64,000 nucleotides of DNA, from the sequence record PP534475.1, one strand, 5' to 3'. Origin of the DNA: Escherichia phage YJin-2024a. The notes under the pieces are model-generated. The model ran no database searches. It was given only the letters and a program-made list of their open reading frames with translations, and was not told the DNA's origin. How positions within the stretch are numbered: position 1 is the first letter of the stretch; the number at the start of each line of letters is the position of its first letter. This document shows positions 1 through 64,000 of this stretch, in pieces. The position numbers were made by a program, and so were the translations under genes.

Positions 1-306
1 TTTACCACTAGAAAGTGCATGCCATAACATATAGTCAGGAACAATTTGTTTGCTAGTAGTTTTGTCTTTATATGGCAGGATATAAGTAGAGAAACTCCAC
101 TCAGCTGCGTTTAAAGAGTCGTTAAAACGTTTAGAACCACGAGTTGGACGCGGACCAGCTTCATTAACAGTAATATCTGTTGAATTACTGTCCTGACCCC
201 AAGAAATATCATCCTGAACTAGAATCTCTTGCGTGTTGGTCTTATTATGACCAGTCTTAACCGTAGACACGAAGATTCGAGTATTACGTAATAGTTGTAA
301 AGACAT
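1..306 (-). CDS. major tail tube protein, N-terminal part (CDS runs off the window start)
   Basis: ATG at 304-306 preceded by AGGAG; lies immediately downstream of the neck genes in the late operon; product inferred from gene order. Confidence 0.5.
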   Translation of the reverse strand, partial: MSLQLLRNTRIFVSTVKTGHNKTNTQEILVQDDISWGQDSNSTDITVNEAGPRPTRGSKRFNDSLNAAEWSFSTYILPYKDKTTSKQIVPDYMLWHALSSGK

Positions 307-332
307 TTAATTATTTTCTCCTAATCTGTAAC

Positions 333-821
333 TTATCTGCGAAGTGACCTACGTGGAGGCTGATACCTCACTGTTACATTTATTTCTGCTAAACCATATG
401 GGGCCAGTAGACCCTCATCTGTACTAACTGATGTAATGATCATATCAGTTGCCTCACATGGGAAGGTCGATCCATTAGGTTTACTAACAGTATATTCTAA
501 ATTTCCACCTGTGTCAATAACGGTTTTTATATCCGCTACGAGTTTTTCCAGGGAAGTTTGAATGTCGCCATCTTTCTCTTTATCATACACCAGGATTGGA
601 AGTTCTAAAAACATCCACTGTTGGCCCGAAGGAAGATACTGCCCAGTTTCAGTTCCGATATGAACTGCCACATAAGGAAACTCTCGTATTTCCTCAAATT
701 TATAAGTTTGACGAGAAACGTTTCCGTATAGGTTATTAAAATATTCGTCAGGTTGAGAACCATCCATTTGTTTAGAGATTCGGTCAACCATAGCTTGTGC
801 AATACTTGTTCTATGATCCAT
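333..821 (-). CDS. tail completion / tail terminator-like protein
   Basis: 162 aa ORF between neck genes and the tail tube gene; assignment by synteny only. Confidence 0.45.
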   Translation of the reverse strand: MDHRTSIAQAMVDRISKQMDGSQPDEYFNNLYGNVSRQTYKFEEIREFPYVAVHIGTETGQYLPSGQQWMFLELPILVYDKEKDGDIQTSLEKLVADIKTVIDTGGNLEYTVSKPNGSTFPCEATDMIITSVSTDEGLLAPYGLAEINVTVRYQPPRRSLRR

Positions 822-824
822 TTA

Positions 825-1592
825 TTAAGTTCCTTGATTAACCTTAATTTTATATCTAGAGTGAATCAGGTCTCTTGCAGCTTTTGCTATAGCCTCACCA
901 ATAAGTTTTTGTGGGTTTCTAGCGCCAGGATAAGGTCGTAGAGATAATCTTCTGTATGTAGATACTGCCGGATTGAACACAGAATATGGACGAGTCATAT
1001 AATTATATGTTACGTTCAATTCAGGAGAGCCTTTACTAGTTTCAGAATCACGAAGCATAACATCTTTAATTTTTAAAGAGTTTGCAAAGCGACCGGTTCT
1101 AAATTTTAGTGGTGCTCCTGTCTTTTTCATATCCTTTATTAAGTACTCTTTAGCAACTATCTCTAGTATAACCTTCATATTGCTATTAGACACGAAACGT
1201 CCGGAAGCACCTGTTATTGCACCTGAATATCCATCCTCTACGTCTCTAGGATCCCCAAAGTTTACCTCTACTCTGCCTGTAGAACGTTTTTTACCTACAG
1301 CAGATTTTTTACCTGCGGTTGCCTGTATAAGATTTTCTAGAGCACCTAAATCTCCCGAAAGATCTAAACTAGAGGATACAGCTTTTAGTATAGAGGCTGT
1401 TCTAACATCAAGAAGATTTTGGGATACAGGTTTTGAAAACTTAAAAGATACTTGAGCAACAGTACCATCTCTGGTAGGATCTTTTAGCCCTGTTTCAACA
1501 GAGTACACAACAGTATTCTTATTATTTTCAGATCGTCCTGCAGTATCTAGCTGCTCTTTAATAATTTGTTTAGCTAGATCGGAAAGGGACAT
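825..1592 (-). CDS. structural (neck) protein, function unknown
   Basis: 255 aa ORF tightly packed in the head-tail joining block. Confidence 0.5.
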   Translation of the reverse strand: MSLSDLAKQIIKEQLDTAGRSENNKNTVVYSVETGLKDPTRDGTVAQVSFKFSKPVSQNLLDVRTASILKAVSSSLDLSGDLGALENLIQATAGKKSAVGKKRSTGRVEVNFGDPRDVEDGYSGAITGASGRFVSNSNMKVILEIVAKEYLIKDMKKTGAPLKFRTGRFANSLKIKDVMLRDSETSKGSPELNVTYNYMTRPYSVFNPAVSTYRRLSLRPYPGARNPQKLIGEAIAKAARDLIHSRYKIKVNQGT

Positions 1593-2104
1593 TATACCCT
1601 CCTATATACTTCAATAATAGTACGAATATGCTCTGGAATACCAGACTTAGTGCTATTGAAGGTCACTGTTTCACCACCAAGTGTTTTAGCTTGGCGATAA
1701 TCTTGTTTGTGCCAATGATCTACTAGCATACATGCTGCAAGTTTGAGATCTTCAGGTATTGGATTGAATCCACCTTGTGTATATGCTACGTCCATATAAC
1801 CCTCTGGAGGATTAAATTTGAGAAGGATAATACCGTCAGAGTATAGCTTATACTGCTCTGGGTCAATCTCATTATCGTTAATCGTCACTTTAGTTACGGA
1901 GGTAGCTGAGGGAGAACTTAAAAAGTATTTTTTACGAGTAGGTTTTGTATTGATTAACTGGTCTACCGCATCAGCGTCATCCATGCCTAGAAGGCTTGTA
2001 ATCAGTGCATTGGCAGCAGTAATCATCATTTCTACACCAGATTCTAATTCAGGTCGTTTTAAACCACCATATAATCTATAATCTTCAGCTGTGATGATTT
2101 GCAT
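1592..2104 (-). CDS. head completion / head-tail connector-like protein
   Basis: 170 aa ORF adjacent to 825..1592; synteny. Confidence 0.45.
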   Translation of the reverse strand: MQIITAEDYRLYGGLKRPELESGVEMMITAANALITSLLGMDDADAVDQLINTKPTRKKYFLSSPSATSVTKVTINDNEIDPEQYKLYSDGIILLKFNPPEGYMDVAYTQGGFNPIPEDLKLAACMLVDHWHKQDYRQAKTLGGETVTFNSTKSGIPEHIRTIIEVYRRV

Positions 2105-2156
2105 TTATTTTTCCAATAAAAAAGAGAGCCGAAGCTCTCTTTCGGCTAAAGAGCCG

Positions 2157-2729
2157 TTAACAAGAAAACATATAGTCATAAACTATTTGTTTTATTTCTG
2201 GTAGGTATTTCTCCAGACATGTTTCTGTATACCCATCAGGAAGTAAGGCGGGGGTAAGAAATCCTGAAGGGATGGCCTTTTTCACTAAACTTTCTAATAT
2301 AAATGCCTCTTTCCTGGAGTATAGTTGCACAGATAAGATTAGTTCATGAGAATAGGGGGAATGTCGGGATTGTTCTTTAATTCTAGTGTCAACAGTCCGA
2401 GAGGTGATCCCATACTTTAGAACTGAATAATAGTTATTAGACAACTTTTGAACGTAGAAAATAGTGGGGTTATCCTCTTCGAGTGCTACTTTATCGTCCC
2501 TCATATGTAAAAACCGCGTTTGACAACACTTAGGACATCTAGACCCAGTGTTCACAAAATTACGTATACTAGGTGTCCAACGATTACCATCTTTGGTACA
2601 CTCTAGTAATACTTTAGACTCCGAGTTTTTAAACTCACCAACTACCCCCCTGTACACATACCCCTCTTTTTTGCAAATATCTAGAATTTGTTTTTCTCTT
2701 ATTTCATAGGGTATTGCTTTTCCAGCCAT
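2157..2729 (-). CDS. hypothetical protein with Cys4 zinc finger; possible GIY-YIG-like endonuclease
   Basis: C-x4-C ... CPKCC cysteine cluster followed by YYSVLKYGIT...R...E resembling a GIY-YIG core; weak. Confidence 0.3.
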   Translation of the reverse strand: MAGKAIPYEIREKQILDICKKEGYVYRGVVGEFKNSESKVLLECTKDGNRWTPSIRNFVNTGSRCPKCCQTRFLHMRDDKVALEEDNPTIFYVQKLSNNYYSVLKYGITSRTVDTRIKEQSRHSPYSHELILSVQLYSRKEAFILESLVKKAIPSGFLTPALLPDGYTETCLEKYLPEIKQIVYDYMFSC

Positions 2730-2818
2730 TCGGTAATCTCCATATAAGTATATAGTACAGATATAGTACTATATCTGTACTATATATCCCCTCTAATGAG
2801 GGGATATAGGAACTACTA

Positions 2819-4195
2819 TTAAGATGCAGCGTAAGCACCAGATACAACGCCATTACTAAAGTAACGTTGCAGGTTAACACGCTGAGTAACGTAGTACGCG
2901 TCACGCTGTTTACCAGCTTGGCGCTCACGTTCAACAGTAACAGCACGCTGACGCGGCATTACGAAGTTATCTTTATAAACAATAACTGCGAACTCTGCAG
3001 AGTTAGCTTTAGCCGGGAAGAACTCAGAAACTACAACCGGCAGACCGTAAATACGACCAACCTGACCTTGCAGTTTAACAGCATCATTACCAACCTGGGC
3101 AACATCCTGCCATTCTTCATCTTCCAGCAGATCGTAATAAGCATCCATAGATACGATCAGTACCAGTTTGCTCAGTTTCAGACCATGACGACCCAGTTTA
3201 CGACGCAGTTTAGAGATAGTTTTAGCAGTTACTAGAACAGAACCATCAGCTTTAGCTTCAGTAATAACTTTAGCACTATCGCCTTCAGCCAGTTTCAGCA
3301 GACCCTTAGGCTTACCAGTACCGTCACCAGTCATGAAAGCTTCTTCGATAGAAACAGCGTGTGCTTCAATCAGACGCTTACGAAGCAGCGGCAGTAAGGA
3401 GAAGATTGCATCTTCTTCAGTTTCATCAGTAATGAAGGACTTAGCAGCCAGTTTGTAAGTACTGAAGTGAATTTCTTTAAGAGCACCTTTAACTTCACTA
3501 CCAGTGGTTTCATCAGTACCATAGGTAGAAGCAGCAACCCAAGTAGCTTTACCAGCATCTGGTTCAACCAGCATAGTAAGAATTTTGCTGGACATTGGCA
3601 GTTCTTCAAACAGAGCACCAACTACTAGTTCTTTTTGCAGGTCACGAATAATACGCTGGGAGAAAATAGTTTCATAATTTTCACTAGAAACTTCTACTGA
3701 AGAGGACTGGTTTACAGCTTTCAGGTGTCTCTGGCCATGTTCGGTATCAAATACACCTTTTTCCATCACGTAGGACAGAAGAACCAGTTTCTCCACTTCG
3801 TCTTCAAAGTTTTCTTGAGTACCATACAGTGCTTTAGCTACGCTATCACCGACGAAGGAACGACCTTCACGAGCTGCTAGCAGAGATTTAATTTCATCCT
3901 GAAGACCAACAATAGTTTCCTGCTGTTTTTCTACAGTCTGTGCAAACAGTTCCGCGCTCTTTTTAGATTTTTCATCCAGGGATTTAACCAGTTCCAGAGC
4001 TTCTTCTAGCTTCTGACGATCTTCGCCAACTGCTTTAGAAACCAGATCATTCATACGAGCCAGTTCTTTTTCTTCCTGCTCTTTACGCATACGTTCAGCT
4101 TCCGCAGCTTTCTGAGCAGCAGTCAGACCTTCCAGAGATTTAGCCAGATCACCCAGACCAAGTTCTTCCTTCAGCTTATTAATATCAATAGTCAT
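2819..4195 (-). CDS. major capsid protein with N-terminal scaffolding (delta) domain
   Basis: 458 aa; N-terminal ~150 aa charged coiled-coil region; directly downstream of prohead protease and portal. Confidence 0.85.
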   Translation of the reverse strand: MTIDINKLKEELGLGDLAKSLEGLTAAQKAAEAERMRKEQEEKELARMNDLVSKAVGEDRQKLEEALELVKSLDEKSKKSAELFAQTVEKQQETIVGLQDEIKSLLAAREGRSFVGDSVAKALYGTQENFEDEVEKLVLLSYVMEKGVFDTEHGQRHLKAVNQSSSVEVSSENYETIFSQRIIRDLQKELVVGALFEELPMSSKILTMLVEPDAGKATWVAASTYGTDETTGSEVKGALKEIHFSTYKLAAKSFITDETEEDAIFSLLPLLRKRLIEAHAVSIEEAFMTGDGTGKPKGLLKLAEGDSAKVITEAKADGSVLVTAKTISKLRRKLGRHGLKLSKLVLIVSMDAYYDLLEDEEWQDVAQVGNDAVKLQGQVGRIYGLPVVVSEFFPAKANSAEFAVIVYKDNFVMPRQRAVTVERERQAGKQRDAYYVTQRVNLQRYFSNGVVSGAYAAS

Positions 4196-4212
4196 TTTTA
4201 AATAATTCTCCG

Positions 4213-4845
4213 TTATTCTTTAACGTAGCCTAAAGCTATCGCAAGTTTTTCTAGTTCAGAAAGATTACGTTCTTGAGCTGGGACAGCTTTAGAACTTATT
4301 GCAGTAAAAGATTTACGCCATTCAGTATAATCATGACCATTCATGCTCTTAGCGAGATTGAACGTTGAGTCCTGATTACAAGGTACAGAAACTACCGAAA
4401 CTTCGTATAGTTCTAAATCTTTAATAATAAATATATCAGTAGCTTCATCCCACTCTGCATCTAGGCAGCGGAATCCGATACTAAAAGTTTTCAGTACACC
4501 GTTTTTAATTAGTGAAAAGATAGCCGGATCGGAACTTTCATAGATCTCACATTCGATTTCGAGACCCATTTCAGTAGGGTTAAGATCAATACACTTACCG
4601 ATTGGACGACGATGATCGTGTCCGAAAAGAATAATCGGGTTTTTCATGTAGTTAGTAAGTGCATTAGACGTTTTCCATGCAGAAGCAGGAATTACATCAC
4701 CAGCGCGATCTTTACTAATTGTATTAGCGAATCCACGGATTTTTACAACACCCTCTTTGGATTCGCTATCAATAGATTTAATATAAGCATCTAAATGAAC
4801 CGGTGCTGATTTTAACTTGTTATAGTCAATAGCAGCTTGTGTCAT
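4213..4845 (-). CDS. prohead maturation protease
   Basis: 210 aa between portal and capsid; FGHDHRRPIGK-type motif. Confidence 0.8.
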   Translation of the reverse strand: MTQAAIDYNKLKSAPVHLDAYIKSIDSESKEGVVKIRGFANTISKDRAGDVIPASAWKTSNALTNYMKNPIILFGHDHRRPIGKCIDLNPTEMGLEIECEIYESSDPAIFSLIKNGVLKTFSIGFRCLDAEWDEATDIFIIKDLELYEVSVVSVPCNQDSTFNLAKSMNGHDYTEWRKSFTAISSKAVPAQERNLSELEKLAIALGYVKE

Positions 4846-4848
4846 TTA

Positions 4849-5172
4849 TTAGCCTCCAACACCGGGGTTAACCGTTGCTGTGCCTGCGGTAGAATCCTTA
4901 CTATCCGTCACCGTTGCTCCCTCTTTAACAGGCATGCTAGCAGTTAAATCCTTAGAAGGAGTTAGTGGTGGAGTAGTTGGAACTGCTGTACCATAAGCCT
5001 CTACAAATTTCTTCCATACTTTACGGTTAGTATACTCAGATGAAAGTCCTAGTTCTCTACGCAGAAAAGCACAGCTAGGAACATACTTATGTGCAGCAAC
5101 CGTAGCAAAGAAGATATGAGATTCTGGCAGTTTTTCACCAAAAATGGTCTTTAGACCATTATAATCAATCAT
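4849..5172 (-). CDS. hypothetical protein
   Basis: 107 aa ORF between portal and protease. Confidence 0.45.
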   Translation of the reverse strand: MIDYNGLKTIFGEKLPESHIFFATVAAHKYVPSCAFLRRELGLSSEYTNRKVWKKFVEAYGTAVPTTPPLTPSKDLTASMPVKEGATVTDSKDSTAGTATVNPGVGG

Positions 5173-6386
5173 TCTTTATCTCCCTCGGTGGAACCTTGAG
5201 GTCTACCACCTTCTTGACCAGATACGCCTGTTGCAGAACCAGCAACGTTAGCAGGAATACGAATCTTATTCATCTGCTCATCATCTAAAGGTTCAAGGTT
5301 CAGCTCTAAACGAGCTTCGTTACCAGTCATAATACCATTATTAACCAATGAGGTTAAATGTTTAGCCTCAGCTTCTTTATCTGGTGTTAATGCAGCTACT
5401 TCCTTAGTATTAGGAGTAATCTTATAACCAAAAAAGAAAGTAAGAGAACTAGTCAGCTTGTTCAGCATAGGGATGATAGTCATGTAATAGAACAGTTCGA
5501 TATTTGGTCGAATGTTCGCATTATTACCACCATCAAGTAGCACCTGCGGAACACCAAAGGCTAGACAGATGGATTTATTAAATCCTTCGATGTCTTCCTT
5601 AAAGTCTAGATCTTTAAAAGAGGATATTTGGGAGTACGGTTTAGCTTTCATACCACCATCTAGAATCAGGACAGAGGACTGACCAGTACTAGGATTATAA
5701 TCTAGTTGTAATTCTTCTTGTTTACGCTCACGCAATTTCTTGTTCAGGATTTCATCCGTCTCAAGAATAAGACCAATCACGGTTCCGTTATCGAGGAATT
5801 TCTCTTTAAAGTTAAGCATCTTAGAACGCTTCTCAAGAGAATCGATAACAGTAGCAACACGAGATTGTCCAGAAATTTGAGAATTTGTGCCACACACGTA
5901 ACTGTTATCCTTTATAAAGATAATCTCATCTACGCGATAGTCTATCTGGTTATTAAATATAAATTTTTTGATAAACTTATTGGCATCTGCCTCTACTTGC
6001 ATTAGTGCAGCAGGGACATGGTAAAGTGCTGTGCCATCCCAATAGATGTATGCACAACCTTCAAAAAGTAGGTCAGTGACTACAAGTCTACGGAATGTGC
6101 TTATATCCATGAATGGATTAGGTCGTACATTTAAGAGAGTGTCTAGAGTCTTTGTCTTGATGCCGTTAGCATACGTGACAATATTATATTTATCTCCGAC
6201 AGTATAAGAACACTCCGCCGCACTATCTATAACCATATTAGCAGTTCTATTGAGAATCTCAATTTTACTGTAGGCTTGTCCAGTGGTAAAAGGCTTACGG
6301 TTAGTGCGATGACTAACTGGTTCCATGTCTCTTATAATACGTTGACCCGGATTTAGCTTTTCAGTAATCCAGCTTTTAAAACCCAT
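5169..6386 (-). CDS. portal protein
   Basis: 405 aa; position between terminase and protease. Confidence 0.8.
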   Translation of the reverse strand: MGFKSWITEKLNPGQRIIRDMEPVSHRTNRKPFTTGQAYSKIEILNRTANMVIDSAAECSYTVGDKYNIVTYANGIKTKTLDTLLNVRPNPFMDISTFRRLVVTDLLFEGCAYIYWDGTALYHVPAALMQVEADANKFIKKFIFNNQIDYRVDEIIFIKDNSYVCGTNSQISGQSRVATVIDSLEKRSKMLNFKEKFLDNGTVIGLILETDEILNKKLRERKQEELQLDYNPSTGQSSVLILDGGMKAKPYSQISSFKDLDFKEDIEGFNKSICLAFGVPQVLLDGGNNANIRPNIELFYYMTIIPMLNKLTSSLTFFFGYKITPNTKEVAALTPDKEAEAKHLTSLVNNGIMTGNEARLELNLEPLDDEQMNKIRIPANVAGSATGVSGQEGGRPQGSTEGDKE

Positions 6387-6823
6387 TATAAGAACCTTGC
6401 GAATCCTGATTTTGTTTCAGTCTTGACTTGTGTCTTTTCTTGAGGATTCTGTAATTTGTCTTTCTGCTTTTGAACCCACACTTTTTGCTTATTAGCAGAA
6501 AATAAAGGAGGTTCTTTTGTGTAAACCTTATGTAATAATTGGTGGTGATGCTGGCAGAGTGTTACTACTTCTTCAATTAGCTCTCGCTCATATTGCTTAT
6601 AGAATGCTTCCCTATTTGATAGGGTAACTTCCTCATCAGTGAAATCTAAATGATTTTCTTTAGCGAACTTTTTTACTAATTGAGAAACAGTAAAATAATG
6701 ATGCAACTCTAGGTCATCATTACTAGCACAAATGGCACAGCAATCACCTCTTCTATACCTAGATTTTATACCGTCACGCATGATTGAAATAGCGTCACGT
6801 TTAAACTTTACATTAGTTGCCAT
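6386..6823 (-). CDS. HNH homing endonuclease
   Basis: CCAICASNDDLELHHY HNH-type motif; internal ATG with AGGAG RBS chosen as start; inserted between terminase and portal. Confidence 0.6.
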   Translation of the reverse strand: MATNVKFKRDAISIMRDGIKSRYRRGDCCAICASNDDLELHHYFTVSQLVKKFAKENHLDFTDEEVTLSNREAFYKQYERELIEEVVTLCQHHHQLLHKVYTKEPPLFSANKQKVWVQKQKDKLQNPQEKTQVKTETKSGFARFL

Positions 6824-7083
6824 TAATGCTCCTAACTTTTTTATTATAATACTGTATGCGGTTATTATTAACTCTACTATACAGATTTTTATGCTGCCTC
6901 GGCGGGTATTTTTACCTCTAATATAGGCAACATAGCAAAATAATTTTTCTTGTTTACGTTCTATTATGGGAGAAGTTCTCCCGATCAATGAATATAGTAT
7001 ACATAATCGTATCGAATTTGTAAAGGGGATTTTAAAATGTAGGAATGGGATACCAACTGAGTAGTATCCCATCCTATACTTAT

Positions 7084-8400
7084 TTATTTACCACGGGAAA
7101 TAGAGTAAATTCCGTAGCGCAGAGCATCACAAAGGTGAGAGTTAGCATCATGACGTGGTTTTTCACGTGATAATTTTTCTTCACCTTCTTGGAAATCCCA
7201 CTTATAGTTCTGCAATGCATGGATTAATGAGGAACATGAAGCATCTACAATAATCTTACCTTGCTGGAATAGTGCTTGTAAACATGCTAGACCGTCTAGG
7301 ACAGACTTTTTAGCTGGGGCTGATGCAATTTCATGCTCATAAGCTAAGTCCTGACGGAACTGAGCTGCGGCAGAGTCAACAAAAACACGATCAACTTTAT
7401 AACGATCTATACAGTGCTGAATGTAAGCAGCATGCTGAGCTGTAGTTTTCTCCGCTTGCTGGTACTCCTCTAATACATAGTAAGTATCCGTATCGTAATG
7501 ATATTTAATAGTAAGAACTGCTGTAGGATCACGATAACCCACGTCAATGCCAAGCAATGTTTCAAAGGCTTCATCATCTTTAAAGAAGTGACGCATACCT
7601 TTAAGGTCTTTAACATGATCAATAGCATTAAAGGTATCGAAGATCTGACCTTCGAATACAGAGAAGTCAGCCTCGTATTCTTGGCGGAAGTAGTTTTTAC
7701 TAACAGTACGACGTGCTTCTTCGATATCATTCAGATCAGCACGTGGATTATCACGATATGTACCATGAATAGACACCCAGTTAGGCAACGTATCGTCAAA
7801 CCCATAGGCATAAAACTCTTTAAACCAGTTACCACCACGAGGAGTAGAGATAAATAGAGCCTTAGAGTTTGGTTTATCTAGGGTAGGGCGCAACTGAACT
7901 CTAAAGGCATCACCACCTACATCGGAAATTGCCGCCTCGTCAAAGATGATAAAGTCATATGAACGTCCAACTGCGGAGTCAGCCTGCGCCGCGGAAGCTA
8001 GTTTAAACAGTGAGCCGTTTGCCAGCTCAATCTCTTTATCTTTAGCGTTCTCACGTTCGGTTTGTAGGCCATACTTCTTAATGAGACCACGAATCTGAGA
8101 CCATCCGATGTTGGCCAGTGAATAGTTAGGAGCAACTACTAACACCTTCACGTTAGGTTCCAATAACTTTAGGAACCCAAGTGTGTATGCGATGAAGGAT
8201 TTACCTACACGGCGTGATACACACGCCGTTACAAAACGATGTCTAGGGTCCTCTAGAGCATTAATAATTGCTATTTGAGGACCATTAGGTGTTATACCTT
8301 CTTGTGCTAGTATTCCCGAAACAGGTAGACGAAAGAAACGTTTATCTATTCCGAAATCAATAACATCTACCGTATTAACGTAGGGTCTTGATACTTCCAT
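7084..8400 (-). CDS. terminase large subunit
   Basis: 438 aa; VGKSF Walker A-like N-terminal ATPase region and acidic nuclease region; upstream of portal. Confidence 0.85.
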   Translation of the reverse strand: MEVSRPYVNTVDVIDFGIDKRFFRLPVSGILAQEGITPNGPQIAIINALEDPRHRFVTACVSRRVGKSFIAYTLGFLKLLEPNVKVLVVAPNYSLANIGWSQIRGLIKKYGLQTERENAKDKEIELANGSLFKLASAAQADSAVGRSYDFIIFDEAAISDVGGDAFRVQLRPTLDKPNSKALFISTPRGGNWFKEFYAYGFDDTLPNWVSIHGTYRDNPRADLNDIEEARRTVSKNYFRQEYEADFSVFEGQIFDTFNAIDHVKDLKGMRHFFKDDEAFETLLGIDVGYRDPTAVLTIKYHYDTDTYYVLEEYQQAEKTTAQHAAYIQHCIDRYKVDRVFVDSAAAQFRQDLAYEHEIASAPAKKSVLDGLACLQALFQQGKIIVDASCSSLIHALQNYKWDFQEGEEKLSREKPRHDANSHLCDALRYGIYSISRGK

Positions 8401-8882
8401 TACTTCTTACCTCCAGTAGCTAGGGAAGTAATTAAGTCCATGTAGTTTTGATCCCCAGCTCCAGCAATAATATTGTTCTGGATATTGGTCTGGTTAGCTG
8501 GAGTACGGGCTGCTGCTTTCACTTTCTCCAACTCTACCATCATTTTCATTTCTTCCATTTTCATTTTATGTGCTTTCCAGAGAATATCCATAATATCCTG
8601 GTCAGAACCCATGCCAGTCTCTTCTAGTTCTTCCAGCTTACGTTTAATAACTTCATCTAGAACACCAAATAAACGATCCCTATTACGGAAACCACTTTCC
8701 ATAAAAATATCATTTAAGTAGTTCTTAACTTCACTACGATTCATAATATCTCGAAAAGCAATTTCGGACATTCCAAGGCTACGTGCGGCAGAAGGCACAT
8801 CGCTACCGCACTGTAAATAAGCTTCAATCACATCCATCCCTTCAGGGGACATAAGATCTGGTACTAATACATCATTTGCCAT
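8400..8882 (-). CDS. putative terminase small subunit / HTH DNA-binding protein
   Basis: 160 aa; helix-turn-helix-like [16 protein letters not shown]; TAATG overlap with the terminase large subunit start. Confidence 0.45.
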
Positions 8883-8892
8883 ATTTCCTCCT

Positions 8893-10680
8893 TTAGGTAA
8901 GGCGTTGAACTGTTACTCTTAATCTTGGTAGGAAAATAGCTGCAGCCTCATCTGCATGAATAATTACGCCCAATTCAGCATTACCATTTCCTAGATTTTT
9001 AATAGTATAAATATATCCGTTTCTTCTAAATGTTAACTCATCAGGTCTACTTGCCCAAGTTTGAGTATAACTATATGCAGTAGTGGAGTGATAAGGGACT
9101 AAGTATCCAGGAGGTAAGGTTAATATTTGATGGAATATTCCATCACCTTCCGTGTAACTATGCTGTCTTCTTCCTTGTACTTGCCAAGCAGCACCACCGT
9201 ATGTGCGTATGGCTCCTCCAGCCGTATTAATATTACCCATAATAACTTCCGTAGTTAATATTACCGTTGCGTTAGCGTTAGGCAATCCTAATCCTATGGT
9301 GGCCAAAGCTCTATAGTAGTTGCCTGCTCCAGGATACGCGGGGGTTATATCATCACCAACGTAGGTGCTAGCAACATTATTAGGAAATAGTCTTAAAGGT
9401 ACAGTACTAGGACTCCACACAGCTCCATGCTCATTACCGATAGTGTTATTACTTGAGTTTACGTACCATTGCTTACCTGCTCCGAATTTGTAAATACTGA
9501 TTTGAGACTTGGCTCCTCCATAATCTACAGGAGACCATAAAGATCCATTACTAGATCCTACAATTTCACATCTTGCAGTGGTATCCCCGAAGGCTCCAGT
9601 GTACGCTGCGTTATTTCCAATGTACTCCATATCTGGCCTATAGCCTAAGTTACCAAAAGCATTTTGGTTGATAAACTTATATCCAGTATTTGGTAAACTA
9701 ACCCCTTTTATAGTAAAATTAGATGGAGTTATAAGTATATCTGACCCAGTAAATGGATTACCAGATACACCCATATTACCATTAGAGTACCTTAGATTAA
9801 GTACATACCAAATAACCTTAGTAGGAGTTATGTTATACCAATCCTGCACATACACTTTCTTAGCGGCCTGTGCTGCTAGATTAGATGTTGAACCTTTACA
9901 TATATAAACCTTATCAGGATACGTAGGAGATTGGTATAATAAGTTAACATTAGCTGGTACTGTGCCCTTTTTACCTACGTAACCTCGTATATTAGAGTTA
10001 CAAACATAGAACCAATTATGCCCCCTATGGGCGGCCCCTATAGGAGCTTGCCAATTAGGATGCCAGTAGTCAGCATTACCACCGTCTATAGGTACTGTAG
10101 ATGCTCCTGCTGGAAATCCTGCTAAAGTCCATGCCCTACCTATAGCCTCACCAGCATATGCTCCTCCCGGCCTATATAAATTAAACCCGGAGGCTTGAGA
10201 TATGGTACCACCTGTACCCTGCCTAGCAATTGATTCTTCATGGCCTAAACCAGAGTTATAAATATAGGTGCCATGTGCTAAACTATTACCTGATGCAAAA
10301 GCTGACGTAAGACCTACTTCTGCACCTGCCCTACCAATAGGCGGATCTTCAAAAAATGCAGTAAATTGACCAACTTGAGACTGAGTACCATTAAGAAAAG
10401 CCCTATGAGTACCATTAATCTCAATAGCAGTTAGTATAACTCTACCTGGGTCATTGGATTTAATATTTATTATGTCAGAGGGCATCTGACATACAAAAAA
10501 CCCATTTCCAGCATTTCCTAATCCAGCCTCATAAGTGCCATCAACTAGGACAAATGGCATATCACTATGAAAAATACTATTGGCATTTGGACTATAATGA
10601 CGATTAATGTCACCACCAGATTCAGTATTTAAAGATAGTACGGTCTTACCATCGCTATATTTTCCAGCGAAAAAACCCAT
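8893..10680 (-). CDS. receptor-binding tail protein (pb5/Oad-like) or tail fibre
   Basis: 595 aa, Gly/Asn/Tyr-rich; last late gene before the repeat region; divergent lipoprotein gene next to it, as recalled for T5 oad-llp. Confidence 0.5.
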
Positions 10681-10705
10681 ATAATCTCCTATTATAAAAA
10701 TGTAT

Positions 10706-10734
10706 TTGCTTTCATCCCTCTATTTTGCTATAAT
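10706..10734 (+). promoter_or_regulatory. sigma70 promoter, near-identical to T5 PN25 (TTGCTT-17-TATAAT)
   Basis: aaaaatgtatTTGCTTtcatccctctattttgcTATAATagattcataaatt matches the PN25 core as I recall it. Confidence 0.75.
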
Positions 10735-10765
10735 AGATTCATAAATTAGAAATGGAGAGATAAAT

Positions 10766-11032
10766 ATGAAAAAGTTTGTGATTGCACTAGTTGCCGCAGT
10801 TATGTTATCTGGTTGTGCACCCGCTCCCAAACCATTTTGTACTGGATTTGTAAAATCTTTTGGTGGTGCGGGAGAAGAACATTACGGTCTCAAGATTCAA
10901 AAAGTTCGTATTAAGGGAGATCGCTTCCCAGTAGTACAGCTCCGTACTAAGTTTGGGTGGTGGGATCTCAGTCAGTTTGACCTTAAATATGGTGATTGTA
11001 AATTTAAACTAGAGCAATCTAACTACCTGTAA
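10766..11032 (+). CDS. lipoprotein, candidate Llp-like receptor-blocking (lytic conversion) protein
   Basis: Signal peptide with lipobox MLSGC; 88 aa; divergent from the receptor-binding protein gene. Confidence 0.55.
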   Translation: MKKFVIALVAAVMLSGCAPAPKPFCTGFVKSFGGAGEEHYGLKIQKVRIKGDRFPVVQLRTKFGWWDLSQFDLKYGDCKFKLEQSNYL

Positions 11033-11145
11033 TTAGTATAAAGCAAAAAGACATCCAAGTAAACTAAATTTTTTATTTCTTGAATGGTATATTGGCAGAA
11101 ACCACTATGTAAGAAAAGTAGAAGTCCTTCTAGGAAGTCACAAGC

Positions 11146-11328
11146 ATGGTTGGTTATGCACATATTTTAAAATATCATATTTATTGGAGCATGAAAGATA
11201 TGTCAAACAAAAGAAAGAATAGACGCGGAGAAGTGTATGATAGCTGGATAAATAGTTTTGGGTTCGGAACTATCTTATTCTTTATTTTCGTAGGTTTTTG
11301 GTTAGCAGCTATGGCGGGGTGGATTTAA
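11146..11328 (+). CDS. small membrane protein
   Basis: 60 aa; C-terminal hydrophobic helix; first of four overlapping small ORFs. Confidence 0.4.
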   Translation: MVGYAHILKYHIYWSMKDMSNKRKNRRGEVYDSWINSFGFGTILFFIFVGFWLAAMAGWI

Positions 11329-11435
11329 TGGAATGGGTAATTATTACACTACTGGGGATTGTGATTATTGGGCAGTGTATTTTAGATAATCATCTAGCTA
11401 GAATTGAAACCTTACTATCGGAGAAACGTAAATGA
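11328..11435 (+). CDS. small membrane peptide (35 aa)
   Basis: TAATG overlap with the upstream ORF; single TM helix; not in the ORF track (too short). Confidence 0.3.
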   Translation: MEWVIITLLGIVIIGQCILDNHLARIETLLSEKRK

Positions 11436-11626
11436 TGGAAGTGGCAGTTACACTAATAGTAATATTAGTCTGGGTAATCCTCATTGTCTCTCGTATCGTG
11501 TATCTCCGCCTAAAAACTCTAGAAGCTCAGGTGAAACAACAACAAGTTACTATAGAAAAGCTAGTACTACTGCAACGTTGTGATAGCACCCGTATTCTGC
11601 AAATTGAGAGGGAATTAGATGTTTAG
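11432..11626 (+). CDS. small membrane protein with coiled-coil tail
   Basis: ATGA overlap with the upstream ORF; N-terminal TM helix. Confidence 0.4.
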   Translation: MMEVAVTLIVILVWVILIVSRIVYLRLKTLEAQVKQQQVTIEKLVLLQRCDSTRILQIERELDV

Positions 11627-11864
11627 TATTGTAATTGCTTTTATTATCGGGATACTCGCGGGAGTTTTCGGGACGACTGCGGCAATCAACAAGCATCGGG
11701 AATATATTGTGGGAGTGACGCGAGAGATTGCGGAAAGGGAGCGGAAGTTTGACGAGAAACGTGCGGAGTTTGAGCGGGAGTGGTCGGATGGATCTCGGGC
11801 GTCGCGGAAGAGATTCCGTGAGTTCAGACCAGAACACAGGTTTGATGACCCTTCTATGCGCTAA
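11619..11864 (+). CDS. small membrane-anchored protein, Arg/Glu-rich tail
   Basis: 81 aa; N-terminal TM helix; overlaps the upstream ORF. Confidence 0.4.
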   Translation: MFSIVIAFIIGILAGVFGTTAAINKHREYIVGVTREIAERERKFDEKRAEFEREWSDGSRASRKRFREFRPEHRFDDPSMR

Positions 11865-12015
11865 TTTGACTTTTGCCAAATTTCATAAGATTACACATGG
11901 AGGTGTGCCCAGTGGCCTCCCGGATGAGAATGCGTCTCATTACCGCCCGGTACTTAGCAGACTAATAGTCACGGCATGTTATCATTGCACACCGTGACTA
12001 TTTCAATTTTAATTA

Positions 12016-12750
12016 TTATGCGACTTTTAGTTTCTCAATATATTGTTGCGGGCTGCAACTATATTCCGCGCGTTCTTCCTCGGTCATACTTTCCCAGCAT
12101 AACTTCAATCGATCGGCTAGAAATTGATAATCATTATCATCGTCGAGAGATTCATCAATAAAGGTTCCGCCTATCAATGCCACGCCGATGGATAGAATAT
12201 CATTAACGGCTTGCGCATCTAGCGTTTTAAATCCGTATGACGCCGCCGCTGATAATACACCTTTATGATCATCAATCATTGTAAAATCAGCGTTCGGATA
12301 TAGTTGCTTGAATAGCTCAAAGTAATGGCTTTTATATATATCGTCCTTGCTGTGGTATATCTCGCTAACCTTATCAGCCGTAAAATATTTGTGAAGTGTA
12401 TCGCGGGAAAACACGCGGATATTAGTATCCCCACGCCCGCGCAATCCTTGTTTGCGTAGGAAGTAATAATCTGACTTGCTCATCAGTCGAGCGGTACAAA
12501 TAATGTTTAAAGTGTTTGCGTCATTCATGCACTGGCGCATATATTCCACCAATGGCAATAAGGTATCTTGCATAATTAAATCATGCTTGCAAGCCTCATT
12601 TTTATACTTATTTAAATCTAAATTACCCTCGCTATCAAAGCAAGGTGCTACACGATGGAACGAATTAATGATTGTGCCATCAAGATCCCAGATCATGACA
12701 CGGGAAATATGCGGGAAATTACGGGTAATATTCGTTTTAACTTGATTCAT
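12016..12750 (-). CDS. dmp: 5'-deoxyribonucleotidase (HAD superfamily), Dmp-like
   Basis: HAD motif I WDLDGTI; start placed at the internal Met with GGAGA RBS (244 aa). Confidence 0.7.
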   Translation of the reverse strand: MNQVKTNITRNFPHISRVMIWDLDGTIINSFHRVAPCFDSEGNLDLNKYKNEACKHDLIMQDTLLPLVEYMRQCMNDANTLNIICTARLMSKSDYYFLRKQGLRGRGDTNIRVFSRDTLHKYFTADKVSEIYHSKDDIYKSHYFELFKQLYPNADFTMIDDHKGVLSAAASYGFKTLDAQAVNDILSIGVALIGGTFIDESLDDDNDYQFLADRLKLCWESMTEEERAEYSCSPQQYIEKLKVA

Positions 12751-12830
12751 TTTGTTACGTTCTCCATTAAAGGGATTTAGTTTATCCAGCATTACCCGCT
12801 ATTTATAAGCGGGTAATAATAAATCAACTA

Positions 12831-13223
12831 TTAAAGACCATAAGCCAACGCATCAGCGATGAAGCTAATATCTTCGCCGGATACATGAGAACGAATACCA
12901 GCGCAAGTATACACCTTTGCGCTCGTTAGCTGATCATCAAAGCAAGCTGGACAAGGCGCGACAACTGCAAACGCTAGGCCAGCTTTTACGGCGTCGATGA
13001 TAATCGTTTCCTGCTTCACCGTATCAACATAAACGCCTGCGGCCTTGATGTGACTACTTGCGCGGCCTTGAGTATAGGCAAAGGTAGTAACCTGCAAAGC
13101 GTCATTGAAGTCTAATAATTCATCAATAACGTGCCCCGCCTCAACGTGGTAACGTTCACCATTAGAATAAACCAGAACGATTGAGGATTGAGCGCGATCG
13201 AATGGAATATTTTGCTTTTTCAT
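12831..13223 (-). CDS. hypothetical protein (130 aa)
   Basis: ORF with conserved pre-early leader upstream; contains PCPAC motif but no convincing family assignment. Confidence 0.5.
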   Translation of the reverse strand: MKKQNIPFDRAQSSIVLVYSNGERYHVEAGHVIDELLDFNDALQVTTFAYTQGRASSHIKAAGVYVDTVKQETIIIDAVKAGLAFAVVAPCPACFDDQLTSAKVYTCAGIRSHVSGEDISFIADALAYGL

Positions 13224-13288
13224 GTTTATAACTCCAATTAATTTAATAAGGGATATAAGCGAGGTATATACCCCGCTTATAAAGTTAA

Positions 13289-14959
13289 TTATGCGAAAAA
13301 TTTGCCGTTTTTAAAGTCAATCAAAGTGCGCTGACCGTTCGCATAGGTAATTAAATGCGTTTGCGTCCAGCTTGACGCGCCAACGTTGTAACCCATATCG
13401 AGGGAACCAGCAACGCCCGCGGTATATACACCGCCGTAAATGCTTGCCGTATGCGTATGCCCCGTGTTTAACTTGCCCAATTTTTTAAATTGCTTCGGAT
13501 TGCCACGGCTGCCGTTAATGCCGTTGTGACCGTGTACGCCGCATTCAATGCCTGCAATTTTAAATGATTGGTCAGTCGTTAGGAAAATTGCGTTAAACTC
13601 GCAACCTGCAACCGTACGCAGCGCATAATCTAGCACGTTGAAAGTATCGTCATGATTACCGATTGCCGCGTAAATCGCAGCATTAAGGCGGTGATACAGT
13701 TCCGCGTTGGCTGGATCGTCTTTAATGTTAGCATTGCGATCATCAAGCCAACGAGAAAGCGCCAAATCGTGGTTTGATTCCACAATGATTGTTTGACTAA
13801 AATCACGTTCCATTGATTCCAGCACGCGCCCGGTGTCGATCAGATCATCAATAACCTTATCACGTCCGGCTGCATACTGTTTCGCTAGAAATACACCAGA
13901 CGCGCGGTTGTGATGGTTGCGTGATGTAAAATCATGCACGTCATGGACGAATTGATATTTTGGTTTGAGAATATCCACTAGCCCATAAGTATCACCGTGA
14001 CCCCATGACGCAGCGGCGCACTCCTCGTCTAATTTTTCGGCGTGAATATCGCCATATTGCAAGCCTAAAACATGCCCCGTTGTTTCAAAGCATCCGGTGG
14101 GAGTAGCGCAAACGTTCAGATCGTAAAACATGCCGCTTTCGTCCATTGTTTCAAGCTGGCGCACAAAAAACTCACCGTCTTCGTCGAACTCAACAATCAG
14201 CGCACCGTAATTATGCAATGCTTCCGCTTTTTGCCCTGCTTTCTGCTGAATGTAGTTTTTAAGCGTTGCCGTTCCGGTTGAATACATGCGGCGTACTACT
14301 TCACCTTTGAGAGCTGGGACGCTTTCGGCGGTGATTTTAGCGTGACCAATTGCCAGACCTTCAAGATTAAGCGCCGTTGCAGTTTCTGCAAATCCAGATA
14401 GCGGGTAATCTGCGGTGGGCAAAACATTAATTTCAGCCATGAAAGCGAAACGGCGGTTATTTAAAAACACGTTTTTGCTGCAAATATATTTATCAAATGC
14501 GGAATCATATTTTACACCGTCTGCGCCTTCACCATTTTGAAAGCCGTTTTTGTTATAAATATACTTAGAAACAAGCAAATCAGCGCCGATAAATTGGGCA
14601 TATTGTTCAAGCGAGGCTAAAAAGTTTTTATGAGGGAAAGTATTATTCTGAATCGATGTAATAATAAAGCGTTTGCCTTGTTTTACTTCCCACTGTTCAA
14701 CCGTGCTGGAAATAATTCCAGCCGCTTCGGGGCGCTCGTCGTTTTTAATGGCTTTTACAGCTTTCGCCGCTTTTGGTTTCGCTGGTTTATTTGCTTCTAA
14801 CCAATCGCAAATTGCGGTCGAGTGCTTCGTTGTGTCATATACCGCTTTAGAAATATCGTCACAAACTTCCAGCTTGGTGGCGCGCAGACGTTTACCGTAG
14901 AAATTAAAGTCAGCGGCCAGTTTCAGGATAACGGTTTGTTTTTCTGCGGAAAAAATCAT
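13289..14959 (-). CDS. A1: A1-like pre-early protein, calcineurin-like metallophosphoesterase
   Basis: GDIHA, GHGDTYG, SNHD and GHTH phosphoesterase motifs; 556 aa from the internal Met, the length I recall for T5 A1. Confidence 0.75.
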   Translation of the reverse strand: MIFSAEKQTVILKLAADFNFYGKRLRATKLEVCDDISKAVYDTTKHSTAICDWLEANKPAKPKAAKAVKAIKNDERPEAAGIISSTVEQWEVKQGKRFIITSIQNNTFPHKNFLASLEQYAQFIGADLLVSKYIYNKNGFQNGEGADGVKYDSAFDKYICSKNVFLNNRRFAFMAEINVLPTADYPLSGFAETATALNLEGLAIGHAKITAESVPALKGEVVRRMYSTGTATLKNYIQQKAGQKAEALHNYGALIVEFDEDGEFFVRQLETMDESGMFYDLNVCATPTGCFETTGHVLGLQYGDIHAEKLDEECAAASWGHGDTYGLVDILKPKYQFVHDVHDFTSRNHHNRASGVFLAKQYAAGRDKVIDDLIDTGRVLESMERDFSQTIIVESNHDLALSRWLDDRNANIKDDPANAELYHRLNAAIYAAIGNHDDTFNVLDYALRTVAGCEFNAIFLTTDQSFKIAGIECGVHGHNGINGSRGNPKQFKKLGKLNTGHTHTASIYGGVYTAGVAGSLDMGYNVGASSWTQTHLITYANGQRTLIDFKNGKFFA

Positions 14960-15048
14960 AATAATAAACTCCATTAAAGGGACTAGGTTAATAATGGCAA
15001 TGTTGCCAAATATAACGCCTTGAATAATAGGCGTTATAATTTGCAACA

Positions 15049-15246
15049 TTAATTTAAAGGCATCAGGCTAGAACTAACACCACAAACAATGGCAGCAATA
15101 AAACAAATCAGACCTAAACGCTTTGCCAATATTGATTTACGTTTAAAATAATACGAATCTAAATCATTTTGAAAATATGCGAACAATAATGAAGCCGCCA
15201 TAATAAATAAGCCTAGAATGAGCGATTCAGTGGGGTAAAAGATCAT
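15049..15246 (-). CDS. small membrane protein
   Basis: Hydrophobic 65 aa; start placed at the ATG preceded by the conserved pre-early leader (the ORF track begins at an upstream GTG). Confidence 0.4.
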   Translation of the reverse strand: MIFYPTESLILGLFIMAASLLFAYFQNDLDSYYFKRKSILAKRLGLICFIAAIVCGVSSSLMPLN

Positions 15247-15303
15247 TTTAATAACTCCAATTAAAGGGAAATTATAGTGGGGAATAATCCCCACTAGTTA
15301 AAT

Positions 15304-15711
15304 TTATTCACCTGCGGCCTGTTTTACCTCATCGGCAACGCCTAGCAGTTGCGCCACGGCGTCCAACGTTTCTAATTTTGCGCTTTCCAGTGATGCCAGA
15401 TCATCGGCGTCCTTGATAATGCCGGAATCAATAGCGTGTTTTGCAATTACTCGCACATAGTGAGCTTTACGGATTGAACTACCGCCGCCAACTTTGCGCG
15501 GCTTGTCGCTTTTCTGGTAGGCTTTCGCGCTGGTCAATTTCGAACGAACTGACACGGGAGAAGTAGCGCCCACTGCCTTTGCGATCTCTTTCAAGCCGTC
15601 GCTATTTGCAAAATCTAGCCCGTTTTCATTGATTAGTTGCTGATACATGGAAACAGCCTGCTGGGTGTTTTCTTCGTTCCAGGAAAATTTTGCGGTTTTT
15701 GCGTTAGTCAT
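15304..15711 (-). CDS. A2: A2-like pre-early protein
   Basis: 135 aa, basic C-terminal half; immediately downstream of A1; conserved leader upstream. Confidence 0.55.
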   Translation of the reverse strand: MTNAKTAKFSWNEENTQQAVSMYQQLINENGLDFANSDGLKEIAKAVGATSPVSVRSKLTSAKAYQKSDKPRKVGGGSSIRKAHYVRVIAKHAIDSGIIKDADDLASLESAKLETLDAVAQLLGVADEVKQAAGE

Positions 15712-15811
15712 GATATAAACTCCAATTAATTTAATTTAAGGGATTAAATGATTAACTAATGTTAATCGTTATATACCCCAAACTATCGGGGCATATAAAG
15801 TTAACACTAAT

Positions 15812-16063
15812 TTATAAAACGGCTTCCCATTTTTCGTTGCGTTGAACAACCTTTACAACGTCGCCGGATTTAACGCGAACGTTATAAATCGGCTTGCCGC
15901 TGTTACTGCGTTCTGTTTCAGCGTATACCGCGTCAATTGTATCGAACGGCATGAGCGCCGCGCCTTTAATACGTTCGGCTTTTCCGGTTAATTCGTCCGT
16001 TTTAGTAACGAAAGGAATAAAAACGGATTGACCAATTTTTGGCGCGGTAATAACGTTTTGCAT
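15812..16063 (-). CDS. hypothetical protein (83 aa)
   Basis: ORF with partial conserved leader upstream. Confidence 0.4.
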   Translation of the reverse strand: MQNVITAPKIGQSVFIPFVTKTDELTGKAERIKGAALMPFDTIDAVYAETERSNSGKPIYNVRVKSGDVVKVVQRNEKWEAVL

Positions 16064-16293
16064 AATATAAACTCCTGTTTATTTGCTGGATTGTTCCGCA
16101 TTACCTGCTAGAAAATAACAGGTAATAAGAAAAAATCCGCTCGCCATTGTAAAATCAATTTAAGGAACTCCACGAAGGCCGCTATATCCCAGTTAGGGGG
16201 CGGGGCACATTATGGCAAGTACCGGCCGTCAGATTTTATCAAGTTATCGCTCTTATCGAACTGGGTATATCTTAAAGCCTACCGGCTAGGTTG

Positions 16294-16497
16294 TCAAATA
16301 GTTTTTTGCGCTTTTTTATGATTTTCCTTCAGGTCAATCATAATGTTTCGCCAGATCATTTCTAGTCCTTGCTGGCGGCCTTTCTTGTACTGCTCAAATC
16401 GATATTTTACCGATCTTTGCGCTACTGTCAATAAATTTTTTGTTTTGCTATCCAGTGCCTTGCTAGGTTTACCAGTGATCAATAAAGTTTGTTTCAT
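16294..16497 (-). CDS. hypothetical basic protein (67 aa)
   Basis: ORF only. Confidence 0.3.
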   Translation of the reverse strand: MKQTLLITGKPSKALDSKTKNLLTVAQRSVKYRFEQYKKGRQQGLEMIWRNIMIDLKENHKKAQKTI

Positions 16498-17187
16498 ATC
16501 GTCGATTCCTTATAATGAATAAGTTTACCGCCGATAGGCTTTAAGATATACCCAATTTTTAAAGAGCGCGGCGGTAAACTTCCCGCCGTGTAGTTCGTCA
16601 TTGCCGCCCTACGAGATAAATAATAACAAACAACGAAAAAGGCGCAACCTTATATTTGTAAAGAAATGTAAAGACAAACGCCACCGGACACCGTGCGGCG
16701 ACCTGGGCGCAGCGCATTAAAATTAAAAGAAACGGGCGCGCGAATAACACAAAACATAGCAGATAGGCAAGTGATTTTTTCATTTATATTTGCTTTGGGG
16801 GTATTGACAAAATCTAAAAAGCTCGTGGCAGCGATAAACGGCTTATCCCTTTATGATTGGATGGCTAAAAACTTTATCGCGTTCTGGGGCGTTTTAGGCC
16901 GCCTATTTTCGACTTAACAAATCATTAACAAACGCAAAATTGAAAAATAGTTGGAAAAGGTCTTGACTTTTAAAAATCAAGGGGCGTTGCGTTAATTTAT
17001 TAAATAAAATATTTGACTTTTATTTGTTAGTATGCATCGGAAAGATAGCAGACTAATAATTGCTAGGATGATAATCATGCTGGTGGATTGTAACGGCCTG
17101 AATTATTAGCAGACTATTAATCACGGAAAATCTCATTAGCCAACTAACTATTTCATGATATATAATATACTTATAAATTAATGAGAA

Positions 17188-17270
17188 ATAATAACAATAA
17201 GAAATCATCACCATTATAATAATAACAATAAGAAATCATCACCAATATAATAATAACTATAAGAAACTAT
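17188..17270. repeat. tandem ~30 bp repeat, about 2.8 copies
   Basis: ataataacaataagaaatcatcacca repeated head-to-tail. Confidence 0.7.
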
Positions 17271-17280
17271 CGGCCTAAGT

Positions 17281-17410
17281 GAGAACCACTATCATTTAAG
17301 TTATCCACAACGTTTTCCACAGCACAAAATAACTTGACACGATAGGCGGCGATATGAGGGCTTTTACACATACTTATCCACAGGTTATCCTACTGTATAA
17401 ATATACAGGG
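17281..17410. repeat. inverted repeat arm A with DnaA-box motifs
   Basis: Two perfect TTATCCACA boxes (about 17301 and 17375); reverse complement matches 19575..19710. Confidence 0.75.
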
Positions 17411-17643
17411 TAGAAAGACAGTGTTAACGACTGCAATCAATTTTAAGCGGCTTAAAACGCTTTCTAACGAGCTGAAGGCTGCGGGGTAATATTAAAGTAA
17501 AGCCTCAATGCGTCGCCCTGGTGGCTTCGCCGTGTTTTGCTCTTTATTACACCGCTGCGCGGTTAGCATAAAAATAGGCGTTAGGCAAGAAAAAATTTAC
17601 CAATAACACCGAAAACGAGTAATAACTAGCCTATTGTAAAGTT

Positions 17644-17684
17644 TTGTAAAGGTCGCCTTTTATGGTGGCCTTTTTTGTTATAAT
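17644..17684 (+). promoter_or_regulatory. candidate promoter with extended -10 (TGTTATAAT)
   Basis: tgtTATAAT at 17677-17684, about 25 nt before the first plus-strand ORF. Confidence 0.35.
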
Positions 17685-17707
17685 GCCTTTACACCGTTTG
17701 AGGACGG

Positions 17708-17971
17708 TTGAAAATTTTCCCAAAAATTTGGAGGCTTAAAATGGTTGCTTTTTCTTCTTCTGACGCTCTTTTCACTGGTAAAGGCTGGGTATCAAATCGC
17801 TGGATTATTCAGGAAATGGTGCAAGAATACGGCATTGCTAAAACTTATACTACCATTCAGGCGCTTTATGATAATGATCAAATCGATCAGCAAACAGCGG
17901 GCTTTTTACTGGATACCCTGAAGGCGGAACACTGTACCAAAAAACAAGCCGCCAAAATTGTTTTAATGTAA
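17708..17971 (+). CDS. hypothetical protein (87 aa)
   Basis: GGAGG RBS; first gene of the plus-strand module. Confidence 0.5.
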   Translation: MKIFPKIWRLKMVAFSSSDALFTGKGWVSNRWIIQEMVQEYGIAKTYTTIQALYDNDQIDQQTAGFLLDTLKAEHCTKKQAAKIVLM

Positions 17972-18021
17972 TTAATAACGGGGCGATACTTTCGCCCCCA
18001 CTAACTAGGGGAGTATTAAAA

Positions 18022-18171
18022 ATGGTTATTTTTCGAGCTATTCTGGCGGGTATCTTGGGCGCTATTTTATCTTTGTTTGCAATAGCTTTCGACGTTCACG
18101 CGGTTATTATAGGCGCGGGTATCGCTGTATTTTCTTATCTGCTGGGCTGCATGAATAGTAAAGGAGAATAA
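18022..18171 (+). CDS. small membrane peptide (49 aa)
   Basis: GGGGAG RBS; hydrophobic throughout; not in the ORF track. Confidence 0.35.
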   Translation: MVIFRAILAGILGAILSLFAIAFDVHAVIIGAGIAVFSYLLGCMNSKGE

Positions 18172-18173
18172 AA

Positions 18174-18386
18174 ATGATCCGCAACGTTTCTCTTGCACGT
18201 TCGAAAGGTTTTAAGCTGGTGGACGCTAACACGTTCGAGCGTCCAGATTGTAAAATCGAATATGTAGCACGTAATAAAAATGCCTTTCGTGTTACCGAGA
18301 AAAAATTTGATAAGCGCGGCAACGTGATCCTTGAAACGGTTAGGCACTTTGCCACCTTTTACGCTGCATTTCGTGGGGTACTATGA
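18174..18386 (+). CDS. hypothetical protein (70 aa)
   Basis: AAGGAG RBS immediately upstream. Confidence 0.5.
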   Translation: MIRNVSLARSKGFKLVDANTFERPDCKIEYVARNKNAFRVTEKKFDKRGNVILETVRHFATFYAAFRGVL

Positions 18387-18508
18387 AAAGCGTTATTGTT
18401 GTTCTCCTTGCAATGGCTGGCGGTTTTATCGCCACCTTATTTAAGAATGATCCTCTTTCATTGGGGATCTTTATGTTATTATCAGGCTATCTGATCGGGA
18501 GGTTATAA
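18383..18508 (+). CDS. small membrane peptide (41 aa)
   Basis: ATGA overlap with the upstream ORF; hydrophobic. Confidence 0.35.
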   Translation: MKSVIVVLLAMAGGFIATLFKNDPLSLGIFMLLSGYLIGRL

Positions 18509-18509
18509 A

Positions 18510-18854
18510 ATGGTTATTTATGAGGGCAACCGTTTTGTTGCTAACTGCCGCCCGGCATTGTTAGCAAACTATTTGAACCAGCTTTCGCCAGCTTATAAGG
18601 GCGTTATTAATATTTATGAGGGCAAGGCGCATTATAAAATCAATGCGGTCGTTGCCCGTGAACTAGCGTTTCAATTTTTGACCTTTGCATCTTGCGACGT
18701 TCAGGTTATGGGTGAGGCATTAATCGCAGAAAATGAAGACGATTTTATTAATATTTTCCGTAAGGTGTGCACCGAGCGCCTGATAATGAAAGGCGCGTAT
18801 ATTCAATCCACGGCTGATAGTATTGAAACAGCGTTTCGAAAAATAGGTAAATAA
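18510..18854 (+). CDS. hypothetical protein (114 aa)
   Basis: GGGAGG RBS; largest ORF of the module. Confidence 0.5.
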   Translation: MVIYEGNRFVANCRPALLANYLNQLSPAYKGVINIYEGKAHYKINAVVARELAFQFLTFASCDVQVMGEALIAENEDDFINIFRKVCTERLIMKGAYIQSTADSIETAFRKIGK

Positions 18855-18855
18855 T

Positions 18856-19017
18856 ATGGCTGTTTATATTGCTTTGCTAGGATATGCGTTATCCCTTATT
18901 GTTGGTATGGTTATTTATAGCGCAATCGGCAATATTGTGTTATCCCTTGTTGTCTGCACTATATTAGGGCAGTTTTGCGGAATGTTCGTTATATATAAAT
19001 TAATGCAAGGAAAATAA
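18856..19017 (+). CDS. small membrane peptide (53 aa)
   Basis: Starts 2 nt after the upstream stop; hydrophobic. Confidence 0.35.
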   Translation: MAVYIALLGYALSLIVGMVIYSAIGNIVLSLVVCTILGQFCGMFVIYKLMQGK

Positions 19018-19127
19018 TACTAATGAGATTATATATTTTCGTTGGTAATGCTAGGGCAGCTAATGATTCCGCTGGTGGCGATAACGTTCGCCACTATTGG
19101 CAAAAATATATTTACTAGGGCATTATT

Positions 19128-19322
19128 ATGAGCAATAAAATTATTGTAACCAAAACTAGTACAATGGTTGATATTTTTTACGTGCCCGATACGCCGGAAA
19201 ACCGACAAGCGGTTGAGCGTGGGGAATATGATAAAGTGATCTATGATCACGATGGTTATTATCAGTATTTGGTGGATTCATATGGGGAGGAGGAAAAAAT
19301 CACGCATCGACTACCCGACTAA
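19128..19322 (+). CDS. hypothetical acidic protein (64 aa)
   Basis: ORF with upstream ATG context. Confidence 0.4.
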   Translation: MSNKIIVTKTSTMVDIFYVPDTPENRQAVERGEYDKVIYDHDGYYQYLVDSYGEEEKITHRLPD

Positions 19323-19365
19323 TAATCACGGGGCGCAACTATCCGGAAGTGCCCCCAATTTTCAA

Positions 19366-19384
19366 ATGATAATCATTCTCATTT
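19366..19384. promoter_or_regulatory. palindromic site AATGATAATCATTCTCATT (full-site version of the half-site repeat downstream)
   Basis: Near-perfect dyad built from the AATGAGAAT half-site. Confidence 0.5.
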
Positions 19385-19574
19385 GACCGCGCCCGCGATG
19401 GTTAGCCTGCTAATGGTTAGGGTGTTACGTGTCGCCTTGTGTGATCGTTAGCGGGCTAACTAATTTTCAAGCCTCCTCCAATTTTGCCCTTGTTTTAGTA
19501 CCTCCAACAAAATTAAACGCGTTAGAATGCGTTTGAGGGCGTTTTAACGCTATATTAGAACTATTCACTGCGTA

Positions 19575-19710
19575 GGAATACTGTATATTTATACAGTAGG
19601 ATAAGCTGTGGATAAGTCTGTTGATAACGCCTCAAAATGGCTAGGATTTTGTCAAGTCAAATCGTGCTGTTGATAAGTCTGTGAATAACTTAAATAACAG
19701 TGTTTCTCAC
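19575..19710. repeat. inverted repeat arm B with DnaA-box motifs
   Basis: Reverse complement aligns with 17281..17410 over about 130 bp; TGTGGATAA at about 19607. Confidence 0.75.
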
Positions 19711-19719
19711 TTCCATTCT

Positions 19720-19937
19720 TAAATGAGAATCATTATCGTTCGCATTCCGCTTTTTAAATGAGAATCGTTTCACTTCTTAAATGAGAATCATTCCGCTTTT
19801 TAAATGCGAATCATTATCATTTGCATTCCACTTCTTAAATGAGAATCATTCCGCTTTTTAAATGAGATTGATTCTCGTTTCACTTTCTAAATGCGAATTA
19901 TTATCATTCTCATTCCGCTTTTTAAATGAGAATGATT
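19720..19937 (+). repeat. array of 8 direct repeats TAAATG(A/C)GAAT(C/G)ATT
   Basis: Copies at about 19720, 19755, 19778, 19801, 19836, 19859, 19888, 19923. Confidence 0.8.
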
Positions 19938-19983
19938 CTTATTATCATTCGTATTTAGCGCAGGGCAATTGCCCTGCGCTTTT

Positions 19984-20583
19984 GTGCAAATCCGACATTG
20001 CTCCACGGGTGTTACGTGCGGGTGTATGTGCAAATCCGACAGGATTTTTGGTAGTGTGCAAATCCGACCCGAAAAATTTTTATAGTGTGCAAATCCGACA
20101 ATGAATTTTCCCAAAAACTCCAGCAATCTCGAACTGCGTTCGAATCCTGTGGGGTATGTGCAAATCCGACATGGTTTTTCTAGGATTAAGATGTGCGAAT
20201 CCGACAAGATTTTTATGACTTCGATTGGAGGGTGTGTGATTATGTGAGTTTGGGGAGAAGATGAGAGAGTGAGAGAAACTTGGGGGAACTGTGGGAGAGG
20301 CGCATGTTTGGTGCGGAGCACCCGATTTGCGGGGATTTTGGGGAAGAGTTGAGAAGATTTGGGTTAATTTGAGATTAGTGGAGATAAAGTAAAATTTTAT
20401 TAGCAAAATGGGGCAAAATAGCTTGACAAGTGAAAATTTCTGTGGCTCTAAAAACTCAGGTAAACATGGGCCTTCGGCCCGAAATAATGCTGCTATTTTC
20501 ATGAGATTATATGTTCCTAAAAACTTAGGCAATTGTGCAAATCCGACCATAAATTTCTAGAAACACAATGTGCAAATCCGACA
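19984..20583 (+). repeat. array of 8 direct repeats GTGCAAATCCGAC(A/C)
   Basis: Copies at about 19984, 20028, 20056, 20087, 20158, 20193, 20535, 20570, each followed by a short T-rich tract. Confidence 0.8.
20226..20400 (+). repeat. purine-rich block with several G4-5 tracts, almost no C on the plus strand
   Basis: gggagaag, tgggggaac, gcggggatt, ttggggaag within about 170 nt. Confidence 0.6.
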
Positions 20584-21118
20584 ATAAAATCCAGAAATGT
20601 GTTTTCAAAAAATGTCTCCTAGAAATAACCGCCCTCCCCATAACCGCCCTGTATTAAACCGCCTAGTATATGTTCCTAGAAACTTAGGAGAACCGCCCAC
20701 TAGAAGTATGATATCTCGTGAGAACTCTGGAGTTTCTAGGAAAGTGTTGTGCCATCCTAGCAGATGAGTGGCAACCGGTGTATCATCTTGAATGTAAATT
20801 ATGTGGACAAAAGTTTTACCTTTTATTTAAATAAAAGATCCCCAGGGTTCTCATATAGAGCTTTGCCCCCGCCAGAAGGTCTCGTGGTGTTTCTAGCAAT
20901 TTATATTAAATTACTTATTAACTTGTCCTGTCGCTCCGTATCCTCCGCTACAAGTTAGTAATTTTAAATTACTGAACCACCACACCTTCTGTGTGGCAAC
21001 TCTAAATGGTTAATTCTATTAACTCATAGAGTTATGATAACATACATTTAGCTATCTGTCAACGAGAGTTTGTATTTGAGTCTCGGTACAGGTATTGTGC
21101 ACCGAGACATGCAGGATC

Positions 21119-22003
21119 TTACAGTAACTCTTGGTATGCTTTTTGATACGCCTCAGTGTCAGTAGGTGTACCTTTTGCTAGTGCAATTAATTCATCTGTT
21201 ATCTGAATATTCGTATTATAACGTGTGTGGAACTCGTTAGGAATTTCTAGGTATCTATTGATGAATGCTGCAGCAAGCGGTGTGACTAAACCAATCTCTA
21301 GAGATAGCTTAACTTGTTTTTCGTAGATTAAATATTGAGAATCAGATGGGATTGGTTGGGTTACGTCAGTTTTCTCCGGTTCTTTTTCTGGAAGCAATGG
21401 ATTATTATATAATGCTTCATCTGGAAGCACAGATTTACGCTCTTTAAATATATAAGTTTCTAGATCCGATGCTTTAGATCCTGAGTATACCGCAAAGACG
21501 CTAGCTTTACCCTGGGATGCCCTAACTGGTAAATAACTAGTAGGATAGCTTCTTAATGCATCATGGAATGGACTTCCTGAGTACTTGTACGTATCCCCAT
21601 AGAGATCATCAATATTCATTCGTTCATCTTCAAAAATGTGAAAAGAGCTAAATGATGGGATAGTAAAGTATTCCATCTGTAACCCATAAACTAAGAAACG
21701 GTGTGCATATGCGCTAATCTTTAAGACTGTGAATGCTTTTTCACCTTCCTTATAAGAATTGCCCTTTGAAGTAACTTGATAACGTTTACAAAACATCTCT
21801 ACTAGACGTTTCTCATTAATATTAAGGGTGGAGTACAGTCGTCCACTTAATCCTATAAGTGCATCGAACATAAATGCTAGTTTATCTTTTTCTTCCTGAG
21901 ATAGTTCTGGAAACGGTAATACTTTCGCATTAGGAACATTATTGTTCTCTTTAGGTTTTGTTTTACCAGCATTTTGTCTTAGTTTATCTTTAAAGTTATA
22001 CAT
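21119..22003 (-). CDS. hypothetical early protein (294 aa)
   Basis: ATG with GGGAG RBS; first gene after the repeat region. Confidence 0.6.
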   Translation of the reverse strand: MYNFKDKLRQNAGKTKPKENNNVPNAKVLPFPELSQEEKDKLAFMFDALIGLSGRLYSTLNINEKRLVEMFCKRYQVTSKGNSYKEGEKAFTVLKISAYAHRFLVYGLQMEYFTIPSFSSFHIFEDERMNIDDLYGDTYKYSGSPFHDALRSYPTSYLPVRASQGKASVFAVYSGSKASDLETYIFKERKSVLPDEALYNNPLLPEKEPEKTDVTQPIPSDSQYLIYEKQVKLSLEIGLVTPLAAAFINRYLEIPNEFHTRYNTNIQITDELIALAKGTPTDTEAYQKAYQELL

Positions 22004-22082
22004 TATTATCTCCCGTTTTTAAGGTCTGGATGACCTTCTTTTTATTTTAGAGCCTCCGTAGAGGCTCATGTATTAGGAATTA

Positions 22083-22685
22083 TTAATCCTTTTTACTTTC
22101 ATTAATAGCAGCTCCCAACGCCTCCATAATAGCATCCTCTAAACTCCCATGTTTACTAGGATTATTAAAATGAATAGTACAAACAGAACTCCTAGAAACT
22201 CCAGCATCTGCAGGTGCTACGCTTCGCATATCAGATTCAAAAGCTTCTTGAGTATGTTTCAACTGCACAGAAGGGCCATAATCTTCCACAAACTTATATG
22301 ACTGCGTACTACTTACCACACCCCCACAAGGAACATTGTGCATATCCGGTGATTTATTTAGCATTGAGATTGTCCCTGGCTGCCACGGATCCCGAATAGT
22401 TACTGGAGTACTAGGGCGGTTCACCTCAGCCTTCACAAGTTTATATCCAGCGTCTATTAATGCATTAATAAGGTTATCAGCTGGAATGCGAGCCTTGCCA
22501 AAAATCTCACGAGCGTTGTTGAGCCTACCTTCAAAACCTTTACATGCTCTAATATTAGTGTGTGCAAAGGTTAGCTTCATAGATTTGAATTGTACAGTAG
22601 CAGTTAAATCTTTAAAGCTATAATCCCATGTATTCAGTTCATGGTCTGGTACTACTTGAATAGGTTGTTGTACATTAAAAGTCAT
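22083..22685 (-). CDS. hypothetical early protein (200 aa)
   Basis: ORF with ATG start. Confidence 0.6.
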   Translation of the reverse strand: MTFNVQQPIQVVPDHELNTWDYSFKDLTATVQFKSMKLTFAHTNIRACKGFEGRLNNAREIFGKARIPADNLINALIDAGYKLVKAEVNRPSTPVTIRDPWQPGTISMLNKSPDMHNVPCGGVVSSTQSYKFVEDYGPSVQLKHTQEAFESDMRSVAPADAGVSRSSVCTIHFNNPSKHGSLEDAIMEALGAAINESKKD

Positions 22686-22870
22686 TATTTATTCTCCAGT
22701 TTGTCTAACAGTTTATGGGCTGCGATGTTATATTGTTTAAGTTCACTATTAAGGATTTGGTTCTCACTCTTTAGCTCTAGATTCTTATTATTAAGAATAC
22801 TGCAGATTAGTAGAAGTGCTAGTATAACCAGCAAGGAGCCTACGAGCATTAAAAGAAAAAGAGTTTCCAT
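22685..22870 (-). CDS. small membrane protein
   Basis: 61 aa; N-terminal TM helix plus coiled coil. Confidence 0.4.
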   Translation of the reverse strand: METLFLLMLVGSLLVILALLLICSILNNKNLELKSENQILNSELKQYNIAAHKLLDKLENK

Positions 22871-23115
22871 TATTTAACTCCCATGTAACGTTTGGGATAC
22901 ACAATGAAGTCTTCTGCTGTATGCGCTGTGCTACCTTGAGCTACGAATAGCTTGAGAGCTTCACGTTGTAGTTTTAGACCCGCTACCTCACCGCGTAATT
23001 TTACTAGATCTTCTGCTAGTTCTCTAGCTCTACGCATAATAGCAAAAGATACAAGTACTACGATGAATAACATAACTACTAAAATAATTGCTATGATTTC
23101 CATATTAACATCCAA
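22870..23115 (-). CDS. small membrane protein
   Basis: 81 aa; N-terminal TM helix plus coiled coil. Confidence 0.4.
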   Translation of the reverse strand: MDVNMEIIAIILVVMLFIVVLVSFAIMRRARELAEDLVKLRGEVAGLKLQREALKLFVAQGSTAHTAEDFIVYPKRYMGVK

Positions 23116-23381
23116 CTTTTATCACACATTTGGGCATGCTCTATCAATTCATTCATTGATATACCGGCATCATAAATACTCTCTAGTATATACCTTCTGT
23201 CAAATTCGTCAACCAAATATTCTACGTTATTTATTATTACTTTATACAGATCTGGGACTAGAGAGCATGTATTTGGTATGGGGCGACTGCTTAAGTCTAT
23301 TTCATTATAGCCCCACGTTGTTTTAAATAGTTTGTTACTAAGTGCTGCTAATGGATTTGACCATATAATATAGCTACTCAC
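23091..23381 (-). CDS. hypothetical protein (96 aa)
   Basis: ORF only. Confidence 0.4.
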   Translation of the reverse strand: MSSYIIWSNPLAALSNKLFKTTWGYNEIDLSSRPIPNTCSLVPDLYKVIINNVEYLVDEFDRRYILESIYDAGISMNELIEHAQMCDKSWMLIWKS

Positions 23382-23922
23382 TATTTATCTCCATTCTTAA
23401 CTTTGAAAACTTATTATACCAAACTATATGATTATCGTCAATTACAAATTTATGATAACATGCTGGTACGGTATAAGTTCCATAATCCGTGACACGCTGC
23501 ACAACCTTGTGTGCACACAGTCGACAACCATGCCCTTCTAAATGAGATCTAGCAGTTTGCCAGTAATAACCATCATGGTCTGGACAGTAGATCTCTACTT
23601 GCTGTTGCATTGTTTTATAATTTACACGCTCATACCCGAAGAAAGCTCCATGAACTGCAACAGCTTTCTTGATAAATATAAGATTTAGTGCTTCTTGTTG
23701 AAAGTCGGGATGTAGCTGCTTAATCTTAGTTCTATTAATAGAACCATCAGATTTGATAAACCTATTTATTGGGAAGTTGTTAGCTTCCTCTATTAATAAT
23801 TCATTTACCTTTTCTCTCATATTAGATACTCTCACAGCTAAGGTAGAAACATTCGTAAGCATCACCAGTAAACTCTTTATCTTGTAGTATACACTTAGCC
23901 TGGTCTTCTGGTACTCCAGCAT
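23374..23922 (-). CDS. hypothetical protein with Cys/His cluster (182 aa)
   Basis: C-terminal CPDHDGYYW...H..HGC..C..H cluster; zinc-binding likely. Confidence 0.5.
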   Translation of the reverse strand: MLEYQKTRLSVYYKIKSLLVMLTNVSTLAVRVSNMREKVNELLIEEANNFPINRFIKSDGSINRTKIKQLHPDFQQEALNLIFIKKAVAVHGAFFGYERVNYKTMQQQVEIYCPDHDGYYWQTARSHLEGHGCRLCAHKVVQRVTDYGTYTVPACYHKFVIDDNHIVWYNKFSKLRMEINSE

Positions 23923-24046
23923 CTAATAATTGTTGTTTACTTGGCTTTTCAGCGAATACCTTTACAAAATATTCGCCATCCTGATTATACTCATTTATAT
24001 CTCTAGTAAGGACATATACTTGCATTTGAAGTTCCTTGAAACACAA
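23822..24046 (-). CDS. hypothetical protein (74 aa)
   Basis: ORF; 3' part overlaps the next gene, true extent uncertain. Confidence 0.3.
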   Translation of the reverse strand: MCFKELQMQVYVLTRDINEYNQDGEYFVKVFAEKPSKQQLLDAGVPEDQAKCILQDKEFTGDAYECFYLSCESI

Positions 24047-24079
24047 AAGGCCAGAACAATTAAGCCCTGGCCTCTAGAA

Positions 24080-24451
24080 TTAATGAAGTTGTTTACCACT
24101 TCTTAAAATAGTGGCCGTTTCCATAAGATTTAACGTTGTATCACGCTTTTTGATTTGTTTGTCGAGTTCATCGGTACGTTTGCCAATGTAAGCGTTAATA
24201 GCCATATTCATAGCTGAGGCGAGATCTTCTTTGGTTATCTCTTCATCATCTAAAGCTAATTTAGCCAAAGAATCGAAAGTACTAGAAAGTCCTATAAGAT
24301 CAGAAGCTTCCCCCGCCAAAATAGGGTTGAGATTATCTATTGTTACTTCTAACATAGAGTTAACAATATCTTCTCCGTCTACTAGACCAGATTCAATATT
24401 ACTCTCCCATTCCTTCATCTGCTCCAGCAATGGATTTTTCTTTTCTGTCAT
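24080..24451 (-). CDS. hypothetical acidic protein
   Basis: Start moved to the internal Met to limit overlap with 24399..24860. Confidence 0.4.
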   Translation of the reverse strand: MTEKKNPLLEQMKEWESNIESGLVDGEDIVNSMLEVTIDNLNPILAGEASDLIGLSSTFDSLAKLALDDEEITKEDLASAMNMAINAYIGKRTDELDKQIKKRDTTLNLMETATILRSGKQLH

Positions 24452-24860
24452 GGTAGAGGTTTCCTGTGTCAGTTGGTAAGAAGGATGATTGAGCTTTAGG
24501 TGGATGTTGTTTAGCAATCCAGTTAAGAATCAGTACACGACTAGGAACAATATCAGTGTTGTACCAGAAATCATGAACCCATTGACGAGCATCCTCAAAC
24601 TTACCAAATTTATATGCTTTCTTAAACAATTTAAACCCAAAACAATCTGGTGTAAAGTCTACTTCACGATACTGAACTACTTTAGAACCAGTTAGGTCTT
24701 GGATCGCTGCATTAATTTCTGTATGCGAGAATTTTGTCTCGTGAAACTTATTAAAGAATCGGTAGTTGAAGCGTCCGTTCGTTTCGACAAACAACTGGAT
24801 AAAGAGATCGTTAAATTGATTATCAAACCAGTAATTCTGTAGTTGTTGTAGTGCTGTCAT
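24399..24860 (-). CDS. hypothetical protein (153 aa)
   Basis: ORF only. Confidence 0.45.
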   Translation of the reverse strand: MTALQQLQNYWFDNQFNDLFIQLFVETNGRFNYRFFNKFHETKFSHTEINAAIQDLTGSKVVQYREVDFTPDCFGFKLFKKAYKFGKFEDARQWVHDFWYNTDIVPSRVLILNWIAKQHPPKAQSSFLPTDTGNLYHDRKEKSIAGADEGMGE

Positions 24861-25057
24861 TTACGAACTCCGTTAATTGCCACGATGATGCCTTCGTACA
24901 TAAAAGGAAGTAGTCCAGAAGTGTAGAAGATATTTTCCGTTATTCCTAGATGTCGAAAAAGTATATTAAATAATGCTGTTAGAAATACAATCTGAGGCAG
25001 TAATACAAAATACTCAGTTACAATCTTTGGTGCCTGATAAACAAGACGTTTTATCAT
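24857..25057 (-). CDS. small membrane protein (66 aa)
   Basis: Two hydrophobic segments. Confidence 0.4.
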   Translation of the reverse strand: MIKRLVYQAPKIVTEYFVLLPQIVFLTALFNILFRHLGITENIFYTSGLLPFMYEGIIVAINGVRK

Positions 25058-25156
25058 TGTTTTTAAGTCTCCTTATTACTTTGGCCTGCTCCACAATAAT
25101 AAAAGCTGCAAGCACTAATAGTGCTATTAGCCCCGCAGTAATTGGTACTAAATCAA

Positions 25157-25483
25157 TCATGGGAGACGCCATACGTAATTAGCTGTCTGTAGAGTTTTAG
25201 CAGTATCATCATGGTACATTACTACAGACTTTGGTGAATAACTATCCGCTAGTTCTTTACGAATCATTTTACACTCTTCACCAGTATCGATATTTTTAAC
25301 TATCACTTTCATATTAAGAGGTGTTAATATAGAAAGTGGTTTCCAGGAGTCCTCAATCTCAATTCCTACCTTTTTCTCAATTATCCTGAGAACTTCTAAT
25401 GTATCATCTGGAATACTAGTATTATTATTCACAAACTGTAATATCTCATGCAAGGTATTTAATTCATTAAAATTAAGCTTCAT
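25157..25483 (-). CDS. hypothetical protein (108 aa)
   Basis: ORF only. Confidence 0.45.
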   Translation of the reverse strand: MKLNFNELNTLHEILQFVNNNTSIPDDTLEVLRIIEKKVGIEIEDSWKPLSILTPLNMKVIVKNIDTGEECKMIRKELADSYSPKSVVMYHDDTAKTLQTANYVWRLP

Positions 25484-25718
25484 CTTTAAGAATGTCCTCT
25501 ACCATATCACAAGACTGTTGCAATTCATCCGCAATTCGTTTAATATCGGTTTTTGTTACTTTACCAACTAACATCACCAGTAGCATAGAAAAGATAATAA
25601 GTGGAACTGGAATAACAAATAAAGCTACCTTAACAACATTCTTTGGCGTCCATGTGTGGTATTTAGTAACCAGTACACCAACCACAATTAGATAAAACGC
25701 TAGAATAAACATCATCAT
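25473..25718 (-). CDS. small membrane protein (81 aa)
   Basis: Two TM helices. Confidence 0.4.
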   Translation of the reverse strand: MMMFILAFYLIVVGVLVTKYHTWTPKNVVKVALFVIPVPLIIFSMLLVMLVGKVTKTDIKRIADELQQSCDMVEDILKDEA

Positions 25719-25996
25719 TTTTTAATCTCCGTAATTATCTGTGCACGCATTACTTTATTAGGTAATTTTGTATTCCCAGCTATTGCTTCAATATTGTTTA
25801 GTTTTTCTTTTAGAATATCTGAGCGTCTTTGCGCTAGTTCAATATCTTGTTCTTGTTCTATTAAGCGGCAGTGAAGTCCACTATTAGTGGTAAGCATACT
25901 CTCCATGTTTTTTCGTATGCTTACAATACCAATAACCCCGCCAATCGCTGCTAGTGTCATAAGCACTAACAATCCAATAAGAATTTCAATTAACAT
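25715..25996 (-). CDS. small membrane protein with coiled coil (93 aa)
   Basis: N-terminal TM helix. Confidence 0.4.
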   Translation of the reverse strand: MLIEILIGLLVLMTLAAIGGVIGIVSIRKNMESMLTTNSGLHCRLIEQEQDIELAQRRSDILKEKLNNIEAIAGNTKLPNKVMRAQIITEIKK

Positions 25997-26159
25997 TAAA
26001 TACCCCTACATTTTTCGTTATTTGGAGTTACTTTGCAAATCTCTACATTTAGCTCATGGAGAGATTTGTCTACTTCAGTTAATCGCATGTTAAGAGCAAC
26101 CATATTATATATTAGTATTCCTATAAGGAATGACAGTATTGAAATTGATACTCTTTCCA

Positions 26160-26411
26160 TTATTTCTTACCTTTCAGTTGCTTAACTTCACGCTCAAAAG
26201 ATGCTGCACGACGTTCGGCAGTTGCCTGATGTTCTTTAGCAAAACGTGCTTCCTGTTTAGCGAGGTTGAATGCCATAGCATTCTTATTCAGGGAATCATA
26301 CATCTTTTTCATTGCTGGAATAGACATCTTCATGAGCTGGCCTTCAAAACCCTGCATGTCGAGGAGAATTGCCAGAACGTTAGCCATTTCATTTTTAGTC
26401 ATGTTTTCCAT
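26160..26411 (-). CDS. hypothetical protein
   Basis: Start at the ATG preceded by GAGAGG and a PN25-like promoter. Confidence 0.5.
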   Translation of the reverse strand: MENMTKNEMANVLAILLDMQGFEGQLMKMSIPAMKKMYDSLNKNAMAFNLAKQEARFAKEHQATAERRAASFEREVKQLKGKK

Positions 26412-26443
26412 TAGAATTTCCTCTCTCATTAATTTATAAACTT

Positions 26444-26472
26444 ATTATACAGAATTTTAAGGCTTAAAGCAA
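26444..26472 (-). promoter_or_regulatory. early sigma70 promoter, PN25-like family
   Basis: TTGCTT-17-TATAAT read on the minus strand, followed by the conserved ATAAATTAATGAGAGAGG leader. Confidence 0.65.
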
Positions 26473-26489
26473 CTGAATTTTTTAATTAC

Positions 26490-26921
26490 TTACCAATCGT
26501 TAACAACGCCGGAGAACTCAGAAGCAAAAACTTTTTCAAATTTCTCAGCAATTTCAGGATGATCTTTGCAGATCAGCTCAATACAGGCTTCTGGAGTCAT
26601 TCCTTCATCTTCAGGATCACCATAGTATTTATCCCAAAGATCATCAGGAATGATATGCTCCGCCAAATCTTGGAAAGAGATTAACTGATAACGTTCTGCC
26701 TCCTCAGGGATAAGAATTTCGCACAGATCTTTATCTATATCGCTACGATAATCCGCAATTAATAGGGCATTGCAAGCATGACATTCCCAGACCATCAAAC
26801 GTTCAGAGATAGGGTTAGACTTATTCTGAACGTAAGACTGGAACAAGGTTCGGAAAGTTGCCTTAACTTGTTCAAACTTATCTGCTGCTGCGAAAACTAG
26901 AGCTTTATCAACTTTGTTCAT
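26490..26921 (-). CDS. hypothetical acidic protein (143 aa)
   Basis: ORF with promoter and RBS upstream. Confidence 0.55.
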   Translation of the reverse strand: MNKVDKALVFAAADKFEQVKATFRTLFQSYVQNKSNPISERLMVWECHACNALLIADYRSDIDKDLCEILIPEEAERYQLISFQDLAEHIIPDDLWDKYYGDPEDEGMTPEACIELICKDHPEIAEKFEKVFASEFSGVVNDW

Positions 26922-26951
26922 TTTGATTCCTTCTCATCAATTTATAAAGTA

Positions 26952-26980
26952 ATTATACAGAAACTTAAGCATTTTAGCAA
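26952..26980 (-). promoter_or_regulatory. early sigma70 promoter, PN25-like family
   Basis: TTGCTA-17-TATAAT on the minus strand. Confidence 0.55.
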
Positions 26981-27088
26981 ATAAAACTTTTAATTAAAAT
27001 GCCTAATCCTGTGCCAATAGCAATACAAATGATTATAAGTATTGCTATCGCTTGTATGCTTCGTTTAATAATAGCCTCAGCTATACAC

Positions 27089-27610
27089 TTAGCCATTTAA
27101 CATCCAGCTAGTTTTATCGTGCGAAGTGTACTTACCACTCATGATGTCTTCCAGACGTACTGGTGATTTTGCATACTCGACACAAACGTTAATATAACGA
27201 GGATCCCCCATTAGCTCAAAGTGAGTATGCCCATGTAAGTTCTTCTTACCTCTCAGCTCCCCAGGGTGTATTGGAGCATGGGAAAGCCAGAAGTTTTTAT
27301 ACTTAACTAGTGATTGTACGTTATCTACAATCCCTATTAAGTCTTTGAAAGATAATCCTTCTCGTTCTAAGTCGTGGTTTCCTAAAACTAACGTAGTTCT
27401 AACATTGCCAAAGAGTTTTTCGAACTTCTCCAAACCATTTCTAGATACAAATGCGTCTCCTAAAATATAGAATACTGTACGCTTATCTTTCACGGATGTA
27501 ATAGTATCCATAATAAATTCGTCATGCTCTTCCATAGTAGAGAAGATTGGTCTGAATTTAGTAATATTTGTATGTCCTAAGTGGAGATCACTCCAAAAGC
27601 AAACTTTCAT
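27089..27610 (-). CDS. metallophosphoesterase / Ser-Thr phosphatase-like (173 aa)
   Basis: GDAF...GNHD...HGHTH motifs. Confidence 0.7.
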   Translation of the reverse strand: MKVCFWSDLHLGHTNITKFRPIFSTMEEHDEFIMDTITSVKDKRTVFYILGDAFVSRNGLEKFEKLFGNVRTTLVLGNHDLEREGLSFKDLIGIVDNVQSLVKYKNFWLSHAPIHPGELRGKKNLHGHTHFELMGDPRYINVCVEYAKSPVRLEDIMSGKYTSHDKTSWMLNG

Positions 27611-28485
27611 TAAAGAATCCTCTGTACACCGCAGCTATTATTTTTATCTGTGGTAAATGTGGTGATTTTGCCAGTTTCATCGTTAACTTGCGCAACCGTC
27701 AACTGCCCGTTGAAAACACCGCCAGTATCAAGATAAACACGGTTTTTATGAAGTATTGGGTAAGGAACCCCAGTATGTCCGTGAAACACGAAATCTACCC
27801 CTTTAACTTCCGGCACTTCTACCATGTATTTTTCTTTAAATCCTGCGTAACGCTGGAAATATGGGTGTTCCTCACCATTTTTGGACAAGTAGAAGCCTAT
27901 TTCTTGGATTACATCTCGATCCCATAAATATGGTTCAATATGGTATCCAGGATGGTCATGTGGGTCTTCCTTAGCTGCTTCTACTTGTGCAATAAGATTA
28001 TCCCATATTGGGGTTTCTACTTCATTACCACATTCTTTGTATGTAAAAGGTACACCACCGTGAACAACACCAAATTTCTTACCACGATGTCTAACAGTTA
28101 GGAATACTGGCATTTTTTCAGCCATATCTTCGGCAATATTTTTAATGGTGTCTGCATCTAGTTCATTCATAGCCCACATACCCCCATTATACATCCAATT
28201 AGCCCAATCTCCTGCAATCATAAATTGGTCATGATTACCACGGACACTGATAAAATGTGGATTATACAGGAATTTGGCTAAAACTTGTAGGTTTTGTGTG
28301 CCTCGGTCAATTAAGTCACCAACACATACTAAGCAATCTTTTTTGCCATTATACCCTGCTAATTTCAACGCATCTTCTAGCAAATCATTGCATCCATGAA
28401 TATCACCGACGAAAAACAAGTTGGCGTCATCCGGCACTACTAGAGTTTTATGTACATTAAATTCTTTTTTCATAATTATTCCCAA
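27610..28485 (-). CDS. Ser/Thr protein phosphatase (PPP family, lambda-phosphatase-like)
   Basis: GDIHGC, GDLIDRG, RGNHD motifs. Confidence 0.8.
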   Translation of the reverse strand: MGIIMKKEFNVHKTLVVPDDANLFFVGDIHGCNDLLEDALKLAGYNGKKDCLVCVGDLIDRGTQNLQVLAKFLYNPHFISVRGNHDQFMIAGDWANWMYNGGMWAMNELDADTIKNIAEDMAEKMPVFLTVRHRGKKFGVVHGGVPFTYKECGNEVETPIWDNLIAQVEAAKEDPHDHPGYHIEPYLWDRDVIQEIGFYLSKNGEEHPYFQRYAGFKEKYMVEVPEVKGVDFVFHGHTGVPYPILHKNRVYLDTGGVFNGQLTVAQVNDETGKITTFTTDKNNSCGVQRIL

Positions 28486-28721
28486 ATAACAGTTAAAATA
28501 GTTGTGCCATAATCATTAGATATTTGGAGAGTATAACCCTCTTTATAGAGGGCTTTTATAGCTTCATAACTAATTTCATCACGATTAAACTGTACAAAAG
28601 AGCCTCCAATCTCCACAGAAGAAACTATTCTCTTTTTAACATACTTATATGGTTTCTTTCTGCTATTAAGAAGTGCAGCTCTATTTATCCTGGCTAAACG
28701 TTTTGCTTGTTCCGCTAACAT
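28476..28721 (-). CDS. hypothetical protein (81 aa)
   Basis: ORF only. Confidence 0.45.
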   Translation of the reverse strand: MLAEQAKRLARINRAALLNSRKKPYKYVKKRIVSSVEIGGSFVQFNRDEISYEAIKALYKEGYTLQISNDYGTTILTVIWE

Positions 28722-28725
28722 TTAA

Positions 28726-29103
28726 TTATCTCCAGTGGTTAGTATGCTTCTCAGCTTCCTCATCGTTAGGCTCAAAGACAACATGGCAGTCAACTGCTTC
28801 CCAAAAAGCCTCACGGATTAAAGAGTTTTTAGCTGAAATGTCTAATTCTCCCCACTCTTCTAAAGTCTCTAGGTCTGTATCAACTTCGGTATCACAGCCA
28901 ACCAGCCCCAAAGAAACAACAATAGTAACGCGATCTTCACGTTGTTCGGGATAAACATCAGCATATTCCCAAGCAGCTTCTTCAACATAATATTGTTGTT
29001 CCTTTTCTGGAAGTGACTTATACTTTTCTTCTGTAATACCCATCTCAACAGCGCGAGTACCACAAACTACATTGTTATTAATAATTAGATATGCATAGTT
29101 CAT
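28726..29103 (-). CDS. hypothetical acidic protein (125 aa)
   Basis: ORF only. Confidence 0.5.
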   Translation of the reverse strand: MNYAYLIINNNVVCGTRAVEMGITEEKYKSLPEKEQQYYVEEAAWEYADVYPEQREDRVTIVVSLGLVGCDTEVDTDLETLEEWGELDISAKNSLIREAFWEAVDCHVVFEPNDEEAEKHTNHWR

Positions 29104-29212
29104 CGTAATACTCCTATTTCTTGAGTGGCAAAGATGGCTATTAATATGACTAAAATCCCTACAAAGATATGTGACATAATCATATTAATGTCTCTCATTA
29201 ATTTATATAAGT

Positions 29213-29241
29213 ATTATATCAAAATTTTTAGCAAAAAGCAA
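29213..29241 (-). promoter_or_regulatory. early sigma70 promoter, PN25-like family
   Basis: TTGCTT-17-TATAAT on the minus strand. Confidence 0.6.
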
Positions 29242-29282
29242 GTAAAATAAAAGCCTGATCAGCTAAGATCAGGCTTTGTTTA

Positions 29283-29573
29283 TTAGTCCTCTGGATTATC
29301 ATCCAGGAAATTTTTAATAGCTTCGTGCATAGTTTCTTTACGAAGCTGACGTCCAATCAGAATATGATTAGCTTCTACTCGACCATTAGGTAAGCGATCT
29401 GCCAGAACTACTACAGGAACTTGACGCACACCAAATTTCTGCATTAATTCTGTATTATCAGTCTCTTTATGGATTTCCAAATTATAGTCACTGACTACTT
29501 TATCAAATACTGGCTCAAACATTTTGCAAGGATTACAAGTGGAACCTTTCAATAGATATACTAATTTACTCAT
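29283..29573 (-). CDS. thioredoxin/glutaredoxin-like protein
   Basis: CNPC redox motif near the N-terminus; 96 aa. Confidence 0.6.
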   Translation of the reverse strand: MSKLVYLLKGSTCNPCKMFEPVFDKVVSDYNLEIHKETDNTELMQKFGVRQVPVVVLADRLPNGRVEANHILIGRQLRKETMHEAIKNFLDDNPED

Positions 29574-29997
29574 AGTTATTAATGGCCTCTAAGAAGTTTC
29601 TCATAGTTTTTACGGTTGCGGTGCTTAGATCAAGATTTACACCCAAACACTCGGTTAATGCCTCCTGATAAGGAGCCTTCAATCTGCCTTCTGGGACTTC
29701 TACCTTTTTATACTCTTTATTTTTGACCTTTTTAATCATAGTCTCTAGTACAAGGAGAGGTAATTTAGCACCTTCAATATCAGTACCCAAAAGTTTAGTT
29801 AAAATTTTATTAAGATCAAGACGAGTTAACTTTTTGCCCTTAGACATAGATGCACCTACCTTTGTATCAATAGATTTTTCCGCTTTCTTTTCGAGCTTTT
29901 TGTACTCAGGAGAGTCATGATCACGGAGTGCAATGTTTAGCTCGTAATGTGGTATACGAAAATGTTCCGCCATTTGAGTATAGAAACGATCAGACAT
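29566..29997 (-). CDS. hypothetical protein (143 aa)
   Basis: ORF only. Confidence 0.5.
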   Translation of the reverse strand: MSDRFYTQMAEHFRIPHYELNIALRDHDSPEYKKLEKKAEKSIDTKVGASMSKGKKLTRLDLNKILTKLLGTDIEGAKLPLLVLETMIKKVKNKEYKKVEVPEGRLKAPYQEALTECLGVNLDLSTATVKTMRNFLEAINNYE

Positions 29998-30072
29998 AAT
30001 ATATACCTCTCTTAACTAATTTATGTATATATTATATAATAACTAGGGCTAAAAGTCAACTACTTTTTTATC

Positions 30073-30489
30073 TTAATCTACTGCATGGATAAATCTTTTC
30101 CTAACTAGATACATAGTTATTGGGTAAATTGAGTACATAAGTATCGGGGAGAAAAGGGTGAAATAAGCTGTAACTCCCCCAGCTAACATCAAAGGTATTA
30201 ATGCTAGAGTAAGGGCCATAAGAATCATGCCGAATGAAACAGCCAAAGCTATGGATATAGGATTCTCTAGTTCCATCCATAACCAACAATATTTCGTATC
30301 TCTATGGCAATTGCATTTACAAACGCCGAATGAACCCATAATTATATACTCTAGTCCGTGAATAACCTTTATTAATAAGCTATTTCGGGTAGTTAATGCA
30401 AGGATAGTAAAGACTATCATTAAAACGAATACTACTAGACTTATTTTCCAGATACCTAGCAGCATCATAGTGAATAGTTCTGCAAACAT
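30073..30489 (-). CDS. multi-pass membrane protein (138 aa)
   Basis: Four hydrophobic segments. Confidence 0.5.
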   Translation of the reverse strand: MFAELFTMMLLGIWKISLVVFVLMIVFTILALTTRNSLLIKVIHGLEYIIMGSFGVCKCNCHRDTKYCWLWMELENPISIALAVSFGMILMALTLALIPLMLAGGVTAYFTLFSPILMYSIYPITMYLVRKRFIHAVD

Positions 30490-30530
30490 GGCTTTCTCCT
30501 ATCTTCAAAAATTATTAAAGCCCCCTTTGC

Positions 30531-30555
30531 CTAAAAAGGCGGGAATAGTCCCGCC
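30531..30555 (-). terminator. rho-independent terminator downstream of endolysin
   Basis: GGCGGGA-loop-TCCCGCC hairpin followed by a T-run on the minus strand. Confidence 0.5.
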
Positions 30556-30566
30556 TCAGTTATTAA

Positions 30567-30980
30567 TTAAACTAGTTCGACATGACCGCCATCATAGGTA
30601 CCACGTTTTATTTCATCGTGATAGTCTCCCGAAGCATTCCAATCAGCACCAAAACGAAGTTTAATGCCTAGTTCTTTACCTGCTTGTTCAAAAGCCTTTT
30701 TAACTGCCCAAAATGCTTCTAAGTCATTCCAATCAATCTTGCCATTAATGTATGGGGCAAAATCAAGAGCATCTCCAGTAATATGCTTGCTTTTACTAGG
30801 ATCTTTTAAAAATGAAGTACCGTTAGCAATATTCTGGGCACTTTGTGCTACTGTACGAATACCCTGTACGATCGTGAAATCATATGGAGATAATTCTAAA
30901 GCTCTACGAGCTACTTTTTGTAGCTCTGGCTTAACGGTAGCTAATTGTTTTTCGCTATTTTTACCAAATTTAAAACTCAT
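30567..30980 (-). CDS. endolysin, L-alanyl-D-glutamate peptidase (M15-type)
   Basis: 137 aa; HITGDALDF and DGGHVEL zinc-peptidase motifs. Confidence 0.8.
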   Translation of the reverse strand: MSFKFGKNSEKQLATVKPELQKVARRALELSPYDFTIVQGIRTVAQSAQNIANGTSFLKDPSKSKHITGDALDFAPYINGKIDWNDLEAFWAVKKAFEQAGKELGIKLRFGADWNASGDYHDEIKRGTYDGGHVELV

Positions 30981-31633
30981 ATTGATCTACCTAAAGATCT
31001 CTGTTGTGGGGAACAGAGCTTTGTTAAATACTCGTTAAATTTCTCAGAATCGGCTGCATCTACAGGATTATCTTTCCAAGCAATACCAATATATCCAGCA
31101 TAGATATTGTTTAGATTGAAATACGGACAAGTGTATATGTAATTAAAAGTAACGTTCTTAAACGCAGGTATATTTAACCCCATGTATTTATTTACTTTTA
31201 CACTTAAATCCGATGCGTAGTTAAAGCCGTCTAAGTGACGTCTATATAGCTCAGACGTCTTATTTACCGCTTTATCGGCCAAGTCAGCCCTATCTAATTG
31301 CGCATTGCTTTCCCATGCAATAATGTTAGAATAATCATTAATGGCATCGGGTTTATACTTGACTACAAAAACAGCATCCGCACCCGTTTGGGAAAAAAGC
31401 ACCATGCTCTTTTCTCTAGCTACGTTAGGAAAATTACTTATCCTTTGAGTTTGAACATCCTGTAGAACCGCAGACGTGGAGAAAGTCTTTAAGAATGACA
31501 TCACCTCACTAGTATTACTAACAAATAAGAAAATAATGACAGCAACTAAGATAGTTAGCAGACGTTTAAGAAGCGATGCTGGATCTTTCGCTTCTTGGAG
31601 CAGTACCGTTAATAATTGTAAGAACTTTTCCAA
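30977..31633 (-). CDS. holin-like membrane protein
   Basis: 218 aa with TM helix, immediately upstream of and overlapping the endolysin gene; apparent TTG start after GGAGG. Confidence 0.55.
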   Translation of the reverse strand: MEKFLQLLTVLLQEAKDPASLLKRLLTILVAVIIFLFVSNTSEVMSFLKTFSTSAVLQDVQTQRISNFPNVAREKSMVLFSQTGADAVFVVKYKPDAINDYSNIIAWESNAQLDRADLADKAVNKTSELYRRHLDGFNYASDLSVKVNKYMGLNIPAFKNVTFNYIYTCPYFNLNNIYAGYIGIAWKDNPVDAADSEKFNEYLTKLCSPQQRSLGRSI

Positions 31634-31657
31634 TTGTAACCTCCTCTAACCAGTACC

Positions 31658-31686
31658 ATTATACTAATTTTGGAGGAAAATTACAA
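31658..31686 (-). promoter_or_regulatory. early sigma70 promoter upstream of the lysis genes
   Basis: TTGTAA-17-TATAAT on the minus strand. Confidence 0.45.
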
Positions 31687-31789
31687 TGTGTTTTTAAAGA
31701 TCACTTCTGGAGCATAAAATTTTGTCGTTGTCAAGAAGAATTTTAGATAAAAGAAAAGCCAGGGTCGTTAAACCCTGGCTTAAAATTAC

Positions 31790-32389
31790 TTACTCTTCTT
31801 TATGCTCCTCTGATTGAGGTAACTGGGCTTTATTATATTGCTCAGATCGATATTTTGCCAAGATTTCAATACGCTTATGGATTTCTTTGCTATCTAGATA
31901 GATATTTTTGTTGTCTTTTACCATCTCGTCGATTTCGTCTATTGAGAAGAACGGATAGTAGACATCTAGCATCATATCTTCTACGAACTTGTTGTAAGAT
32001 TCATAGGCTTTCTTGATTTCTTGACCTTTCTCGCAGAACCCGCCAGAGAACGTGTGTCCCATTAGCGTAGCATGCGGATGTACTACCCATCCATGACAGG
32101 ATAGGAAAATTGTGCAGTAAGCAGAAGCACTAGGACCAACCAGATGTCCTATAACTGTTCCACGGCAATTAGCAATTAAGTTAGATAACTGTGCAGCAGT
32201 ATCAACATAACCACCTGGACCATTAATCATCAGATTAATTTCGTCGTCCTCATTTGCCTGCATAAGTACCATTGATAAATCACGGTATTCATCCGGCGGG
32301 CCTAATTCTTCATCAAAGAAAAAGGTATACTCATTAGATTGGCGAATGGAGTGAAACAGGTTAGTCTTTTCTTCTTTTTTATTAGTCAT
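31790..32389 (-). CDS. ClpP-like serine protease
   Basis: INGPGG and GPSAS motifs aligning with ClpP INSPGG and GQAAS. Confidence 0.6.
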   Translation of the reverse strand: MTNKKEEKTNLFHSIRQSNEYTFFFDEELGPPDEYRDLSMVLMQANEDDEINLMINGPGGYVDTAAQLSNLIANCRGTVIGHLVGPSASAYCTIFLSCHGWVVHPHATLMGHTFSGGFCEKGQEIKKAYESYNKFVEDMMLDVYYPFFSIDEIDEMVKDNKNIYLDSKEIHKRIEILAKYRSEQYNKAQLPQSEEHKEE

Positions 32390-32401
32390 AGCGATCCTTG
32401 A

Positions 32402-33154
32402 TTATCCAACTAGTGGTTCTAGCTCTAAGTCACAGAAGTTATAAACTTCTAGTTTAAGGTTATTGATACCATCGAATTTATTAACTAATTCGTGAGTAAT
32501 ATATTTTGCAGGAATACCACTTTCAGATGGATGATCTGATTTAATAGTGAACTTCTGCTCAGCGGGTACTACATTTACTATCAAAGAATCCATATCTAAA
32601 TGGTTTGTTTCTCTGAGTAACTCTCCTTCATTGGGGAATCTAACATCTGTTATTACGGCGACATCTGGGTCGTCTTTAGCGATGGATTGCTCCAGAATTA
32701 TGAGCCAAATGCGTTCATGCACCAGCTGCCTTCCTAGCTCTGTTCCTACGAGCTGTAACATTTTTCTCGGAGAAATAAATAAACTATAAAGTCCGTCTTC
32801 TTTACTCTCTGAGATAAGTTGTTGAGGATTAAGATATTTTTCCTCAAAAATAGGCCAAACGTGCGAGAAGTCTTCAAACTTATCGATACCGTACTTAAAC
32901 CACACATCTCTGGCTCGCTCCAATTGAGATTGTGTGACCGTAAACCATTGGTCAATCTCTTTTCCCCTGCGCTCTCCTAGAAACTCTGGAGTTACACCGA
33001 GGATTACGGATGCAAGTTCATAAACGGGCTTAGCAAAACTATAACGACGGGATAAACACGTTGGATACGTGTCATTACACCAATCGATAATTAATTTTGC
33101 AACGGTATCTTTTCCCGAACCAGCTTCACCATGTAAACCGACTAATACTGACAT
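32402..33154 (-). CDS. deoxynucleoside monophosphate kinase
   Basis: P-loop GEAGSGKDT; 250 aa. Confidence 0.7.
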   Translation of the reverse strand: MSVLVGLHGEAGSGKDTVAKLIIDWCNDTYPTCLSRRYSFAKPVYELASVILGVTPEFLGERRGKEIDQWFTVTQSQLERARDVWFKYGIDKFEDFSHVWPIFEEKYLNPQQLISESKEDGLYSLFISPRKMLQLVGTELGRQLVHERIWLIILEQSIAKDDPDVAVITDVRFPNEGELLRETNHLDMDSLIVNVVPAEQKFTIKSDHPSESGIPAKYITHELVNKFDGINNLKLEVYNFCDLELEPLVG

Positions 33155-33507
33155 TAATCTTTCCTATTGTTAATTGGTGGATAATATACTAAACAACGTT
33201 TTTCTTGCAAATCTTGACGATAGAAGCAAACCATACCTGTCAGTCGTGAAATATATGAATATTCTGCCTCACGGCATTTTGCCAACATATTCCAATCTTT
33301 ATATGGTACAACAACTACTACGCCATCTTCTCCATTTGTAGCTAATTTCTTTTCAAACTTAAAGTCAAAGCTACAAGGTTGGAGTCCTTTAGGCCAATCT
33401 ACATGAGCTGTTGGTAACTCATGTGAGGGTTCTGGCTTTATTTCTTGCGCACAGCCTGTGATTGTGATTGCGGCTGCGAGCAGTATTCCACACTTCCAGA
33501 AAGACAT
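33154..33507 (-). CDS. lipoprotein, o-spanin-like
   Basis: Signal peptide with lipobox ITGC; overlaps the 3' end of 33438..33881. Confidence 0.45.
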   Translation of the reverse strand: MSFWKCGILLAAAITITGCAQEIKPEPSHELPTAHVDWPKGLQPCSFDFKFEKKLATNGEDGVVVVVPYKDWNMLAKCREAEYSYISRLTGMVCFYRQDLQEKRCLVYYPPINNRKD

Positions 33508-33881
33508 GCTAATCTCTCCTCAAATTCTTTACTCTGCTTTTTAGCAATTAATGTTACCAATCCAGGCTTTGCAGCTATAATGTCTTGACGACTAAGTGCT
33601 TTATCAAGCTGACTAATCTTTTTGTCTAGATCTGCTTGCGAAATATTATTCATTGTGAAATACTGATTCATTCTAGTCTCACGAAGTTCGCTTTCAGCTT
33701 TCACTTTATTAAGGGAAGTCTCTAGAGAAGAAATCTTTTTAGTAGCTACCGCAAGATCTCCCGCCAAAGTCTCCACTTTATTTACTAAGTGATAAGCACC
33801 GAATCCGATGCCTATCGCTAGACCTGCTCCCAGGATATACCACTTACCTTTCCATAGAGAACCGATAAAGTTTTTTATCAT
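33438..33881 (-). CDS. membrane-anchored coiled-coil protein, i-spanin-like
   Basis: N-terminal TM helix plus long coiled coil; overlaps the downstream lipoprotein gene. Confidence 0.45.
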   Translation of the reverse strand: MIKNFIGSLWKGKWYILGAGLAIGIGFGAYHLVNKVETLAGDLAVATKKISSLETSLNKVKAESELRETRMNQYFTMNNISQADLDKKISQLDKALSRQDIIAAKPGLVTLIAKKQSKEFEERLACLSGSVEYCSQPQSQSQAVRKK

Positions 33882-34558
33882 CTTTTCATATTCCTGAATG
33901 ACGTAACCGTATCAAATCCATGTGCTGCTAGACGGTCTTTATCTGATACAGTAATCATATCAGGCTCGCCCGTCCCTAACACGCCCCAGATATATTGCTC
34001 GATCATCTGGTGCAAACGGTATAAGTTACTTTCAATTTCCTGCCACGGAATACCTGATAGGTGTAGACGCGGATTAGTTATAATCTTGAAGTATTTATTG
34101 CTATCTTTATCATTTGGAACTAATGAATCTAGAACTGCTAGCGGTACTCTTAGCTCAGATAAGGCTTCTTTAGCTTTCGGGGTAACTTCTTCTTGCCACG
34201 ATAAGATCGACTCTTTTGGCTTCCCTCTGTTTATGTCTAGCAAAGAAAACCCTGTTGACCATCCCTTCTCATCTAAAATTTCTAACGCCTTGTCCAGACT
34301 GAAGGTTTTTACTTGGGTATCCAGTACATCAATGTGGTATAACCAGTAAATCTCCCCAGCTAGGAAGAAAGGCAAAATTTTAAAGTAGCCAATCTTCCCC
34401 TCAATACGAGCAATCCTACGTTCTTGCATGATCATATAGTTGCCCTCATCTGGGGCTTTTATTGTTAGCTCTTCAGTTTTACGTTCCCAAACACGATCTG
34501 CGTCAAATAAACTGTTCTGCAAATCATACACATCTACGAATTTAGAGATGATTCTCAT
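33878..34558 (-). CDS. hypothetical protein (226 aa)
   Basis: ORF with PN25-like promoter upstream. Confidence 0.55.
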   Translation of the reverse strand: MRIISKFVDVYDLQNSLFDADRVWERKTEELTIKAPDEGNYMIMQERRIARIEGKIGYFKILPFFLAGEIYWLYHIDVLDTQVKTFSLDKALEILDEKGWSTGFSLLDINRGKPKESILSWQEEVTPKAKEALSELRVPLAVLDSLVPNDKDSNKYFKIITNPRLHLSGIPWQEIESNLYRLHQMIEQYIWGVLGTGEPDMITVSDKDRLAAHGFDTVTSFRNMKR

Positions 34559-34589
34559 ATTTAATCCTCTTGCCTCAATCTATGAGTAT

Positions 34590-34618
34590 ATTATACAAAA
34601 GTTTGGGCATCTAAGCAA
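34590..34618 (-). promoter_or_regulatory. early sigma70 promoter, PN25-like family
   Basis: TTGCTT-17-TATAAT on the minus strand. Confidence 0.55.
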
Positions 34619-34712
34619 CTAAAATTTTATTATAAAAATAGCCCAGTCGCAAAAGTGCAGGCTGGGCTTTGTCATTATTTGCTTTTGCTAGTAAGTTGAT
34701 TTAGCATCAATC

Positions 34713-35093
34713 TTATGTAATATTAGTTTCTCTAGCTTTGCGTAGTACCCCTGCATTTCTCCACAATTTGATGTCAGCAACTGTTTCTTTATAAGGAGCT
34801 ATGGTAAAACCTAGTGGGCCAGCACCAAATAATCCTAAGAATCCTATTGCACGCATGTAGAATAAACATTCTTCGCCTGTCATTTCTTCAACTGCTTTTC
34901 TTTGTTTTTCGTTTTCAAACCCGTGCTCCTTGTTGTCTATACGAAGGTGTTTAATGAACCATTCAGCAGAATATTCATCTAAGTGTCTAAGTATAGCTAT
35001 TGCATATCCAGCGCCAATTAAAAACCAAGCGGTAACAAGAATTAGTACTATAGTCATATAATCTCCAGTTAAGGTCAGCGACCAACTCACCAC
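34713..35093 (-). CDS. membrane protein (126 aa)
   Basis: Hydrophobic segments. Confidence 0.45.
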   Translation of the reverse strand: MVSWSLTLTGDYMTIVLILVTAWFLIGAGYAIAILRHLDEYSAEWFIKHLRIDNKEHGFENEKQRKAVEEMTGEECLFYMRAIGFLGLFGAGPLGFTIAPYKETVADIKLWRNAGVLRKARETNIT

Positions 35094-35168
35094 TTACCGC
35101 ACTAAGGGGGCACGACTCCCTTATCCGTAACAGTTGCAGGTGACGCAACTCGGTCCTACGCGAGTTCT

Positions 35169-35453
35169 TTAGGTATTCTGCATTTCAGCTTTAAATTTTT
35201 TCATATTACGAGTCTTTCTATAAAAGAAAAACACAGATGTTGGGCCTAGAAGAATATCCACAATAAATATCATAGATCTAGCACATCTGAGTAATGTTTT
35301 ATCATCAAGAGGAGGCAGATCTAACGGTCGAGTTTTATGTATAACGTATAATATTACATCTTTATTCTTAGAAACATACAGATCATCAACCAAGCTGTAA
35401 ATAGCTACTATAGATCCAATGACGAACCAAAGAGCAAATGGAGAGATAATCAT
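35169..35453 (-). CDS. membrane protein (94 aa)
   Basis: Hydrophobic N-terminus. Confidence 0.45.
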   Translation of the reverse strand: MIISPFALWFVIGSIVAIYSLVDDLYVSKNKDVILYVIHKTRPLDLPPLDDKTLLRCARSMIFIVDILLGPTSVFFFYRKTRNMKKFKAEMQNT

Positions 35454-35746
35454 TTCAGATCCTTTTCATTAATTAGAATATTAGTAAACAGTGGAGTAAC
35501 TCCTAGACTCATAGTAGGTCCAAACGTATTCATGGCTACCCACAATTGCATAGTGATCATCCCATCTTTAATCTCTGGATCTTTATATTCTTCGATACGT
35601 TTTTTGGCAAAGGCAACTACATCTGGAGTACTACCGTTCTTTACAACATGATCATGCCAAAACTGAGCGTTTTCACTCCGTAGGAATGTTAAAACATCCT
35701 TAGTTGCTGGAATCTGCACTGTGCTATTGATGTTTAGTCTTTTCAC
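35450..35746 (-). CDS. hypothetical protein (98 aa)
   Basis: ORF only. Confidence 0.45.
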   Translation of the reverse strand: MKRLNINSTVQIPATKDVLTFLRSENAQFWHDHVVKNGSTPDVVAFAKKRIEEYKDPEIKDGMITMQLWVAMNTFGPTMSLGVTPLFTNILINEKDLK

Positions 35747-36143
35747 GTTCTTCTCTCCGACGTTTGCGTTCTTTCATCATATGAGCTGCTACAACTTCAT
35801 GGTAGTAGTCATTAATGTTACCTTCTGGTAAGAAATGCTTAATAGTCTCTAACTGACAAATAACTCGATGAAGATGGTTATTTGGTAGACATAATTTTAT
35901 ACCTGCAACAAATCCAGAGAAGCCTGGAATACTGAACATGGGTTGGGCTTCTGCTCTACCTTCAGAGTTGATATTAAGCTCAATTGAGATACCCATTTTC
36001 ATACTATAAAGCTGGCAATATTCTCCATTACCAGACCTTGACCAAACAGTGAAATCCTCATCAATTTGATCTTGAATTTCCGTAATTGCAAATTTAATTC
36101 TAGGGTCTAAATTATTCATCTTCACCTTCAAAGTCGCAATCAT
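35724..36143 (-). CDS. hypothetical protein (139 aa)
   Basis: ORF only. Confidence 0.45.
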   Translation of the reverse strand: MIATLKVKMNNLDPRIKFAITEIQDQIDEDFTVWSRSGNGEYCQLYSMKMGISIELNINSEGRAEAQPMFSIPGFSGFVAGIKLCLPNNHLHRVICQLETIKHFLPEGNINDYYHEVVAAHMMKERKRRREEREKTKHQ

Positions 36144-36411
36144 AACGACAAGTAAAAGAACTGGAGCTATTAGTACGTTGAGTGGTTATTTCACCACGTT
36201 TGCTAATAGTAACGGCTGGAGTAGAGAAGTTTTTATTAGTATAGATCTCTACTTTACCATTACGTTCCTTAACATCACGAACTTTACCATACTCGGTAAT
36301 AATGCCGTTCTGTTGGACTTTAACATTACCATTTTTCATAGAAACTTTGGTAGATGCCAGAGAACCGAAACTAACTGCGGAGATCATCAGTGCAATAATA
36401 AACTTATTCAT
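36112..36411 (-). CDS. secreted periplasmic protein
   Basis: Signal peptide MNKFIIALMISAVSFGSLAS from the internal start. Confidence 0.45.
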   Translation of the reverse strand: MNKFIIALMISAVSFGSLASTKVSMKNGNVKVQQNGIITEYGKVRDVKERNGKVEIYTNKNFSTPAVTISKRGEITTQRTNSSSSFTCRYDCDFEGEDE

Positions 36412-36685
36412 CTTCATCCTCGCCACTACAATCACGACATACATCATAATCGTTGAAAGAACGTTCGTGAGCTTCACACCACCAAGAACAAGAATCGCAG
36501 AGAAACATTTCGGTTTTCTCCAGTGCTTGACCTAAAAGATCATCAGCTTCCTCAGCAGGAATCTTCAATCCGCACACATCTGCCACACGTTCTTTAATTA
36601 AACGACCTGCTTCGTGGTAAGACATACAGGTTCCCGTAACATCATGTTCAAGAACATGAACAGCACAGTCTAGACGAGTTTTCAT
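36404..36685 (-). CDS. zinc-ribbon protein (93 aa)
   Basis: CDSCSWWC ... CRDC cysteine pairs. Confidence 0.5.
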   Translation of the reverse strand: MKTRLDCAVHVLEHDVTGTCMSYHEAGRLIKERVADVCGLKIPAEEADDLLGQALEKTEMFLCDSCSWWCEAHERSFNDYDVCRDCSGEDEDE

Positions 36686-36715
36686 TTCAAACCTCTCTCA
36701 TCAATTTATAAACAT

Positions 36716-36744
36716 ATTATAGCAAGAAAAGAGAGGTTTAGCAA
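36716..36744 (-). promoter_or_regulatory. early sigma70 promoter, PN25-like family
   Basis: TTGCTA-17-TATAAT on the minus strand. Confidence 0.55.
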
Positions 36745-36761
36745 ATGAATTATTTCAGAAT

Positions 36762-37109
36762 TTAGTCATAGCACCACCATAACCCATGCTTACGCATGTC
36801 ATGATCGCGATTATAATCATAATTTTCTGGATCTTTCATCACGCGGTGGAGTTCTTGACGATTCCCTTGACGAACCATTTTATTAGAATGCCACTTAACA
36901 TTCTTACTAATAGAATTCCAGTTATAACCATCCTTTTTCTCATTACGAATGGTTGCTTCCTTCATTTCCTGTTCTACATCATCCCAGGATTTAGCATAAA
37001 TAACACGAATCCAGTAGCCATTTTCTTTGAGGAAAGAATATTCTTGAGAGAAGTGTTCTTTAGACTTCCACCACTGATCACCAGATTGTCTACGATAAGT
37101 ACGGCTCAT
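36762..37109 (-). CDS. hypothetical protein (115 aa)
   Basis: ORF only. Confidence 0.5.
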   Translation of the reverse strand: MSRTYRRQSGDQWWKSKEHFSQEYSFLKENGYWIRVIYAKSWDDVEQEMKEATIRNEKKDGYNWNSISKNVKWHSNKMVRQGNRQELHRVMKDPENYDYNRDHDMRKHGLWWCYD

Positions 37110-37230
37110 ATTACCTCCATTAAGTCTTTTAAATTAACCTAATGTGGATGAATTTTATTATACATAAACTATTTTCCTGTATACAGAAAAACCCCAGACT
37201 ACTTATTCAATAGCTGGGGTTTGTTATTAA

Positions 37231-37545
37231 TTACAGATCGGGGCGTTCATCTTCGAAACAGCCTGAGCTAATTCCTTCTCCGAATCCTACAAAGCCATCA
37301 AATTCATCATTTGAGATGCCCATAATCATTGCTTCCATTTTCCTAATCTCCGAGATTTTCATGCCTGCTTTACTATTCTTATAGTACTTGCGAGGGTTCC
37401 CACACATCCAACAAGAACAGATGCAAGGAGTAGTAGTGATAATACCTAACCGTTTAGGGCTTTCTTCATGTGGGAAGACTGTCCAATACTTTTTGCGATT
37501 GTTCTTCACACGTTGCCGGTGATGACGTCTTAATGCTCGATCCAC
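37231..37545 (-). CDS. Cys-rich hypothetical protein (104 aa)
   Basis: CICSCWMCGNP cluster. Confidence 0.45.
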   Translation of the reverse strand: MDRALRRHHRQRVKNNRKKYWTVFPHEESPKRLGIITTTPCICSCWMCGNPRKYYKNSKAGMKISEIRKMEAMIMGISNDEFDGFVGFGEGISSGCFEDERPDL

Positions 37546-37626
37546 ACATTTCTCCTAAAACTTGGGAGATAAACGGAGTTTGCTCGACTACCTTGCGTAG
37601 CTGGTAGAAATCGTATCCAAACCCCA

Positions 37627-37995
37627 TTACATCGCCTGAGTAAATGTACGACTAATAACGTCGTTCTGTTGTTCACGCGTCAATGCATTAAATCGAACAG
37701 CATAGCCAGAGACACGGATTGTCAGCTGAGGATATTTTTCAGGATGTTTCTGCGCATCCAAAAGCTGATCACGGCTTAATACATTGACATTTAGGTGCTG
37801 ACCACCTTCGATTTGAGGGGCGACTTCCACTTTGACTTCACGGAAGGCTTCGGGATCGAATTGTGGTGTGATACCTTCTAGATCTTCAACTAGAACTTTC
37901 TGTTTAAGTTCACCGTTGTCGGAGTATAGCTGAATAATCTGATTTTCATGGACAAGGTTAATTACGCCAGATTTAAGATTTTGATATGCTTTCAT
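37627..37995 (-). CDS. autonomous glycyl-radical cofactor, GrcA/YfiD-like
   Basis: C-terminus [25 protein letters not shown] is the glycyl-radical signature and closely resembles E. coli GrcA as I recall it. Confidence 0.75.
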
Positions 37996-38037
37996 TAGAT
38001 CTCCCCGATGTTAGAATTTGGCTCAGCTATTTATTCT

Positions 38038-38232
38038 TTATACTTTTCCATAGTATACGGAAACTGTCTTACCAGTTTGGTTCATAACATATGCTACTTC
38101 ATCTTCTTTTAAAAAGATAGCTTGGTCTACTCCAACTATAGCCAATCTTTTATTTCTAGGATTAAAGCTTACACTTTTGCCTGTATGAATCTGTTCCCCA
38201 TTCTTGGCTGACATTATTTTAATTGTTAACAT
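38038..38232 (-). CDS. hypothetical protein (64 aa)
   Basis: ORF only. Confidence 0.4.
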   Translation of the reverse strand: MLTIKIMSAKNGEQIHTGKSVSFNPRNKRLAIVGVDQAIFLKEDEVAYVMNQTGKTVSVYYGKV

Positions 38233-38269
38233 AGCTGCTCCTAAAGTTAGCTATCTCTAGCTCTTTTAA

Positions 38270-38345
38270 TGGTAGTTAGTAGTGGATTTGAACCACTGTA
38301 GTCGCTCCGTATGAAGGAGGTGCATAACCACTCTGCCAACTAACT
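38270..38345 (-). tRNA. tRNA with CAU anticodon (Met or Ile2)
   Basis: T-arm, 7-bp acceptor pairing, CCA encoded; anticodon loop UUCAUAC. Confidence 0.7.
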
Positions 38346-38441
38346 GTTATGTTTTACTAGACTAAGTAAGTATTCTTTATACTCTTTAGACCAACTAGCT
38401 TTTTTAAACTTTCCTGGACGCATAGTCTTAATTCCTAAATT

Positions 38442-38518
38442 TGGTACTCCGGGAGGGATTTAAACCCCCGATCTCTCGGTTATCAGCCGAGTGCTTTAGA
38501 TCGCTAAGCTACCGAAGC
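38442..38518 (-). tRNA. tRNA-Ile (GAU)
   Basis: Acceptor and T-arm pairing, CCA encoded; loop CUGAUAA. Confidence 0.7.
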
Positions 38519-38519
38519 A

Positions 38520-38726
38520 TTAATATTTAATTGCAGAACGTTTACCATTTCTAGGCGCACCTGGAAGTCGTGCACGTTCTGCCATTCTTCGCTTAATCTT
38601 TGAGATATTTTCTAGTGTTTGTTCTTCAGGCTTAATACCTGAAACACTACACCACTGATTACCATCCCATGCGATAATGATCATAACACCATTACCCATA
38701 ATCTTTTCTGTGAAAGTAATTCTCAT
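38520..38726 (-). CDS. hypothetical protein
   Basis: ORF between tRNA genes; start at internal Met. Confidence 0.35.
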   Translation of the reverse strand: MRITFTEKIMGNGVMIIIAWDGNQWCSVSGIKPEEQTLENISKIKRRMAERARLPGAPRNGKRSAIKY

Positions 38727-39019
38727 TATAGCAACTCGTCTAAGCAAGAGGTATATTTAAGTTTACCATCTTTATCTACTTTGATTTCGACTTCCGCTCG
38801 TGGTACTTGACGAACTACACCATGAATCATCTTATAGCGAATGCCTTTAGCTGGTTCACGATCTTTTGGAAATACTTGCTTAACCGTTACTACCTTGAAA
38901 CCCTCACGCGGTGTTAACACTACTACTTGATCACCTTCTTTGATCTTCCAAGAGCTAGGAAATTCATAGGTATAGCGTTGACCACCAGTTTGGAACACAA
39001 CAGAAAGATAACGTTTCAT
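38726..39019 (-). CDS. hypothetical protein (97 aa)
   Basis: ORF with PN25-like promoter upstream. Confidence 0.5.
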   Translation of the reverse strand: MKRYLSVVFQTGGQRYTYEFPSSWKIKEGDQVVVLTPREGFKVVTVKQVFPKDREPAKGIRYKMIHGVVRQVPRAEVEIKVDKDGKLKYTSCLDELL

Positions 39020-39049
39020 TTGGTTTCCCTCTCATTAATTTATATAAAT

Positions 39050-39078
39050 ATTATAACAAGAAATAAGAGAGAAGGCAA
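39050..39078 (-). promoter_or_regulatory. early sigma70 promoter, PN25-like family
   Basis: TTGCCT-17-TATAAT on the minus strand. Confidence 0.5.
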
Positions 39079-39086
39079 ATGAATTT

Positions 39087-39254
39087 TTAATAAAGTTTAG
39101 TCACTTCATAAACTATACTACGAGATTCTTTATTACGTTGTATTAAATTAGCGTATGCTTCTTCAGCTTCATTTTTAGTATTAAAGTCTATAACGTGAGA
39201 GGTATTAGCTCTATTTGATTGGCTATACCAGATAACTACTAGGAGTTTAAACAT
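39087..39254 (-). CDS. hypothetical protein
   Basis: Start moved to the internal Met with AAGGAT RBS to avoid the adjacent tRNA. Confidence 0.35.
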   Translation of the reverse strand: MFKLLVVIWYSQSNRANTSHVIDFNTKNEAEEAYANLIQRNKESRSIVYEVTKLY

Positions 39255-39268
39255 ACTAATCCTTAAAT

Positions 39269-39355
39269 TGGTGCTGGGCACAGGATTCGAACCTGCAACG
39301 GGATTACTCCTCCTGATTACAAATCAGGTGCATTCAACCATTCTGCCAACCCAGC
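39269..39355 (-). tRNA. type II tRNA (long variable arm), anticodon loop UUUGUAA, isotype uncertain
   Basis: 87 nt; 3-bp D stem and 15-nt variable arm; anticodon reads UGU, which is atypical for a type II body. Confidence 0.5.
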
Positions 39356-39520
39356 AGAACCCGTTATTTCAACGGGATTTCTTTTTCAATAACAAGAGAC
39401 TTGTCAGTCATAACTGTCATTGCCATTTGTTGTAGAAATTCAAAGGTGAAGGCTACACGTTCTTCACCAATCTCTACTTCTACACGTTTCTTTTGTTTAT
39501 CGATCTTGACTTTTAGGTTA

Positions 39521-39742
39521 TCAGCCATCTTCGGGTTCTCGTTGCTGCGCTACTTCTAGCCAGTCTGGTAGAAGAAACTTTGTACGAAATTCTTCGTAAG
39601 TTTCTTTGGGATAAAAGCTAAAACCTCCTTTCTCGTCATTCAGGATAACAGAGCCGTCAGTTTGTTCGTATGCTCGGTATGTTTCTCCAATAACAATAAC
39701 TCGTTTATCGGTACTTTTATTACGAAATTCAAAAACGTGCAT
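39521..39742 (-). CDS. hypothetical protein (73 aa)
   Basis: ORF only. Confidence 0.45.
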   Translation of the reverse strand: MHVFEFRNKSTDKRVIVIGETYRAYEQTDGSVILNDEKGGFSFYPKETYEEFRTKFLLPDWLEVAQQREPEDG

Positions 39743-39758
39743 AACGTTTCCTTAAAGT

Positions 39759-39834
39759 TGGAGCGGCTAGAGGGAATCGAACCCTACTCAGCGAGGCTTG
39801 GAAGGCCTGCGACACAACCCGTGTGCTTAACCGC
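39759..39834 (-). tRNA. tRNA-Gly (UCC)
   Basis: Acceptor and T-arm pairing; loop CUUCCAA. Confidence 0.7.
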
Positions 39835-39842
39835 TTATTGTT

Positions 39843-39919
39843 TGGCTGGAGAAGGAGGAATCGAACCTACCATTAACGGAGTCAAAGGCCGTTGTGCTAA
39901 CCGTTACACTACTCTCCAA
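39843..39919 (-). tRNA. tRNA-Gln (UUG)
   Basis: Acceptor and T-arm pairing; loop CUUUGAC. Confidence 0.7.
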
Positions 39920-39924
39920 TTATT

Positions 39925-40000
39925 TGGCTGGAGTGCCTGGGATCGAACCAGGAACCTTCGGAGTCAGAGGCCGACGATCTGCCAATTGATCTACACTCCA
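39925..40000 (-). tRNA. tRNA-Gln (CUG)
   Basis: Perfect acceptor pairing; loop CUCUGAC. Confidence 0.7.
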
Positions 40001-40008
40001 ATAATCCT

Positions 40009-40209
40009 TTACTCTACAGGAACCGTGGCTATTGGTTCTGGTTCTTCTAGACGTTTGCCTTCATGATCTACACGAATAACACCACAACCTTCACAGATTA
40101 CAACAGCACCGTAGCCTTCTTTAACTTCGGCTTCTGTAATCAAACCAGAAAGATCACCAGTATCTTTACCCCACATATCAATGGAGCATTGTTTGCAGAA
40201 ATCAGCCAT
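40009..40209 (-). CDS. zinc-ribbon protein (66 aa)
   Basis: CKQC ... CEGCG cysteine pairs. Confidence 0.45.
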   Translation of the reverse strand: MADFCKQCSIDMWGKDTGDLSGLITEAEVKEGYGAVVICEGCGVIRVDHEGKRLEEPEPIATVPVE

Positions 40210-40234
40210 ATTTTATTTCCTATTTAAGTTAATT

Positions 40235-40311
40235 TGGGGTGGCTAGTGGAATTCGAATCCACATAGGCCTGATTCACAATCAGGATCATTAACCAATTAT
40301 GATATAGCCAC
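40235..40311 (-). tRNA. tRNA-His (GUG)
   Basis: Perfect acceptor and T stems; loop UUGUGAA. Confidence 0.7.
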
Positions 40312-40680
40312 AATTGAAAACTCGCAGGGTTAGCGAAACCTTCCTCAATTAGCATGTTCTAGAATACTAATCAAGTTATCTCCTATTGCACGCAGCTCAA
40401 GACGAGTACGAGTTTTCAATTGTGGCGGCTCTCCGAAACTCTTCTACTCTAGCCTTAGCAGCTTACTCCCGAACGCATGTCGGGAAAGTCTTACTAAGAG
40501 CATCAAATAGCTCCGTTACACTTTGAGCCATAGATGTATCAAGAAGCAGAAGGACTTGAACCTTCACGAGATAGACCATTTATCTCAGCCGCTTTATGAG
40601 GTATGTTGTAGAGAGTGGATGTTCTCTATAAACCTTTTAGGCAGCCCCGTCTACCAATTCCGGCATACTTCAAGAATTTC

Positions 40681-40863
40681 TTATAAACCAGCAGAAGCCT
40701 CATTTAAAGCATCAACAATAGCCTGTTGTTGCGTCCATCCTCTACCAGTAGAATTAACATGTGGAAGATATACTTCCCAATAACCGTCCTCTAGTAAGGT
40801 TATTTGTGCACTAAACTCTGTGCCATCAGTTAGTGTAACCTTCACAGTTTTTGTTAAAGACAT
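40681..40863 (-). CDS. hypothetical protein (60 aa)
   Basis: ORF only. Confidence 0.4.
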   Translation of the reverse strand: MSLTKTVKVTLTDGTEFSAQITLLEDGYWEVYLPHVNSTGRGWTQQQAIVDALNEASAGL

Positions 40864-40879
40864 ATATTATCCTATAAGT

Positions 40880-40969
40880 TGGCAGAAGATAATGGAGTCG
40901 AACCATCACCGTATCGCTACAGCGGGCTGGTTTTCAAGACCAGTTACGTACCACTACGTCCTATCTTCT
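40880..40969 (-). tRNA. tRNA-Ser (UGA), type II
   Basis: 90 nt; perfect acceptor pairing; loop CUUGAAA. Confidence 0.7.
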
Positions 40970-40975
40970 ATTGTT

Positions 40976-41066
40976 TGGCGGAAGAGGAGAGATTTGAACT
41001 CTCAAGCCGTTTTACCAGTCAGCCACTTTCCAAGCGGTTTTCGTCGCCAATTCGATTTGCTCTTCC
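40976..41066 (-). tRNA. tRNA-Ser (GGA), type II
   Basis: 91 nt; perfect acceptor and T stems; loop UUGGAAA. Confidence 0.6.
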
Positions 41067-41178
41067 AATAATAAGATGATGCCTCTATCACACCAGGCAG
41101 TTACGCCTCGCTGGGATTCGAACCCATTAAAACAGCTCAACCGAGATAGTAGGTTTAATTTACTCTGACCATCAAATT

Positions 41179-41255
41179 TGGTGCGTGACAAGGGATTCGA
41201 ACCCTCAAAACCCGACTTCTAAGGACGGTATGTATGCCAATTCCATCAATCACGC
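41179..41255 (-). tRNA. tRNA, anticodon UAG (Leu-like) with short variable arm
   Basis: Acceptor and T-arm pairing; GAATTGG D-loop; loop CUUAGAA. Confidence 0.55.
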
Positions 41256-41260
41256 ATGTT

Positions 41261-41339
41261 TGGTGGAGAATAACGGAATCGAACCGTTCTGATGTCCTCG
41301 GTGCAAGCGAGGTGTCCACTCCATGCAGACCCATTCCCC
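41261..41339 (-). tRNA. tRNA-Ala (UGC)
   Basis: Acceptor and T-arm pairing; loop CUUGCAC. Confidence 0.65.
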
Positions 41340-41671
41340 AAATTCTTTAGTTTACTAAGGCTATTAGCTCGGCGTAACTACAGCACCTTCGCTTCAAGCG
41401 GAAGGAACCGCGTCATCTCGCAAACCCGATACACTATTCAGTTGCCACTGAATCTAGTGGACTAATCTAGAACTTCTCCCGAATCGTAGGGATCGTGCTT
41501 TTTGGCAGCCAGTCCTAGGTCGAGCTAATACCTTAGTGAACTAAATTGATGGATACCAGACTAATTTTGCTACGACGTTTATCCTGGGGATCTCTTTTTC
41601 GGTAGCTCTGCTAGTGTAGACGTCATACACCTGGTATCTAGGCAGCTATTTTCGCATCAATTTATATAAAT

Positions 41672-41700
41672 ATAATAACAAGAAATTAAGCATCAAGCAA
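41672..41700 (-). promoter_or_regulatory. early sigma70 promoter feeding a tRNA operon through a ~330 nt non-coding leader
   Basis: TTGCTT-17-TATTAT on the minus strand; no ORF downstream before the tRNAs. Confidence 0.45.
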
Positions 41701-41718
41701 CTACGTTTTTCTTGAAAT

Positions 41719-41797
41719 TGGTAGATCGCCTGGGACTCGAACCCAGAACCTTCCGATTAAAAGTCGGATGCTACTAAACCTATTGAGCTAGCGATCT
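41719..41797 (-). tRNA. tRNA-Lys (UUU)
   Basis: Perfect acceptor, T and anticodon stems; loop CUUUUAA. Confidence 0.7.
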
Positions 41798-41986
41798 ATT
41801 AGTAACCATTGTATACTTCTTTAATAGAGTGAACTTTCAGGTAATGGTGATTAGTACTAAACTCTACCATTACTTCATCCCAATTTTTACCATAATGGGC
41901 AAGTAAGGATTTTGATGTATTCTTACCTAACCGTTTGTCACTTACTACTAATCGAAATACTTTCATTTCGAAATCCTCTATTAAAA

Positions 41987-42064
41987 TGGAAGCGGGTGCA
42001 GGAATCGAACCTACCTCTTTCTAGCTTATGAGACTAGCGATCTCTACCAGAGATCTAACCCGCA
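41987..42064 (-). tRNA. tRNA with CAU anticodon (second copy; Met/fMet/Ile2)
   Basis: Loop CUCAUAA; 1-72 position unpaired, as in initiator-type tRNAs. Confidence 0.6.
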
Positions 42065-42070
42065 ATTGTT

Positions 42071-42148
42071 TGGTCTCCGTGAGAGGATTTGAACCCCCGA
42101 CCCTATCGCCCCAAACGAAACGCTCTGGCCAAACTGAGCTACACGGAG
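42071..42148 (-). tRNA. tRNA-Pro (UGG)
   Basis: Perfect acceptor pairing; loop UUUGGGG. Confidence 0.65.
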
Positions 42149-42150
42149 AA

Positions 42151-42310
42151 TATTATTTCTTCAACCACAACAAAGATAAGCCCAGCATACTAAAGCCGCT
42201 AACTAATCCGATACATTTTTCTTCTATAGTAAAAGTATCTAGATTAAATGCTGTTATAGCTATTGGCATACACCATAATGCCATAAAAACTTGAGCTATC
42301 TTGTGTTTCA
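42151..42310 (-). CDS. small membrane peptide (53 aa)
   Basis: GAAGGAAAG RBS; hydrophobic; behind a PN25-like promoter; not in the ORF track. Confidence 0.35.
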
Positions 42311-42343
42311 TTTTGCTTTCCTTCTCTTCACTTTATAAAATAT

Positions 42344-42372
42344 ATTATACAGAGAATTAAGCAGAATAGCAA
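42344..42372 (-). promoter_or_regulatory. early sigma70 promoter, PN25-like family
   Basis: TTGCTA-17-TATAAT on the minus strand. Confidence 0.55.
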
Positions 42373-42764
42373 ATGAATTTTTAATAAATTTACTTATTGT
42401 GTAGGCCACCTGGAGGCTATGAACCCCACGGCTGACAAAGAAGTTTGCGAGACCTCTCTTAAATGCCAGAATAGACCCGCCGATCTATCGGAACCTACAT
42501 AATAAGTAAACTTTATAGTGTCATTCTAGACAGGACTCGAACCTGTTATCACTTGTGCGGACTTACGAGAACCATTCTTTCACTCGAATCGAACGAGCTT
42601 CTGCCCTAGCCAAGCTGGTTTCCCCATCAACCACGCTAGAATGTTTGATTGTTTTCAGTGCAAGAGTCCGAGTCTTGGACACGACCGCTTCGCAAGTACA
42701 TAGGCAGCTTATCATGAGTCAGCACTTCCGAATTGCTAGCTCCGTGTTCTGCACTGAAATTTTG

Positions 42765-43112
42765 TTAATTTAATAGTAAAGTACGATCTACTTCACCATT
42801 AATTGTTCGGCATTCTTCTGGGATTGCTGGTGTAGTCTTATATTCCCACCATTCAGAACCATCATATTCACCACGTTCTAACCAAGTTCCGTCAGTAAAC
42901 CATACATTACCATAAAGCAATTGCCCACCGAAACCCGAGTCATATTTAAAGTCTAGATTATTTAGAAAATCTTCAATATCTTTTTCTGTATAACCTACGG
43001 GCAATACCCAAACTTCTTTGTCTCCATAATAACCGAATTCTATCTTAATACACTTAACTTCAGAATTAGTATTCTTTAGGGCAAGTAACAACTCTTCTTT
43101 AGCATTAATCAT
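42765..43112 (-). CDS. hypothetical protein (115 aa)
   Basis: ORF only. Confidence 0.5.
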   Translation of the reverse strand: MINAKEELLLALKNTNSEVKCIKIEFGYYGDKEVWVLPVGYTEKDIEDFLNNLDFKYDSGFGGQLLYGNVWFTDGTWLERGEYDGSEWWEYKTTPAIPEECRTINGEVDRTLLLN

Positions 43113-43138
43113 AGCATATTTCTCGTGCTAGTTTAATT

Positions 43139-43215
43139 TGGCGCGACCGATGGGATTCGAACCCACATTCTCTCCCGTGACAGGGGAGTACCATTACCAA
43201 GCCAGCCCCGGTCGC
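43139..43215 (-). tRNA. tRNA-Asp (GUC)
   Basis: Perfect acceptor pairing; loop CUGUCAC. Confidence 0.75.
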
Positions 43216-43224
43216 ATAATTCAT

Positions 43225-43410
43225 TTACTCAGCTTTGAGTTTTTCAATAGCTGCATTAAGTTCCTTAAGAAACTCTTTTCGTACATTAAGACGATTAAGA
43301 CTTACTAGTATATCATGTTTAAGTTCTTCGATGTATTTCTTCTCAACTTCAATATTGTTGATAGTGCTATCACGATGAACTTCTAGCTGCGCAATTACAT
43401 TCTTGGACAT
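43225..43410 (-). CDS. hypothetical coiled-coil protein (61 aa)
   Basis: ORF only. Confidence 0.4.
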   Translation of the reverse strand: MSKNVIAQLEVHRDSTINNIEVEKKYIEELKHDILVSLNRLNVRKEFLKELNAAIEKLKAE

Positions 43411-43512
43411 GCTTGTTTCCTCAGTTATTAATGAAAATGGTATCTGTGGCTGAATTCGATGTCAGCAATGATAGCTGGTTGGCTACCGGTTTACTTAACT
43501 CTACACAGAATT

Positions 43513-43595
43513 TGGCGGGCCGTGTAGGATTCGAACCTACGTTGTCTTTCGACATGGATTAACAGTCCACCGCCAAACCGCTTGGCTAACGACCC
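43513..43595 (-). tRNA. tRNA with GUU anticodon (Asn) on a body carrying a 13-nt variable hairpin
   Basis: 83 nt; acceptor and T-arm pairing; loop CUGUUAA; extra arm GTC-GAAA-GAC. Confidence 0.55.
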
Positions 43596-43747
43596 TAAAT
43601 TTATATTGCTGACTAGGATTTTCACCTAGACGGAGTTAGCACCGTAGCGTGTAGCGGCATACCTCTCCAAACCGTGCCTCATCTTTCAATTACGGAGACA
43701 GTGTTCCTACGCGTGCCTGAATTGTTTTAACAATTCTTTCAGCAAAT

Positions 43748-43823
43748 TGGACGACCGCATGAGATTTGAACTCACATAAAAAGGATTTGCAATCCTTCGC
43801 CTAAGCCATTCAGCCAACGGTCG
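43748..43823 (-). tRNA. tRNA-Cys (GCA)
   Basis: Acceptor pairing; perfect anticodon stem; loop UUGCAAA. Confidence 0.7.
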
Positions 43824-43871
43824 ATTTATCTTATTCTATCATGTTGCTTCTCCAGTTCAATTTATGTAATT

Positions 43872-43900
43872 ATTATACAGAACTTTTGGAAACTAAGCAA
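43872..43900 (-). promoter_or_regulatory. early sigma70 promoter upstream of tRNA-Cys
   Basis: TTGCTT-17-TATAAT on the minus strand. Confidence 0.5.
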
Positions 43901-44180
43901 CTACATTTTTTAAGAATTTGATGCCTTTCTTTTTCTTCTTATATTTCCACGTTAATGGATTCTGTCGATTGTGAACGCTTGAGATCTTTGTCTCGTCAAA
44001 GTTCTTCAATATCATGTAATCACAAGATAATTGTTCTAATGGAATGTGATCACCGTCAAAAGCGTATACATAAGGCTGTTGACTAGCACGATAATGATAG
44101 ACTTTGTTAATTCTACGTTTCAGCGACTTATCCGCGCAGTAAATAAAGAAGTTTTCAGGATGCATCAGCAGCTCCTTCAA
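43893..44180 (-). CDS. hypothetical basic protein (95 aa)
   Basis: ORF only. Confidence 0.45.
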   Translation of the reverse strand: MKELLMHPENFFIYCADKSLKRRINKVYHYRASQQPYVYAFDGDHIPLEQLSCDYMILKNFDETKISSVHNRQNPLTWKYKKKKKGIKFLKNVVA

Positions 44181-44263
44181 ATTGGTGCACCCTGTTCGTA
44201 TCGAACGAACCTCTCAAGCTCTTCAGGCAAGCGCTAATCCATCTCAGCTAAAGGTGCAAATTT

Positions 44264-44340
44264 TGGCAAACCTACTAGGACTCGAACCTAGACCGTACGG
44301 TTTTGGAGACCGACATGCTGTCCAGTAACACTCTAGGAAT
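44264..44340 (-). tRNA. tRNA-like, anticodon loop CUCCAAA (Trp CCA) but acceptor stem does not pair
   Basis: Perfect T-arm and anticodon arm; CCA encoded; no complementary 5' acceptor strand found. Confidence 0.4.
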
Positions 44341-44348
44341 GCAGGAAT

Positions 44349-44425
44349 TGGCGTCCTGTGCGGGGATCGAACCCGCAAATCCTACCTTGAAAGGGTAGTG
44401 ACTTTACCAGTTTGTCTAACAGGAC
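44349..44425 (-). tRNA. tRNA-Glu (UUC)
   Basis: Perfect acceptor, T and anticodon stems; loop CUUUCAA. Confidence 0.75.
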
Positions 44426-44431
44426 TTAAAT

Positions 44432-44519
44432 TGGTGGGGAAAGATGGAGTCGAACCACCCGAGTCGCAATGACAACTGATTTACAGTCAGCTCTGCTACC
44501 ACTTACAGAATATTTCCCC
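44432..44519 (-). tRNA. tRNA-Tyr (GUA), type II
   Basis: 88 nt; perfect acceptor pairing; loop CUGUAAA. Confidence 0.7.
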
Positions 44520-44650
44520 ATATTTAGAAGTATTCAAAAAATTCTAATTTAAACACTTTTAAATATGTTTCCAAATTAGATAACTATTATACCAAGTTTT
44601 AAGGCACTGAGCAAGTCAAATTTTAAAGAACTTGCTCAGTGCTGTATTAG

Positions 44651-44926
44651 TTAGTCGAACTTAGGAGCGACAGTTAAGGAGAACGGAAGTTCGAAAACTT
44701 CTTCGCCCTCATCACTAACAGTAATTACACGACCTTTAAGTTCAGACATTGAAATATCAATATCAGCTTTTGCATCTGGAGCCATGCCAGCTTCAACACA
44801 TTTAGCTTTAATTTCCGGCAGAAGTTCTACATCGTAGAAATAAAGCCATTCAATCTCACCTTCCCAGCCTTCCCAGGATTTACAGATTGCACTTTCAATA
44901 CCAGTTGCTATAACACGATTTTGCAT
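44651..44926 (-). CDS. hypothetical acidic protein (91 aa)
   Basis: ORF with promoter upstream. Confidence 0.5.
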   Translation of the reverse strand: MQNRVIATGIESAICKSWEGWEGEIEWLYFYDVELLPEIKAKCVEAGMAPDAKADIDISMSELKGRVITVSDEGEEVFELPFSLTVAPKFD

Positions 44927-44956
44927 TCGTTAACTCCTTCATCAATTTATATAACT

Positions 44957-44986
44957 ATTATACCAGAAATTTAAAGCAAAAGGCAA
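44957..44986 (-). promoter_or_regulatory. early sigma70 promoter, PN25-like family
   Basis: TTGCCT-18-TATAAT on the minus strand. Confidence 0.45.
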
Positions 44987-45016
44987 GTACATTTTTAAAA
45001 ATTCTGTTTGGAGGAG

Positions 45017-45223
45017 CTAAACTCCAGATTCTTCAGCCAAGTCTAGACTAATAAGAGATATAGCCATAATTGCCGCTCCATGTTCTTTTTCTCCAGTCTC
45101 TTTAGCTAGAGTTATAATGTCAAGAAATTGCTTATGAAAATCTGCAACCTCTTGAGTTATACCTGCCTCAGCAATCATACCTTTAAGCATGAAACGTTGT
45201 GCGGTAATTTCAGGATTAGCCAT
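45017..45223 (-). CDS. hypothetical protein (68 aa)
   Basis: ORF only. Confidence 0.4.
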   Translation of the reverse strand: MANPEITAQRFMLKGMIAEAGITQEVADFHKQFLDIITLAKETGEKEHGAAIMAISLISLDLAEESGV

Positions 45224-45398
45224 GTTGTTTCTCCAGTTTCATCTTTAATAGTCTACAAATAAAATCAATGTCTTCATCCGTGCCTAGATCTCTATCTTCA
45301 AGAGTTGCCTTGAAGTTTTTAGTCAATTCCATAAGGATGACTTCCCTAGAACGACGTGTTGGCGGAGGTGGATGTCTATACATCTTATTTCCTTAATT

Positions 45399-45475
45399 TG
45401 GTAGGGGTGGTGGGATTCGAACCCACAAAACCTGAATTTTAAGTCCAGTACCTATGCCAATTCGATTACACCCCC
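45399..45475 (-). tRNA. tRNA, anticodon UAA (Leu-like) with short variable arm
   Basis: Acceptor and T-arm pairing; GAATTGG D-loop; loop CUUAAAA. Confidence 0.55.
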
Positions 45476-45576
45476 GTGTAATCAGTTTATTAGTTGATAC
45501 ATATTATAGCCTAGTGAAAATCCTACTACTAGTCCCACAAACCAACCAATATAATAATCTTTTAGTTTCACAGGTA

Positions 45577-45762
45577 TTATCCTCGTTCAATATCTAGGGA
45601 AATACCACAGTTAGGATTAATACCTGTACCACTGCAATTTGGGCAAACCCAGATATTGCAAAAAGTATCTCCTGCTTCTGCATCAGAACTTTCACCAATT
45701 CCCCTACACTCAGGGCAGACACATTCTTCTAGCTCTTGCTTGAGTTCTTGAAACTTAGACAT
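45577..45762 (-). CDS. small zinc-finger protein with two CxxCxGxG motifs (DnaJ-type zinc centre)
   Basis: CPECRGIG and CPNCSGTG. Confidence 0.5.
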   Translation of the reverse strand: MSKFQELKQELEECVCPECRGIGESSDAEAGDTFCNIWVCPNCSGTGINPNCGISLDIERG

Positions 45763-45770
45763 ATAGTCTC

Positions 45771-46172
45771 CTAATTAAGTTTTTCAAAACGACCTAGAGA
45801 ATCTCTAGTCATCTTATTTAAGATTTTTCCCATATTCTGCTTTCTTGTGAATAATTCTAGGTTAGGTAAAGCATTATTAGACTTATCATCATCTTTGTGC
45901 TCTATTTCATAGCCTTCCGGTATTTCACCGTTGAAAGCCATCCATACGAGTCTGTGCACATATTCATTTTTACCTAGTCCCTTATTGCAAATTTTCACCT
46001 GAAAATATCCAGATTTACCATTGCAACGTGGAGATAATACCTTTCCTTTTATAGTTCTAGTGTACTCGCTATATTGATTTCGTTGTGTTATTATTCTATC
46101 CTTAGTTTCTATTGTACCATTTAAGTGTACAATTAAAATAACACCAAAGTACTCAAATTCAACCTTTTCCAT
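45771..46172 (-). CDS. HNH homing endonuclease
   Basis: EIEHKDDDKSNNALPNLELFTRKQN HNH-family motif. Confidence 0.65.
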   Translation of the reverse strand: MEKVEFEYFGVILIVHLNGTIETKDRIITQRNQYSEYTRTIKGKVLSPRCNGKSGYFQVKICNKGLGKNEYVHRLVWMAFNGEIPEGYEIEHKDDDKSNNALPNLELFTRKQNMGKILNKMTRDSLGRFEKLN

Positions 46173-46186
46173 ACGTAATACCTAAT

Positions 46187-46261
46187 TGGTGGGTCGGAGG
46201 AGAATCTAACTCCTACTCATTAGCTTATGAGGCCACCGCTTTAACTTTAAGCTACCGACCC
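46187..46261 (-). tRNA. tRNA-like with non-canonical anticodon loop and T-loop
   Basis: Perfect acceptor and T stems, CCA encoded, but a 6-nt anticodon loop between perfect 5-bp stems and a TTAGATT T-loop. Confidence 0.4.
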
Positions 46262-46267
46262 TATGTT

Positions 46268-46361
46268 TGGAGGAAGATGCCAGACTCGAACTGGCACACC
46301 GTGTTTCCACAGTTACTGGCTGTTTAGCAAACAGCTCCCTTACCTTTAGGGTTAATCTTCC
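46268..46361 (-). tRNA. tRNA-Ser (GCU), type II
   Basis: 94 nt; perfect acceptor and T stems; loop UUGCUAA. Confidence 0.65.
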
Positions 46362-46382
46362 AAATTTATAAGATATATTATA

Positions 46383-46844
46383 TTAGAAATTTAGCTTCAT
46401 AGCAAGAAAATTTTTCAAGTTTTCGGTAGACATCTCATCCACATCTATAGGAGAAACAAAGCCGTTTAATTTTCTAGCAAATTTTTCACCTGCAGGGTCA
46501 TTATCCCCGACAGCTACCAATTTAAAAGGTAGTAATTTCAGTTGCTTTAATAACGCAACTGCCTTAAATACAGATTCAGCAATCAATACTACTTTTTCAT
46601 CTCCATTGAGAGTTTCTAGTCCCCATACACACTGGGTAGTAGAATGAGTAAAGTATTTAGCTTCAAAGGGGCACTTACCATGACCTTTTGGAGCAGAAGG
46701 ATTATAAGTTTGATAGCCCCTCAACATCCCAGAGAAGTCATATAACGGGACTGTTAGCCATCCTTCCGGACTTAACCAGCAATGATATTTATCTGTATCA
46801 AATCCTCTAGATAAGAGGTGCTGTGTTAGCTCATCAACATTCAT
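46383..46844 (-). CDS. Toprim-like domain protein
   Basis: VVLIAESVF ... VAVGDNDPAG resembles the Toprim acidic motif. Confidence 0.45.
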   Translation of the reverse strand: MNVDELTQHLLSRGFDTDKYHCWLSPEGWLTVPLYDFSGMLRGYQTYNPSAPKGHGKCPFEAKYFTHSTTQCVWGLETLNGDEKVVLIAESVFKAVALLKQLKLLPFKLVAVGDNDPAGEKFARKLNGFVSPIDVDEMSTENLKNFLAMKLNF

Positions 46845-46874
46845 ATTTGGTTCCTCTCTCAAATTTATAGATAT

Positions 46875-46903
46875 ATTATACAGAGAATTTAGCATTCAAG
46901 CAA
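46875..46903 (-). promoter_or_regulatory. early sigma70 promoter, PN25-like family
   Basis: TTGCTT-17-TATAAT on the minus strand. Confidence 0.55.
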
Positions 46904-47019
46904 TCAAATTTTTTAACTTTTTAGAGAAAAATCATAGGGCACTTAAGGATAGCAGATAAGTGGTGAGGACCAAAATTTGTGACCCCACTAAAAATCCGGG
47001 GGTAATTTTTAAAGACCCC

Positions 47020-47048
47020 TTGACATTTTCGCTGGGGTAGTGTAAAGT
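47020..47048 (+). promoter_or_regulatory. sigma70 promoter for the plus-strand island (TTGACA-17-TAAAGT)
   Basis: Perfect -35 TTGACA at 47020-47025; weaker -10. Confidence 0.5.
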
Positions 47049-47110
47049 ATATGTTATGGATGAGTGATCAAAGAGACACACATTTTCTATATACTAGGAG
47101 GTGTCAAAAA

Positions 47111-55909: not shown

Positions 55910-56190
55910 TTTTTACGCCCCGCATCTTTAGCCTCCTCGGCGGTATAGATATACTGATAAGCCCCTTTGGAGTAGGCTGGAGCAGTACACATTTTCTTAC
56001 GCTCAATCTCTTCTTGAGCTTTTCTTTCGCGTTCCGCTAATTCTTCGTCCAGATAAACTAAACGTTGTTCTGGAGGAGGTGGAAGACGTGTTTCTGGCTC
56101 ACCAATATTAGCCTTTCTTATTTGACGAGGCGATTGTGCACGTTTTCTCAATGGTTTAAATCCTAATGAATTTGAGTTATAAATCCGCAT
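55906..56190 (-). CDS. hypothetical protein (94 aa)
   Basis: ORF only. Confidence 0.45.
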   Translation of the reverse strand: MRIYNSNSLGFKPLRKRAQSPRQIRKANIGEPETRLPPPPEQRLVYLDEELAERERKAQEEIERKKMCTAPAYSKGAYQYIYTAEEAKDAGRKK

Positions 56191-56266
56191 AAAGCCCTCC
56201 TCACTTTCAATACGAATATTATACTAAATTAGAGGGCTTTAAGCAAGAAAATTTTTAATTTATTTA

Positions 56267-56743
56267 TCACATCTCAGCCATTTCAGCTTCAGTAATAACT
56301 GTATTACACAATGCATCTACAGCTTCATTACCACTAATACCAGAATGCCCTTTAACCTTAATAAAGGTAGGATTAGTATTATGAAAGTTGATATACTGCT
56401 GTGTTAATTTAAATGCTTCCTGCCAAAGTTCTAGATTAAGAGGAACTTCACCATCTGCTTTCTTCCAGCCTTTCCTTTGCCAAGAAAACATCCAACTTTC
56501 CATGCCATTTTTGCAATAAGCAGAGTCAGTATAGATAGCAATTGGTCTATTATCTTTTTTAACAGACCAACGTAGAGCTTCTACAATAGCTGTGAGTTCC
56601 ATCTCATTATTTGTAGTTTTAGGATTATAACCAGATTTAGAACCCAAACGATCGTCGTTATCATTATAGACAATAAAACCCCAAGCACCTGGACCTGGGT
56701 TAGACTTACAAGCACCATCTGTGTAAATGTGGAAAACCGACAT
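56267..56743 (-). CDS. rnh: ribonuclease H
   Basis: VFHIYTDGACKSNPGPGAWG ... TNNEMEL RNase HI motifs; start at the ATG with GGGAGG RBS. Confidence 0.8.
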   Translation of the reverse strand: MSVFHIYTDGACKSNPGPGAWGFIVYNDNDDRLGSKSGYNPKTTNNEMELTAIVEALRWSVKKDNRPIAIYTDSAYCKNGMESWMFSWQRKGWKKADGEVPLNLELWQEAFKLTQQYINFHNTNPTFIKVKGHSGISGNEAVDALCNTVITEAEMAEM

Positions 56744-57024
56744 TATACCTCCCAACTAATTTTAAGACCCATGTCCACAAAGGCAGCTTCTCGGTAATAT
56801 TGAGAGATATGATACCCCTTATCCGATAAGGTTTTTAGTACCGATTTAGCTGCTCCTGGCATTTCTCTAGGATTATATAGCCACCTAGCGTAAGGATTAT
56901 CTCGAATAATTATTTCTGTATTTCCAGACTTAGCAGCTTCTACAATCTTTTCTTCTATAAACTTTAGAAATGCGGGTACTTCTGTTAATCCTGCAAGTTC
57001 TTGAGCTTCTTTGGCTGAAATCAC
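56743..57024 (-). CDS. hypothetical protein (93 aa)
   Basis: ORF behind a PN25-like promoter. Confidence 0.5.
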   Translation of the reverse strand: MISAKEAQELAGLTEVPAFLKFIEEKIVEAAKSGNTEIIIRDNPYARWLYNPREMPGAAKSVLKTLSDKGYHISQYYREAAFVDMGLKISWEV

Positions 57025-57049
57025 TATATACCTCCAATTTATAAAATAT

Positions 57050-57078
57050 ATTATATTTAAATTTCACTAAATAAGCAA
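57050..57078 (-). promoter_or_regulatory. early sigma70 promoter, PN25-like family
   Basis: TTGCTT-17-TATAAT on the minus strand. Confidence 0.55.
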
Positions 57079-57117
57079 ATGAAATTTAAATATAATAGCC
57101 CCGAAGGGCTATTTGAG

Positions 57118-57471
57118 CTAAATTATAATTAAGATTATGAGAGCATAGGTTAAGTAATGGAGTAACTGATCAAATCCTAAAGCTATCCAAAACCTGGAAT
57201 CACTTATATCGTATTTACAGCATTGTGCTTTCCAGTAATCTATGATAAAGTGTAGAATTAATTCCATTATAGCTAAAGTTATAGCCATTCCTAGTGATGT
57301 GAACATAGTAAGAATTATAAAGGTTAGTCCAGCATGTACTAGAGAATGGGTTAGTAATGGAAGTTTCCACCCTATTTTGTGGGTCTTCCTTAACATGTAT
57401 GGAGTTTGGAGTGGATAATCAGCCATAAAATGTTTCAGGAAGAATACAACAAATAATAATATTGTCAACAT
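57118..57471 (-). CDS. multi-pass membrane protein (117 aa)
   Basis: Three to four hydrophobic helices. Confidence 0.5.
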   Translation of the reverse strand: MLTILLFVVFFLKHFMADYPLQTPYMLRKTHKIGWKLPLLTHSLVHAGLTFIILTMFTSLGMAITLAIMELILHFIIDYWKAQCCKYDISDSRFWIALGFDQLLHYLTYALIILIII

Positions 57472-57474
57472 ATA

Positions 57475-58329
57475 TTATACCGTAAAGGGATATGCAATAG
57501 CAGGGTGGTGTTCGTAACCACGAACAGTAAAATCATCCTTGCTTACCCAGGTCAATACATCCTCCAGAGTTCGGATATTTGGATTGATTTCTAGAGTAGG
57601 AGGTGCAAAAGGTTCACGATCGAATTGCTTATGCTCCATCAAAACATTATACTGATCCTCATAGATATGAAGATTGATAATCTTCTGGCGTGCAATTCCT
57701 GGTTTAAGGCCTGTAATTTGTGCCATTAATGCTAGAAGCGTATAACACTGAACCATGTTAAATACTTGGCCTAATAGGAAGTCATTAGATCTCTGGAAAG
57801 AGTTCAGGTATAATGTATCTCCCAAAATAGAGAACTGATGAGTGTGCATACATGGACGTAAGCAACCCTTTGAGAACTCCCCAGGATTCCAGAAGGTTAG
57901 AATTTCCCCCCGATCATCAATGCCCTTCTTCAGATTATGATAAATCTTGGCTAGTTGGTCAAACATAAGACCATCGGAATTAGTCCACTGACGTCCTTGA
58001 ACACCATAGACTCGTCCCATATCATCCTCACCTTTACGGTATGGATTGTCTAGCCAAGCTAAGTTTTCATTTGCATTAGCATTCCATGTGTTAACACCAA
58101 TAGCGCGGAATTGTGCTGCTGAATCATACCCACGTAGATACCCAATCATTTCCATTATTGCTTGTTTTGCAAACGCCTTACGAGTAGTAATAAGTGGAAA
58201 TTCCCCTGCACCTACGTTAAAAGTAAAGTCTGCATCAATAATAGTGAGGCAACGAACCCCTGTTCTAGGATTCGTTACCCACTGACCCTCTGATAAAATA
58301 CGTTTTCCAACTTCAATATACTGATCCAT
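57475..58329 (-). CDS. thymidylate synthase
   Basis: CHTHQF-type motif region (PCMHTHQF); 284 aa. Confidence 0.85.
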
Positions 58330-58862
58330 TAATAAGTAACCAATTCCTGTACAAATCGCAGGCTGTTATCACTGTTTGCGCCAGTTGCGTAAACTAAACG
58401 AGTAGATTCATAGTTGTAATCTAGAATCGTATTATCCAGATGTACATCTGCCTCTAGTTTTTGATTACTAAAGATTGTGGATACAAAAGCACTTTCAATA
58501 TGTCCATGAATATACATTTCGTACAATAATGTTGCGCCACCTAAAACCACTGTCTGTTGATCTTTTAAGAATGTAGGTAATGTATCCCCAATCTTAGAAA
58601 TTGGGGTATAGATACCATGTTTAATATCATCAGGCAGAGGACGATCTGCACGAATAAAGAGGTCAGATTCTCCAATCATACGTTGTCGAACAACTTCTGG
58701 AAGTGCTAAATAAGTACCAGCACCAATGATGATGTTATCTGGATTCAACATGTCCAGTTGAGAATAGAAAGCATCTAGTTCTTCTTTGAAGGAACCCCAT
58801 GGAAGTTTACCGCGGAGGCCGAACTCCCCATTCGGCCCAACTGCATACATTGCTGTAATCAT
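58329..58862 (-). CDS. dihydrofolate reductase
   Basis: 177 aa; N-terminal [15 protein letters not shown]; ATGA overlap with thymidylate synthase. Confidence 0.75.
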
Positions 58863-60004
58863 AAGAAATCTCCAAATTCATTACCCAGATCTTTCAGAGT
58901 ATCAGTAGAGGTTTCGGTGACTTGACCTACACGATATGCTGCACCAATCTGGATTTCTTGTGGAGCAGGCTGTAAAGAAGTGGTATCCAGCCAGTTCATG
59001 ATCCATGGAATAGGGTTCTTGGTGATTACCGGCAGGTTACTTGGCCATTCTACACCAATGTGCATAAACGCATTACGTCCCACAAAATATAGGTACTCTT
59101 CTAGAAGTTCTGCGTTCAAACCAATCAGACTACGACCTTTGAAAATGAAATGACCCCACTCAATTTCAGTTTTCAGAGTTTTCAGGAGCTGTGCTGGTGC
59201 TTTAGCTACTGCTTCATCTACCAGATCTTTGTCAAATTGTTGAAACATAATCTGGATGATTGCTTTGGACATCTGGGTGTGCAGAGCTTCATCTTTAGCG
59301 ATTAATTGTAGATTTTTAGCAATACCTTGCAGAATATCGTTCTCTGCTAATGCAAAGGTACATGCAAAGGATGCGTAAAACTGCATTGCTTCCAGACCGT
59401 AGATCGCAAAGTAAGCGTCTAATAGTTTAGCCTGAGTTTCACGTTTAACTTCAGGGAACTCAGTTTCTGGATATGTATTGTCACCACGATGATCGCGTAC
59501 TGCGATGAAATACTGACCTAACTGGTACAGTTCATCAAATAGTTCAACAGAATCAGCGATGCGTGCGAATGCTTCTTGGTTTTTGGTTACAGAATCAATA
59601 AATTCTGCTGGATCAGTTAACACATTACGAATAATATTGCTATAAGCACGACTATGCAGATCTTCGAAGTAGCTCCACTGTTTGAGCATACCCTCTAATT
59701 CTGGACGACTTACAAGCGGCATAATAGCTGCTTCAGGAGCACGACTGATAAAGGAATCAGTTTGAGTCTGCCATGCTAAGTTCAGGAGTGTAATTTCCTG
59801 AATTTCACGTGGGAGGTTAGGCCATTGTTTCTTATCTGCTTCCAGACTGATTTCAGTTTCAGTCCAAAATTGAGAGCGTTGCAGAAGTGCCAGACGTTCT
59901 AGTTCTGGATGTGCTACACGTACATAATCTGCGATACCGAGAGAATCTCCCAGGAAAAGGTCAGCGTTAGTATGATCCCAATTCAGGTTTAGTAAAGTAG
60001 TCAT
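58859..60004 (-). CDS. nrdB: ribonucleotide reductase small subunit
   Basis: 381 aa; diiron-ligand region (EALHT, EAMQF); overlaps the DHFR start. Confidence 0.85.
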   Translation of the reverse strand: MTTLLNLNWDHTNADLFLGDSLGIADYVRVAHPELERLALLQRSQFWTETEISLEADKKQWPNLPREIQEITLLNLAWQTQTDSFISRAPEAAIMPLVSRPELEGMLKQWSYFEDLHSRAYSNIIRNVLTDPAEFIDSVTKNQEAFARIADSVELFDELYQLGQYFIAVRDHRGDNTYPETEFPEVKRETQAKLLDAYFAIYGLEAMQFYASFACTFALAENDILQGIAKNLQLIAKDEALHTQMSKAIIQIMFQQFDKDLVDEAVAKAPAQLLKTLKTEIEWGHFIFKGRSLIGLNAELLEEYLYFVGRNAFMHIGVEWPSNLPVITKNPIPWIMNWLDTTSLQPAPQEIQIGAAYRVGQVTETSTDTLKDLGNEFGDFL

Positions 60005-60077
60005 TGATTTTCCTCTTTCTCACTATTTCAGGAATATTATAGCAAATCTGGTAGCGATTAGCAAGTAAAATTTCAAA

Positions 60078-60110
60078 GAAAAAAGGAGACCCGAAGATCT
60101 CCTTGTTTTT
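60078..60110. terminator. hairpin flanked by A-run and T-run between nrdA and nrdB
   Basis: AGGAGA-loop-TCTCCT with aaaaaa upstream and tgttttt downstream. Confidence 0.45.
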
Positions 60111-60111
60111 A

Positions 60112-62442
60112 TTAAATAGTACAACCACCGGATGCACAACCGGCTGCTTCTTCTCCAGCACCTCCACCATTTGCGGTATTGAAGTTAGCATAATACCAAG
60201 TTTTCCACCCATACTTAACAGCAGTCATGAAATCACGAACTACTACTGGGCCAGGAATGATTTCATTCTCAAACTTGGTGTAGTCATAGTACATATTCGT
60301 ACTGATAGACTGACTGAAGAATTTCTGCATAGTTGCTACCCACTTGATCCACTCGATACGATCTACATCATAAGCCAGTTTATAGCTCATTAACATTTCC
60401 CAATCGGTTGCACCTGGAGCAATTGCAATTACTTTATTAACTGCACTACCCTTGATAGATACAATCTTACGAGGTGGTTCGATAGAGTTAGTAACACCTA
60501 ACAGAACAGAAGAACTTTCTCCCGGCATCTGAGCAGTCAGAACAGAGTTACGCATACCATATTTCAGAATATCTGCACGTAGAGACTCCCAATCCATTTC
60601 TAGACCTACGGATACCAGTTCATCAACAGTTTTCTTGTACGTGTCGATTACCAGAATTCCTTTAGATGGTTTAGTACGATCAAACCACTCACATGCGCCC
60701 TGTTCTTTAGCTAGGCGTACAGAGGCTTTATGCAGGAAGTAAGACAGTTTTTCAGCCTCACGGTGAATCCAGTTACGGGCTTCAATACCTTCATAAGCCA
60801 GACCTTCTGCTGCCATTGCACCTGCTGCGTTCATCAGGCCAATACCCACATTACGACGTTTCTTAGCCGTATATTCCATAGTTGGGAACGGATAATCCTG
60901 AATTTCAATAATTGTATCAACGAATTTCAGGAGGATGTAGCAAGTTTTTTCCCACTCGGCCAGAGATTCCATGCGTCCAAGTACAACACCACCTAAGTTA
61001 CACAGAGATACTTCACCAATATCCTCCGGCTTCATTTGATCAAGCTGCTCTTTTGTCTTGTACAGCTCTGTAATGTGATGGAACGGGCGTGTAGGCTGAG
61101 TAATTTCAACACAAAGGTTTGTCATACGGATCGGATCAAGGAAGTTACCGTGACGATTAGATTCCCCAATGTGGTGAGCATACATACGTCCTGTTTCCAT
61201 TCGGATACGTAGCCAAGTATCTAGGATTTCTTTTGCAGAGACTTTAGGAGCTGCAGGAACTGTTTTTCCTTCGTGGTCGATCTTTGTAAGAGATGCCACA
61301 CGTTTCTCCGCTGCCACGTAGATTTCTTCAAATTTAGCCTCGTCATCACTATAAAACGCTTCATGAACTTCTGGAGCATAGAAGTATGACATTAGCGTAA
61401 TATCTTCGTTTTTAAGATAACGTTTTAACAAAAGATTGTTAAAGCTCAGAGAATAATCCATCTTATCGATTTTATTCTCATCTGTAGCACGTTGTTGCTT
61501 AACCTGCATCAATTGAATGATTTCAGGGTCGAAGTACGGATAAGACACTGTGGCAGAACCACCACGAGTTTGCTGAGTATTGGCCTTTACTGAGCGGTCA
61601 ATGTGTCGATAATATGGCAGTTTTCCGGAATGCGGGAATGCCCCATTTCGCACCGGATCAGCAATTGATCGGCTTTCAAGATGATACCCGATTCCCGCTC
61701 TGGCTGCGACCATTTTGAAGACGATGTGCTCGGCGGTGTCGATTGAATCCAACGTGTCAGTGGAATCCACGAGGCAGCAACTAGCAAATCCACGGTCACT
61801 AGAGCGCAGACCAACCAGTGGCGGCGTAGGAACGTTGATTTTGTGGAGTGACATTGCGTTATAGAGGTCGATTGCATCTAGAATTGTCCAGTTAGGTTGA
61901 GATAACATCGCCATTGCCATACCCATGTAGGCGAACTGCGGAGTTTCATAAATTTCACCAGTGGCTATGTTACGACGGGAATACTTATCAAAGAACTGTT
62001 TCAGTCCACCACTAGTAAAAAGACGATCACGATCATGGTCGATAACTTGATTCAGAGCTTCAAATTGCTCATCGGTAATCCATGCACTCATGTTTTCCCA
62101 TGCACCTACGCTAACCATGTGGTCATGGAAGAAGCGTAGAGAAGGTGGTTCGAAAGAATCATAAAGGCGTTTACGCATTTGCGCAAGACGTAATTCCTTT
62201 GCTGGCACATCATATGCTGGATTATCTTTGATAAGACTTTCAGCAGCTTTAATTAATGCATCCATCAGAGTGTCGGAATCTACAACCCCTTTAGGCAGAG
62301 TTTTTTGAGCAGCCATAGTAATGGCTGACCAACTTACATCAACTGTTTTGCAACCATACTCCGCCCAACCATTGAGTTTTTCAGGAGCAAAGTCTTCTAC
62401 AGTACCGTCACGTTTAATTACTTTTTCAATGCGATGGCTCAT
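60112..62442 (-). CDS. nrdA: ribonucleotide reductase large subunit
   Basis: ATP-cone N-terminus (VIKRDGTVEDF), C-terminal redox cysteines; start at internal Met with AAGGAAAG RBS. Confidence 0.85.
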   Translation of the reverse strand: MSHRIEKVIKRDGTVEDFAPEKLNGWAEYGCKTVDVSWSAITMAAQKTLPKGVVDSDTLMDALIKAAESLIKDNPAYDVPAKELRLAQMRKRLYDSFEPPSLRFFHDHMVSVGAWENMSAWITDEQFEALNQVIDHDRDRLFTSGGLKQFFDKYSRRNIATGEIYETPQFAYMGMAMAMLSQPNWTILDAIDLYNAMSLHKINVPTPPLVGLRSSDRGFASCCLVDSTDTLDSIDTAEHIVFKMVAARAGIGYHLESRSIADPVRNGAFPHSGKLPYYRHIDRSVKANTQQTRGGSATVSYPYFDPEIIQLMQVKQQRATDENKIDKMDYSLSFNNLLLKRYLKNEDITLMSYFYAPEVHEAFYSDDEAKFEEIYVAAEKRVASLTKIDHEGKTVPAAPKVSAKEILDTWLRIRMETGRMYAHHIGESNRHGNFLDPIRMTNLCVEITQPTRPFHHITELYKTKEQLDQMKPEDIGEVSLCNLGGVVLGRMESLAEWEKTCYILLKFVDTIIEIQDYPFPTMEYTAKKRRNVGIGLMNAAGAMAAEGLAYEGIEARNWIHREAEKLSYFLHKASVRLAKEQGACEWFDRTKPSKGILVIDTYKKTVDELVSVGLEMDWESLRADILKYGMRNSVLTAQMPGESSSVLLGVTNSIEPPRKIVSIKGSAVNKVIAIAPGATDWEMLMSYKLAYDVDRIEWIKWVATMQKFFSQSISTNMYYDYTKFENEIIPGPVVVRDFMTAVKYGWKTWYYANFNTANGGGAGEEAAGCASGGCTI

Positions 62443-62584
62443 TTGGCTTTCCTTTTTATAGTTATCAGGATTTAAGGAATATTCTACTTTATTATCGGTC
62501 ATTAGGCAAATAAAATTTTCTGATAGAAAAGGCCCGAGTATTTTCATACCCAGGCCCTGTATATTACCAGTCTAGCTTTTTAGC

Positions 62585-62806
62585 TTATTCAATTACTTTA
62601 GCTCTAGCTACTTCTTTTAATAGAATATCTATGGAGGTGCTCAGCTCGTTATAATTGAATGGTTTATTTGGATTTGAGGTTACAATTTTCCACGCTAGGG
62701 TTGTCTTAGGACTTTCTTCCCCTTCCTTACGTGTAATCATATTAGCAGCACTCAGTGAAGTACGATGTATTTTAGTTTTACGGCTCAGATGAACGACGTT
62801 TCCCAT
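62585..62806 (-). CDS. hypothetical protein
   Basis: ORF downstream of phoH; start placed at internal Met to avoid overlap. Confidence 0.3.
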   Translation of the reverse strand: MGNVVHLSRKTKIHRTSLSAANMITRKEGEESPKTTLAWKIVTSNPNKPFNYNELSTSIDILLKEVARAKVIE

Positions 62807-62807
62807 A

Positions 62808-63560
62808 TTACACCTTCCCCATGTCTTTAAAAATATCATAGAATGCTTTAGACTCAACAGAACGAACGTTATCAATCAGTTCGATCATTGAGAATGGGGC
62901 ATTTTCGTATTTCTCATAGACTTCCATAAGGAGTGCTAGACCTGAGTCACCTTTAATGTCTTTCTGAGCTATATCTCCGCAGATAATTAAACGGCAGTCT
63001 TGTCCTACACGAGTTAGGAGACAAATCATTGCCTCAACGGAAATATTCTGAGCTTCATCGACAATTACATAGGAGTTGTTGAAAGTTCTGCCACGAGCAT
63101 GTTCGATAGCCAAAAATTTAATTTTCTGACGTTCGACATATCCCTTATAGGCATGATCGCCGATGGCCCATTTCATACCATCAGCTATTGGCTCCAACCA
63201 AGGCTCTAGCTTTTCTGCTAGATCACCAGGAAGCATACCAAGAGACTTACCTAGAGGTTCATTAGGACGTACGAGAATCACCTGCTCAATATCTGAGTGA
63301 ATGTCTACGAGTTCCTGAGCTGCAAGAACGGACGGAATAAAGGTTTTACCAGTACCTGGCTCACCGATACCCACAGTCACTGTGTTGTTCTTGATCATAT
63401 TGATATATGATTTTTGCTCGCGGTTTTTACCTACTAGGGATTTAGCAACTGGGTTAGCGTAATCATTAGAAAAATCAGCCTGAATTACGTTATTCTCATA
63501 TTTGTTGCCACGCTTTCTTGAACCATTGCGGTTCTCTCTTTTTTGACGTGCTTTTCCCAT
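62808..63560 (-). CDS. phoH: PhoH-like ATPase
   Basis: Walker A GEPGTGKTF; start at the ATG with AGGAG RBS (the ORF track begins at an upstream GTG). Confidence 0.85.
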   Translation of the reverse strand: MGKARQKRENRNGSRKRGNKYENNVIQADFSNDYANPVAKSLVGKNREQKSYINMIKNNTVTVGIGEPGTGKTFIPSVLAAQELVDIHSDIEQVILVRPNEPLGKSLGMLPGDLAEKLEPWLEPIADGMKWAIGDHAYKGYVERQKIKFLAIEHARGRTFNNSYVIVDEAQNISVEAMICLLTRVGQDCRLIICGDIAQKDIKGDSGLALLMEVYEKYENAPFSMIELIDNVRSVESKAFYDIFKDMGKV

Positions 63561-63636
63561 AAATAACACTCCTATAGTGTACTTCGCTTCTAACAGAGGA
63601 TCAACAAAGAGATCTTGTTTATCAACTTACAAATAC

Positions 63637-63665
63637 ATTATAACAAGGTTTACAGCAAAAAGCAA
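63637..63665 (-). promoter_or_regulatory. early sigma70 promoter upstream of phoH
   Basis: TTGCTT-17-TATAAT on the minus strand. Confidence 0.5.
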
Positions 63666-63837
63666 GTATAATTTTAAATAAACCTATGATATTGCTTTTA
63701 AATAAAAAATTTACTTGCTTATAAAGGTAGAAGTATGATACTAGATAATCATTTATTTATATGTAAAGATATTATGCTGTATAGCATCAATAAAAATTGA
63801 TAAAAATCAAAAGTCAAATAGTATTAGAAAAATGTAG

Positions 63838-63866
63838 TTGACGTATGGGGTGGAATTATGTATAAT
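63838..63866 (+). promoter_or_regulatory. sigma70 promoter (TTGACG-17-TATAAT) for a plus-strand gene
   Basis: Good -35 and perfect -10 followed by AAGGAG and ATG. Confidence 0.6.
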
Positions 63867-63887
63867 ATGTAAATTAAGGAGAATTTA

Positions 63888-64000
63888 ATGGTAAGAAAGA
63901 GAATAACTACAGAAGATGTGAACTTAGCACTTGCTCCTAGAGGAATAGTTATGCTAAGCACGTATATATCAGCTAAATCCAACGCTATATTTAAGTGCTC
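63888..64000 (+). CDS. hypothetical protein, N-terminal part (runs off the window end)
   Basis: AAGGAG RBS 7 nt before the ATG; divergent from phoH. Confidence 0.5.
   Translation, partial: MVRKRITTEDVNLALAPRGIVMLSTYISAKSNAIFKC

Follow-up and report, generated by a model that had tools for sequence, protein, structure and literature searches.

Background

The T5/N25 promoter, familiar from expression vectors and from work on promoter escape, derives from the early promoters of phage T5. A set of them, including P-H207, P-D/E33 and P_N25, was reportedly described by Gentz and Bujard in 1985, and the promoters of the T5 tRNA region, from P10a to P16-17, are reportedly those of the Ksenzenko group. 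According to Klimuk et al. 2020 (PMC7472727), T5 relies on the sigma70 RNA polymerase of its host to transcribe the early genes. Regarding their use in the cell, 11 of the 19 T5 promoters known in vitro were detected in vivo by primer extension, and P15A showed early kinetics, though it was barely visible (PMC7472727). N25 has an AT-rich initial transcribed sequence, which favours a rapid escape (PMC12464699). For AKFV33, the consensus of 32 promoters consists of TTGCTw, a spacer of 17-18 bp and TATAATA, with AAAAATT at -43 and TAAATT at +1 (Niu et al. 2012, PMC3326045). Our literature search found no genome-wide start-site or transcriptome map for T5-like phages.

Orthology with the T5 promoters

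The window, that is, the whole stretch of 64,000 nucleotides analysed here, comes from a T5-like phage, as its sequence shows 95-98% identity to phages of this type and is collinear with T5. An earlier note on this DNA had recognised strong T5-type early promoters in it and had proposed a comparison with the published T5 promoters as a check. We mapped the T5 promoters onto the window by blastn-short, and 20 of the 23 minus-strand copies of the motif matched 75-nt promoter features of the T5 record AY543070, which are aligned on the ATAAATT start box at position 56, with 86-100% identity. These 20 copies are therefore orthologous to annotated T5 promoters, and together with the collinearity they bear out the assignment to the T5 type. 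The T5 orthologues that have names are P11, P13a/b, P14a/b, P15a/b/c, P16-17, P-D/E33 and P-H207. Seen from T5, all 24 features within 13-47 kb have collinear counterparts in the window (86-100% identity), 20 of them in this promoter family. The second T5 record, AY587007, labels the orthologous sites as 'putative early promoter T5P22-33'. The motif is thus that of the long-known T5-like early promoters, for which the T5 reference genomes already carry annotations.

A search for P_N25 that covered the window and T5 up to 50 kb had no match. Its sequence matches T5 at 63048-63117 with 100% identity and has the same layout of UP element, TTGCTT, TATAAT and ATAAATT as the window copies. Its location at 63 kb of T5 is beyond the region covered by the window.

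Copies of the motif in the window

The pattern TTGCTT-N17-TATAAT, with at most 1 mismatch, gave 24 matches, whereas 1.22 were expected from dinucleotide shuffles and the largest value in a shuffle was 5. On the minus strand lay 21 of these 24 matches, between 26444 and 63665. A weight matrix of 94 nt, trained solely on 18 annotated phage T5 promoters, found 23 minus-strand matches (26472-63665) and one plus-strand match (10706) at a threshold of at least 28 bits. Their scores ranged from 28 to 77 bits, compared with a best score of 0.9 bits in 20 shuffles. The figure of at least 18 repeats given earlier was therefore a conservative one. The copies are the following, with the ORF or RNA genes that each would drive, where given, and with its T5 counterpart:

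10692..10748 (copy 10706), plus strand: outside the range of the earlier note; 52.1 bits.
26430..26486, minus strand: -35 TTGCTT at 26472-26467, -10 TATAAT at 26449-26444, ATAAATT, GAGAGG; 77.0 bits; ORF 26160-26429; T5 feature 16245-16319 (98.7% identity).
26938..26994 (copy 26980), minus strand: TTGCTA; 54.3 bits; ORF 26490-26921; by collinearity its -10 hexamer probably corresponds to the 6-bp T5 'P-F 30' feature 16779-16784.
29199..29255 (copy 29241), minus strand: TTGCTT, immediately past the terminator hairpin 29277-29250; 48.6 bits; T5 feature 18550-18624 (93.9% over 49 nt).
30017..30073, minus strand: TTGACT, GAGAGG; 43.4 bits; ORF 29566-29997; T5 feature 19368-19442 (100%).
34576..34632, minus strand: TTGCTT, box ATAGATT; 63.9 bits; ORF 33878-34558; T5 feature 24443-24517 (96%).
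36702..36758, minus strand: TTGCTA, GAGAGG; 66.7 bits; ORF 36404-36685; T5 feature 26722-26796 (94.4%).
39036..39092, minus strand: TTGCCT; 63.5 bits; ORF 38726-39019, then tRNA-Ile and tRNA-Met; T5 P11 (94%).
41658..41714, minus strand: TTGCTT, -10 TATTAT, no ribosome-binding site; 46.1 bits; 325 nt without ORF downstream, then tRNA-Ala and tRNA-Leu; T5 P13b (94.6%).
42330..42386, minus strand: TTGCTA, box ATAAAGT; 55.4 bits; 52-aa ORF downstream, then tRNA-Pro and tRNA-Met; T5 P13a (92%).
43858..43914, minus strand: TTGCTT; 65.4 bits; tRNA-Cys 41 nt downstream; T5 P14b (98.7%).
44572..44628 (copy 44614), minus strand: TTGCTC, degenerate box CTAATTT; 56.8 bits; heads the tRNA-Tyr/Glu/Trp/Phe cluster; T5 P14a (98.6%).
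44943..45000, minus strand: TTGCCT at 44986-44981, 18-bp spacer; ORF 44651-44926; T5 P15c (97.3%).
46363..46419, minus strand: TTGCTA, inside the 3' end of a primase-like ORF; 43.4 bits; predicted start 8 nt ahead of tRNA-Ser; T5 P15b (97.1%).
46861..46917, minus strand: TTGCTT, GAGAGG; 71.5 bits; primase-like ORF 46383-46895; T5 P15a (95.9%).
50702..50758, minus strand: TTGCTA; 63.5 bits; about 790 nt without ORF downstream (equivalent of T5 'RNAX'), then tRNA-Arg; T5 P16-17 (94.8%).
51384..51440, minus strand: TTGCTT, GAGAGG; 64.4 bits; ORF 51196-51366; T5 P-D/E33 (93.3%).
52224..52280, minus strand: TTGCTA, box TTAAATT; 62.4 bits; ORF 51890-52207; T5 feature 43067-43141 (93.3%).
53551..53607 (copy 53593), minus strand: TTGCTT; 66.5 bits; ORF 53342-53524; T5 feature 44393-44467 (95.9%).
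55409..55465, minus strand: TTGCTA; 48.7 bits; ORF 54868-55410; T5 P-H207 (100% over 65 nt).
56204..56260 (copy 56246), minus strand: TTGCTT, no box; 51.9 bits; ORF 55906-56190; T5 feature 46337-46411 (98.7%).
57036..57092, minus strand: TTGCTT, just past a hairpin; 31.8 bits; ORF 56743-57024; T5 feature 46937-47011 (85.7%).
60022..60078 (copy 60064), minus strand: TTGCTA, TGn extended -10, no box, just past the terminator hairpin 60104-60083; 32.3 bits; nrdB-like ORF 58859-60004.
63623..63679 (copy 63665), minus strand: TTGCTT, box GTAAGTT; 36.2 bits; ORF 62808-63569.

The spacer is 17 bp long in 23 copies and 18 bp in one, and single-base variants of the hexamers occur both at the -35 (TTGACT, TTGCTC, TTGCCT) and at the -10 (TATTAT). 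Downstream of every copy, its own strand carries either an ORF or a tRNA, or else an RNA region free of ORFs. The early promoter copies have a density of about 1 per 1.6 kb, and the 23 promoters serve around 99 features; consequently they stand at the head of short operons and not, as had been claimed, upstream of most early genes. The plus-strand copy drives an 88-aa Cor-type superinfection-exclusion lipoprotein with its start at about 10766 (phrog_1119, E 1.7e-26). In 73 related loci we found 5-15 copies each, nearly all of them sense to the early genes.

Separately, a plus-strand TTGACG-17-TATAAT site at 63838-63866 lies back to back with the copy at 63623..63679.

The whole pattern might be a by-product of AT-rich intergenic composition, that is, a collection of chance sigma70-like sequences. 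The genome has around 39% GC, and generic sigma70-like sites occur about 55 times per 20 kb, as expected from the shuffles; a generic TTGACA/TATAAT scan showed no enrichment over them (59 against 58.7 expected, and 49 against 53.8). This lack of enrichment means that the excess is specific to the extended family pattern, and also that a generic scan is unusable for detecting the T5-type early promoter family. The specific pattern, however, is 20-fold above dinucleotide-preserving shuffles, the copies are strictly oriented and their functional hexamers are under purifying selection (see below). Enrichment, matrix scores and purifying selection refute an origin by chance, whose probability we consider negligible.

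Architecture of the copies

The motif is about 70 nt long and holds about 56 bits, extending roughly from -50 to +25 and comprising an UP block, the -35, the spacer, the -10, the discriminator and the box. Directly 5' of the -35 there is an A-tract with the consensus tTtAAAAaTTtA, which among the paralogues carries 10.6 bits over 15 nt, and an A-rich block (AAAAATT) near -43 is present in the family. ATAAATT, with at most 1 mismatch, is found 6-7 nt past the -10 hexamer in 20 of the 24 copies; the box is missing in copies 44614, 56246 and 60064 and partly in copy 63665.

To describe the copies as near-identical was an overstatement, since the 73-nt core has a mean pairwise identity of 57% and a maximum of 74% (27% in the flanks), and the exact run common to two copies has a median length of 9 nt. 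The longest one, of 27 nt, is common to the copies at 50702..50758 and 53551..53607. Neither is GAGAGG the usual ribosome-binding site, as it is found exactly in just 6 of the 24 copies. Most of the copies without it have a looser GAGG/GGAG/AAGG Shine-Dalgarno sequence, in most cases with a start codon 25-40 nt past the -10, and 5 copies have no ribosome-binding site at all and lead into tRNAs or ORF-free RNA. The box is also present before tRNA operons that have no ribosome-binding site, which argues that it acts in transcription and not in translation. Furthermore, Rfam found tRNAs and nothing else in the whole window, and therefore the conserved leader is not accounted for by any known RNA family.

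We find the motif itself, its statistical excess, its orientation and its orthology to annotated T5 promoters, and we are highly confident in reading the copies as sigma70-dependent early promoters of a T5-like phage (Demerecviridae, Markadamsvirinae). Initiation by sigma70 RNA polymerase, the early timing and the exact +1 would follow by analogy with the published T5 orthologues and the N25 model promoter; for the window copies, the early timing is expected from orthology only. Each module of about 70 nt would be read by the host RNA polymerase holoenzyme. The upstream A-tract, at around -47 to -38, resembles a proximal UP element and would precede the -35 TTGCTw, an AT-rich spacer of 17 bp (once 18 bp), often with TG at its end, the consensus -10 TATAAT and an AT-rich discriminator of 6-7 nt. 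The fixed ATAAATT would follow, its first A being the likely transcription start, and the AT-rich initial transcribed sequence probably favours a fast promoter escape, judging by the T5 orthologues and the work on N25. Downstream, transcription would enter either a leader of 25-40 nt, in which a GAGG-type ribosome-binding site precedes the start codon, or directly the tRNA and stable-RNA genes. All the copies of the early region point in the direction of the early genes, and several are directly past terminator hairpins; they would re-initiate the transcription of successive short early operons. Since 11 of 19 promoters were seen in vivo in T5, and P15A only barely, individual copies may be weak or unused.

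Constraint across relatives

A phylogenetic footprint of about 28 genomes revealed which parts of the module are conserved. Orthologues diverged by 0.7% at the -35, by 1.1% at the -10 and by 0.6% at the box. The spacer reached 7.9% and the discriminator 8.4%, compared with 4.6% for the coding flank; the A-tract diverged by about 2%. Variable sites amounted to 4-9% in the constrained blocks and 21-31% elsewhere. Purifying selection thus acts on both hexamers, on the A-tract and on the ATAAATT box, and the start box is constrained as strongly as the -35 and the -10. On the other hand, few parts of the module are under less constraint than the 'ATATT' discriminator, the proposed class-defining element. 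Because the box is constrained while the similarly AT-rich discriminator next to it varies, the constraint is on sequence and not on composition.

The start box as a possible control element

The idea of a shared regulator is reasonable but not new; the shared reader of the copies would be the host sigma70 RNA polymerase. In T5, the phage protein gpT5.026 binds RNA polymerase, alters contacts near -5 to +2 and has been proposed to act via the discriminator of the early promoters (PMC7472727). A homologue of gpT5.026 is encoded in the window at 24402-24860; Pfam gave no match for it or for the plus-strand ORFs neighbouring 45577-45762. Q-type antitermination was rejected as the shared regulator: the ORF 45577-45762, the only one labelled 'Q-like' in PHROG and called 'Q' in other records, encodes a 61-aa zinc-ribbon-like protein (its Pfam zinc-ribbon matches are sub-threshold) and has neither a Pfam Q family nor a PDB Q match.

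The ATAAATT box might also be a sequence-specific control element that is read after the recruitment of the polymerase, and this could happen in two ways:

i) A -10-like TAnnnT at +2 to +7 would retain sigma70 and cause a promoter-proximal pause, as at lambda PR'.

ii) The box would be the target of a phage factor, possibly together with gpT5.026, that shuts off the whole early class at once.

The low divergence of the box beside a similarly AT-rich discriminator speaks for such a role, and TAnnnT is found 6-9 nt past the -10 in 21 of 23 copies, including copies with an otherwise altered box, where 4.3 were expected. Moreover, T5 needs a class-wide early shut-off, and the homologue of an RNA polymerase-binding protein is present. 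Nevertheless, the box starts at +1, so that start-site selection and the kinetics of initial transcription and escape, as in N25, explain its constraint without any extra factor. Both the pause and the factor binding are hypothetical, the 'Q-like' ORF has no similarity to Q proteins, and the conservation of four members of the family that lack the box suggests that they function without it. We consider a control function of the box rather unlikely; if it were true, the box would be a defined cis element for the early-to-late switch of T5.

No sign of recombination among the copies

The earlier note had also seen in the repeat family a potential substrate for recombination. According to this, the copies would be dispersed repeats that mediate homologous or illegitimate recombination and shuffle gene cassettes between promoters, as has been suggested for the promoter-stem-loop cassettes of T4-type phages, while gene conversion keeps them similar. 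Against a uniform null, and with about 28 relatives, promoter cores did hold 2.8 times as many breakpoints as expected (22 of 151, 7.9 expected, p=1.5e-5). Breakpoints of indels and replacements clustered at both edges of the motif, those at the promoter edges 39090, 41715, 55461, 57039 and 29197 being widespread, and the longest common stretch, mentioned above, is annotated as 'repeat c' in AY587007.

However, the enrichment is explained by the fact that breakpoints favour gene junctions in general. With gene junctions as the null, breakpoints were found at 17 of 23 junctions with a promoter and at 51 of 75 junctions without one (Fisher p=0.40). Furthermore, none of the 185 unique indel or replacement events had its ends in two different copies, and an identity of 57% with exact runs of 9 nt in the median and 27 nt at most is short for homologous recombination. 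Regarding gene conversion, 7 genome comparisons gave values from -0.0006 to +0.0006 for the identity of paralogues within a genome minus that across genomes; paralogues are equally similar within and across genomes even at 12-15% divergence of the orthologues, which means that there is no gene conversion. The gene-junction, paired-end and concerted-evolution tests were therefore all negative, and we regard recombination through the copies as very improbable. The preferred reading is still that of early promoters.

Relevance for annotation

The T5 promoters are among the oldest known strong sets of the bacterial type, therefore finding them again has mainly annotation value: the 23 early transcription units in the window can be delimited with confidence. 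What is added here is quantitative, namely the constraint on the box, the freely varying discriminator and the lack of any sign of recombination or homogenisation among the copies. The first two of these could guide experiments on the shut-off of the T5 early genes.

Comparison with known systems

The promoter-stem-loop (PeSL) cassettes of the T4 type carry repeated early promoters at the borders of gene cassettes, and so does the window. The hairpins 29277-29250 and 60104-60083, which precede copies 29241 and 60064 respectively, add to this likeness. The signatures of copy-mediated shuffling were sought in the window and not found, and in this the copies differ from the T4 cassettes.

With the pause elements of the lambda PR' type the window copies have in common a -10-like TAnnnT that is set at a constant distance from the promoter, within the initial transcribed region. 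However, in the window this TAnnnT begins at +2, where it overlaps the start site, there is no bona fide Q protein and the pause is putative.

In UP elements of the rrnB P1 type, the proximal subsite is AAAAAARNR at -46 to -38. The window copies resemble sigma70 promoters with such elements, as they have an A-tract at the corresponding position, although their -35 is TTGCTw and not TTGACA and the binding of the alpha C-terminal domain is putative.

The published consensus of AKFV33 is identical to the motif of the window; that paper gives the consensus alone, without an orthologue footprint or recombination tests (PMC3326045). Finally, strain-level substitutions and a few differences in gene content around the copies distinguish the window from T5, whereas the architecture of the early promoters is alike in both and their positions are orthologous.

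The early promoter family

Matches to TTGCTT-N17-TATAAT with at most one mismatch numbered 24 in the window, whereas dinucleotide-preserving shuffles of it gave a mean of 1.22 and a maximum of 5. On the minus strand, 26444-63665 holds 21 of the 24, the range in which the earlier note had seen at least 18 copies. In order to avoid circularity, we also used a 94-nt weight matrix trained on 18 annotated promoters of the reference T5 genome. This matrix gave 23 minus-strand matches (28-77 bits) within 26472-63665 and a single plus-strand match (52 bits) at 10706, against a top score of 0.9 bits over 20 shuffled windows, bearing in mind that the training sites are homologous to those of the window. 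Matrix and motif count combined put the excess over chance beyond doubt, and the number given in the earlier note was conservative. A generic TTGACA/TATAAT scan showed no enrichment (59 against 58.7 expected and 49 against 53.8 expected), therefore the signal is specific to the extended family pattern. The AT-rich frame described around the motif was also seen: a relaxed scan printed with its flanks displayed an A-tract directly 5' of the -35, often a TG preceding the -10, and ATAAATT (the box) a few bases past the -10.

The plus-strand copy lies outside the range mentioned:
10692-11035 (+): family promoter 10706 and the gene of an 88-aa lipoprotein (MKKFVIALVAAVMLSGC..., lipobox present)

The lipoprotein matches the Cor superinfection-exclusion family (phrog_1119, E 1.7e-26), and from -10 to +7 its promoter has exactly the sequence of P_N25 (TATAATAGATTCATAAATT).

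Anatomy of the copies

In an alignment of all 24 copies anchored on the -10 hexamer, conservation spans about -50 to +25 and totals around 56 bits, with zero information beyond.

Information content of the promoter blocks
A-tract: consensus tTtAAAAaTTtA, 10.6 bits
-35 hexamer: TTGCTt, 8.8 bits
Spacer, 17 nt: AAattTt.g pattern, 7.0 bits
-10 hexamer: TATAAT, 9.5 bits
Discriminator: AtaTtta, 4.1 bits
Start region: TAAATT, 6.2 bits
Leader, purine-rich, weaker: 4.4 bits

Contrary to what had been proposed, the copies are not near-identical: over the 73-nt core the mean pairwise identity is 57% (range 40-74%; flanks 27%), and exact runs common to two copies have a median of 9 nt and reach at most 27 nt (50744 and 53593). 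The ATAAATT start region stood, being present with at most one mismatch in 20 of the 24 copies, 6 or occasionally 7 nt past the -10, but GAGAGG, said to be frequent, is exact in only 6. Most of the other copies have a GAGG, GGAG or AAGG Shine-Dalgarno, with the start codon 25-40 nt past the -10. Five copies (41700, 43900, 44614, 46405 and 50744) have no ribosome-binding site, and tRNA genes or long ORF-free stretches lie downstream of them; four of the five keep the box, which therefore acts on transcription and not on translation. Nor do the promoters precede most early genes. With 23 copies to approximately 99 features, they head short operons. Several stand directly after terminator hairpins, among them copies 29241 (hairpin 29277-29250) and 60064 (hairpin 60104-60083).

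Two of the ORF-free stretches are as follows:
49919-50700 (-): about 790 nt without a convincing ORF after promoter 50744, then tRNA-Arg; Rfam places a tRNA-like element (34.2 bits, without an ARAGORN call) at 50421-50492
Downstream of promoter 41700: 325 nt, ORF-free; T5 counterpart 'RNA2H'

Correspondence with T5

Many T5-like phages of Escherichia and Salmonella share 95-98% identity with the window, which is collinear with T5 between T5 position 105 (window 11997) and at least T5 49.5 kb. Window 1-11900 precedes the equivalent of T5's left end and has no family promoter except that of cor; the source record is probably permuted relative to T5, or begins in the late region or terminal repeat.

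The T5 reference AY543070 carries 75-nt 'promoter' features throughout the early region, many under historical names (P10a, P11, P13a/b, P14a/b, P15a/b/c, P16-17, P-D/E33, P-H207, P-F30), whose sequences plainly belong to the same family. Each of the 24 features from 13 to 47 kb has a collinear counterpart in the window (86-100% identity), and 20 of these are family copies, which supports the proposed identity with T5 early promoters. Copy 55451 is identical over 65 nt to P-H207, reportedly among the promoters that Gentz and Bujard selected by function in 1985. The classical P_N25 sequence matches T5 63048-63117 at 100%, where a promoter is annotated; this 63 kb locus falls outside the genome part covered by the window. 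In another T5 record, AY587007, the sites are numbered as 'putative early promoter T5P22...T5P33' and the longest common stretch is labelled 'repeat c', copies 3 and 4 of which are the orthologues of our pair with the 27-nt run. Both the biology of these T5 early promoters, studied since the 1980s, and their annotation in public records are already known.

In every boxed T5 feature the box begins at position 56 of 75, whether the -10 begins at 43 or 44, so the annotators evidently aligned their features on it. If these span -55 to +20, the first A of ATAAATT would be +1. The initial transcribed sequence of N25 agrees with this placement. So does the reported +1 to +11 composition of '9 AT and 2 GC' (PMC12464699).

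Four further T5-annotated promoters have orthologues outside the TTGCTw/ATAAATT family:
23387-23461 (-)
31634-31698 (-)
37130-37203 (-)
47004-47075 (+)

One is a TTGACG type, one the holin/lysozyme promoter and one P10a; the fourth is the plus-strand P12 (TTGACA-17-TAAAGT), which drives the region's only plus-strand genes. Therefore, more than one promoter type serves the early region.

At the end of the window, homology to most related genomes ends upstream of about 63754, around 90 nt upstream of the last copy, and a plus-strand TTGACG-17-TATAAT (63838-63866) stands back to back with that copy. This suggests the following:
63754-64000: putative divergent promoter region where early transcription switches direction

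Selective constraint

For comparison we fetched 73 loci from around 28 T5-like genomes, covering window 22-64 kb. All 73 carry 5-15 copies each, and nearly all of these point the same way as the early genes. Only nrdB-anchored loci have 1-2 copies on the opposite strand, which presumably belong to divergently transcribed early genes past the window's end.

We calculated divergence by position from the distinct orthologous variants that span the core, of which each of the 23 minus-strand copies had 2-26.

Divergence among orthologues
-35 hexamer: 0.7%
-10 hexamer: 1.1%
ATAAATT box: 0.6%
A-tract: about 2%
Spacer: 7.9%
Discriminator: 8.4%
Leader: 5.4%
Upstream flank: 5.8%
Downstream flank, mostly coding: 4.6%

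Variable sites make up 4-9% of the constrained blocks against 21-31% elsewhere, and the pattern holds per promoter. Box and discriminator are both AT-rich (94% and 83%) yet only the box is constrained, therefore the constraint is on sequence and not on composition. Furthermore, 21 of 23 copies keep TAnnnT at about +2 to +7, where shuffling predicts 4.3, and some of the 21 have a box that is otherwise altered.

Recombination between copies

The earlier note had also regarded the repeats as a potential recombination substrate. We chained BLAST alignments per locus and collected the boundaries of all indels or replacements of 40 bp or more, which gave 151 distinct breakpoint clusters within 26000-63700. 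Promoter cores hold 22 of them against 7.9 expected under a uniform distribution (p=1.5e-5), heaped at both edges of the motif. Nevertheless, breakpoints occur at 17 of 23 gene junctions with a promoter and at 51 of 75 without (Fisher p=0.40), and any tendency of breakpoints to fall at gene boundaries would give such an excess. Copy-to-copy deletion or duplication is expected to leave events joining two copies, and none of the 185 unique events has its ends in two different copies. Regarding concerted evolution, within- minus cross-genome paralogue identity was at most 0.0006 in 7 comparisons, including genomes with orthologous promoters diverged by 12-15%. Paralogues are thus no closer within a genome than between genomes, and there is no gene conversion. 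We therefore rejected the recombination proposal on all three counts: the similarity of the copies is upheld by selection on function, not by sequence exchange.

Separately, insertions of about 500-550 bp occur in relatives at the points below, several of which coincide exactly with promoter edges:
26491
29574-29580
34557-34570
36755-36766
60029-60034

Their size matches T5 HNH homing-endonuclease genes, e.g. hegH directly upstream of nrdB. The window itself has the following:
45771-46172: HNH-like ORF (PHROG HNH endonuclease, E 2e-26)
28726-29200: segment of about 470 bp that directly follows promoter 29241 and that at least 12 related loci lack; a cassette exchanged precisely at that promoter's transcribed edge

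Mechanism and the role of the box

The textbook reading, host sigma70 early promoters, is best supported. Host sigma70 RNA polymerase transcribes every T5 temporal class (Klimuk et al. 2020, PMC7472727), and primer extension detected 11 of the 19 Gentz & Bujard promoters in vivo. P15A, orthologous to copy 46903, showed early kinetics, though barely visible (PMC7472727). The holoenzyme would be recruited through the UP-like A-tract, the sub-consensus -35 and the perfect -10; the AT-rich discriminator would ease melting, transcription would start at the A of ATAAATT, and the AT- and purine-rich initial sequence would allow fast escape, as for N25 compared with N25anti (PMC12464699). Frequent re-initiation past terminators could then give strong expression of every short early operon and tRNA cluster. 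We showed that the copies are present, in excess, oriented, orthologous and under selective constraint; their initiation, timing and role in escape are inferred from the T5 literature.

Klimuk et al. also note that T5 early promoters have an ATATT discriminator in common, and that gpT5.026, which binds the beta subunit of RNAP, weakens the contacts with the discriminator and may have a role in the early-to-late switch (PMC7472727). The window encodes a homologue:
24402-24860 (-): gpT5.026 homologue, 96.7% identity; a Pfam search returned no family

A shared regulator, as the earlier note proposed, is thus plausible but not new, since the idea is already in print. However, the discriminator is among the least constrained promoter parts and the box directly downstream is invariant, a modest point at odds with what was published; should there be a class-specific cis element, the box would be a better candidate for it. 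The box might even be a distinct control site after recruitment, serving as a sigma70-dependent pause element or as the target of a factor, but we consider this rather improbable.

One ORF in the window carries an antitermination label:
45577-45762 (-): 61-aa ORF, 'antitermination protein Q' in related records and phrog_6060 'Q-like', the only such ORF

Against Pfam and PDB it had no similarity to Q proteins, only sub-threshold Pfam zinc-ribbon matches; it looks like a small zinc ribbon and the 'Q' label appears unsupported.

Comparison with known systems

The Cor-type lipoprotein gene under a family promoter is analogous to T5 llp, which is expressed early, and the ORF-free 49919-50700 is the counterpart of T5 'RNAX stable RNA with unknown functions' (40848-41566). 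For the T5-like phage AKFV33, 32 promoters were described with the consensus -35 TTGCTw, a 17-18 bp spacer, -10 TATAATA, AAAAATT at -43 and TAAATT at +1 (Niu et al. 2012, PMC3326045). This consensus is the whole of what the earlier note observed, and the window copies share its layout of TTGCTw, 17-18 bp spacer, TATAATA, A-rich -43 element and TAAATT.

What the first reader, a model, noticed from the sequence alone, without database searches (positions are those of the whole stretch)
31790..32389. ClpP-like protease in the early region, separate from the prohead protease
The 199 aa protein aligns with the ClpP core (INGPGG, Ser in GPSAS, downstream His), yet capsid maturation is already covered by the prohead protease at 4213..4845. 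An early-expressed ClpP homologue could redirect host Clp ATPases or degrade host factors.
Basis: partly seen in the sequence, partly recalled or inferred. Interest (0 to 1): 0.4.

Follow-up and report, generated by a model that had tools for sequence, protein, structure and literature searches.

The report
T5-type phage ClpP-like early protease
This is the well-conserved but functionally uncharacterised ClpP-like protease gene of T5-type phages (orthologue of T5.042): a real second protease, separate from the capsid-maturation one, that lacks the features a ClpP needs to dock onto the host's ClpX/ClpA motors.

Summary

The third triad residue is Asn162, not Asp, in the T5-like clade. The three aromatic residues of the ClpX/ClpA docking patch (E. 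coli Y74/Y76/F96) are N52/M54/N74. The N-terminal axial loop has no counterpart. Direct recruitment of host Clp ATPases is therefore unlikely, and the database label "ATP-dependent" is unsupported.

The protein belongs to a large phage family (PHROG 1827 and relatives) encoded in non-structural regions of many large virulent phages, often directly after a PhoH-like ATPase gene. The gene is already annotated, and the literature calls its function unknown. My best guess is a chaperone-independent, ring-forming accessory peptidase. Moderate-to-low interest.

The parts
31790..32389 (-). CDS of the 199-aa ClpP-fold serine peptidase subunit, orthologue of phage T5 T5.042 (PHROG 1827)
32123..32125 (-). 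Codon TCT for Ser89, the predicted nucleophile (G-P-S-A-S89)
   Evidence: Aligns with the E. coli ClpP catalytic Ser111 (precursor numbering). Invariant in 161/161 representatives.
32054..32056 (-). Codon CAC for His112, the predicted general base
   Evidence: Aligns with E. coli ClpP His136. Invariant in 161/161 representatives.
31904..31906 (-). Codon AAT for Asn162, at the position of the ClpP catalytic Asp
   Evidence: Aligns with E. coli D185. It is Asn in all relatives of at least 55% identity. Representatives overall have D in 118, E in 25 and N in 8 of 161.
32395..32399 (-). Shine-Dalgarno AAGGA, 5 nt upstream of the ATG and just after the dNMP kinase stop codon (32402..32404)
   Evidence: Read directly from the sequence.
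31756..31781 (-). Intrinsic terminator (11-bp stem with 6 GC pairs, then a T-run) ending the operon 9 nt after the ClpP-like stop codon
   Evidence: Terminator scan. T5 has an annotated terminator at the equivalent position, 21114..21143.
32402..34558 (-). Upstream genes of the same transcription unit: T5.047 homologue (33878..34558), i-spanin (33438..33881), o-spanin lipoprotein (33154..33507) and dNMP kinase (32402..33154)
   Evidence: ORFs. Pfam DNMK. T5 annotation of the syntenic region. No terminator-like site on the - strand between them.
34585..34618 (-). Candidate sigma-70 operon promoter: TTGCTT-17 nt-TATAAT followed by ATACT (T5 early promoters carry an ATATT-type discriminator)
   Evidence: Read from the sequence. 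T5 annotates a promoter at the equivalent place upstream of T5.047. Discriminator consensus from PMC7472727. Inferred only, not tested.

Best explanation
The ORF is the orthologue of phage T5 gene T5.042 in a T5-like Salmonella phage. It encodes a cytoplasmic 23-kDa subunit with the ClpP fold, including the 'handle' helix, and a Ser89-His112 catalytic pair. Asn162 takes the place of the usual Asp. It is the last gene of an early-type sigma-70 operon (T5.047 homologue, spanins, dNMP kinase, ClpP-like, terminator). It is independent of the S78 prohead protease that matures the capsid. It belongs to a large family that in this survey was seen only in phage or phage-like contigs, and that lies in non-structural (early, nucleotide-metabolism) regions of many large virulent phages. 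I infer that it assembles into ClpP-type rings and works as a chaperone-independent peptidase on peptides or unfolded proteins in the infected cell. This would be an accessory, condition-dependent function and not a morphogenetic one. It would not dock directly to host ClpX/ClpA, because it lacks both docking elements. Shown: gene, fold, conserved Ser/His, Asn substitution, missing docking residues, operon position, family distribution, purifying selection. Inferred: ring assembly, catalytic activity, ATPase independence, substrates.
Against: No biochemical data exist for any member; the BF23 paper states that the function is currently unknown (PMC10644984). Asn at the Asp position accompanies an inactive enzyme in Listeria ClpP1 unless a partner ring is present (PMC9257651), so autonomous activity of the T5-clade protein is uncertain. 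Oligomeric state and pore gating could not be modelled with these tools. The CRISPRi-ART 'Not Fit' call is weak evidence: only 17 of 162 T5 genes scored Fit, and the screen missed 13 of 50 known essential T4 genes. Traces of the BF23 orthologue in purified virions do not fit a purely cytoplasmic accessory role. Strong conservation suggests a more specific function than generic peptide clearance.
Confidence: 0.45

Rival explanations
1. Direct hijack of host unfoldases: phage ClpP-like rings bind host ClpX/ClpA and divert them to new substrates, or titrate them.
For: ClpP fold with conserved Ser/His. Early expression context. Database label 'ATP-dependent protease'.
Against: The aromatic docking patch Y74/Y76/F96 is N52/M54/N74, and other pocket positions are polar. 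There is no conserved N-terminal loop. It scores far below the ClpP equivalog cutoffs: TIGR00493 gives 15.9 against 308.6 bits. It scores higher against phage head-maturation ClpP-like models than against cellular ClpP models. The 'ATP-dependent' label comes from sequence similarity only.
Confidence: 0.08
2. ClpP1-like partner ring: a phage heptamer with an impaired Ser-His-Asn triad stacks on a host ClpP heptamer. The hybrid tetradecamer is driven by ClpX/ClpA through the host ring, changing the cleavage specificity or rate of the host machine.
Against: Only 16% identity to E. coli ClpP, and no evidence that the handle interfaces are compatible. Most family members in other phages keep Asp or Glu, so the Asn is a clade-specific change and not the family's defining trait. 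Hosts range from Vibrio to Pseudomonas, with different ClpPs.
Confidence: 0.1
3. Second morphogenetic or virion-associated protease that processes a non-capsid virion protein (for example a tail or internal protein), or is itself packaged.
For: Its best non-self profile hits are phage head-maturation ClpP-like families: phrog_1684 at 6.5e-21 and NF045542 at 2e-10. The BF23 orthologue was detected in purified virions, at an intensity similar to low-copy tail proteins (PMC10644984).
Against: It is encoded in an early operon far from the structural module, here and in every other lineage inspected. NF045542 scores 40.9 bits against a cutoff of 120. The early enzyme DHFR was also found in the same virion preparation, which suggests carry-over. 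T5.042 knock-down was 'Not Fit', although that is weak evidence.
Confidence: 0.12
4. Partner of the phage PhoH-like ATPase: the ClpP-like ring and PhoH form a phage-encoded two-component machine.
For: A PhoH gene lies immediately upstream and colinear in at least 223 phage records from several unrelated genera (PMC7289586). The window encodes PhoH at 62808..63569. PhoH and the ClpP-like gene are both among the 8 most conserved Tequintavirus core genes.
Against: In this phage the two genes are about 30 kb apart. PhoH-family proteins are described as RNA helicase-type ATPases and not as protein unfoldases (PMC7824862). Adjacency could reflect a shared early-expression module. Many family members lack a neighbouring PhoH gene.
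Confidence: 0.07
5. Catalytically dead pseudo-protease, retained as a scaffold or decoy, or a lysis-timing factor linked to the adjacent T-type holin.
For: Asn162 replaces the Asp. The order ClpP-like, holin T, endolysin is kept on a contig where the endolysin is a different type, CHAP.
Against: Ser and His are invariant under dN/dS 0.05, which argues for catalysis. A terminator and a separate promoter divide the gene from the holin. Other lineages show no link to lysis genes.
Confidence: 0.08

Closest known systems
Phage T5 gene T5.042 / BF23 ORF45 'ATP-dependent (Clp) protease' (PHROG 1827)
   Same: Orthologue: 98.5% protein identity, same length, same operon position between dnk and the holin, same terminator. 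Full-length PHROG 1827 match at 1.8e-90.
   Different: Essentially nothing differs: three conservative substitutions, V84I, E194G and K197N. The function of the T5/BF23 protein is itself unknown (PMC10644984).
Cellular ClpP (MEROPS S14, Pfam PF00574), e.g. E. coli ClpP
   Different: Only about 16-23% identity. Asp is replaced by Asn162. The aromatic IGF/LGF-loop pocket is not conserved (N52/M54/N74). There is no N-terminal axial loop and no propeptide. A long C-terminal helix 167-189 with an acidic tail replaces the ClpP C-terminus. It scores far below the ClpP equivalog cutoffs.
Listeria monocytogenes ClpP1 (PDB 4jcq / 4ryf)
   Different: LmClpP1 is a cellular paralogue that works by stacking on ClpP2 encoded in the same genome. 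No partner ClpP is encoded by the phage, and most members of the phage family keep Asp or Glu.
ClpP-related phage head maturation proteases (NCBIfam NF045542; phrog_1684, phrog_94)
   Same: These are the best-scoring non-self profiles. They are phage-encoded ClpP-fold proteases that act without Clp ATPases (established knowledge about prohead proteases).
   Different: It scores below the NF045542 cutoff (40.9 against 120 bits). It is not next to portal, scaffold or capsid genes, and it has no scaffold or capsid-targeting extension. The phage has its own S78 prohead protease.
SppA / phage lambda gpC type S49 peptidases and NfeD
   Different: Those enzymes use a Ser-Lys dyad, whereas here His112 is invariant. 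The structural and sequence scores are clearly lower than for ClpP.

Membership tests
Pfam CLP_protease (PF00574) / MEROPS S14 fold family | Profile score above the curated gathering threshold | tested here: met
   33.7 bits against a cutoff of 20.2, E=4.2e-8, covering residues 41-139. The family profile against PDB ClpP gives E=1.7e-18 over positions 40-171.
Pfam CLP_protease (PF00574) / MEROPS S14 fold family | ClpP alpha/beta fold with handle (strand plus long helix E) | tested here: met
Pfam CLP_protease (PF00574) / MEROPS S14 fold family | Ser-His-Asp catalytic triad | tested here: inconclusive
   Ser89 and His112 align and are invariant. The Asp position is Asn162 in this protein and its T5-like relatives, and Asp or Glu in 143/161 family representatives.
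Canonical ATP-dependent ClpP (partner of ClpX/ClpA; TIGR00493 / PRK00277 equivalogs) | Score above the NCBIfam equivalog or subfamily cutoffs | tested here: not met
   TIGR00493 gives 15.9 against 308.6 bits, and PRK00277 gives 22.8 against 249 bits.
Canonical ATP-dependent ClpP (partner of ClpX/ClpA; TIGR00493 / PRK00277 equivalogs) | Hydrophobic/aromatic apical pocket that binds the IGF/LGF loops (E. coli Y74, Y76, F96 and others) | tested here: not met
   The profile alignment maps these to N52, M54 and N74. Further pocket positions are H82, V84, V102 and H104, and family-wide these columns are mostly polar or charged. Residue roles come from PMC4416901. This is a sequence-level test only.
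Canonical ATP-dependent ClpP (partner of ClpX/ClpA; TIGR00493 / PRK00277 equivalogs) | Conserved N-terminal axial loop that gates the pore and contacts the unfoldase | tested here: not met
   Residues 1-19 are predicted coil, with pLDDT 63 for residues 1-10. The family alignment shows no conserved N-terminal column. Homology to ClpP starts at about residue 19.
Canonical ATP-dependent ClpP (partner of ClpX/ClpA; TIGR00493 / PRK00277 equivalogs) | Heptameric rings stacked into a tetradecamer | not testable with these tools
   Only monomer prediction is available, and artificial concatenated sequences are not accepted.
ClpP-related head maturation protease (NF045542) | Profile score above cutoff, and a location in the head module next to portal, scaffold and capsid genes | tested here: not met
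   40.9 against 120 bits. The gene lies about 27 kb from the head module in an early operon, and the head module has its own S78 protease.
PHROG 1827 'ATP-dependent protease' (T5.042 family) | Full-length profile match, and conserved position downstream of dnk in Demerecviridae | tested here: met
   E=1.8e-90 over residues 1-198 of 199. Synteny with T5 and with relatives down to 40% identity.
SppA/S49 Ser-Lys dyad peptidases | Catalytic Lys instead of His, and best structural match to SppA | tested here: not met

The most novel reading that the evidence does not exclude
The ClpP-like ring does not work alone. Either it pairs with the phage's own PhoH-like ATPase, giving a previously undescribed ATP-dependent protease built on a non-AAA+ motor. 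Or, like Listeria ClpP1, it stacks on the host ClpP ring to reprogram host ClpXP/ClpAP. The PhoH to ClpP-like gene pair is adjacent and colinear in at least 223 phage genomes of several unrelated genera. Both genes are among the eight most conserved Tequintavirus core genes.
Probability: 0.12. Interest if true: 0.75.

Novelty: already known. Interest (0 to 1): 0.3.

Why it matters
T5 is a classic model phage. T5.042 is one of its few near-invariant core genes, yet nobody knows what it does. This analysis gives three concrete points for anyone who takes it up.

- The inherited label "ATP-dependent Clp protease subunit" is probably misleading, because both ClpX/ClpA docking elements are missing.
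- The T5 clade carries a Ser-His-Asn triad like Listeria ClpP1, which in that system means "inactive without a partner ring".
- The wider family is a common accessory gene of large virulent phages, and is frequently coupled to PhoH, itself a long-standing phage gene of unknown role.

If a partner or a substrate were found, it would reveal a phage-directed proteolysis pathway. If not, this remains an ordinary, already catalogued accessory gene.

Tried and rejected
- The search for related loci with the family alignments A2 and A3 failed because no stretch was conserved enough. A single distant protein, P0030, found nothing in viral contigs. Contexts were taken instead from the look-up of encoding contigs and from annotated phage records.
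- The afdb50 structure library was not available.
- Model coordinates are not exposed to the sandbox, so neither the triad geometry nor a structure-based pocket comparison could be measured. The pocket test rests on profile alignment.
- Literature searches for phage ClpP or T5 Clp protease found no functional study. The AKFV33 T5-like proteomics paper does not mention the protein.
- The Ser-Lys dyad (SppA-like) reading was considered because Lys121 ('G-K-G') is conserved in 133/161 representatives. It was rejected because His112 is invariant and ClpP is the better structural match.
- Host-derived clpP capture was considered. It is unlikely given 16% identity to E. coli ClpP and higher scores against phage ClpP-like profiles.
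- Long family members (290-357 aa) were checked for informative extra domains. None was found beyond one marginal Mut7-C hit.
- Upstream neighbours in PaoP5, VBP47 and contig L015 were checked for PhoH or dnk and were negative.

Full report
**What the window is.** The 2.5 kb around the finding is 100% identical to Salmonella phages vB_SenS_PHB06 and SP33. It matches 448 T5-like phage records. The region is syntenic with phage T5 coordinates 19.9-24.5 kb. The gene order on the minus strand is:
- T5.047 homologue, 33878..34558
- i-spanin, 33438..33881
- o-spanin, 33154..33507
- dNMP kinase dnk, 32402..33154
- the ClpP-like gene, 31790..32389
- a terminator
- a promoter, then T-type holin, 30977..31633
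- M15 endolysin, 30567..30980

The finding is therefore the orthologue of T5.042, which T5 annotates as 'ATP-dependent protease, identified by sequence similarity'.

**Checking the observation.**
- The 199-aa ORF is real. It has an AAGGA ribosome-binding site 5 nt upstream of the ATG, and its stop codon is followed after 9 nt by an 11-bp-stem terminator at 31756..31781.
- Against T5.042 it shows 18 synonymous and 3 non-synonymous codon differences. That gives dN/dS 0.05 at dS 0.17, so the gene is a protein under strong purifying selection.
- Pfam CLP_protease is hit above threshold: 33.7 against 20.2 bits, E=4.2e-8.
- phmmer finds Coxiella ClpP (3q7h) at E=1.9e-5. A profile of 145 family members finds ClpP structures at E=1.7e-18 across positions 40-171.
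- The AlphaFold model built on that alignment is confident, with pLDDT 93.3 and pTM 0.86.
S89 and H112 align with the ClpP nucleophile and base, and both are invariant in 161/161 representatives.
- The separate prohead protease at 4213..4845 is a Peptidase_S78 (E=1e-18), lying between the portal (5169..6386) and the major capsid protein (2819..4195).

*The third triad residue.* The position aligned with E. coli Asp185 (precursor numbering; position verified) is Asn162. All relatives of at least 55% identity have Asn. Among 161 representatives the column holds D in 118, E in 25, N in 8 and T in 6. The Ser-His-Asn triad is therefore a feature of the T5-like clade within a family that otherwise keeps an acidic residue. 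The same triad (Ser98/His123/Asn172) occurs in Listeria ClpP1. That protein is an inactive heptamer on its own, cannot bind AAA+ chaperones, and becomes active only when stacked on a ClpP2 ring (PMC9257651).

*The ATPase-docking elements.* ClpP binds ClpX, ClpA or ClpC through an N-terminal loop at the pore and a hydrophobic patch. In E. coli the patch centres on Y74, Y76 and F96 (PMC4416901).
- The hhalign and MAFFT alignments map those three residues to N52, M54 and N74.
- Four further pocket positions (I104, M106, F126, L128) map to H82, V84, V102 and H104.
- Across the family these columns are dominated by N, H, E, S and D.
- The first 19 residues are predicted coil, with low confidence for residues 1-10. 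They are not conserved in the family, and homology to ClpP starts at about residue 19.
- The C-terminus is a long helix (167-189) with an acidic tail in place of the ClpP C-terminus.
- The protein scores far below the NCBIfam ClpP cutoffs: TIGR00493 gives 15.9 against 308.6 bits.

At the sequence level, both defining features of an 'ATP-dependent' ClpP are not met.

**Family and distribution.**
- The protein matches PHROG 1827 'ATP-dependent protease' end to end (1.8e-90). The next matches are phrog_5410 and then several ClpP-like 'head maturation protease' PHROGs, such as phrog_1684 at 6.5e-21.
- In NCBIfam the best hit is the ClpP-related head maturation protease model, though below its cutoff. 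By profile score the family is therefore closer to phage ClpP-like proteases than to cellular ClpP.
- An exhaustive HMMER scan of 1.84 billion representatives finds 1,924 clusters at E<=1e-3 and 945 at E<=1e-10. The 150 listed are mostly 190-260 aa proteins aligned over nearly the whole query.
- tblastn finds the family in 1,331 phage records.

**Genomic contexts.**
- Demerecviridae-like contigs down to 35-40% identity keep the spanin/dnk ... ClpP-like ... holin/endolysin neighbourhood.
- In Barbavirus the gene lies between PhoH and Dam.
- In Pakpunavirus PaoP5 it lies among small early genes near the tRNAs, dCMP deaminase and ligase.
- In the T4-type Schizotequatrovirus phi-Grn1 it lies between DHFR and the recombinase.
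- In Vibrio phage K406 it follows PIN-PhoH, and in Otagovirus phiPsa397 it follows PhoH.
- None of these is a head module.

The 'second, non-morphogenetic ClpP-like protease' is thus a recurrent accessory gene of large virulent phages, not a T5 peculiarity. Iyer et al. already noted patchily distributed phage ClpP homologues and suggested they are deployed against the host (PMC7824862).

**Expression class.** The ClpP-like start codon lies 12 nt after the dnk stop codon, with no terminator between them. The operon has a TTGCTT-17-TATAAT-ATACT promoter at 34585..34618, where T5 annotates one. The motif resembles the ATATT discriminator reported for T5 early promoters. 'Early' is an inference from synteny and promoter type. 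I found no direct transcript data.

**What is known experimentally.**
- The BF23 orthologue (ORF45) was detected at low intensity in purified virions. The intensity was comparable to low-copy tail proteins, but the early enzyme DHFR was also present. The authors state that its function is unknown (PMC10644984).
- It is one of eight core genes above 80% identity across 185 Tequintavirus genomes (PMC12639943).
- In a genome-wide CRISPRi-ART knock-down of T5, T5.042 scored 'Not Fit' with annotation status 'Ambiguous' (PMC11879866 supplement). That screen called only 17 of 162 T5 genes Fit and missed 13 of 50 essential T4 genes. This is weak evidence for dispensability under laboratory conditions.

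**Most likely mechanism.**
- Shown: a ClpP-fold subunit with a handle helix, an invariant Ser/His pair under strong selection, made from an early operon, not linked to the head module, and lacking both ClpX/ClpA docking elements.
- Inferred: it forms ClpP-type rings and acts without an unfoldase on peptides or unfolded or flexible proteins in the infected cytoplasm, as an accessory, condition-dependent function.

I put this at about 0.45. The main uncertainty is whether the Asn-triad version is active alone.

**Rivals.**
- Direct hijack of ClpX/ClpA (0.08), contradicted by the docking tests.
- A ClpP1-like ring that stacks on host ClpP (0.10). The Asn triad and missing chaperone sites favour it, but most of the family keeps Asp and identity to host ClpP is 16%.
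- A second morphogenetic or virion-associated protease (0.12). Profile affinity and the BF23 proteomics favour it; gene position in every lineage argues against it.
- A partner of phage PhoH (0.07).
- A dead scaffold or a lysis-timing factor (0.08). Invariant Ser/His argue against the first. A terminator plus a separate promoter before the holin argue against the second.

**Side observation on PhoH.** I used a concatenated PhoH plus ClpP-like protein from phiPsa397 as a tblastn query. At least 223 phage records contain the two genes adjacent and colinear. They include Otagovirus, KIL-type phages, Acinetobacter phiAB441, Alteromonas V22, Pseudaeromonas KLEP7 and 137-kb Vibrio phages. Barbavirus and K406 show the same pairing in the contexts inspected directly. 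In this window PhoH is at 62808..63569 (Pfam 3.3e-61), about 30 kb away. The linkage may only reflect a shared early module, but it is the most interesting lead that came out of the work.

**Verdict.**
- The specific mechanism offered, redirecting host Clp ATPases, is not supported by the sequence.
- The gene is already known and annotated, with unknown function. The new points here are refinements: the Asn triad, the absent docking sites, the family breadth and the PhoH linkage.
- Interest 0.3.

Noticed in passing
window 62808..63569 (-); loci L006 4198..5720, L014 3190..4555, L012 2302..4933: A PhoH-like ATPase gene lies immediately upstream of, and colinear with, the ClpP-like family member in several unrelated phage genera. 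A concatenated-query tblastn found this arrangement in at least 223 records. In this window PhoH (Pfam 3.3e-61) is about 30 kb from the ClpP-like gene. Both are among the eight most conserved Tequintavirus core genes.
   Followed up: partly
window 31904..31906 (-), codon for Asn162: The Asp-to-Asn change at the third triad position is confined to the T5-like clade (at least 55% identity). More distant Demerecviridae-like and other phage homologues keep Asp or Glu. This mirrors the Ser-His-Asn triad of Listeria ClpP1.
   Followed up: partly
window 33878..33881 junction (i-spanin / T5.047 homologue): T5 carries the HNH homing endonuclease hegF (F-TflVI) between the i-spanin (T5.045) and T5.047. 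The window has no such gene, and the two ORFs abut directly.
   Followed up: no
window about 32965..32975, inside the dNMP kinase gene: The sequence around the T5 'major DNA single-chain interruption' (CCCTGCGCTCTCC, nick consensus Pu-GCGC) is conserved at the equivalent position in dnk. This suggests the phage has the same site-specific nick there.
   Followed up: partly
window 33438..33507: The i-spanin (33438..33881) and the o-spanin lipoprotein (33154..33507, lipobox ITGC) overlap by 70 nt in different frames. The spanin pair is separated from the holin and endolysin by dnk and the ClpP-like gene, so the lysis cassette is split across two transcription units.
   Followed up: no
window 34634..34667 (-): A stem-loop with a T-run (GCCCAG...CTGGGC TATTTTT) lies directly upstream of the operon promoter. 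It matches the terminator that T5 annotates at 24513..24546. A second promoter-like site (TTGCGA-17-TAAAAT, 34652..34624) overlaps it.
   Followed up: no
locus L005 (2.2-kb metagenomic contig), 59..2050: A 35%-identical family member is followed by a T-type holin and then a CHAP-type endolysin, where the window has an M15 endolysin. The ClpP-like to holin order is therefore kept although the endolysin type has been exchanged.
   Followed up: no
window residue Lys121 (codon 32027..32029, -) and Arg173/Arg181: A 'G-K-G' motif at the start of the handle helix has Lys in 133/161 representatives, where ClpP has Gln. Two C-terminal-helix arginines are nearly invariant in the phage family. Their role is unknown.
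   Followed up: no

What the first reader, a model, noticed from the sequence alone, without database searches (positions are those of the whole stretch)
33154..33881. Overlapping spanin-like gene pair located away from holin and endolysin
33438..33881 encodes a protein with an N-terminal TM helix and a long coiled coil (i-spanin-like), and its 3' end overlaps 33154..33507, a lipoprotein (lipobox ITGC, o-spanin-like). The pair sits about 2.5 kb from the holin/endolysin cassette at 30.5-31.6 kb, so the lysis functions would be split across loci.
Basis: inference. Interest (0 to 1): 0.4.

Follow-up and report, generated by a model that had tools for sequence, protein, structure and literature searches.

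The report
Known T5-type overlapping spanin gene pair
These two overlapping genes are the already catalogued spanin pair of T5-like phages, which breaks the host outer membrane in the last step of lysis; their position about 1.5 kb from the holin and endolysin genes is normal for this phage family.

Summary
On the minus strand, 33438..33881 encodes a 147-aa protein with an N-terminal membrane helix followed by heptad-patterned helix. 33154..33507 encodes a 117-aa lipoprotein (lipobox ITGC, Cys19, Ala at +2). The two genes overlap by 70 nt in different frames. The window is a T5-like phage; this stretch is 100% identical to Salmonella phage vB_SenS_PHB06. The proteins are 88% and 96% identical to T5.045 and T5.044, which RefSeq annotates as "Rz-like spanin". 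They hit PHROG families phrog_739 and phrog_812, as do T4 PseT.3 and PseT.2, a pair shown experimentally to replace lambda Rz/Rz1. The two cysteines essential in T4 PseT.2 are conserved here (Cys94, Cys105). Kongari et al. 2018 already list a "T5 family" of overlapped spanins with a 70-bp overlap. The gene order i-spanin, o-spanin, dNMP kinase, Clp-like protease, terminator, promoter, holin, endolysin holds in all four Demerecviridae lineages compared. The "split" lysis functions are therefore a family trait, and T4 scatters its lysis genes even more. Verdict: real, correctly interpreted, already known, low interest. No functional test of a T5-family pair turned up in the library searched.

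The parts
33438..33881 (-). i-spanin gene (147 aa), orthologue of T5.045 and remote homologue of T4 PseT.3
   Evidence: ORF. phrog_739 'Rz-like spanin', 1.5e-37. 88% identical to T5.045. 27% identical to T4 PseT.3, E 3e-6. T4 PseT.3 hits the same phrog_739.
33783..33839 (-). Predicted N-terminal transmembrane helix of the i-spanin (residues 15-33, YILGAGLAIGIGFGAYHLV), with K3, K11 and K13 on its N-terminal side (N-in, C-out)
   Evidence: Highest hydropathy window (KD19 1.55) and lowest Hessa-scale sum. Helical in the AlphaFold model. The hydropathy score is just under the usual 1.6 cut-off because the stretch is glycine-rich.
33699..33776 (-). Heptad-repeat (coiled-coil-like) part of the periplasmic helix, residues 36-61
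   Evidence: 8 of 8 a/d positions hydrophobic. Heptad score 0.85, reached by 0 of 500 shuffles. pLDDT 88-93 within helix 3-77.
33480..33506 (-). C-terminal two-cysteine motif of the i-spanin (C126-x7-C134, CLSGSVEYC), encoded inside the overlap with the o-spanin signal sequence
   Evidence: Present in all seven Demerecviridae i-spanins aligned and absent from T4 PseT.3 (alignment A1). Cysteine positions.
33154..33507 (-). o-spanin gene (117 aa precursor, 99 aa mature lipoprotein), orthologue of T5.044 and remote homologue of T4 PseT.2
   Evidence: ORF. phrog_812 'Rz-like spanin', 3.4e-29. 96% identical to T5.044. 29% identical to T4 PseT.2, E 4e-7. T4 PseT.2 hits the same phrog_812.
33451..33462 (-). 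Lipobox I16-T17-G18-C19 of the o-spanin. Cys19 is the predicted lipidated residue, and Ala20 at +2 predicts outer-membrane sorting
   Evidence: Pattern match. G18 and C19 are invariant in all 8 homologues, including T4 (alignment A2).
33193..33228 (-). C-terminal cysteine pair of the o-spanin (Cys94 ... Cys105, CFYRQDLQEKRC), equivalent to T4 PseT.2 Cys87 and Cys98
   Evidence: Invariant columns C94, Y96, E102, C105. Pairwise alignment with T4 PseT.2. Both cysteines are essential for T4 spanin function (PMC6139136).
33438..33507 (-). 70-nt dual-coding overlap: i-spanin residues 125-147 and o-spanin residues 1-23, in different frames
   Evidence: The same 70-bp overlap is reported for T5 (PMC6139136).
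33878..34558 (-). Upstream 226-aa gene of unknown function (T5.047 homologue). Its stop overlaps the i-spanin start (ATGA), and it is probably the first gene of the transcription unit that carries the spanins
   Evidence: phrog_4243, unknown function. Promoter-like site at 34652..34624. T5 has an annotated promoter at the equivalent place.
32402..33154 (-). dNMP kinase gene, immediately downstream. Its start overlaps the o-spanin stop by 1 nt (TAATG)
   Evidence: Pfam DNMK, 2e-11. T5 dnk occupies the same position.
31790..32389 (-). Clp-like protease gene, the last gene before the terminator
   Evidence: Pfam CLP_protease, 4.2e-08. phrog_1827.
31756..31781 (-). Intrinsic-terminator-like hairpin (11-bp stem, then a T run) that separates the spanin-containing unit from the holin/endolysin unit
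   Evidence: Conserved with the terminator annotated in T5.
31658..31686 (-). Sigma-70-like promoter (TTGTAA-17-TATAAT) in front of the holin gene
   Evidence: Conserved with the promoter annotated in T5.
30977..31633 (-). T-type holin gene (218 aa, TTG start)
   Evidence: Pfam Phage_holin_T, 4.8e-113.
30567..30980 (-). Endolysin gene (137 aa, M15-type peptidase, T5 Lys homologue)
   Evidence: phrog_465 endolysin, 2.2e-54. Pfam Peptidase_M15_4, just below its cut-off.

Best explanation
This is the two-component spanin of a T5-like phage (Demerecviridae, Tequintavirus).

Inferred mechanism, by homology with T4 and by the lambda Rz/Rz1 model:
- The 147-aa i-spanin is anchored in the inner membrane by its N-terminal helix and extends a largely helical, partly coiled-coil domain into the periplasm.
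- The 117-aa o-spanin is exported, lipidated at Cys19 and sorted by Lol to the inner leaflet of the outer membrane.
- The C-terminal regions of the two proteins bind each other, forming a complex that spans the periplasm through the peptidoglycan mesh.
- Disulfide bonds covalently stabilise the complex. The cysteines available are o-spanin Cys94/Cys105 and probably i-spanin Cys126/Cys134.
- The T-type holin releases the M15 endolysin. Once the wall is degraded, the complexes are free to move and change conformation, and they disrupt the outer membrane, probably by fusing it with the inner membrane. This completes lysis.

The pair is transcribed with a gene of unknown function, the dNMP kinase gene and a Clp-like protease gene. 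That unit is separate from the holin/endolysin unit just downstream.

Shown here: gene structure, targeting signals, homology, conserved residues and conserved gene order. Inferred: localisation, complex formation, disulfides and outer-membrane disruption.
For: - ORFs and the 70-nt out-of-frame overlap.
- Lipobox with Ala at +2, and a single N-terminal hydrophobic helix with lysines on its N-terminal side.
- Heptad pattern not reached by any of 500 shuffles, and a long helix in the AlphaFold model.
- PHROG 'Rz-like spanin' families phrog_739 (1.5e-37) and phrog_812 (3.4e-29). T4 PseT.3 and PseT.2 hit the same two families at 1.3e-37 and 3.5e-43.
- Direct pairwise similarity to the T4 proteins, E 3e-6 and 4e-7.
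- pseT.3/pseT.2 complemented lambda RzamRz1am, and both PseT.2 cysteines (87, 98) were essential (PMC6139136). These align with invariant Cys94 and Cys105 here.
- 88% and 96% identity to T5.045 and T5.044, annotated Rz-like spanin.
- The T5 spanin family with a 70-bp overlap is catalogued (PMC6139136).
- The same pair is annotated i-spanin/o-spanin in HildyBeyeler, NR01, VAC35 and PR1.
- Lipobox, TMD and pairing are retained in homologues only 24-43% identical, from Sugarlandvirus, Priunavirus and Pantoea phage AAS21.
- The window holds only one other credible lipoprotein, a Cor/Llp-like protein next to the receptor-binding protein. It has no i-spanin-like partner.
Against: - I found no direct experiment on any T5-family spanin in the searchable library. 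Function rests on homology to T4 at 27-29% identity and on signals.
- Pfam and NCBIfam have no model that matches either protein.
- The TM segment scores just under the classical Kyte-Doolittle threshold (1.55 against 1.6) because it is glycine-rich.
- The o-spanin AlphaFold model has low confidence (mean pLDDT 47.8), so its fold is not established.
- The genes sit in an operon with nucleotide-metabolism and protease genes, which gives no contextual support for a role in lysis.
Confidence: 0.93

Rival explanations
1. The lipoprotein is not a spanin component. It would be a lytic-conversion or superinfection-exclusion lipoprotein like T5 Llp or Cor, or another envelope effector. The TM/coiled-coil protein would be an unrelated bitopic membrane protein, and the overlap would be mere gene packing.
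For: T5-like phages do encode exclusion lipoproteins, and one is in this window at 10766..11032 (phrog_1119). The pair is not next to the holin/endolysin genes. The i-spanin gives a weak, sub-threshold NCBIfam hit to FtsL (20.9 bits against a cut-off of 50), which shows that this topology is not unique to spanins.
Against: Both proteins are homologous to the functionally validated T4 PseT.3/PseT.2 pair and fall in the same PHROGs. The cysteines essential in T4 are invariant here. The two genes stay together as a pair across distant Demerecviridae. The Cor/Llp-like function is already filled by a different gene next to the receptor-binding protein. The FtsL hit is far below its cut-off and reflects only a TM helix followed by a coiled coil.
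Confidence: 0.03
2. The pair is a spanin by descent but is dispensable or inactive in this phage. Outer-membrane disruption would be achieved another way, for example by a disruptin-like peptide or by shear.
For: No T5-family spanin has been tested as far as I could find. Under laboratory shaking, spanin defects are masked in the absence of divalent cations (established knowledge from lambda Rz/Rz1).
Against: Both ORFs are intact in hundreds of T5-like genomes: 434 of 445 records cover at least 80% of the stretch, with 520 and 548 near-full-length protein matches. The o-spanin is 96% identical to T5's while the surrounding DNA is about 88-94% identical. Lipobox, TMD and cysteines are kept at 24-43% identity. 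This is the signature of purifying selection on a working pair.
Confidence: 0.03
3. One or both ORFs are chance reading frames and not genes.
For: The o-spanin gene starts inside another gene in a different frame, the kind of ORF that gene callers often miss. Several public records leave it unannotated or truncated.
Against: PHROG E-values of 1e-37 and 3e-29. Protein-level conservation down to T4. A Shine-Dalgarno-like GAGGAGAG lies 6 nt upstream of the o-spanin ATG.
Confidence: 0.005

Closest known systems
Phage T5 spanins T5.045 (i-spanin) and T5.044 (o-spanin): the 'T5 family' of overlapped two-component spanins in Kongari et al. 2018 (PMC6139136)
   Same: 88% and 96% amino-acid identity, the same lengths (147 and 117 aa), the same 70-nt overlap, the same neighbours (T5.047 homologue upstream; dnk, Clp-like protease, terminator, promoter, holin and lys downstream).
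   Different: Only point substitutions. T5 itself has the homing endonuclease gene hegF between T5.047 and T5.045, which is absent here.
Phage T4 PseT.3 / PseT.2 spanins (experimentally validated)
   Same: Same PHROG families and detectable pairwise homology. Shared features: the AKPGL motif with an invariant Pro in the i-spanin; the lipobox; the WP motif; the C-terminal C-x10-C pair in the o-spanin. Both pairs are located away from the holin and endolysin genes (PMC6139136).
   Different: The T4 genes have the 'separated' architecture (a 4-nt junction only), whereas these overlap by 70 nt. T4 PseT.3 (117 aa) has no periplasmic cysteine and lacks the C-terminal C-x7-C extension present here. 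The T4 o-spanin has 2 periplasmic cysteines and this one has 4 (Cys45 and Cys78 in addition). Identity is only 27-29%.
Lambda Rz / Rz1 (prototype two-component spanin)
   Same: The same functional design: a type II inner-membrane protein with a helical periplasmic domain, plus an outer-membrane lipoprotein encoded in a different frame of partly the same DNA, with periplasmic cysteines.
   Different: No detectable sequence relationship (no Pfam hit to any family). Rz1 is fully embedded in Rz, is short and proline-rich and has no predicted secondary structure. This o-spanin has a 99-aa mature form, 7% proline and predicted strands and a helix. The lambda genes lie in the lysis cassette next to S and R.
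Separated T5-family variants (Shivani, phiR2-01, NR01, IrisVonRoten)
   Same: Orthologous spanin proteins with the same cysteines and lipobox.
   Different: In those phages a homing-endonuclease gene of about 700 bp is inserted between the two spanin genes and abolishes the overlap. The window has the uninterrupted, overlapped form.

Membership tests
Two-component spanin (functional class, Rz/Rz1-like) | i-spanin: a single N-terminal TMD (N-in, C-out) followed by a periplasmic, largely alpha-helical/coiled-coil domain | tested here: met
   Hydrophobic stretch at residues 15-33 with K3/K11/K13 upstream. Heptad score reached by 0 of 500 shuffles. AlphaFold helices 3-77 and 82-97.
Two-component spanin (functional class, Rz/Rz1-like) | o-spanin: signal peptidase II signal with a lipobox Cys and no Lol-avoidance Asp at +2 (outer-membrane lipoprotein) | tested here: met
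   LLAAAITITGC, Cys19, Ala20. G18 and C19 invariant in 8 homologues. Actual lipidation and sorting were not tested.
Two-component spanin (functional class, Rz/Rz1-like) | The o-spanin gene is embedded in, overlapped with or immediately after the i-spanin gene | tested here: met
   70-nt overlap in a different frame: the 'overlapped' architecture.
Two-component spanin (functional class, Rz/Rz1-like) | At least one periplasmic cysteine available for intermolecular disulfide bonds | tested here: met
   i-spanin C126 and C134; mature o-spanin C45, C78, C94 and C105. Disulfide formation itself cannot be tested here.
Two-component spanin (functional class, Rz/Rz1-like) | Required for outer-membrane disruption; complements lambda Rz/Rz1 defects | not testable with these tools
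   Needs an experiment. It has been done for the T4 homologues (PMC6139136). I found no such test for a T5-family pair.
T5 spanin family (Kongari et al. 2018) | Sequence similarity to T5 i-spanin and o-spanin over the full length | tested here: met
   88% over 147 aa, E 2e-98; 96% over 117 aa, E 9e-88.
T5 spanin family (Kongari et al. 2018) | Overlapped architecture with a 70-bp overlap (the majority form of the family) | tested here: met
   70 nt, against the 70 bp reported for T5.
T4 PseT.3/PseT.2 superfamily (phrog_739 / phrog_812) | A significant match to the same profile families as the T4 proteins | tested here: met
   Window proteins 1.5e-37 and 3.4e-29. T4 proteins 1.3e-37 and 3.5e-43.
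T4 PseT.3/PseT.2 superfamily (phrog_739 / phrog_812) | The two C-terminal o-spanin cysteines that are essential in T4 (C87, C98) | tested here: met
   They align with invariant C94 and C105 (essentiality from PMC6139136).
Lambda Rz / Rz1 sequence families (Pfam Phage_lysis / Rz1) | A match to the Pfam models | tested here: not met
   No Pfam family at E <= 0.01 for either protein. The pair is analogous to lambda Rz/Rz1 and is not a sequence-family member.
Unimolecular spanin (T1 gp11 type) | One protein with both an N-terminal lipobox and a C-terminal TMD | tested here: not met
   The lipoprotein has no C-terminal hydrophobic stretch; its only hydrophobic window is the signal peptide.

The most novel reading that the evidence does not exclude
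The T5-family spanin may work with a different covalent architecture from the two systems studied so far. Its i-spanin carries a C-terminal C-x7-C motif that the T4 homologue lacks, and that motif is encoded in the same 70 nt as the o-spanin signal peptide. Its o-spanin carries a second cysteine pair, Cys45/Cys78, that is present or absent as a pair across the lineages compared. Six periplasmic cysteines could allow a heterotypic i-o disulfide, or an intramolecular clamp, in place of the purely homotypic links of lambda and T4. In addition, the pair is transcribed with early nucleotide-metabolism genes and not with the holin. The complexes may therefore be assembled long before lysis and might have an earlier, non-lytic role in the envelope.
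Probability: 0.1. Interest if true: 0.3.

Novelty: already known. Interest (0 to 1): 0.06.

Why it matters
It matters little beyond correct annotation. The identical public record (vB_SenS_PHB06) and many other T5-like genomes still label one or both genes 'hypothetical protein', truncate them or give them the wrong spanin label. A clean statement of coordinates, signals and homology is therefore useful for annotation. The pair is a natural example of a dual-coding overlap in which a cysteine motif of one protein and the lipoprotein signal of its partner share the same DNA, but this has been described. Direct experimental confirmation for a T5-family spanin still appears to be missing and would be simple to obtain.

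Tried and rejected
- Pfam and NCBIfam scans of both proteins gave nothing usable. The only result was sub-threshold hits such as FtsL at 20.9 bits against a cut-off of 50, which reflects a TM helix followed by a coiled coil.
I ran single-sequence predictions instead. The i-spanin model is informative for secondary structure only (pLDDT 65.6). The o-spanin model has low confidence (47.8), so I ran no fold search on either.
- Literature searches for 'T5.044/T5.045/T5p044/T5p045' and for T5 with spanin and transcriptome terms found no functional or expression study of these genes.
- I considered that a second o-spanin candidate might sit next to the endolysin. A window-wide lipobox scan found only one other credible lipoprotein (10766..11032). 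It is Cor/Llp-like and lies next to the receptor-binding protein. The remaining hits were short ORFs antisense to or inside other genes.
- I did not run the large protein-database searches (search for homologous proteins, the search of protein representatives). The phage collection, the PHROGs and the literature had already settled the identification.
Full report
**What is in the sequence**

On the minus strand, 33438..33881 is an ATG-initiated ORF of 147 aa and 33154..33507 is an ATG-initiated ORF of 117 aa. They share 70 nt (33438..33507) and are read in different frames.

The 117-aa product begins MSFWKCGILLAAAITITGC|AQE. This fits the lipoprotein signal pattern, with the lipobox ITGC at residues 16-19, Cys19 as the lipidated residue and Ala at +2, so there is no Lol-avoidance Asp. 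A GAGGAGAG Shine-Dalgarno-like sequence lies 6 nt upstream of its ATG, inside the first gene.

The 147-aa product has a single hydrophobic stretch at residues 15-33 (YILGAGLAIGIGFGAYHLV), with three lysines on its N-terminal side. Residues 36-60 have hydrophobic residues at all eight a/d heptad positions, a score reached by none of 500 shuffles of the periplasmic part. A single-sequence AlphaFold model puts residues 3-77 in one continuous helix (pLDDT about 90 over residues 41-70) and residues 82-97 in a second helix. The one qualification is that only about four heptads are strongly coiled-coil-like.

**Where the window comes from**

The stretch 33000..34000 is 100% identical to Salmonella phage vB_SenS_PHB06. 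It has megablast matches in 445 phage records, almost all Salmonella or Escherichia T5-like phages. The window is therefore a Tequintavirus-type genome (Demerecviridae).

**Identity of the pair**

- Both proteins match PHROG families described as 'Rz-like spanin': phrog_739 at 1.5e-37 and phrog_812 at 3.4e-29.
- In the T5 RefSeq record, the genes at the same place (T5.045 and T5.044) have the same lengths and are annotated 'Rz-like spanin'. Their notes point to T4 and RB69 PseT proteins.
- The window proteins are 88% and 96% identical to T5.045 and T5.044.
- Several closely related records annotate them as i-spanin and o-spanin, for example HildyBeyeler, NR01 and IrisVonRoten.
- Kongari et al. 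2018 list a 'T5' i-spanin family and a 'T5' o-spanin family of ten members each. They state that most members have the overlapped architecture and that 'the T5 spanins overlap by 70 bp' (PMC6139136). That is exactly the overlap measured here.

**Link to an experimentally tested system**

I fetched T4 pseT.3 and pseT.2 and compared them directly.

- The i-spanin aligns with PseT.3 at 27% identity (E 3e-6), including the motif A(A/H)KPGLV.
- The o-spanin aligns with PseT.2 at 29% identity (E 4e-7), from the signal peptide to the C-terminal motif C(F/Y)YRQ(D/E)L(Q/K)E(K/D)(R/K)C.
- The T4 proteins hit the same two PHROGs at 1.3e-37 and 3.5e-43.
- Kongari et al. showed that pseT.3/pseT.2 complement a lambda RzamRz1am lysogen, and that both PseT.2 cysteines (87 and 98) are essential.
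- In an alignment of eight o-spanins (window, T5, HildyBeyeler, NR01, Klebsiella VAC35, Providencia PR1, Pantoea AAS21, T4) the invariant columns are M1, K5, G18, C19, W38, P39, D71, C94, Y96, E102 and C105. They include the lipobox Gly-Cys and the two cysteines equivalent to T4 C87 and C98.
- In the i-spanin alignment Pro106 is invariant. The C-terminal C-x7-C motif (C126, C134) is present in all Demerecviridae members but absent from T4 PseT.3, which ends just before it.
- The extra o-spanin pair Cys45/Cys78 is present in Tequintavirus, Sugarlandvirus and AAS21. Both are absent from PR1 and T4. This suggests, by inference only, that the two bond to each other.

**Genomic context and the 'split' lysis functions**

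Read 5' to 3' on the minus strand, the order is:

1. A 226-aa gene of unknown function (34558..33878), whose stop overlaps the i-spanin start as ATGA.
2. The i-spanin gene.
3. The o-spanin gene, whose stop overlaps the dNMP kinase start as TAATG.
4. The dNMP kinase gene (33154..32402).
5. A Clp-like protease gene (32389..31790).
6. A strong terminator-like hairpin (31781..31756).
7. A promoter-like site, TTGTAA-17-TATAAT (31686..31658).
8. The T-type holin gene (31633..30977; Pfam Phage_holin_T, 4.8e-113).
9. The M15-type endolysin gene (30980..30567).

The hairpin and the promoter are conserved base for base with the elements annotated as terminator and promoter in T5. A promoter-like site at 34652..34624 corresponds to the T5 promoter annotated upstream of T5.047.

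The spanin genes are therefore very probably in a different transcription unit from the holin and endolysin genes. The edge-to-edge distance is 1,521 nt.

The same order (i-spanin, o-spanin, dNMP kinase, Clp-like protease, holin, endolysin) is found in HildyBeyeler, T5, NR01, Klebsiella phage VAC35 (Sugarlandvirus), Providencia phage PR1 (Priunavirus) and Pantoea phage AAS21. In the last three, the spanins are only 24-43% identical to those of the window. The arrangement is thus an old, family-wide trait. [quoted passage not shown] Split lysis functions are normal for these large virulent phages.

**Mechanism**

- Shown here: the two genes, their targeting signals, their homology to validated spanins, the conservation of functionally critical residues and the conserved pairing.
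- Inferred from the T4 and lambda work: inner-membrane anchoring of the i-spanin; lipidation and Lol-dependent outer-membrane sorting of the o-spanin; C-terminal i-o interaction across the periplasm; disulfide stabilisation; and, after the holin-released endolysin has degraded the peptidoglycan, disruption of the outer membrane, probably by fusion with the inner membrane.

I put 0.93 on this.

**Rivals**

- A non-spanin lipoprotein such as Llp or Cor. A different gene in the window (10766..11032, phrog_1119, next to the receptor-binding protein) already fits that role, and the homology to PseT.2 argues against it.
- A decayed or dispensable pair. Intact conservation in hundreds of genomes argues against this.
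- Chance ORFs. The profile E-values exclude this.

**Limits**

- Neither Pfam nor NCBIfam has a model for these proteins.
- The o-spanin structure prediction has low confidence (pLDDT 47.8). It shows strands at 50-55 and 62-69, a helix at 72-85 and strands at 91-97 and 102-109. This at most resembles the beta-alpha-beta organisation predicted for PseT.2.
- I found no published functional test of a T5-family spanin in the library searched.

**Verdict**

The feature is already known: it is catalogued in the literature and annotated in RefSeq T5. The only mildly open points are the role of the six periplasmic cysteines and the early-operon expression. Interest 0.06.

Noticed in passing
window 10766..11032 (+), next to 8893..10680 (-): An 88-aa lipoprotein (MKKFVIALVAAVMLSGC|APA) matches phrog_1119, 'Cor superinfection exclusion protein' (1.7e-26). 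It is divergently placed next to the 595-aa receptor-binding tail protein (phrog_4815), the same arrangement as T5 llp/oad. It is the only other credible lipoprotein in the window.
   Followed up: partly
window 1..15100: Late tail and receptor-binding genes (up to about 10.7 kb) are followed directly by pre-early-type genes: a 258-aa protein (12016..12792, phrog_415) and a 586-aa A1-like 'DNA transfer protein' (13289..15049, phrog_1745). In T5 these lie in the terminal repeat. The window therefore seems to cross the junction between the right end and the left end of the genome, as in an assembly with a collapsed terminal repeat or a circular permutation.
   Followed up: partly
window 38270..50492 (-): A large tRNA cluster. 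ARAGORN finds 23 tRNAs on the minus strand. Rfam finds one more weak tRNA match at 50421..50492 that ARAGORN does not report, and Rfam does not list the ARAGORN tRNA-Ala at 41261..41339. Several ARAGORN calls are unusually long for their type (for example tRNA-Thr 87 nt and tRNA-Asn 83 nt). No Rfam family covers the T5 'stable RNAs' annotated in this region of T5.
   Followed up: no
window 30073..30489 (-): A 138-aa protein lies immediately downstream of the endolysin gene. Its T5.039 counterpart is annotated as having four transmembrane domains. It matches phrog_5944 (unknown function, 6.7e-83) and is conserved in the same place in T5 and HildyBeyeler. Its position next to the lysis genes raises the untested possibility of a lysis-related role.
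   Followed up: no
window 33878..34558 (-): The 226-aa protein translationally coupled (ATGA) to the i-spanin is of unknown function (phrog_4243; only a sub-threshold winged-helix Pfam hit). Some public records label its homologue 'DNA polymerase III subunit epsilon', and nothing here supports that label.
   Followed up: partly
L004 3501..3830; L005 3097..3549; public records: There are annotation errors in public records. The identical phage PHB06 labels both spanins 'hypothetical protein'. Klebsiella phage VAC35 annotates a truncated 51-aa 'O-spanin' (3675..3830), while the full ORF with the lipobox starts at 3501. Providencia phage PR1 starts its i-spanin at 3208, which removes the transmembrane helix present in the longer ORF from 3097. 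Several records label the o-spanin 'i-spanin' or 'endonuclease'.
   Followed up: partly
L007 1996..2694 (Salmonella phage NR01); also IrisVonRoten: In some close relatives a gene of about 700 nt, annotated as a homing endonuclease in IrisVonRoten and in the RefSeq copy of NR01, sits between the i-spanin and o-spanin genes. This turns the overlapped pair into a separated one while keeping the i-spanin C-x7-C motif and the o-spanin lipobox. It has been described for Shivani and phiR2-01.
   Followed up: partly
window 31631..31633 (-): The T-type holin gene starts with TTG, preceded by GAGGAGG, in the window and in T5. The window has a 1-nt deletion just upstream of the start relative to T5 and HildyBeyeler.
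   Followed up: no

What the first reader, a model, noticed from the sequence alone, without database searches (positions are those of the whole stretch)
37627..37995. Phage-encoded GrcA-like autonomous glycyl-radical cofactor
The 122 aa protein ends in [25 protein letters not shown], the glycyl-radical signature, and matches E. coli GrcA/YfiD along most of its length as I recall that sequence. GrcA can restore oxygen-damaged pyruvate formate-lyase. A phage copy implies manipulation of host anaerobic metabolism or support of a glycyl-radical enzyme. No anaerobic NrdD gene is present in this window.
Basis: partly seen in the sequence, partly recalled or inferred. Interest (0 to 1): 0.6.

Follow-up and report, generated by a model that had tools for sequence, protein, structure and literature searches.

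The report
T5-like phage GrcA spare-part protein
This is a small gene of a T5-like phage encoding a stand-alone copy of the oxygen-sensitive tip of the host enzyme pyruvate formate-lyase; it is real and conserved, but it is already annotated, and its phage T4 counterpart was shown in 2001 to repair the oxygen-damaged enzyme.

Summary
A 122-aa ORF lies at 37627..37995 on the minus strand. Its C-terminal 62 residues form a PFL-type glycyl-radical domain (RVSG97YAV) that is 77-82% identical to E. coli GrcA, PflB and TdcE. The window is a Tequintavirus-type (T5-like) phage, and the gene is T5.056. It occurs in about 435 of about 440 Escherichia/Salmonella T5-like records, and an identical protein is already annotated "putative autonomous glycyl radical cofactor".

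T4 Vs.6/Y06I, its 52%-identical full-length relative, is one of only two biochemically validated PFL spare parts. The gene is under strong purifying selection (dN/dS 0.07) and lies in an early operon with tRNA genes. It is not an NrdD fragment.

- Similarity to GrcA covers residues 46-121 only. Residues 1-31 are specific to the T5 lineage.
- The phage lineage does encode NrdD, just beyond the window's end.

The most likely function is repair of O2-cleaved host PflB or TdcE, after activation by host PflA. This is inferred from homology and was not tested. Verdict: already known, low interest. The only open point is the diverged N-terminal half.

The parts
37627..37995 (-). CDS of 122 aa plus stop codon: GrcA-like autonomous glycyl-radical protein, the ortholog of T5.056
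   Evidence: ORF list. Pfam PF01228 at 66.4 bits. TIGR04365 GrcA at 121 bits, the best NCBIfam hit. 6OWR at E=1.4e-30. phrog_1209 matched full length at E=8e-48. 100% identical proteins occur in phages Th1, JLBYU40 and HASG4.
37630..37815 (-). Codons 61-122: the glycyl-radical domain. It corresponds to PflB 698-759 and YfiD 66-127 and comprises a beta strand, the radical loop and the C-terminal helix.
   Evidence: 49/62 identical to E. coli PflB, 51/62 to TdcE, 48/62 to GrcA and 48/62 to T4 Vs.6. tblastn with PflB hits only this stretch of the window. Foldseek matches are 6OWR and 2PFL. dN/dS is 0.017.
37705..37707 (-). Codon GGC for Gly97, the predicted radical-bearing glycine within RVSGYAV (residues 94-100)
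   Evidence: Aligns with Gly102 of GrcA and Gly734 of PflB. Invariant in all 43 aligned homologs.
37816..37995 (-). Codons 1-60: N-terminal half specific to the T5 lineage. Residues 32-60 are weakly related to other phage GrcA-type proteins; residues 1-31 are not recognisable apart from the MKAYQ start.
   Evidence: hhalign against other phage N-halves gives prob 78%, E=2e-5, over residues 32-61 only; against bacterial GrcA N-halves it gives prob 8%. tblastn with this half alone finds only 432 T5-like records. dN/dS is 0.11.
38001..38006 (-). Shine-Dalgarno-like GGGGAG, 5 nt upstream of the ATG
   Evidence: Read directly from the sequence.
39024..39090 (-). Counterpart of T5 early promoter P11, the likely start of the transcription unit. 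Order of the unit: small ORFs, tRNA-Ile, tRNA-Met, a 64-aa ORF, the GrcA-like gene, then the T5.055 homolog.
   Evidence: 94% identical to the promoter P11 annotated in T5. The consensus scan finds TTGCCT-17-TATAAT with an upstream TG at 39078..39050. tRNAs lie at 38442-38518 and 38270-38345.
37187..37219 (-). Counterpart of the rho-independent terminator annotated in T5, downstream of the T5.055 homolog (37231..37545)
   Evidence: 100% identical over 33 nt to T5 27219-27251, which is annotated as a terminator.

Best explanation
The gene encodes a phage version of the 'spare part' protein GrcA/YfiD. It is expressed early in infection, together with phage tRNAs.

Proposed mechanism:
1. The 122-aa protein supplies a fresh copy of the last ~62 residues of host pyruvate formate-lyase (PflB; possibly also TdcE).
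2. Traces of oxygen cleave the host enzyme at its radical glycine (Gly734).
3. The phage protein docks in place of the lost C-terminal domain.
4. The host activase PflA installs a radical on its Gly97, within RVSGYAV. The phage encodes no activase.
5. [quoted passage not shown]

Rationale: T5 shuts off host gene expression and degrades host DNA, so the infected cell can no longer make new PflB or GrcA. A phage-borne copy would keep fermentative energy and acetyl-CoA supply running in the oxygen-fluctuating gut.

Shown here: gene, domain, conservation, selection, distribution and operon context.
Inferred from homology to E. coli YfiD and T4 Y06I: activation by PflA, docking to cleaved PflB, and the benefit to the phage.
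For: - Complete PFL-type radical domain. It is 79% identical to PflB 698-759 and 82% to TdcE, with every family-invariant residue including RVSGYAV.
- The best NCBIfam hit is GrcA TIGR04365.
- Full-length membership of phrog_1209.
- 52% full-length identity to T-even Vs.6. T4 Vs.6/Y06I and E. coli YfiD are the two validated spare parts: both are activated by PFL-AE and both restore O2-cleaved PFL (PMC8683613, citing Wagner et al. 2001).
- Purifying selection on both halves: dN/dS 0.068 overall, 0.11 for the N half and 0.017 for the C half, over 29 distinct alleles.
- Present in about 435 records, against 440 Escherichia/Salmonella T5-like records counted by capsid.
- No PflA-like gene in the window or in the first 66 kb of T5. 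No radical-SAM domain was found in the ORFs next to nrdD.
- The lineage also carries the O2-sensitive NrdD, which fits an anaerobic or microaerobic lifestyle.
- Placement in an early operon, between the counterparts of T5 promoter P11 and a T5 terminator.
Against: - No experiment exists for the T5-type protein. No paper was found.
- It scores below NCBIfam's curated GrcA cutoff (121 against 170). The validated T4 protein also fails it (151), so this weighs little.
- In YfiD the N-terminal half is needed for binding cleaved PFL and for efficient radical installation (PMC8683613). Here residues 1-31 are not detectably homologous to that region, so docking or target choice could differ.
- The sequence cannot discriminate PflB from TdcE as the target.
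Confidence: 0.8

Rival explanations
1. Decoy or inhibitor. The protein uses its perfect PflA substrate loop and its lineage-specific N-terminal half to soak up the host activase PflA, or to cap PflB/TdcE unproductively. This would shut down or redirect host fermentation rather than repair it.
For: Residues 1-31 are not recognisably GrcA-like and occur only in T5-like phages. They are nevertheless under purifying selection (dN/dS 0.11). In YfiD this half mediates binding to cleaved PFL, so a different N half could mean a different interaction.
Against: Conservation extends well beyond the PflA recognition loop. The beta strand ([11 protein letters not shown]) and the C-terminal helix that fit into the PFL active site are also invariant or nearly so and have the lowest dN/dS (0.017). 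That is what a working replacement domain would need. The closest characterised relative, T4 Y06I, restores activity. A virulent phage gains from keeping energy metabolism running.
Confidence: 0.07
2. Spare part or subunit for another glycyl-radical enzyme, in particular the phage's own anaerobic ribonucleotide reductase NrdD, or a detached piece of a split nrdD.
For: T5-like phages encode NrdD just beyond the window. Some GenBank records call this gene 'ribonucleotide reductase subunit'. It has been speculated that spare parts may exist for other glycyl-radical enzymes (PMC8683613).
Against: There is no similarity to the lineage's NrdD (BLASTP E=5.8). That NrdD is complete: 624 aa, with its own C-terminal zinc-ribbon-like cysteines and an RRVCGYLG glycyl site. 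The domain here is 79-82% identical to PflB/TdcE and matches the other glycyl-radical enzymes much more weakly.
Confidence: 0.02
3. A decaying fragment of a captured host pflB/tdcE 3' end with no function. Many records name the gene 'pyruvate formate-lyase'.
For: Only the last 62 residues match PflB. The best E. coli DNA match is the 3' end of pflB, at 75.8%.
Against: The ORF is intact in all 31 copies examined, with dN/dS 0.068 at dS 0.38. It is near-universal in the lineage. Its GC content has drifted to the phage level (41.5% against 48%) and nucleotide identity to host genes is only 70-74%, so the gene is old and maintained. It has its own ribosome-binding site and start codon, and an N half shared in part with other phage GrcA-type proteins.
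Confidence: 0.01

Closest known systems
Bacteriophage T4 Vs.6 (Y06I), a validated autonomous glycyl-radical cofactor (Wagner et al. 2001, as cited in PMC8683613)
   Same: Both are small stand-alone proteins (120 and 122 aa) of virulent enterobacterial phages that also encode NrdD. Both start with MKAYQ. They align over their full length at about 52% identity, and the C-terminal radical domains are 77% identical. Both belong to phrog_1209.
   Different: The T4 N half is clearly homologous to that of bacterial GrcA (hhalign prob 98%, E=2e-14); the T5-type N half is not, beyond residues 32-61. The last 185 nt of T4 vs.6 are 97.8% identical to E. coli grcA DNA, which indicates a recent exchange with the host. 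The T5-type gene is only 70-74% identical to any host gene. The T5-type protein is untested.
E. coli GrcA/YfiD (TIGR04365, IPR011140; NMR structure 6OWR)
   Same: Same architecture: a variable N half followed by a PFL-type radical domain. HMMER gives E=1.4e-30 over residues 46-121, including the REV.VEV..P linker motif and all invariant residues.
   Different: The phage protein scores 121 bits against the equivalog cutoff of 170. The N-terminal signature of GrcA (MI.GIQITKAANDxLLNSxWLLD) is absent. It is encoded by a phage and sits in an early operon with tRNA genes, rather than under the host's own regulation.
C-terminal domain of E. coli PflB (residues 698-759) and TdcE
   Same: 79% and 82% identical over 62 residues, marginally closer than to GrcA (77%). 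Same fold (Foldseek 2PFL).
   Different: It lacks the ~700-residue catalytic barrel with Cys418/Cys419, so the GenBank names 'pyruvate formate-lyase' and '2-ketobutyrate formate-lyase' are misnomers.
GrcA-like proteins of jumbo phages (for example Salmonella phage SE_PL, Klebsiella phage K64-1, Yersinia phage fHe-Yen9-03)
   Same: These are the nearest non-T5 relatives in the protein search, at 56-70% identity. They share the DAQ and DVISRTFT variants in the radical domain.
   Different: Their N halves are of the T4/GrcA-related type ('...GEH.GTI...ARIIVSKT...'), not the T5 type.

Membership tests
GrcA/YfiD autonomous glycyl-radical cofactor (TIGR04365 / IPR011140) | Small (~14 kDa) stand-alone protein without the PFL catalytic barrel | tested here: met
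   The ORF is 122 aa. tblastn with full-length PflB matches only residues 699-760 of PflB, at this ORF, and nowhere else in the window.
GrcA/YfiD autonomous glycyl-radical cofactor (TIGR04365 / IPR011140) | C-terminal PFL-type glycyl-radical domain with the RVSGYAV loop and the radical glycine | tested here: met
   Pfam PF01228 at 66.4 bits against a cutoff of 22.2. RVSGYAV lies at residues 94-100 and Gly97 aligns with GrcA G102 and PflB G734. All 40 invariant columns are conserved.
GrcA/YfiD autonomous glycyl-radical cofactor (TIGR04365 / IPR011140) | GrcA-type N-terminal half (YfiD residues 1-60, implicated in binding cleaved PFL) | tested here: inconclusive
   The HMM match starts at residue 46-50. 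hhalign of the N halves gives prob 8% against bacterial GrcA and 78% against other phage GrcA-type proteins, over residues 32-61 only. Gln5 is nearly invariant across the family.
GrcA/YfiD autonomous glycyl-radical cofactor (TIGR04365 / IPR011140) | Score at or above NCBIfam's curated equivalog cutoff (170 bits) | tested here: not met
   The score is 121 bits. Controls: E. coli GrcA scores 234, but the biochemically validated T4 Vs.6 scores only 151 and also fails. The cutoff is therefore tuned to bacterial GrcA and does not exclude function.
GrcA/YfiD autonomous glycyl-radical cofactor (TIGR04365 / IPR011140) | Radical installed on the glycine by PFL-activating enzyme (PflA) | not testable with these tools
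   Needs EPR or an O2-cleavage assay. Only the recognition loop sequence is shown to be identical.
GrcA/YfiD autonomous glycyl-radical cofactor (TIGR04365 / IPR011140) | Restores activity to O2-cleaved PFL | not testable with these tools
   Shown for YfiD and T4 Y06I only (PMC8683613).
Pyruvate formate-lyase / 2-ketobutyrate formate-lyase (TIGR01255), as many GenBank records name this gene | Enzyme of ~760 aa with a ten-stranded barrel and catalytic Cys418/Cys419 | tested here: not met
   The score is 85.9 bits against a cutoff of 994, and only profile positions 683-744 are matched.
Class III (anaerobic) ribonucleotide reductase NrdD, or a fragment of it | Sequence similarity to NrdD and its C-terminal CxxC...RxCGY glycyl-radical region | tested here: not met
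   BLASTP against NrdD of the near-identical phage SP33 gives E=5.8. That NrdD is complete and carries its own RRVCGYLG site.
PHROG phrog_1209 (phage protein family, function listed as unknown) | Full-length profile match | tested here: met
   E=8e-48, residues 1-122 on profile positions 1-121 of 121.

The most novel reading that the evidence does not exclude
The T5-type N-terminal half is a distinct recognition module. Its residues 1-31 occur only in T5-like phages, are under purifying selection, and are not detectably related to the YfiD region that binds cleaved PFL. It could change what the spare radical domain does. Possibilities are docking to intact or differently damaged PflB, a preference for TdcE, escape from a host control, or titration of PflA. 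On this reading the T5 protein would be a functional variant rather than a simple copy of GrcA or Y06I.
Probability: 0.1. Interest if true: 0.45.

Novelty: already known. Interest (0 to 1): 0.15.

Why it matters
The finding adds nothing new in kind. Phage-borne PFL spare parts have been known since the T4 Y06I work, and this exact protein is already named a putative GrcA in GenBank.

Its modest value lies in three points:
- Distribution. The gene is near-universal in Escherichia/Salmonella T5-like phages, and the wider family occurs in about 1,585 phage records, including T4-like and jumbo phages. It is therefore a common auxiliary metabolic gene of virulent enterobacterial phages, which points to infection under fluctuating oxygen.
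- Annotation. Many database names for it are wrong, for example 'pyruvate formate-lyase' and 'ribonucleotide reductase subunit'.
- A natural experiment. The T5-type N-terminal half varies a region that is reported to control docking to damaged PFL.

Tried and rejected
- Split or fragmentary NrdD: rejected.
- Phage-encoded activase. tblastn with E. coli PflA found nothing in the window or in T5 1-66 kb at E<=1. Pfam found no radical-SAM domain in the small ORFs next to nrdD in T5 and SP33.
- Recent capture from the host: rejected. Nucleotide identity to E. coli grcA, pflB and tdcE 3' ends is only 70-74%, and GC content is at the phage level. This contrasts with T4 vs.6.
- A specific TdcE origin of the C-terminal tail ('[17 protein letters not shown]'). 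I considered this and dropped it: the same variants ([11 protein letters not shown]) recur in jumbo-phage homologs, and 62 highly conserved residues cannot resolve a phylogeny.
- A folded beta-sheet N half as a T5 peculiarity. AlphaFold2 predicted strands at pLDDT ~80. The control with an E. coli-type GrcA gave the same kind of prediction at pLDDT 80-88, although NMR reports that region disordered. The model says nothing distinctive. Foldseek found no PDB match for the N half.
- Neighbouring genes gave no functional clue: no informative Pfam hits, and PHROGs lists them as unknown function.
- Literature searches for a study of the T5 gene found nothing.
- Not resolved: whether Klebsiella T5-like phages (capsid ~70% identical) carry any GrcA-type gene. 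Vibrio Demerecviridae largely do not: 356 records have the capsid, but Vibrio is absent from the ten most frequent organism names among the GrcA hits.

Full report
**Observation.** The window has an ATG-to-stop ORF at 37627..37995 on the minus strand, encoding 122 aa. The sequence is [129 protein letters not shown] ribosome-binding site lies 5 nt upstream of the ATG. The coordinates are right, but the strand was not stated.

**Strength and extent of the similarity.**
- Pfam Gly_radical PF01228 scores 66.4 bits against a gathering score of 22.2.
- The best solved-structure relatives are E. coli GrcA/YfiD (6OWR, E=1.4e-30, residues 46-121) and the C-terminus of pyruvate formate-lyase (E=5e-27, residues 61-122).
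- A direct alignment with sequences taken from E. coli K-12 and T4 gives these identities over the last 62 residues: 48/62 to GrcA, 49/62 to PflB, 51/62 to TdcE and 48/62 to T4 Vs.6.
- Over the first 60 residues only 15/56 aligned positions match GrcA and 18/51 match T4 Vs.6.
- RVSGYAV occupies residues 94-100. Gly97 aligns with GrcA Gly102 and PflB Gly734.
- In an alignment of 43 phage and bacterial homologs, 40 columns are invariant. All of them lie in residues 63-119, and all are present here.

**Where the window comes from, and whether the gene is known.**
- The region is 98.5% identical to Salmonella phages PHB06 and SP33 (Tequintavirus, Demerecviridae).
- The ortholog in T5 is T5.056, annotated 'putative acetyltransferase-related protein, match to IPR001150'.
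- Proteins 100% identical to this one are annotated 'putative autonomous glycyl radical cofactor' (phage JLBYU40) and 'pyruvate formate-lyase' (phage Th1).
- tblastn finds relatives in 1,585 phage records. About 435 are at >=80% identity (T5-like). About 1,000 are at ~52% over the full length (T4-like vs.6). Others are jumbo phages.
- The T5-type capsid at >=80% identity occurs in 440 records, so the gene is nearly universal in Escherichia/Salmonella T5-like phages.
- Vibrio Demerecviridae (356 capsid hits) largely lack it.
- T4 Vs.6 is Y06I. According to PMC8683613 (citing Wagner et al. 2001), Y06I and E. coli YfiD are the only two validated spare-part proteins. Both receive a glycyl radical from PFL-activating enzyme and restore activity to oxygen-cleaved PFL.
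- No paper on the T5-type protein was found.

**Is it a working gene?**
- All 31 T5-like copies examined (the window plus 30 IMG/VR loci) are intact 122-codon ORFs.
- Over the 29 distinct alleles, dS is 0.38 and dN/dS is 0.068. By half, dN/dS is 0.11 for the N half and 0.017 for the C half.
- GC content is 41.5%, against 39% for the window and 48% for the E. coli genes.
- The radical-domain DNA is only 70-74% identical to E. coli grcA, pflB or tdcE. This is an old, maintained phage gene and not a recent pick-up or a decaying fragment.

**Context.**
- The window's counterpart of T5 early promoter P11 lies at 39024-39090 (94% identical). The scan finds a TTGCCT-17-TATAAT site there.
- The counterpart of a T5 rho-independent terminator lies at 37187-37219 (100% identical).
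- Between them, on the minus strand, lie small ORFs, tRNA-Ile, tRNA-Met, a 64-aa ORF, the GrcA-like gene and the T5.055 homolog.
- The neighbours have no known function.
- The window contains no PflA-like activase and no NrdD.

**The NrdD remark.**
- T5 and SP33 carry nrdD about 350 bp beyond phoH.
- In the window, phoH is 62808..63569, and homology to SP33 and T5 stops at 63754.
- The last 246 bases match the start of an endonuclease gene that, in phage NR01, sits between phoH and nrdD.
- nrdD is therefore expected about 650 bp past the window's end.
- The SP33 NrdD is complete, with its own RRVCGYLG glycyl site, and shows no similarity to the 122-aa protein (E=5.8).
- The 'split nrdD' refutation condition is not met.

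**The N-terminal half.**
- NCBIfam's GrcA equivalog model is the best hit but falls below its cutoff (121 against 170 bits).
- As a control, the validated T4 Vs.6 also fails (151), while E. coli GrcA scores 234. The cutoff is not informative for phage members.
- Profile-profile comparison of N halves gives three results. T4-like and jumbo-phage N halves are clearly homologous to bacterial GrcA (prob 98%, E=2e-14, full length). The T5 type matches the other phage type over residues 32-61 only (prob 78%, E=2e-5). The T5 type matches the bacterial type barely at all (prob 8%).
- tblastn with residues 1-61 alone finds only 432 T5-like records.
- In YfiD, residues 1-60 are disordered by NMR, yet they are needed for binding cleaved PFL and for efficient radical installation (PMC8683613). 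This is the one place where the T5 protein might behave differently.
- AlphaFold2 predicts beta strands for residues 2-37 at pLDDT ~80. The same kind of prediction, at pLDDT 80-88, is obtained for an E. coli-type GrcA, so it is not a distinguishing feature.
- Foldseek matches only the C-terminal domain, to 6OWR and 2PFL.

**Mechanism (inferred).**
1. The protein is made early in infection.
2. Oxygen cleaves host PflB (or TdcE) at its glycyl radical.
3. The protein's C-terminal domain replaces the lost segment.
4. Host PflA installs the radical on Gly97.
5. The radical is passed to Cys419 of PflB, and activity is restored.

It is established knowledge that T5 shuts off host gene expression and degrades host DNA (see the A1 annotation). 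A phage-borne spare part would compensate for the cell's inability to renew PflB or GrcA. The lineage's NrdD points to the same low-oxygen niche. Confidence in this reading is about 0.8.

Rivals are a PflA/PflB decoy (0.07), a helper for another glycyl-radical enzyme such as NrdD (0.02) and a non-functional fragment (0.01).

**Verdict.** The feature is already known and annotated, and its kind has been characterised biochemically in T4. Interest is low. The residual open question is what the lineage-specific N-terminal half does.

Noticed in passing
L006:5558-5920 (T4 vs.6) compared with L003:1067-1450 (E. coli K-12 grcA): The last 185 nt of T4 vs.6 (Y06I), including the stop codon, are 97.8% identical to E. 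coli grcA DNA. The identity ends abruptly at about codon 60 and at the stop codon. T4's radical domain therefore looks like a very recent recombinational replacement from the host. The T5-type gene shows nothing of the kind (70-74% nucleotide identity).
   Followed up: partly
Proteins P0098, P0100 and P0107: These are enterobacterial GrcA-type N halves joined to radical domains or tails identical to PflB (…NVMNREMLLDAMEHPEKY…TKEQQQDVITRTFTQSM). One cluster has 900 member sequences. This suggests grcA/pflB gene conversion, or else assembly chimeras.
   Followed up: no
window 38005-38269: This 265-bp segment is absent from T5. It lies between tRNA-Met and the GrcA-like gene and holds a 64-aa ORF (38038..38232, minus strand; phrog_3909, unknown function). 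In T5 the tRNA-Met gene directly abuts T5.056.
   Followed up: partly
window 63755-64000: Homology to T5 and SP33 breaks at 63754. The last 246 bases match the upstream region and start of an endonuclease gene that phage NR01 and about 50 other records carry between phoH and nrdD. It is probably a mobile homing-endonuclease insertion.
   Followed up: partly
window 1-20665: The window begins in late structural genes: capsid 2819-4195, portal 5169-6386 and terminase 7084-8400. It then runs straight into DNA matching the T5 terminal repeat and pre-early region (11997-20665 matches T5 105-10436). The source record therefore has the terminal repeat collapsed to one copy, or is permuted.
   Followed up: partly
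window 38270-49918: There is a cluster of 23 tRNA genes on the minus strand, immediately upstream of the GrcA-like gene in the direction of transcription. The gene appears to be co-transcribed with tRNA-Ile and tRNA-Met.
   Followed up: no
GenBank records listed: The same gene is variously named 'pyruvate formate-lyase', '2-ketobutyrate formate-lyase', 'acetyltransferase-related protein', 'ribonucleotide reductase subunit' and, in one T2 record, 'tail sheath monomer'. PHROGs lists the family (phrog_1209) as unknown function. In Citrobacter phage YZU-L1 it is annotated as a 67-aa truncated product (P0033).
   Followed up: no
Model me3462e8c4d4d (E. coli-type GrcA, P0107): AlphaFold2 predicts a beta-rich N-terminal half at pLDDT 80-88 for E. 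coli-type GrcA. The NMR study reports residues 1-60 as disordered. This may be a fold adopted only on binding PFL, or it may be over-prediction.
   Followed up: no
L008:6287-6893 (T5.100, T5.101) and L009:2134-2628 (SP33): No NrdG-type activase domain was found in the small ORFs following nrdD in T5 or SP33. T5-like phages therefore appear to rely on host activases for both of their glycyl-radical proteins.
   Followed up: partly
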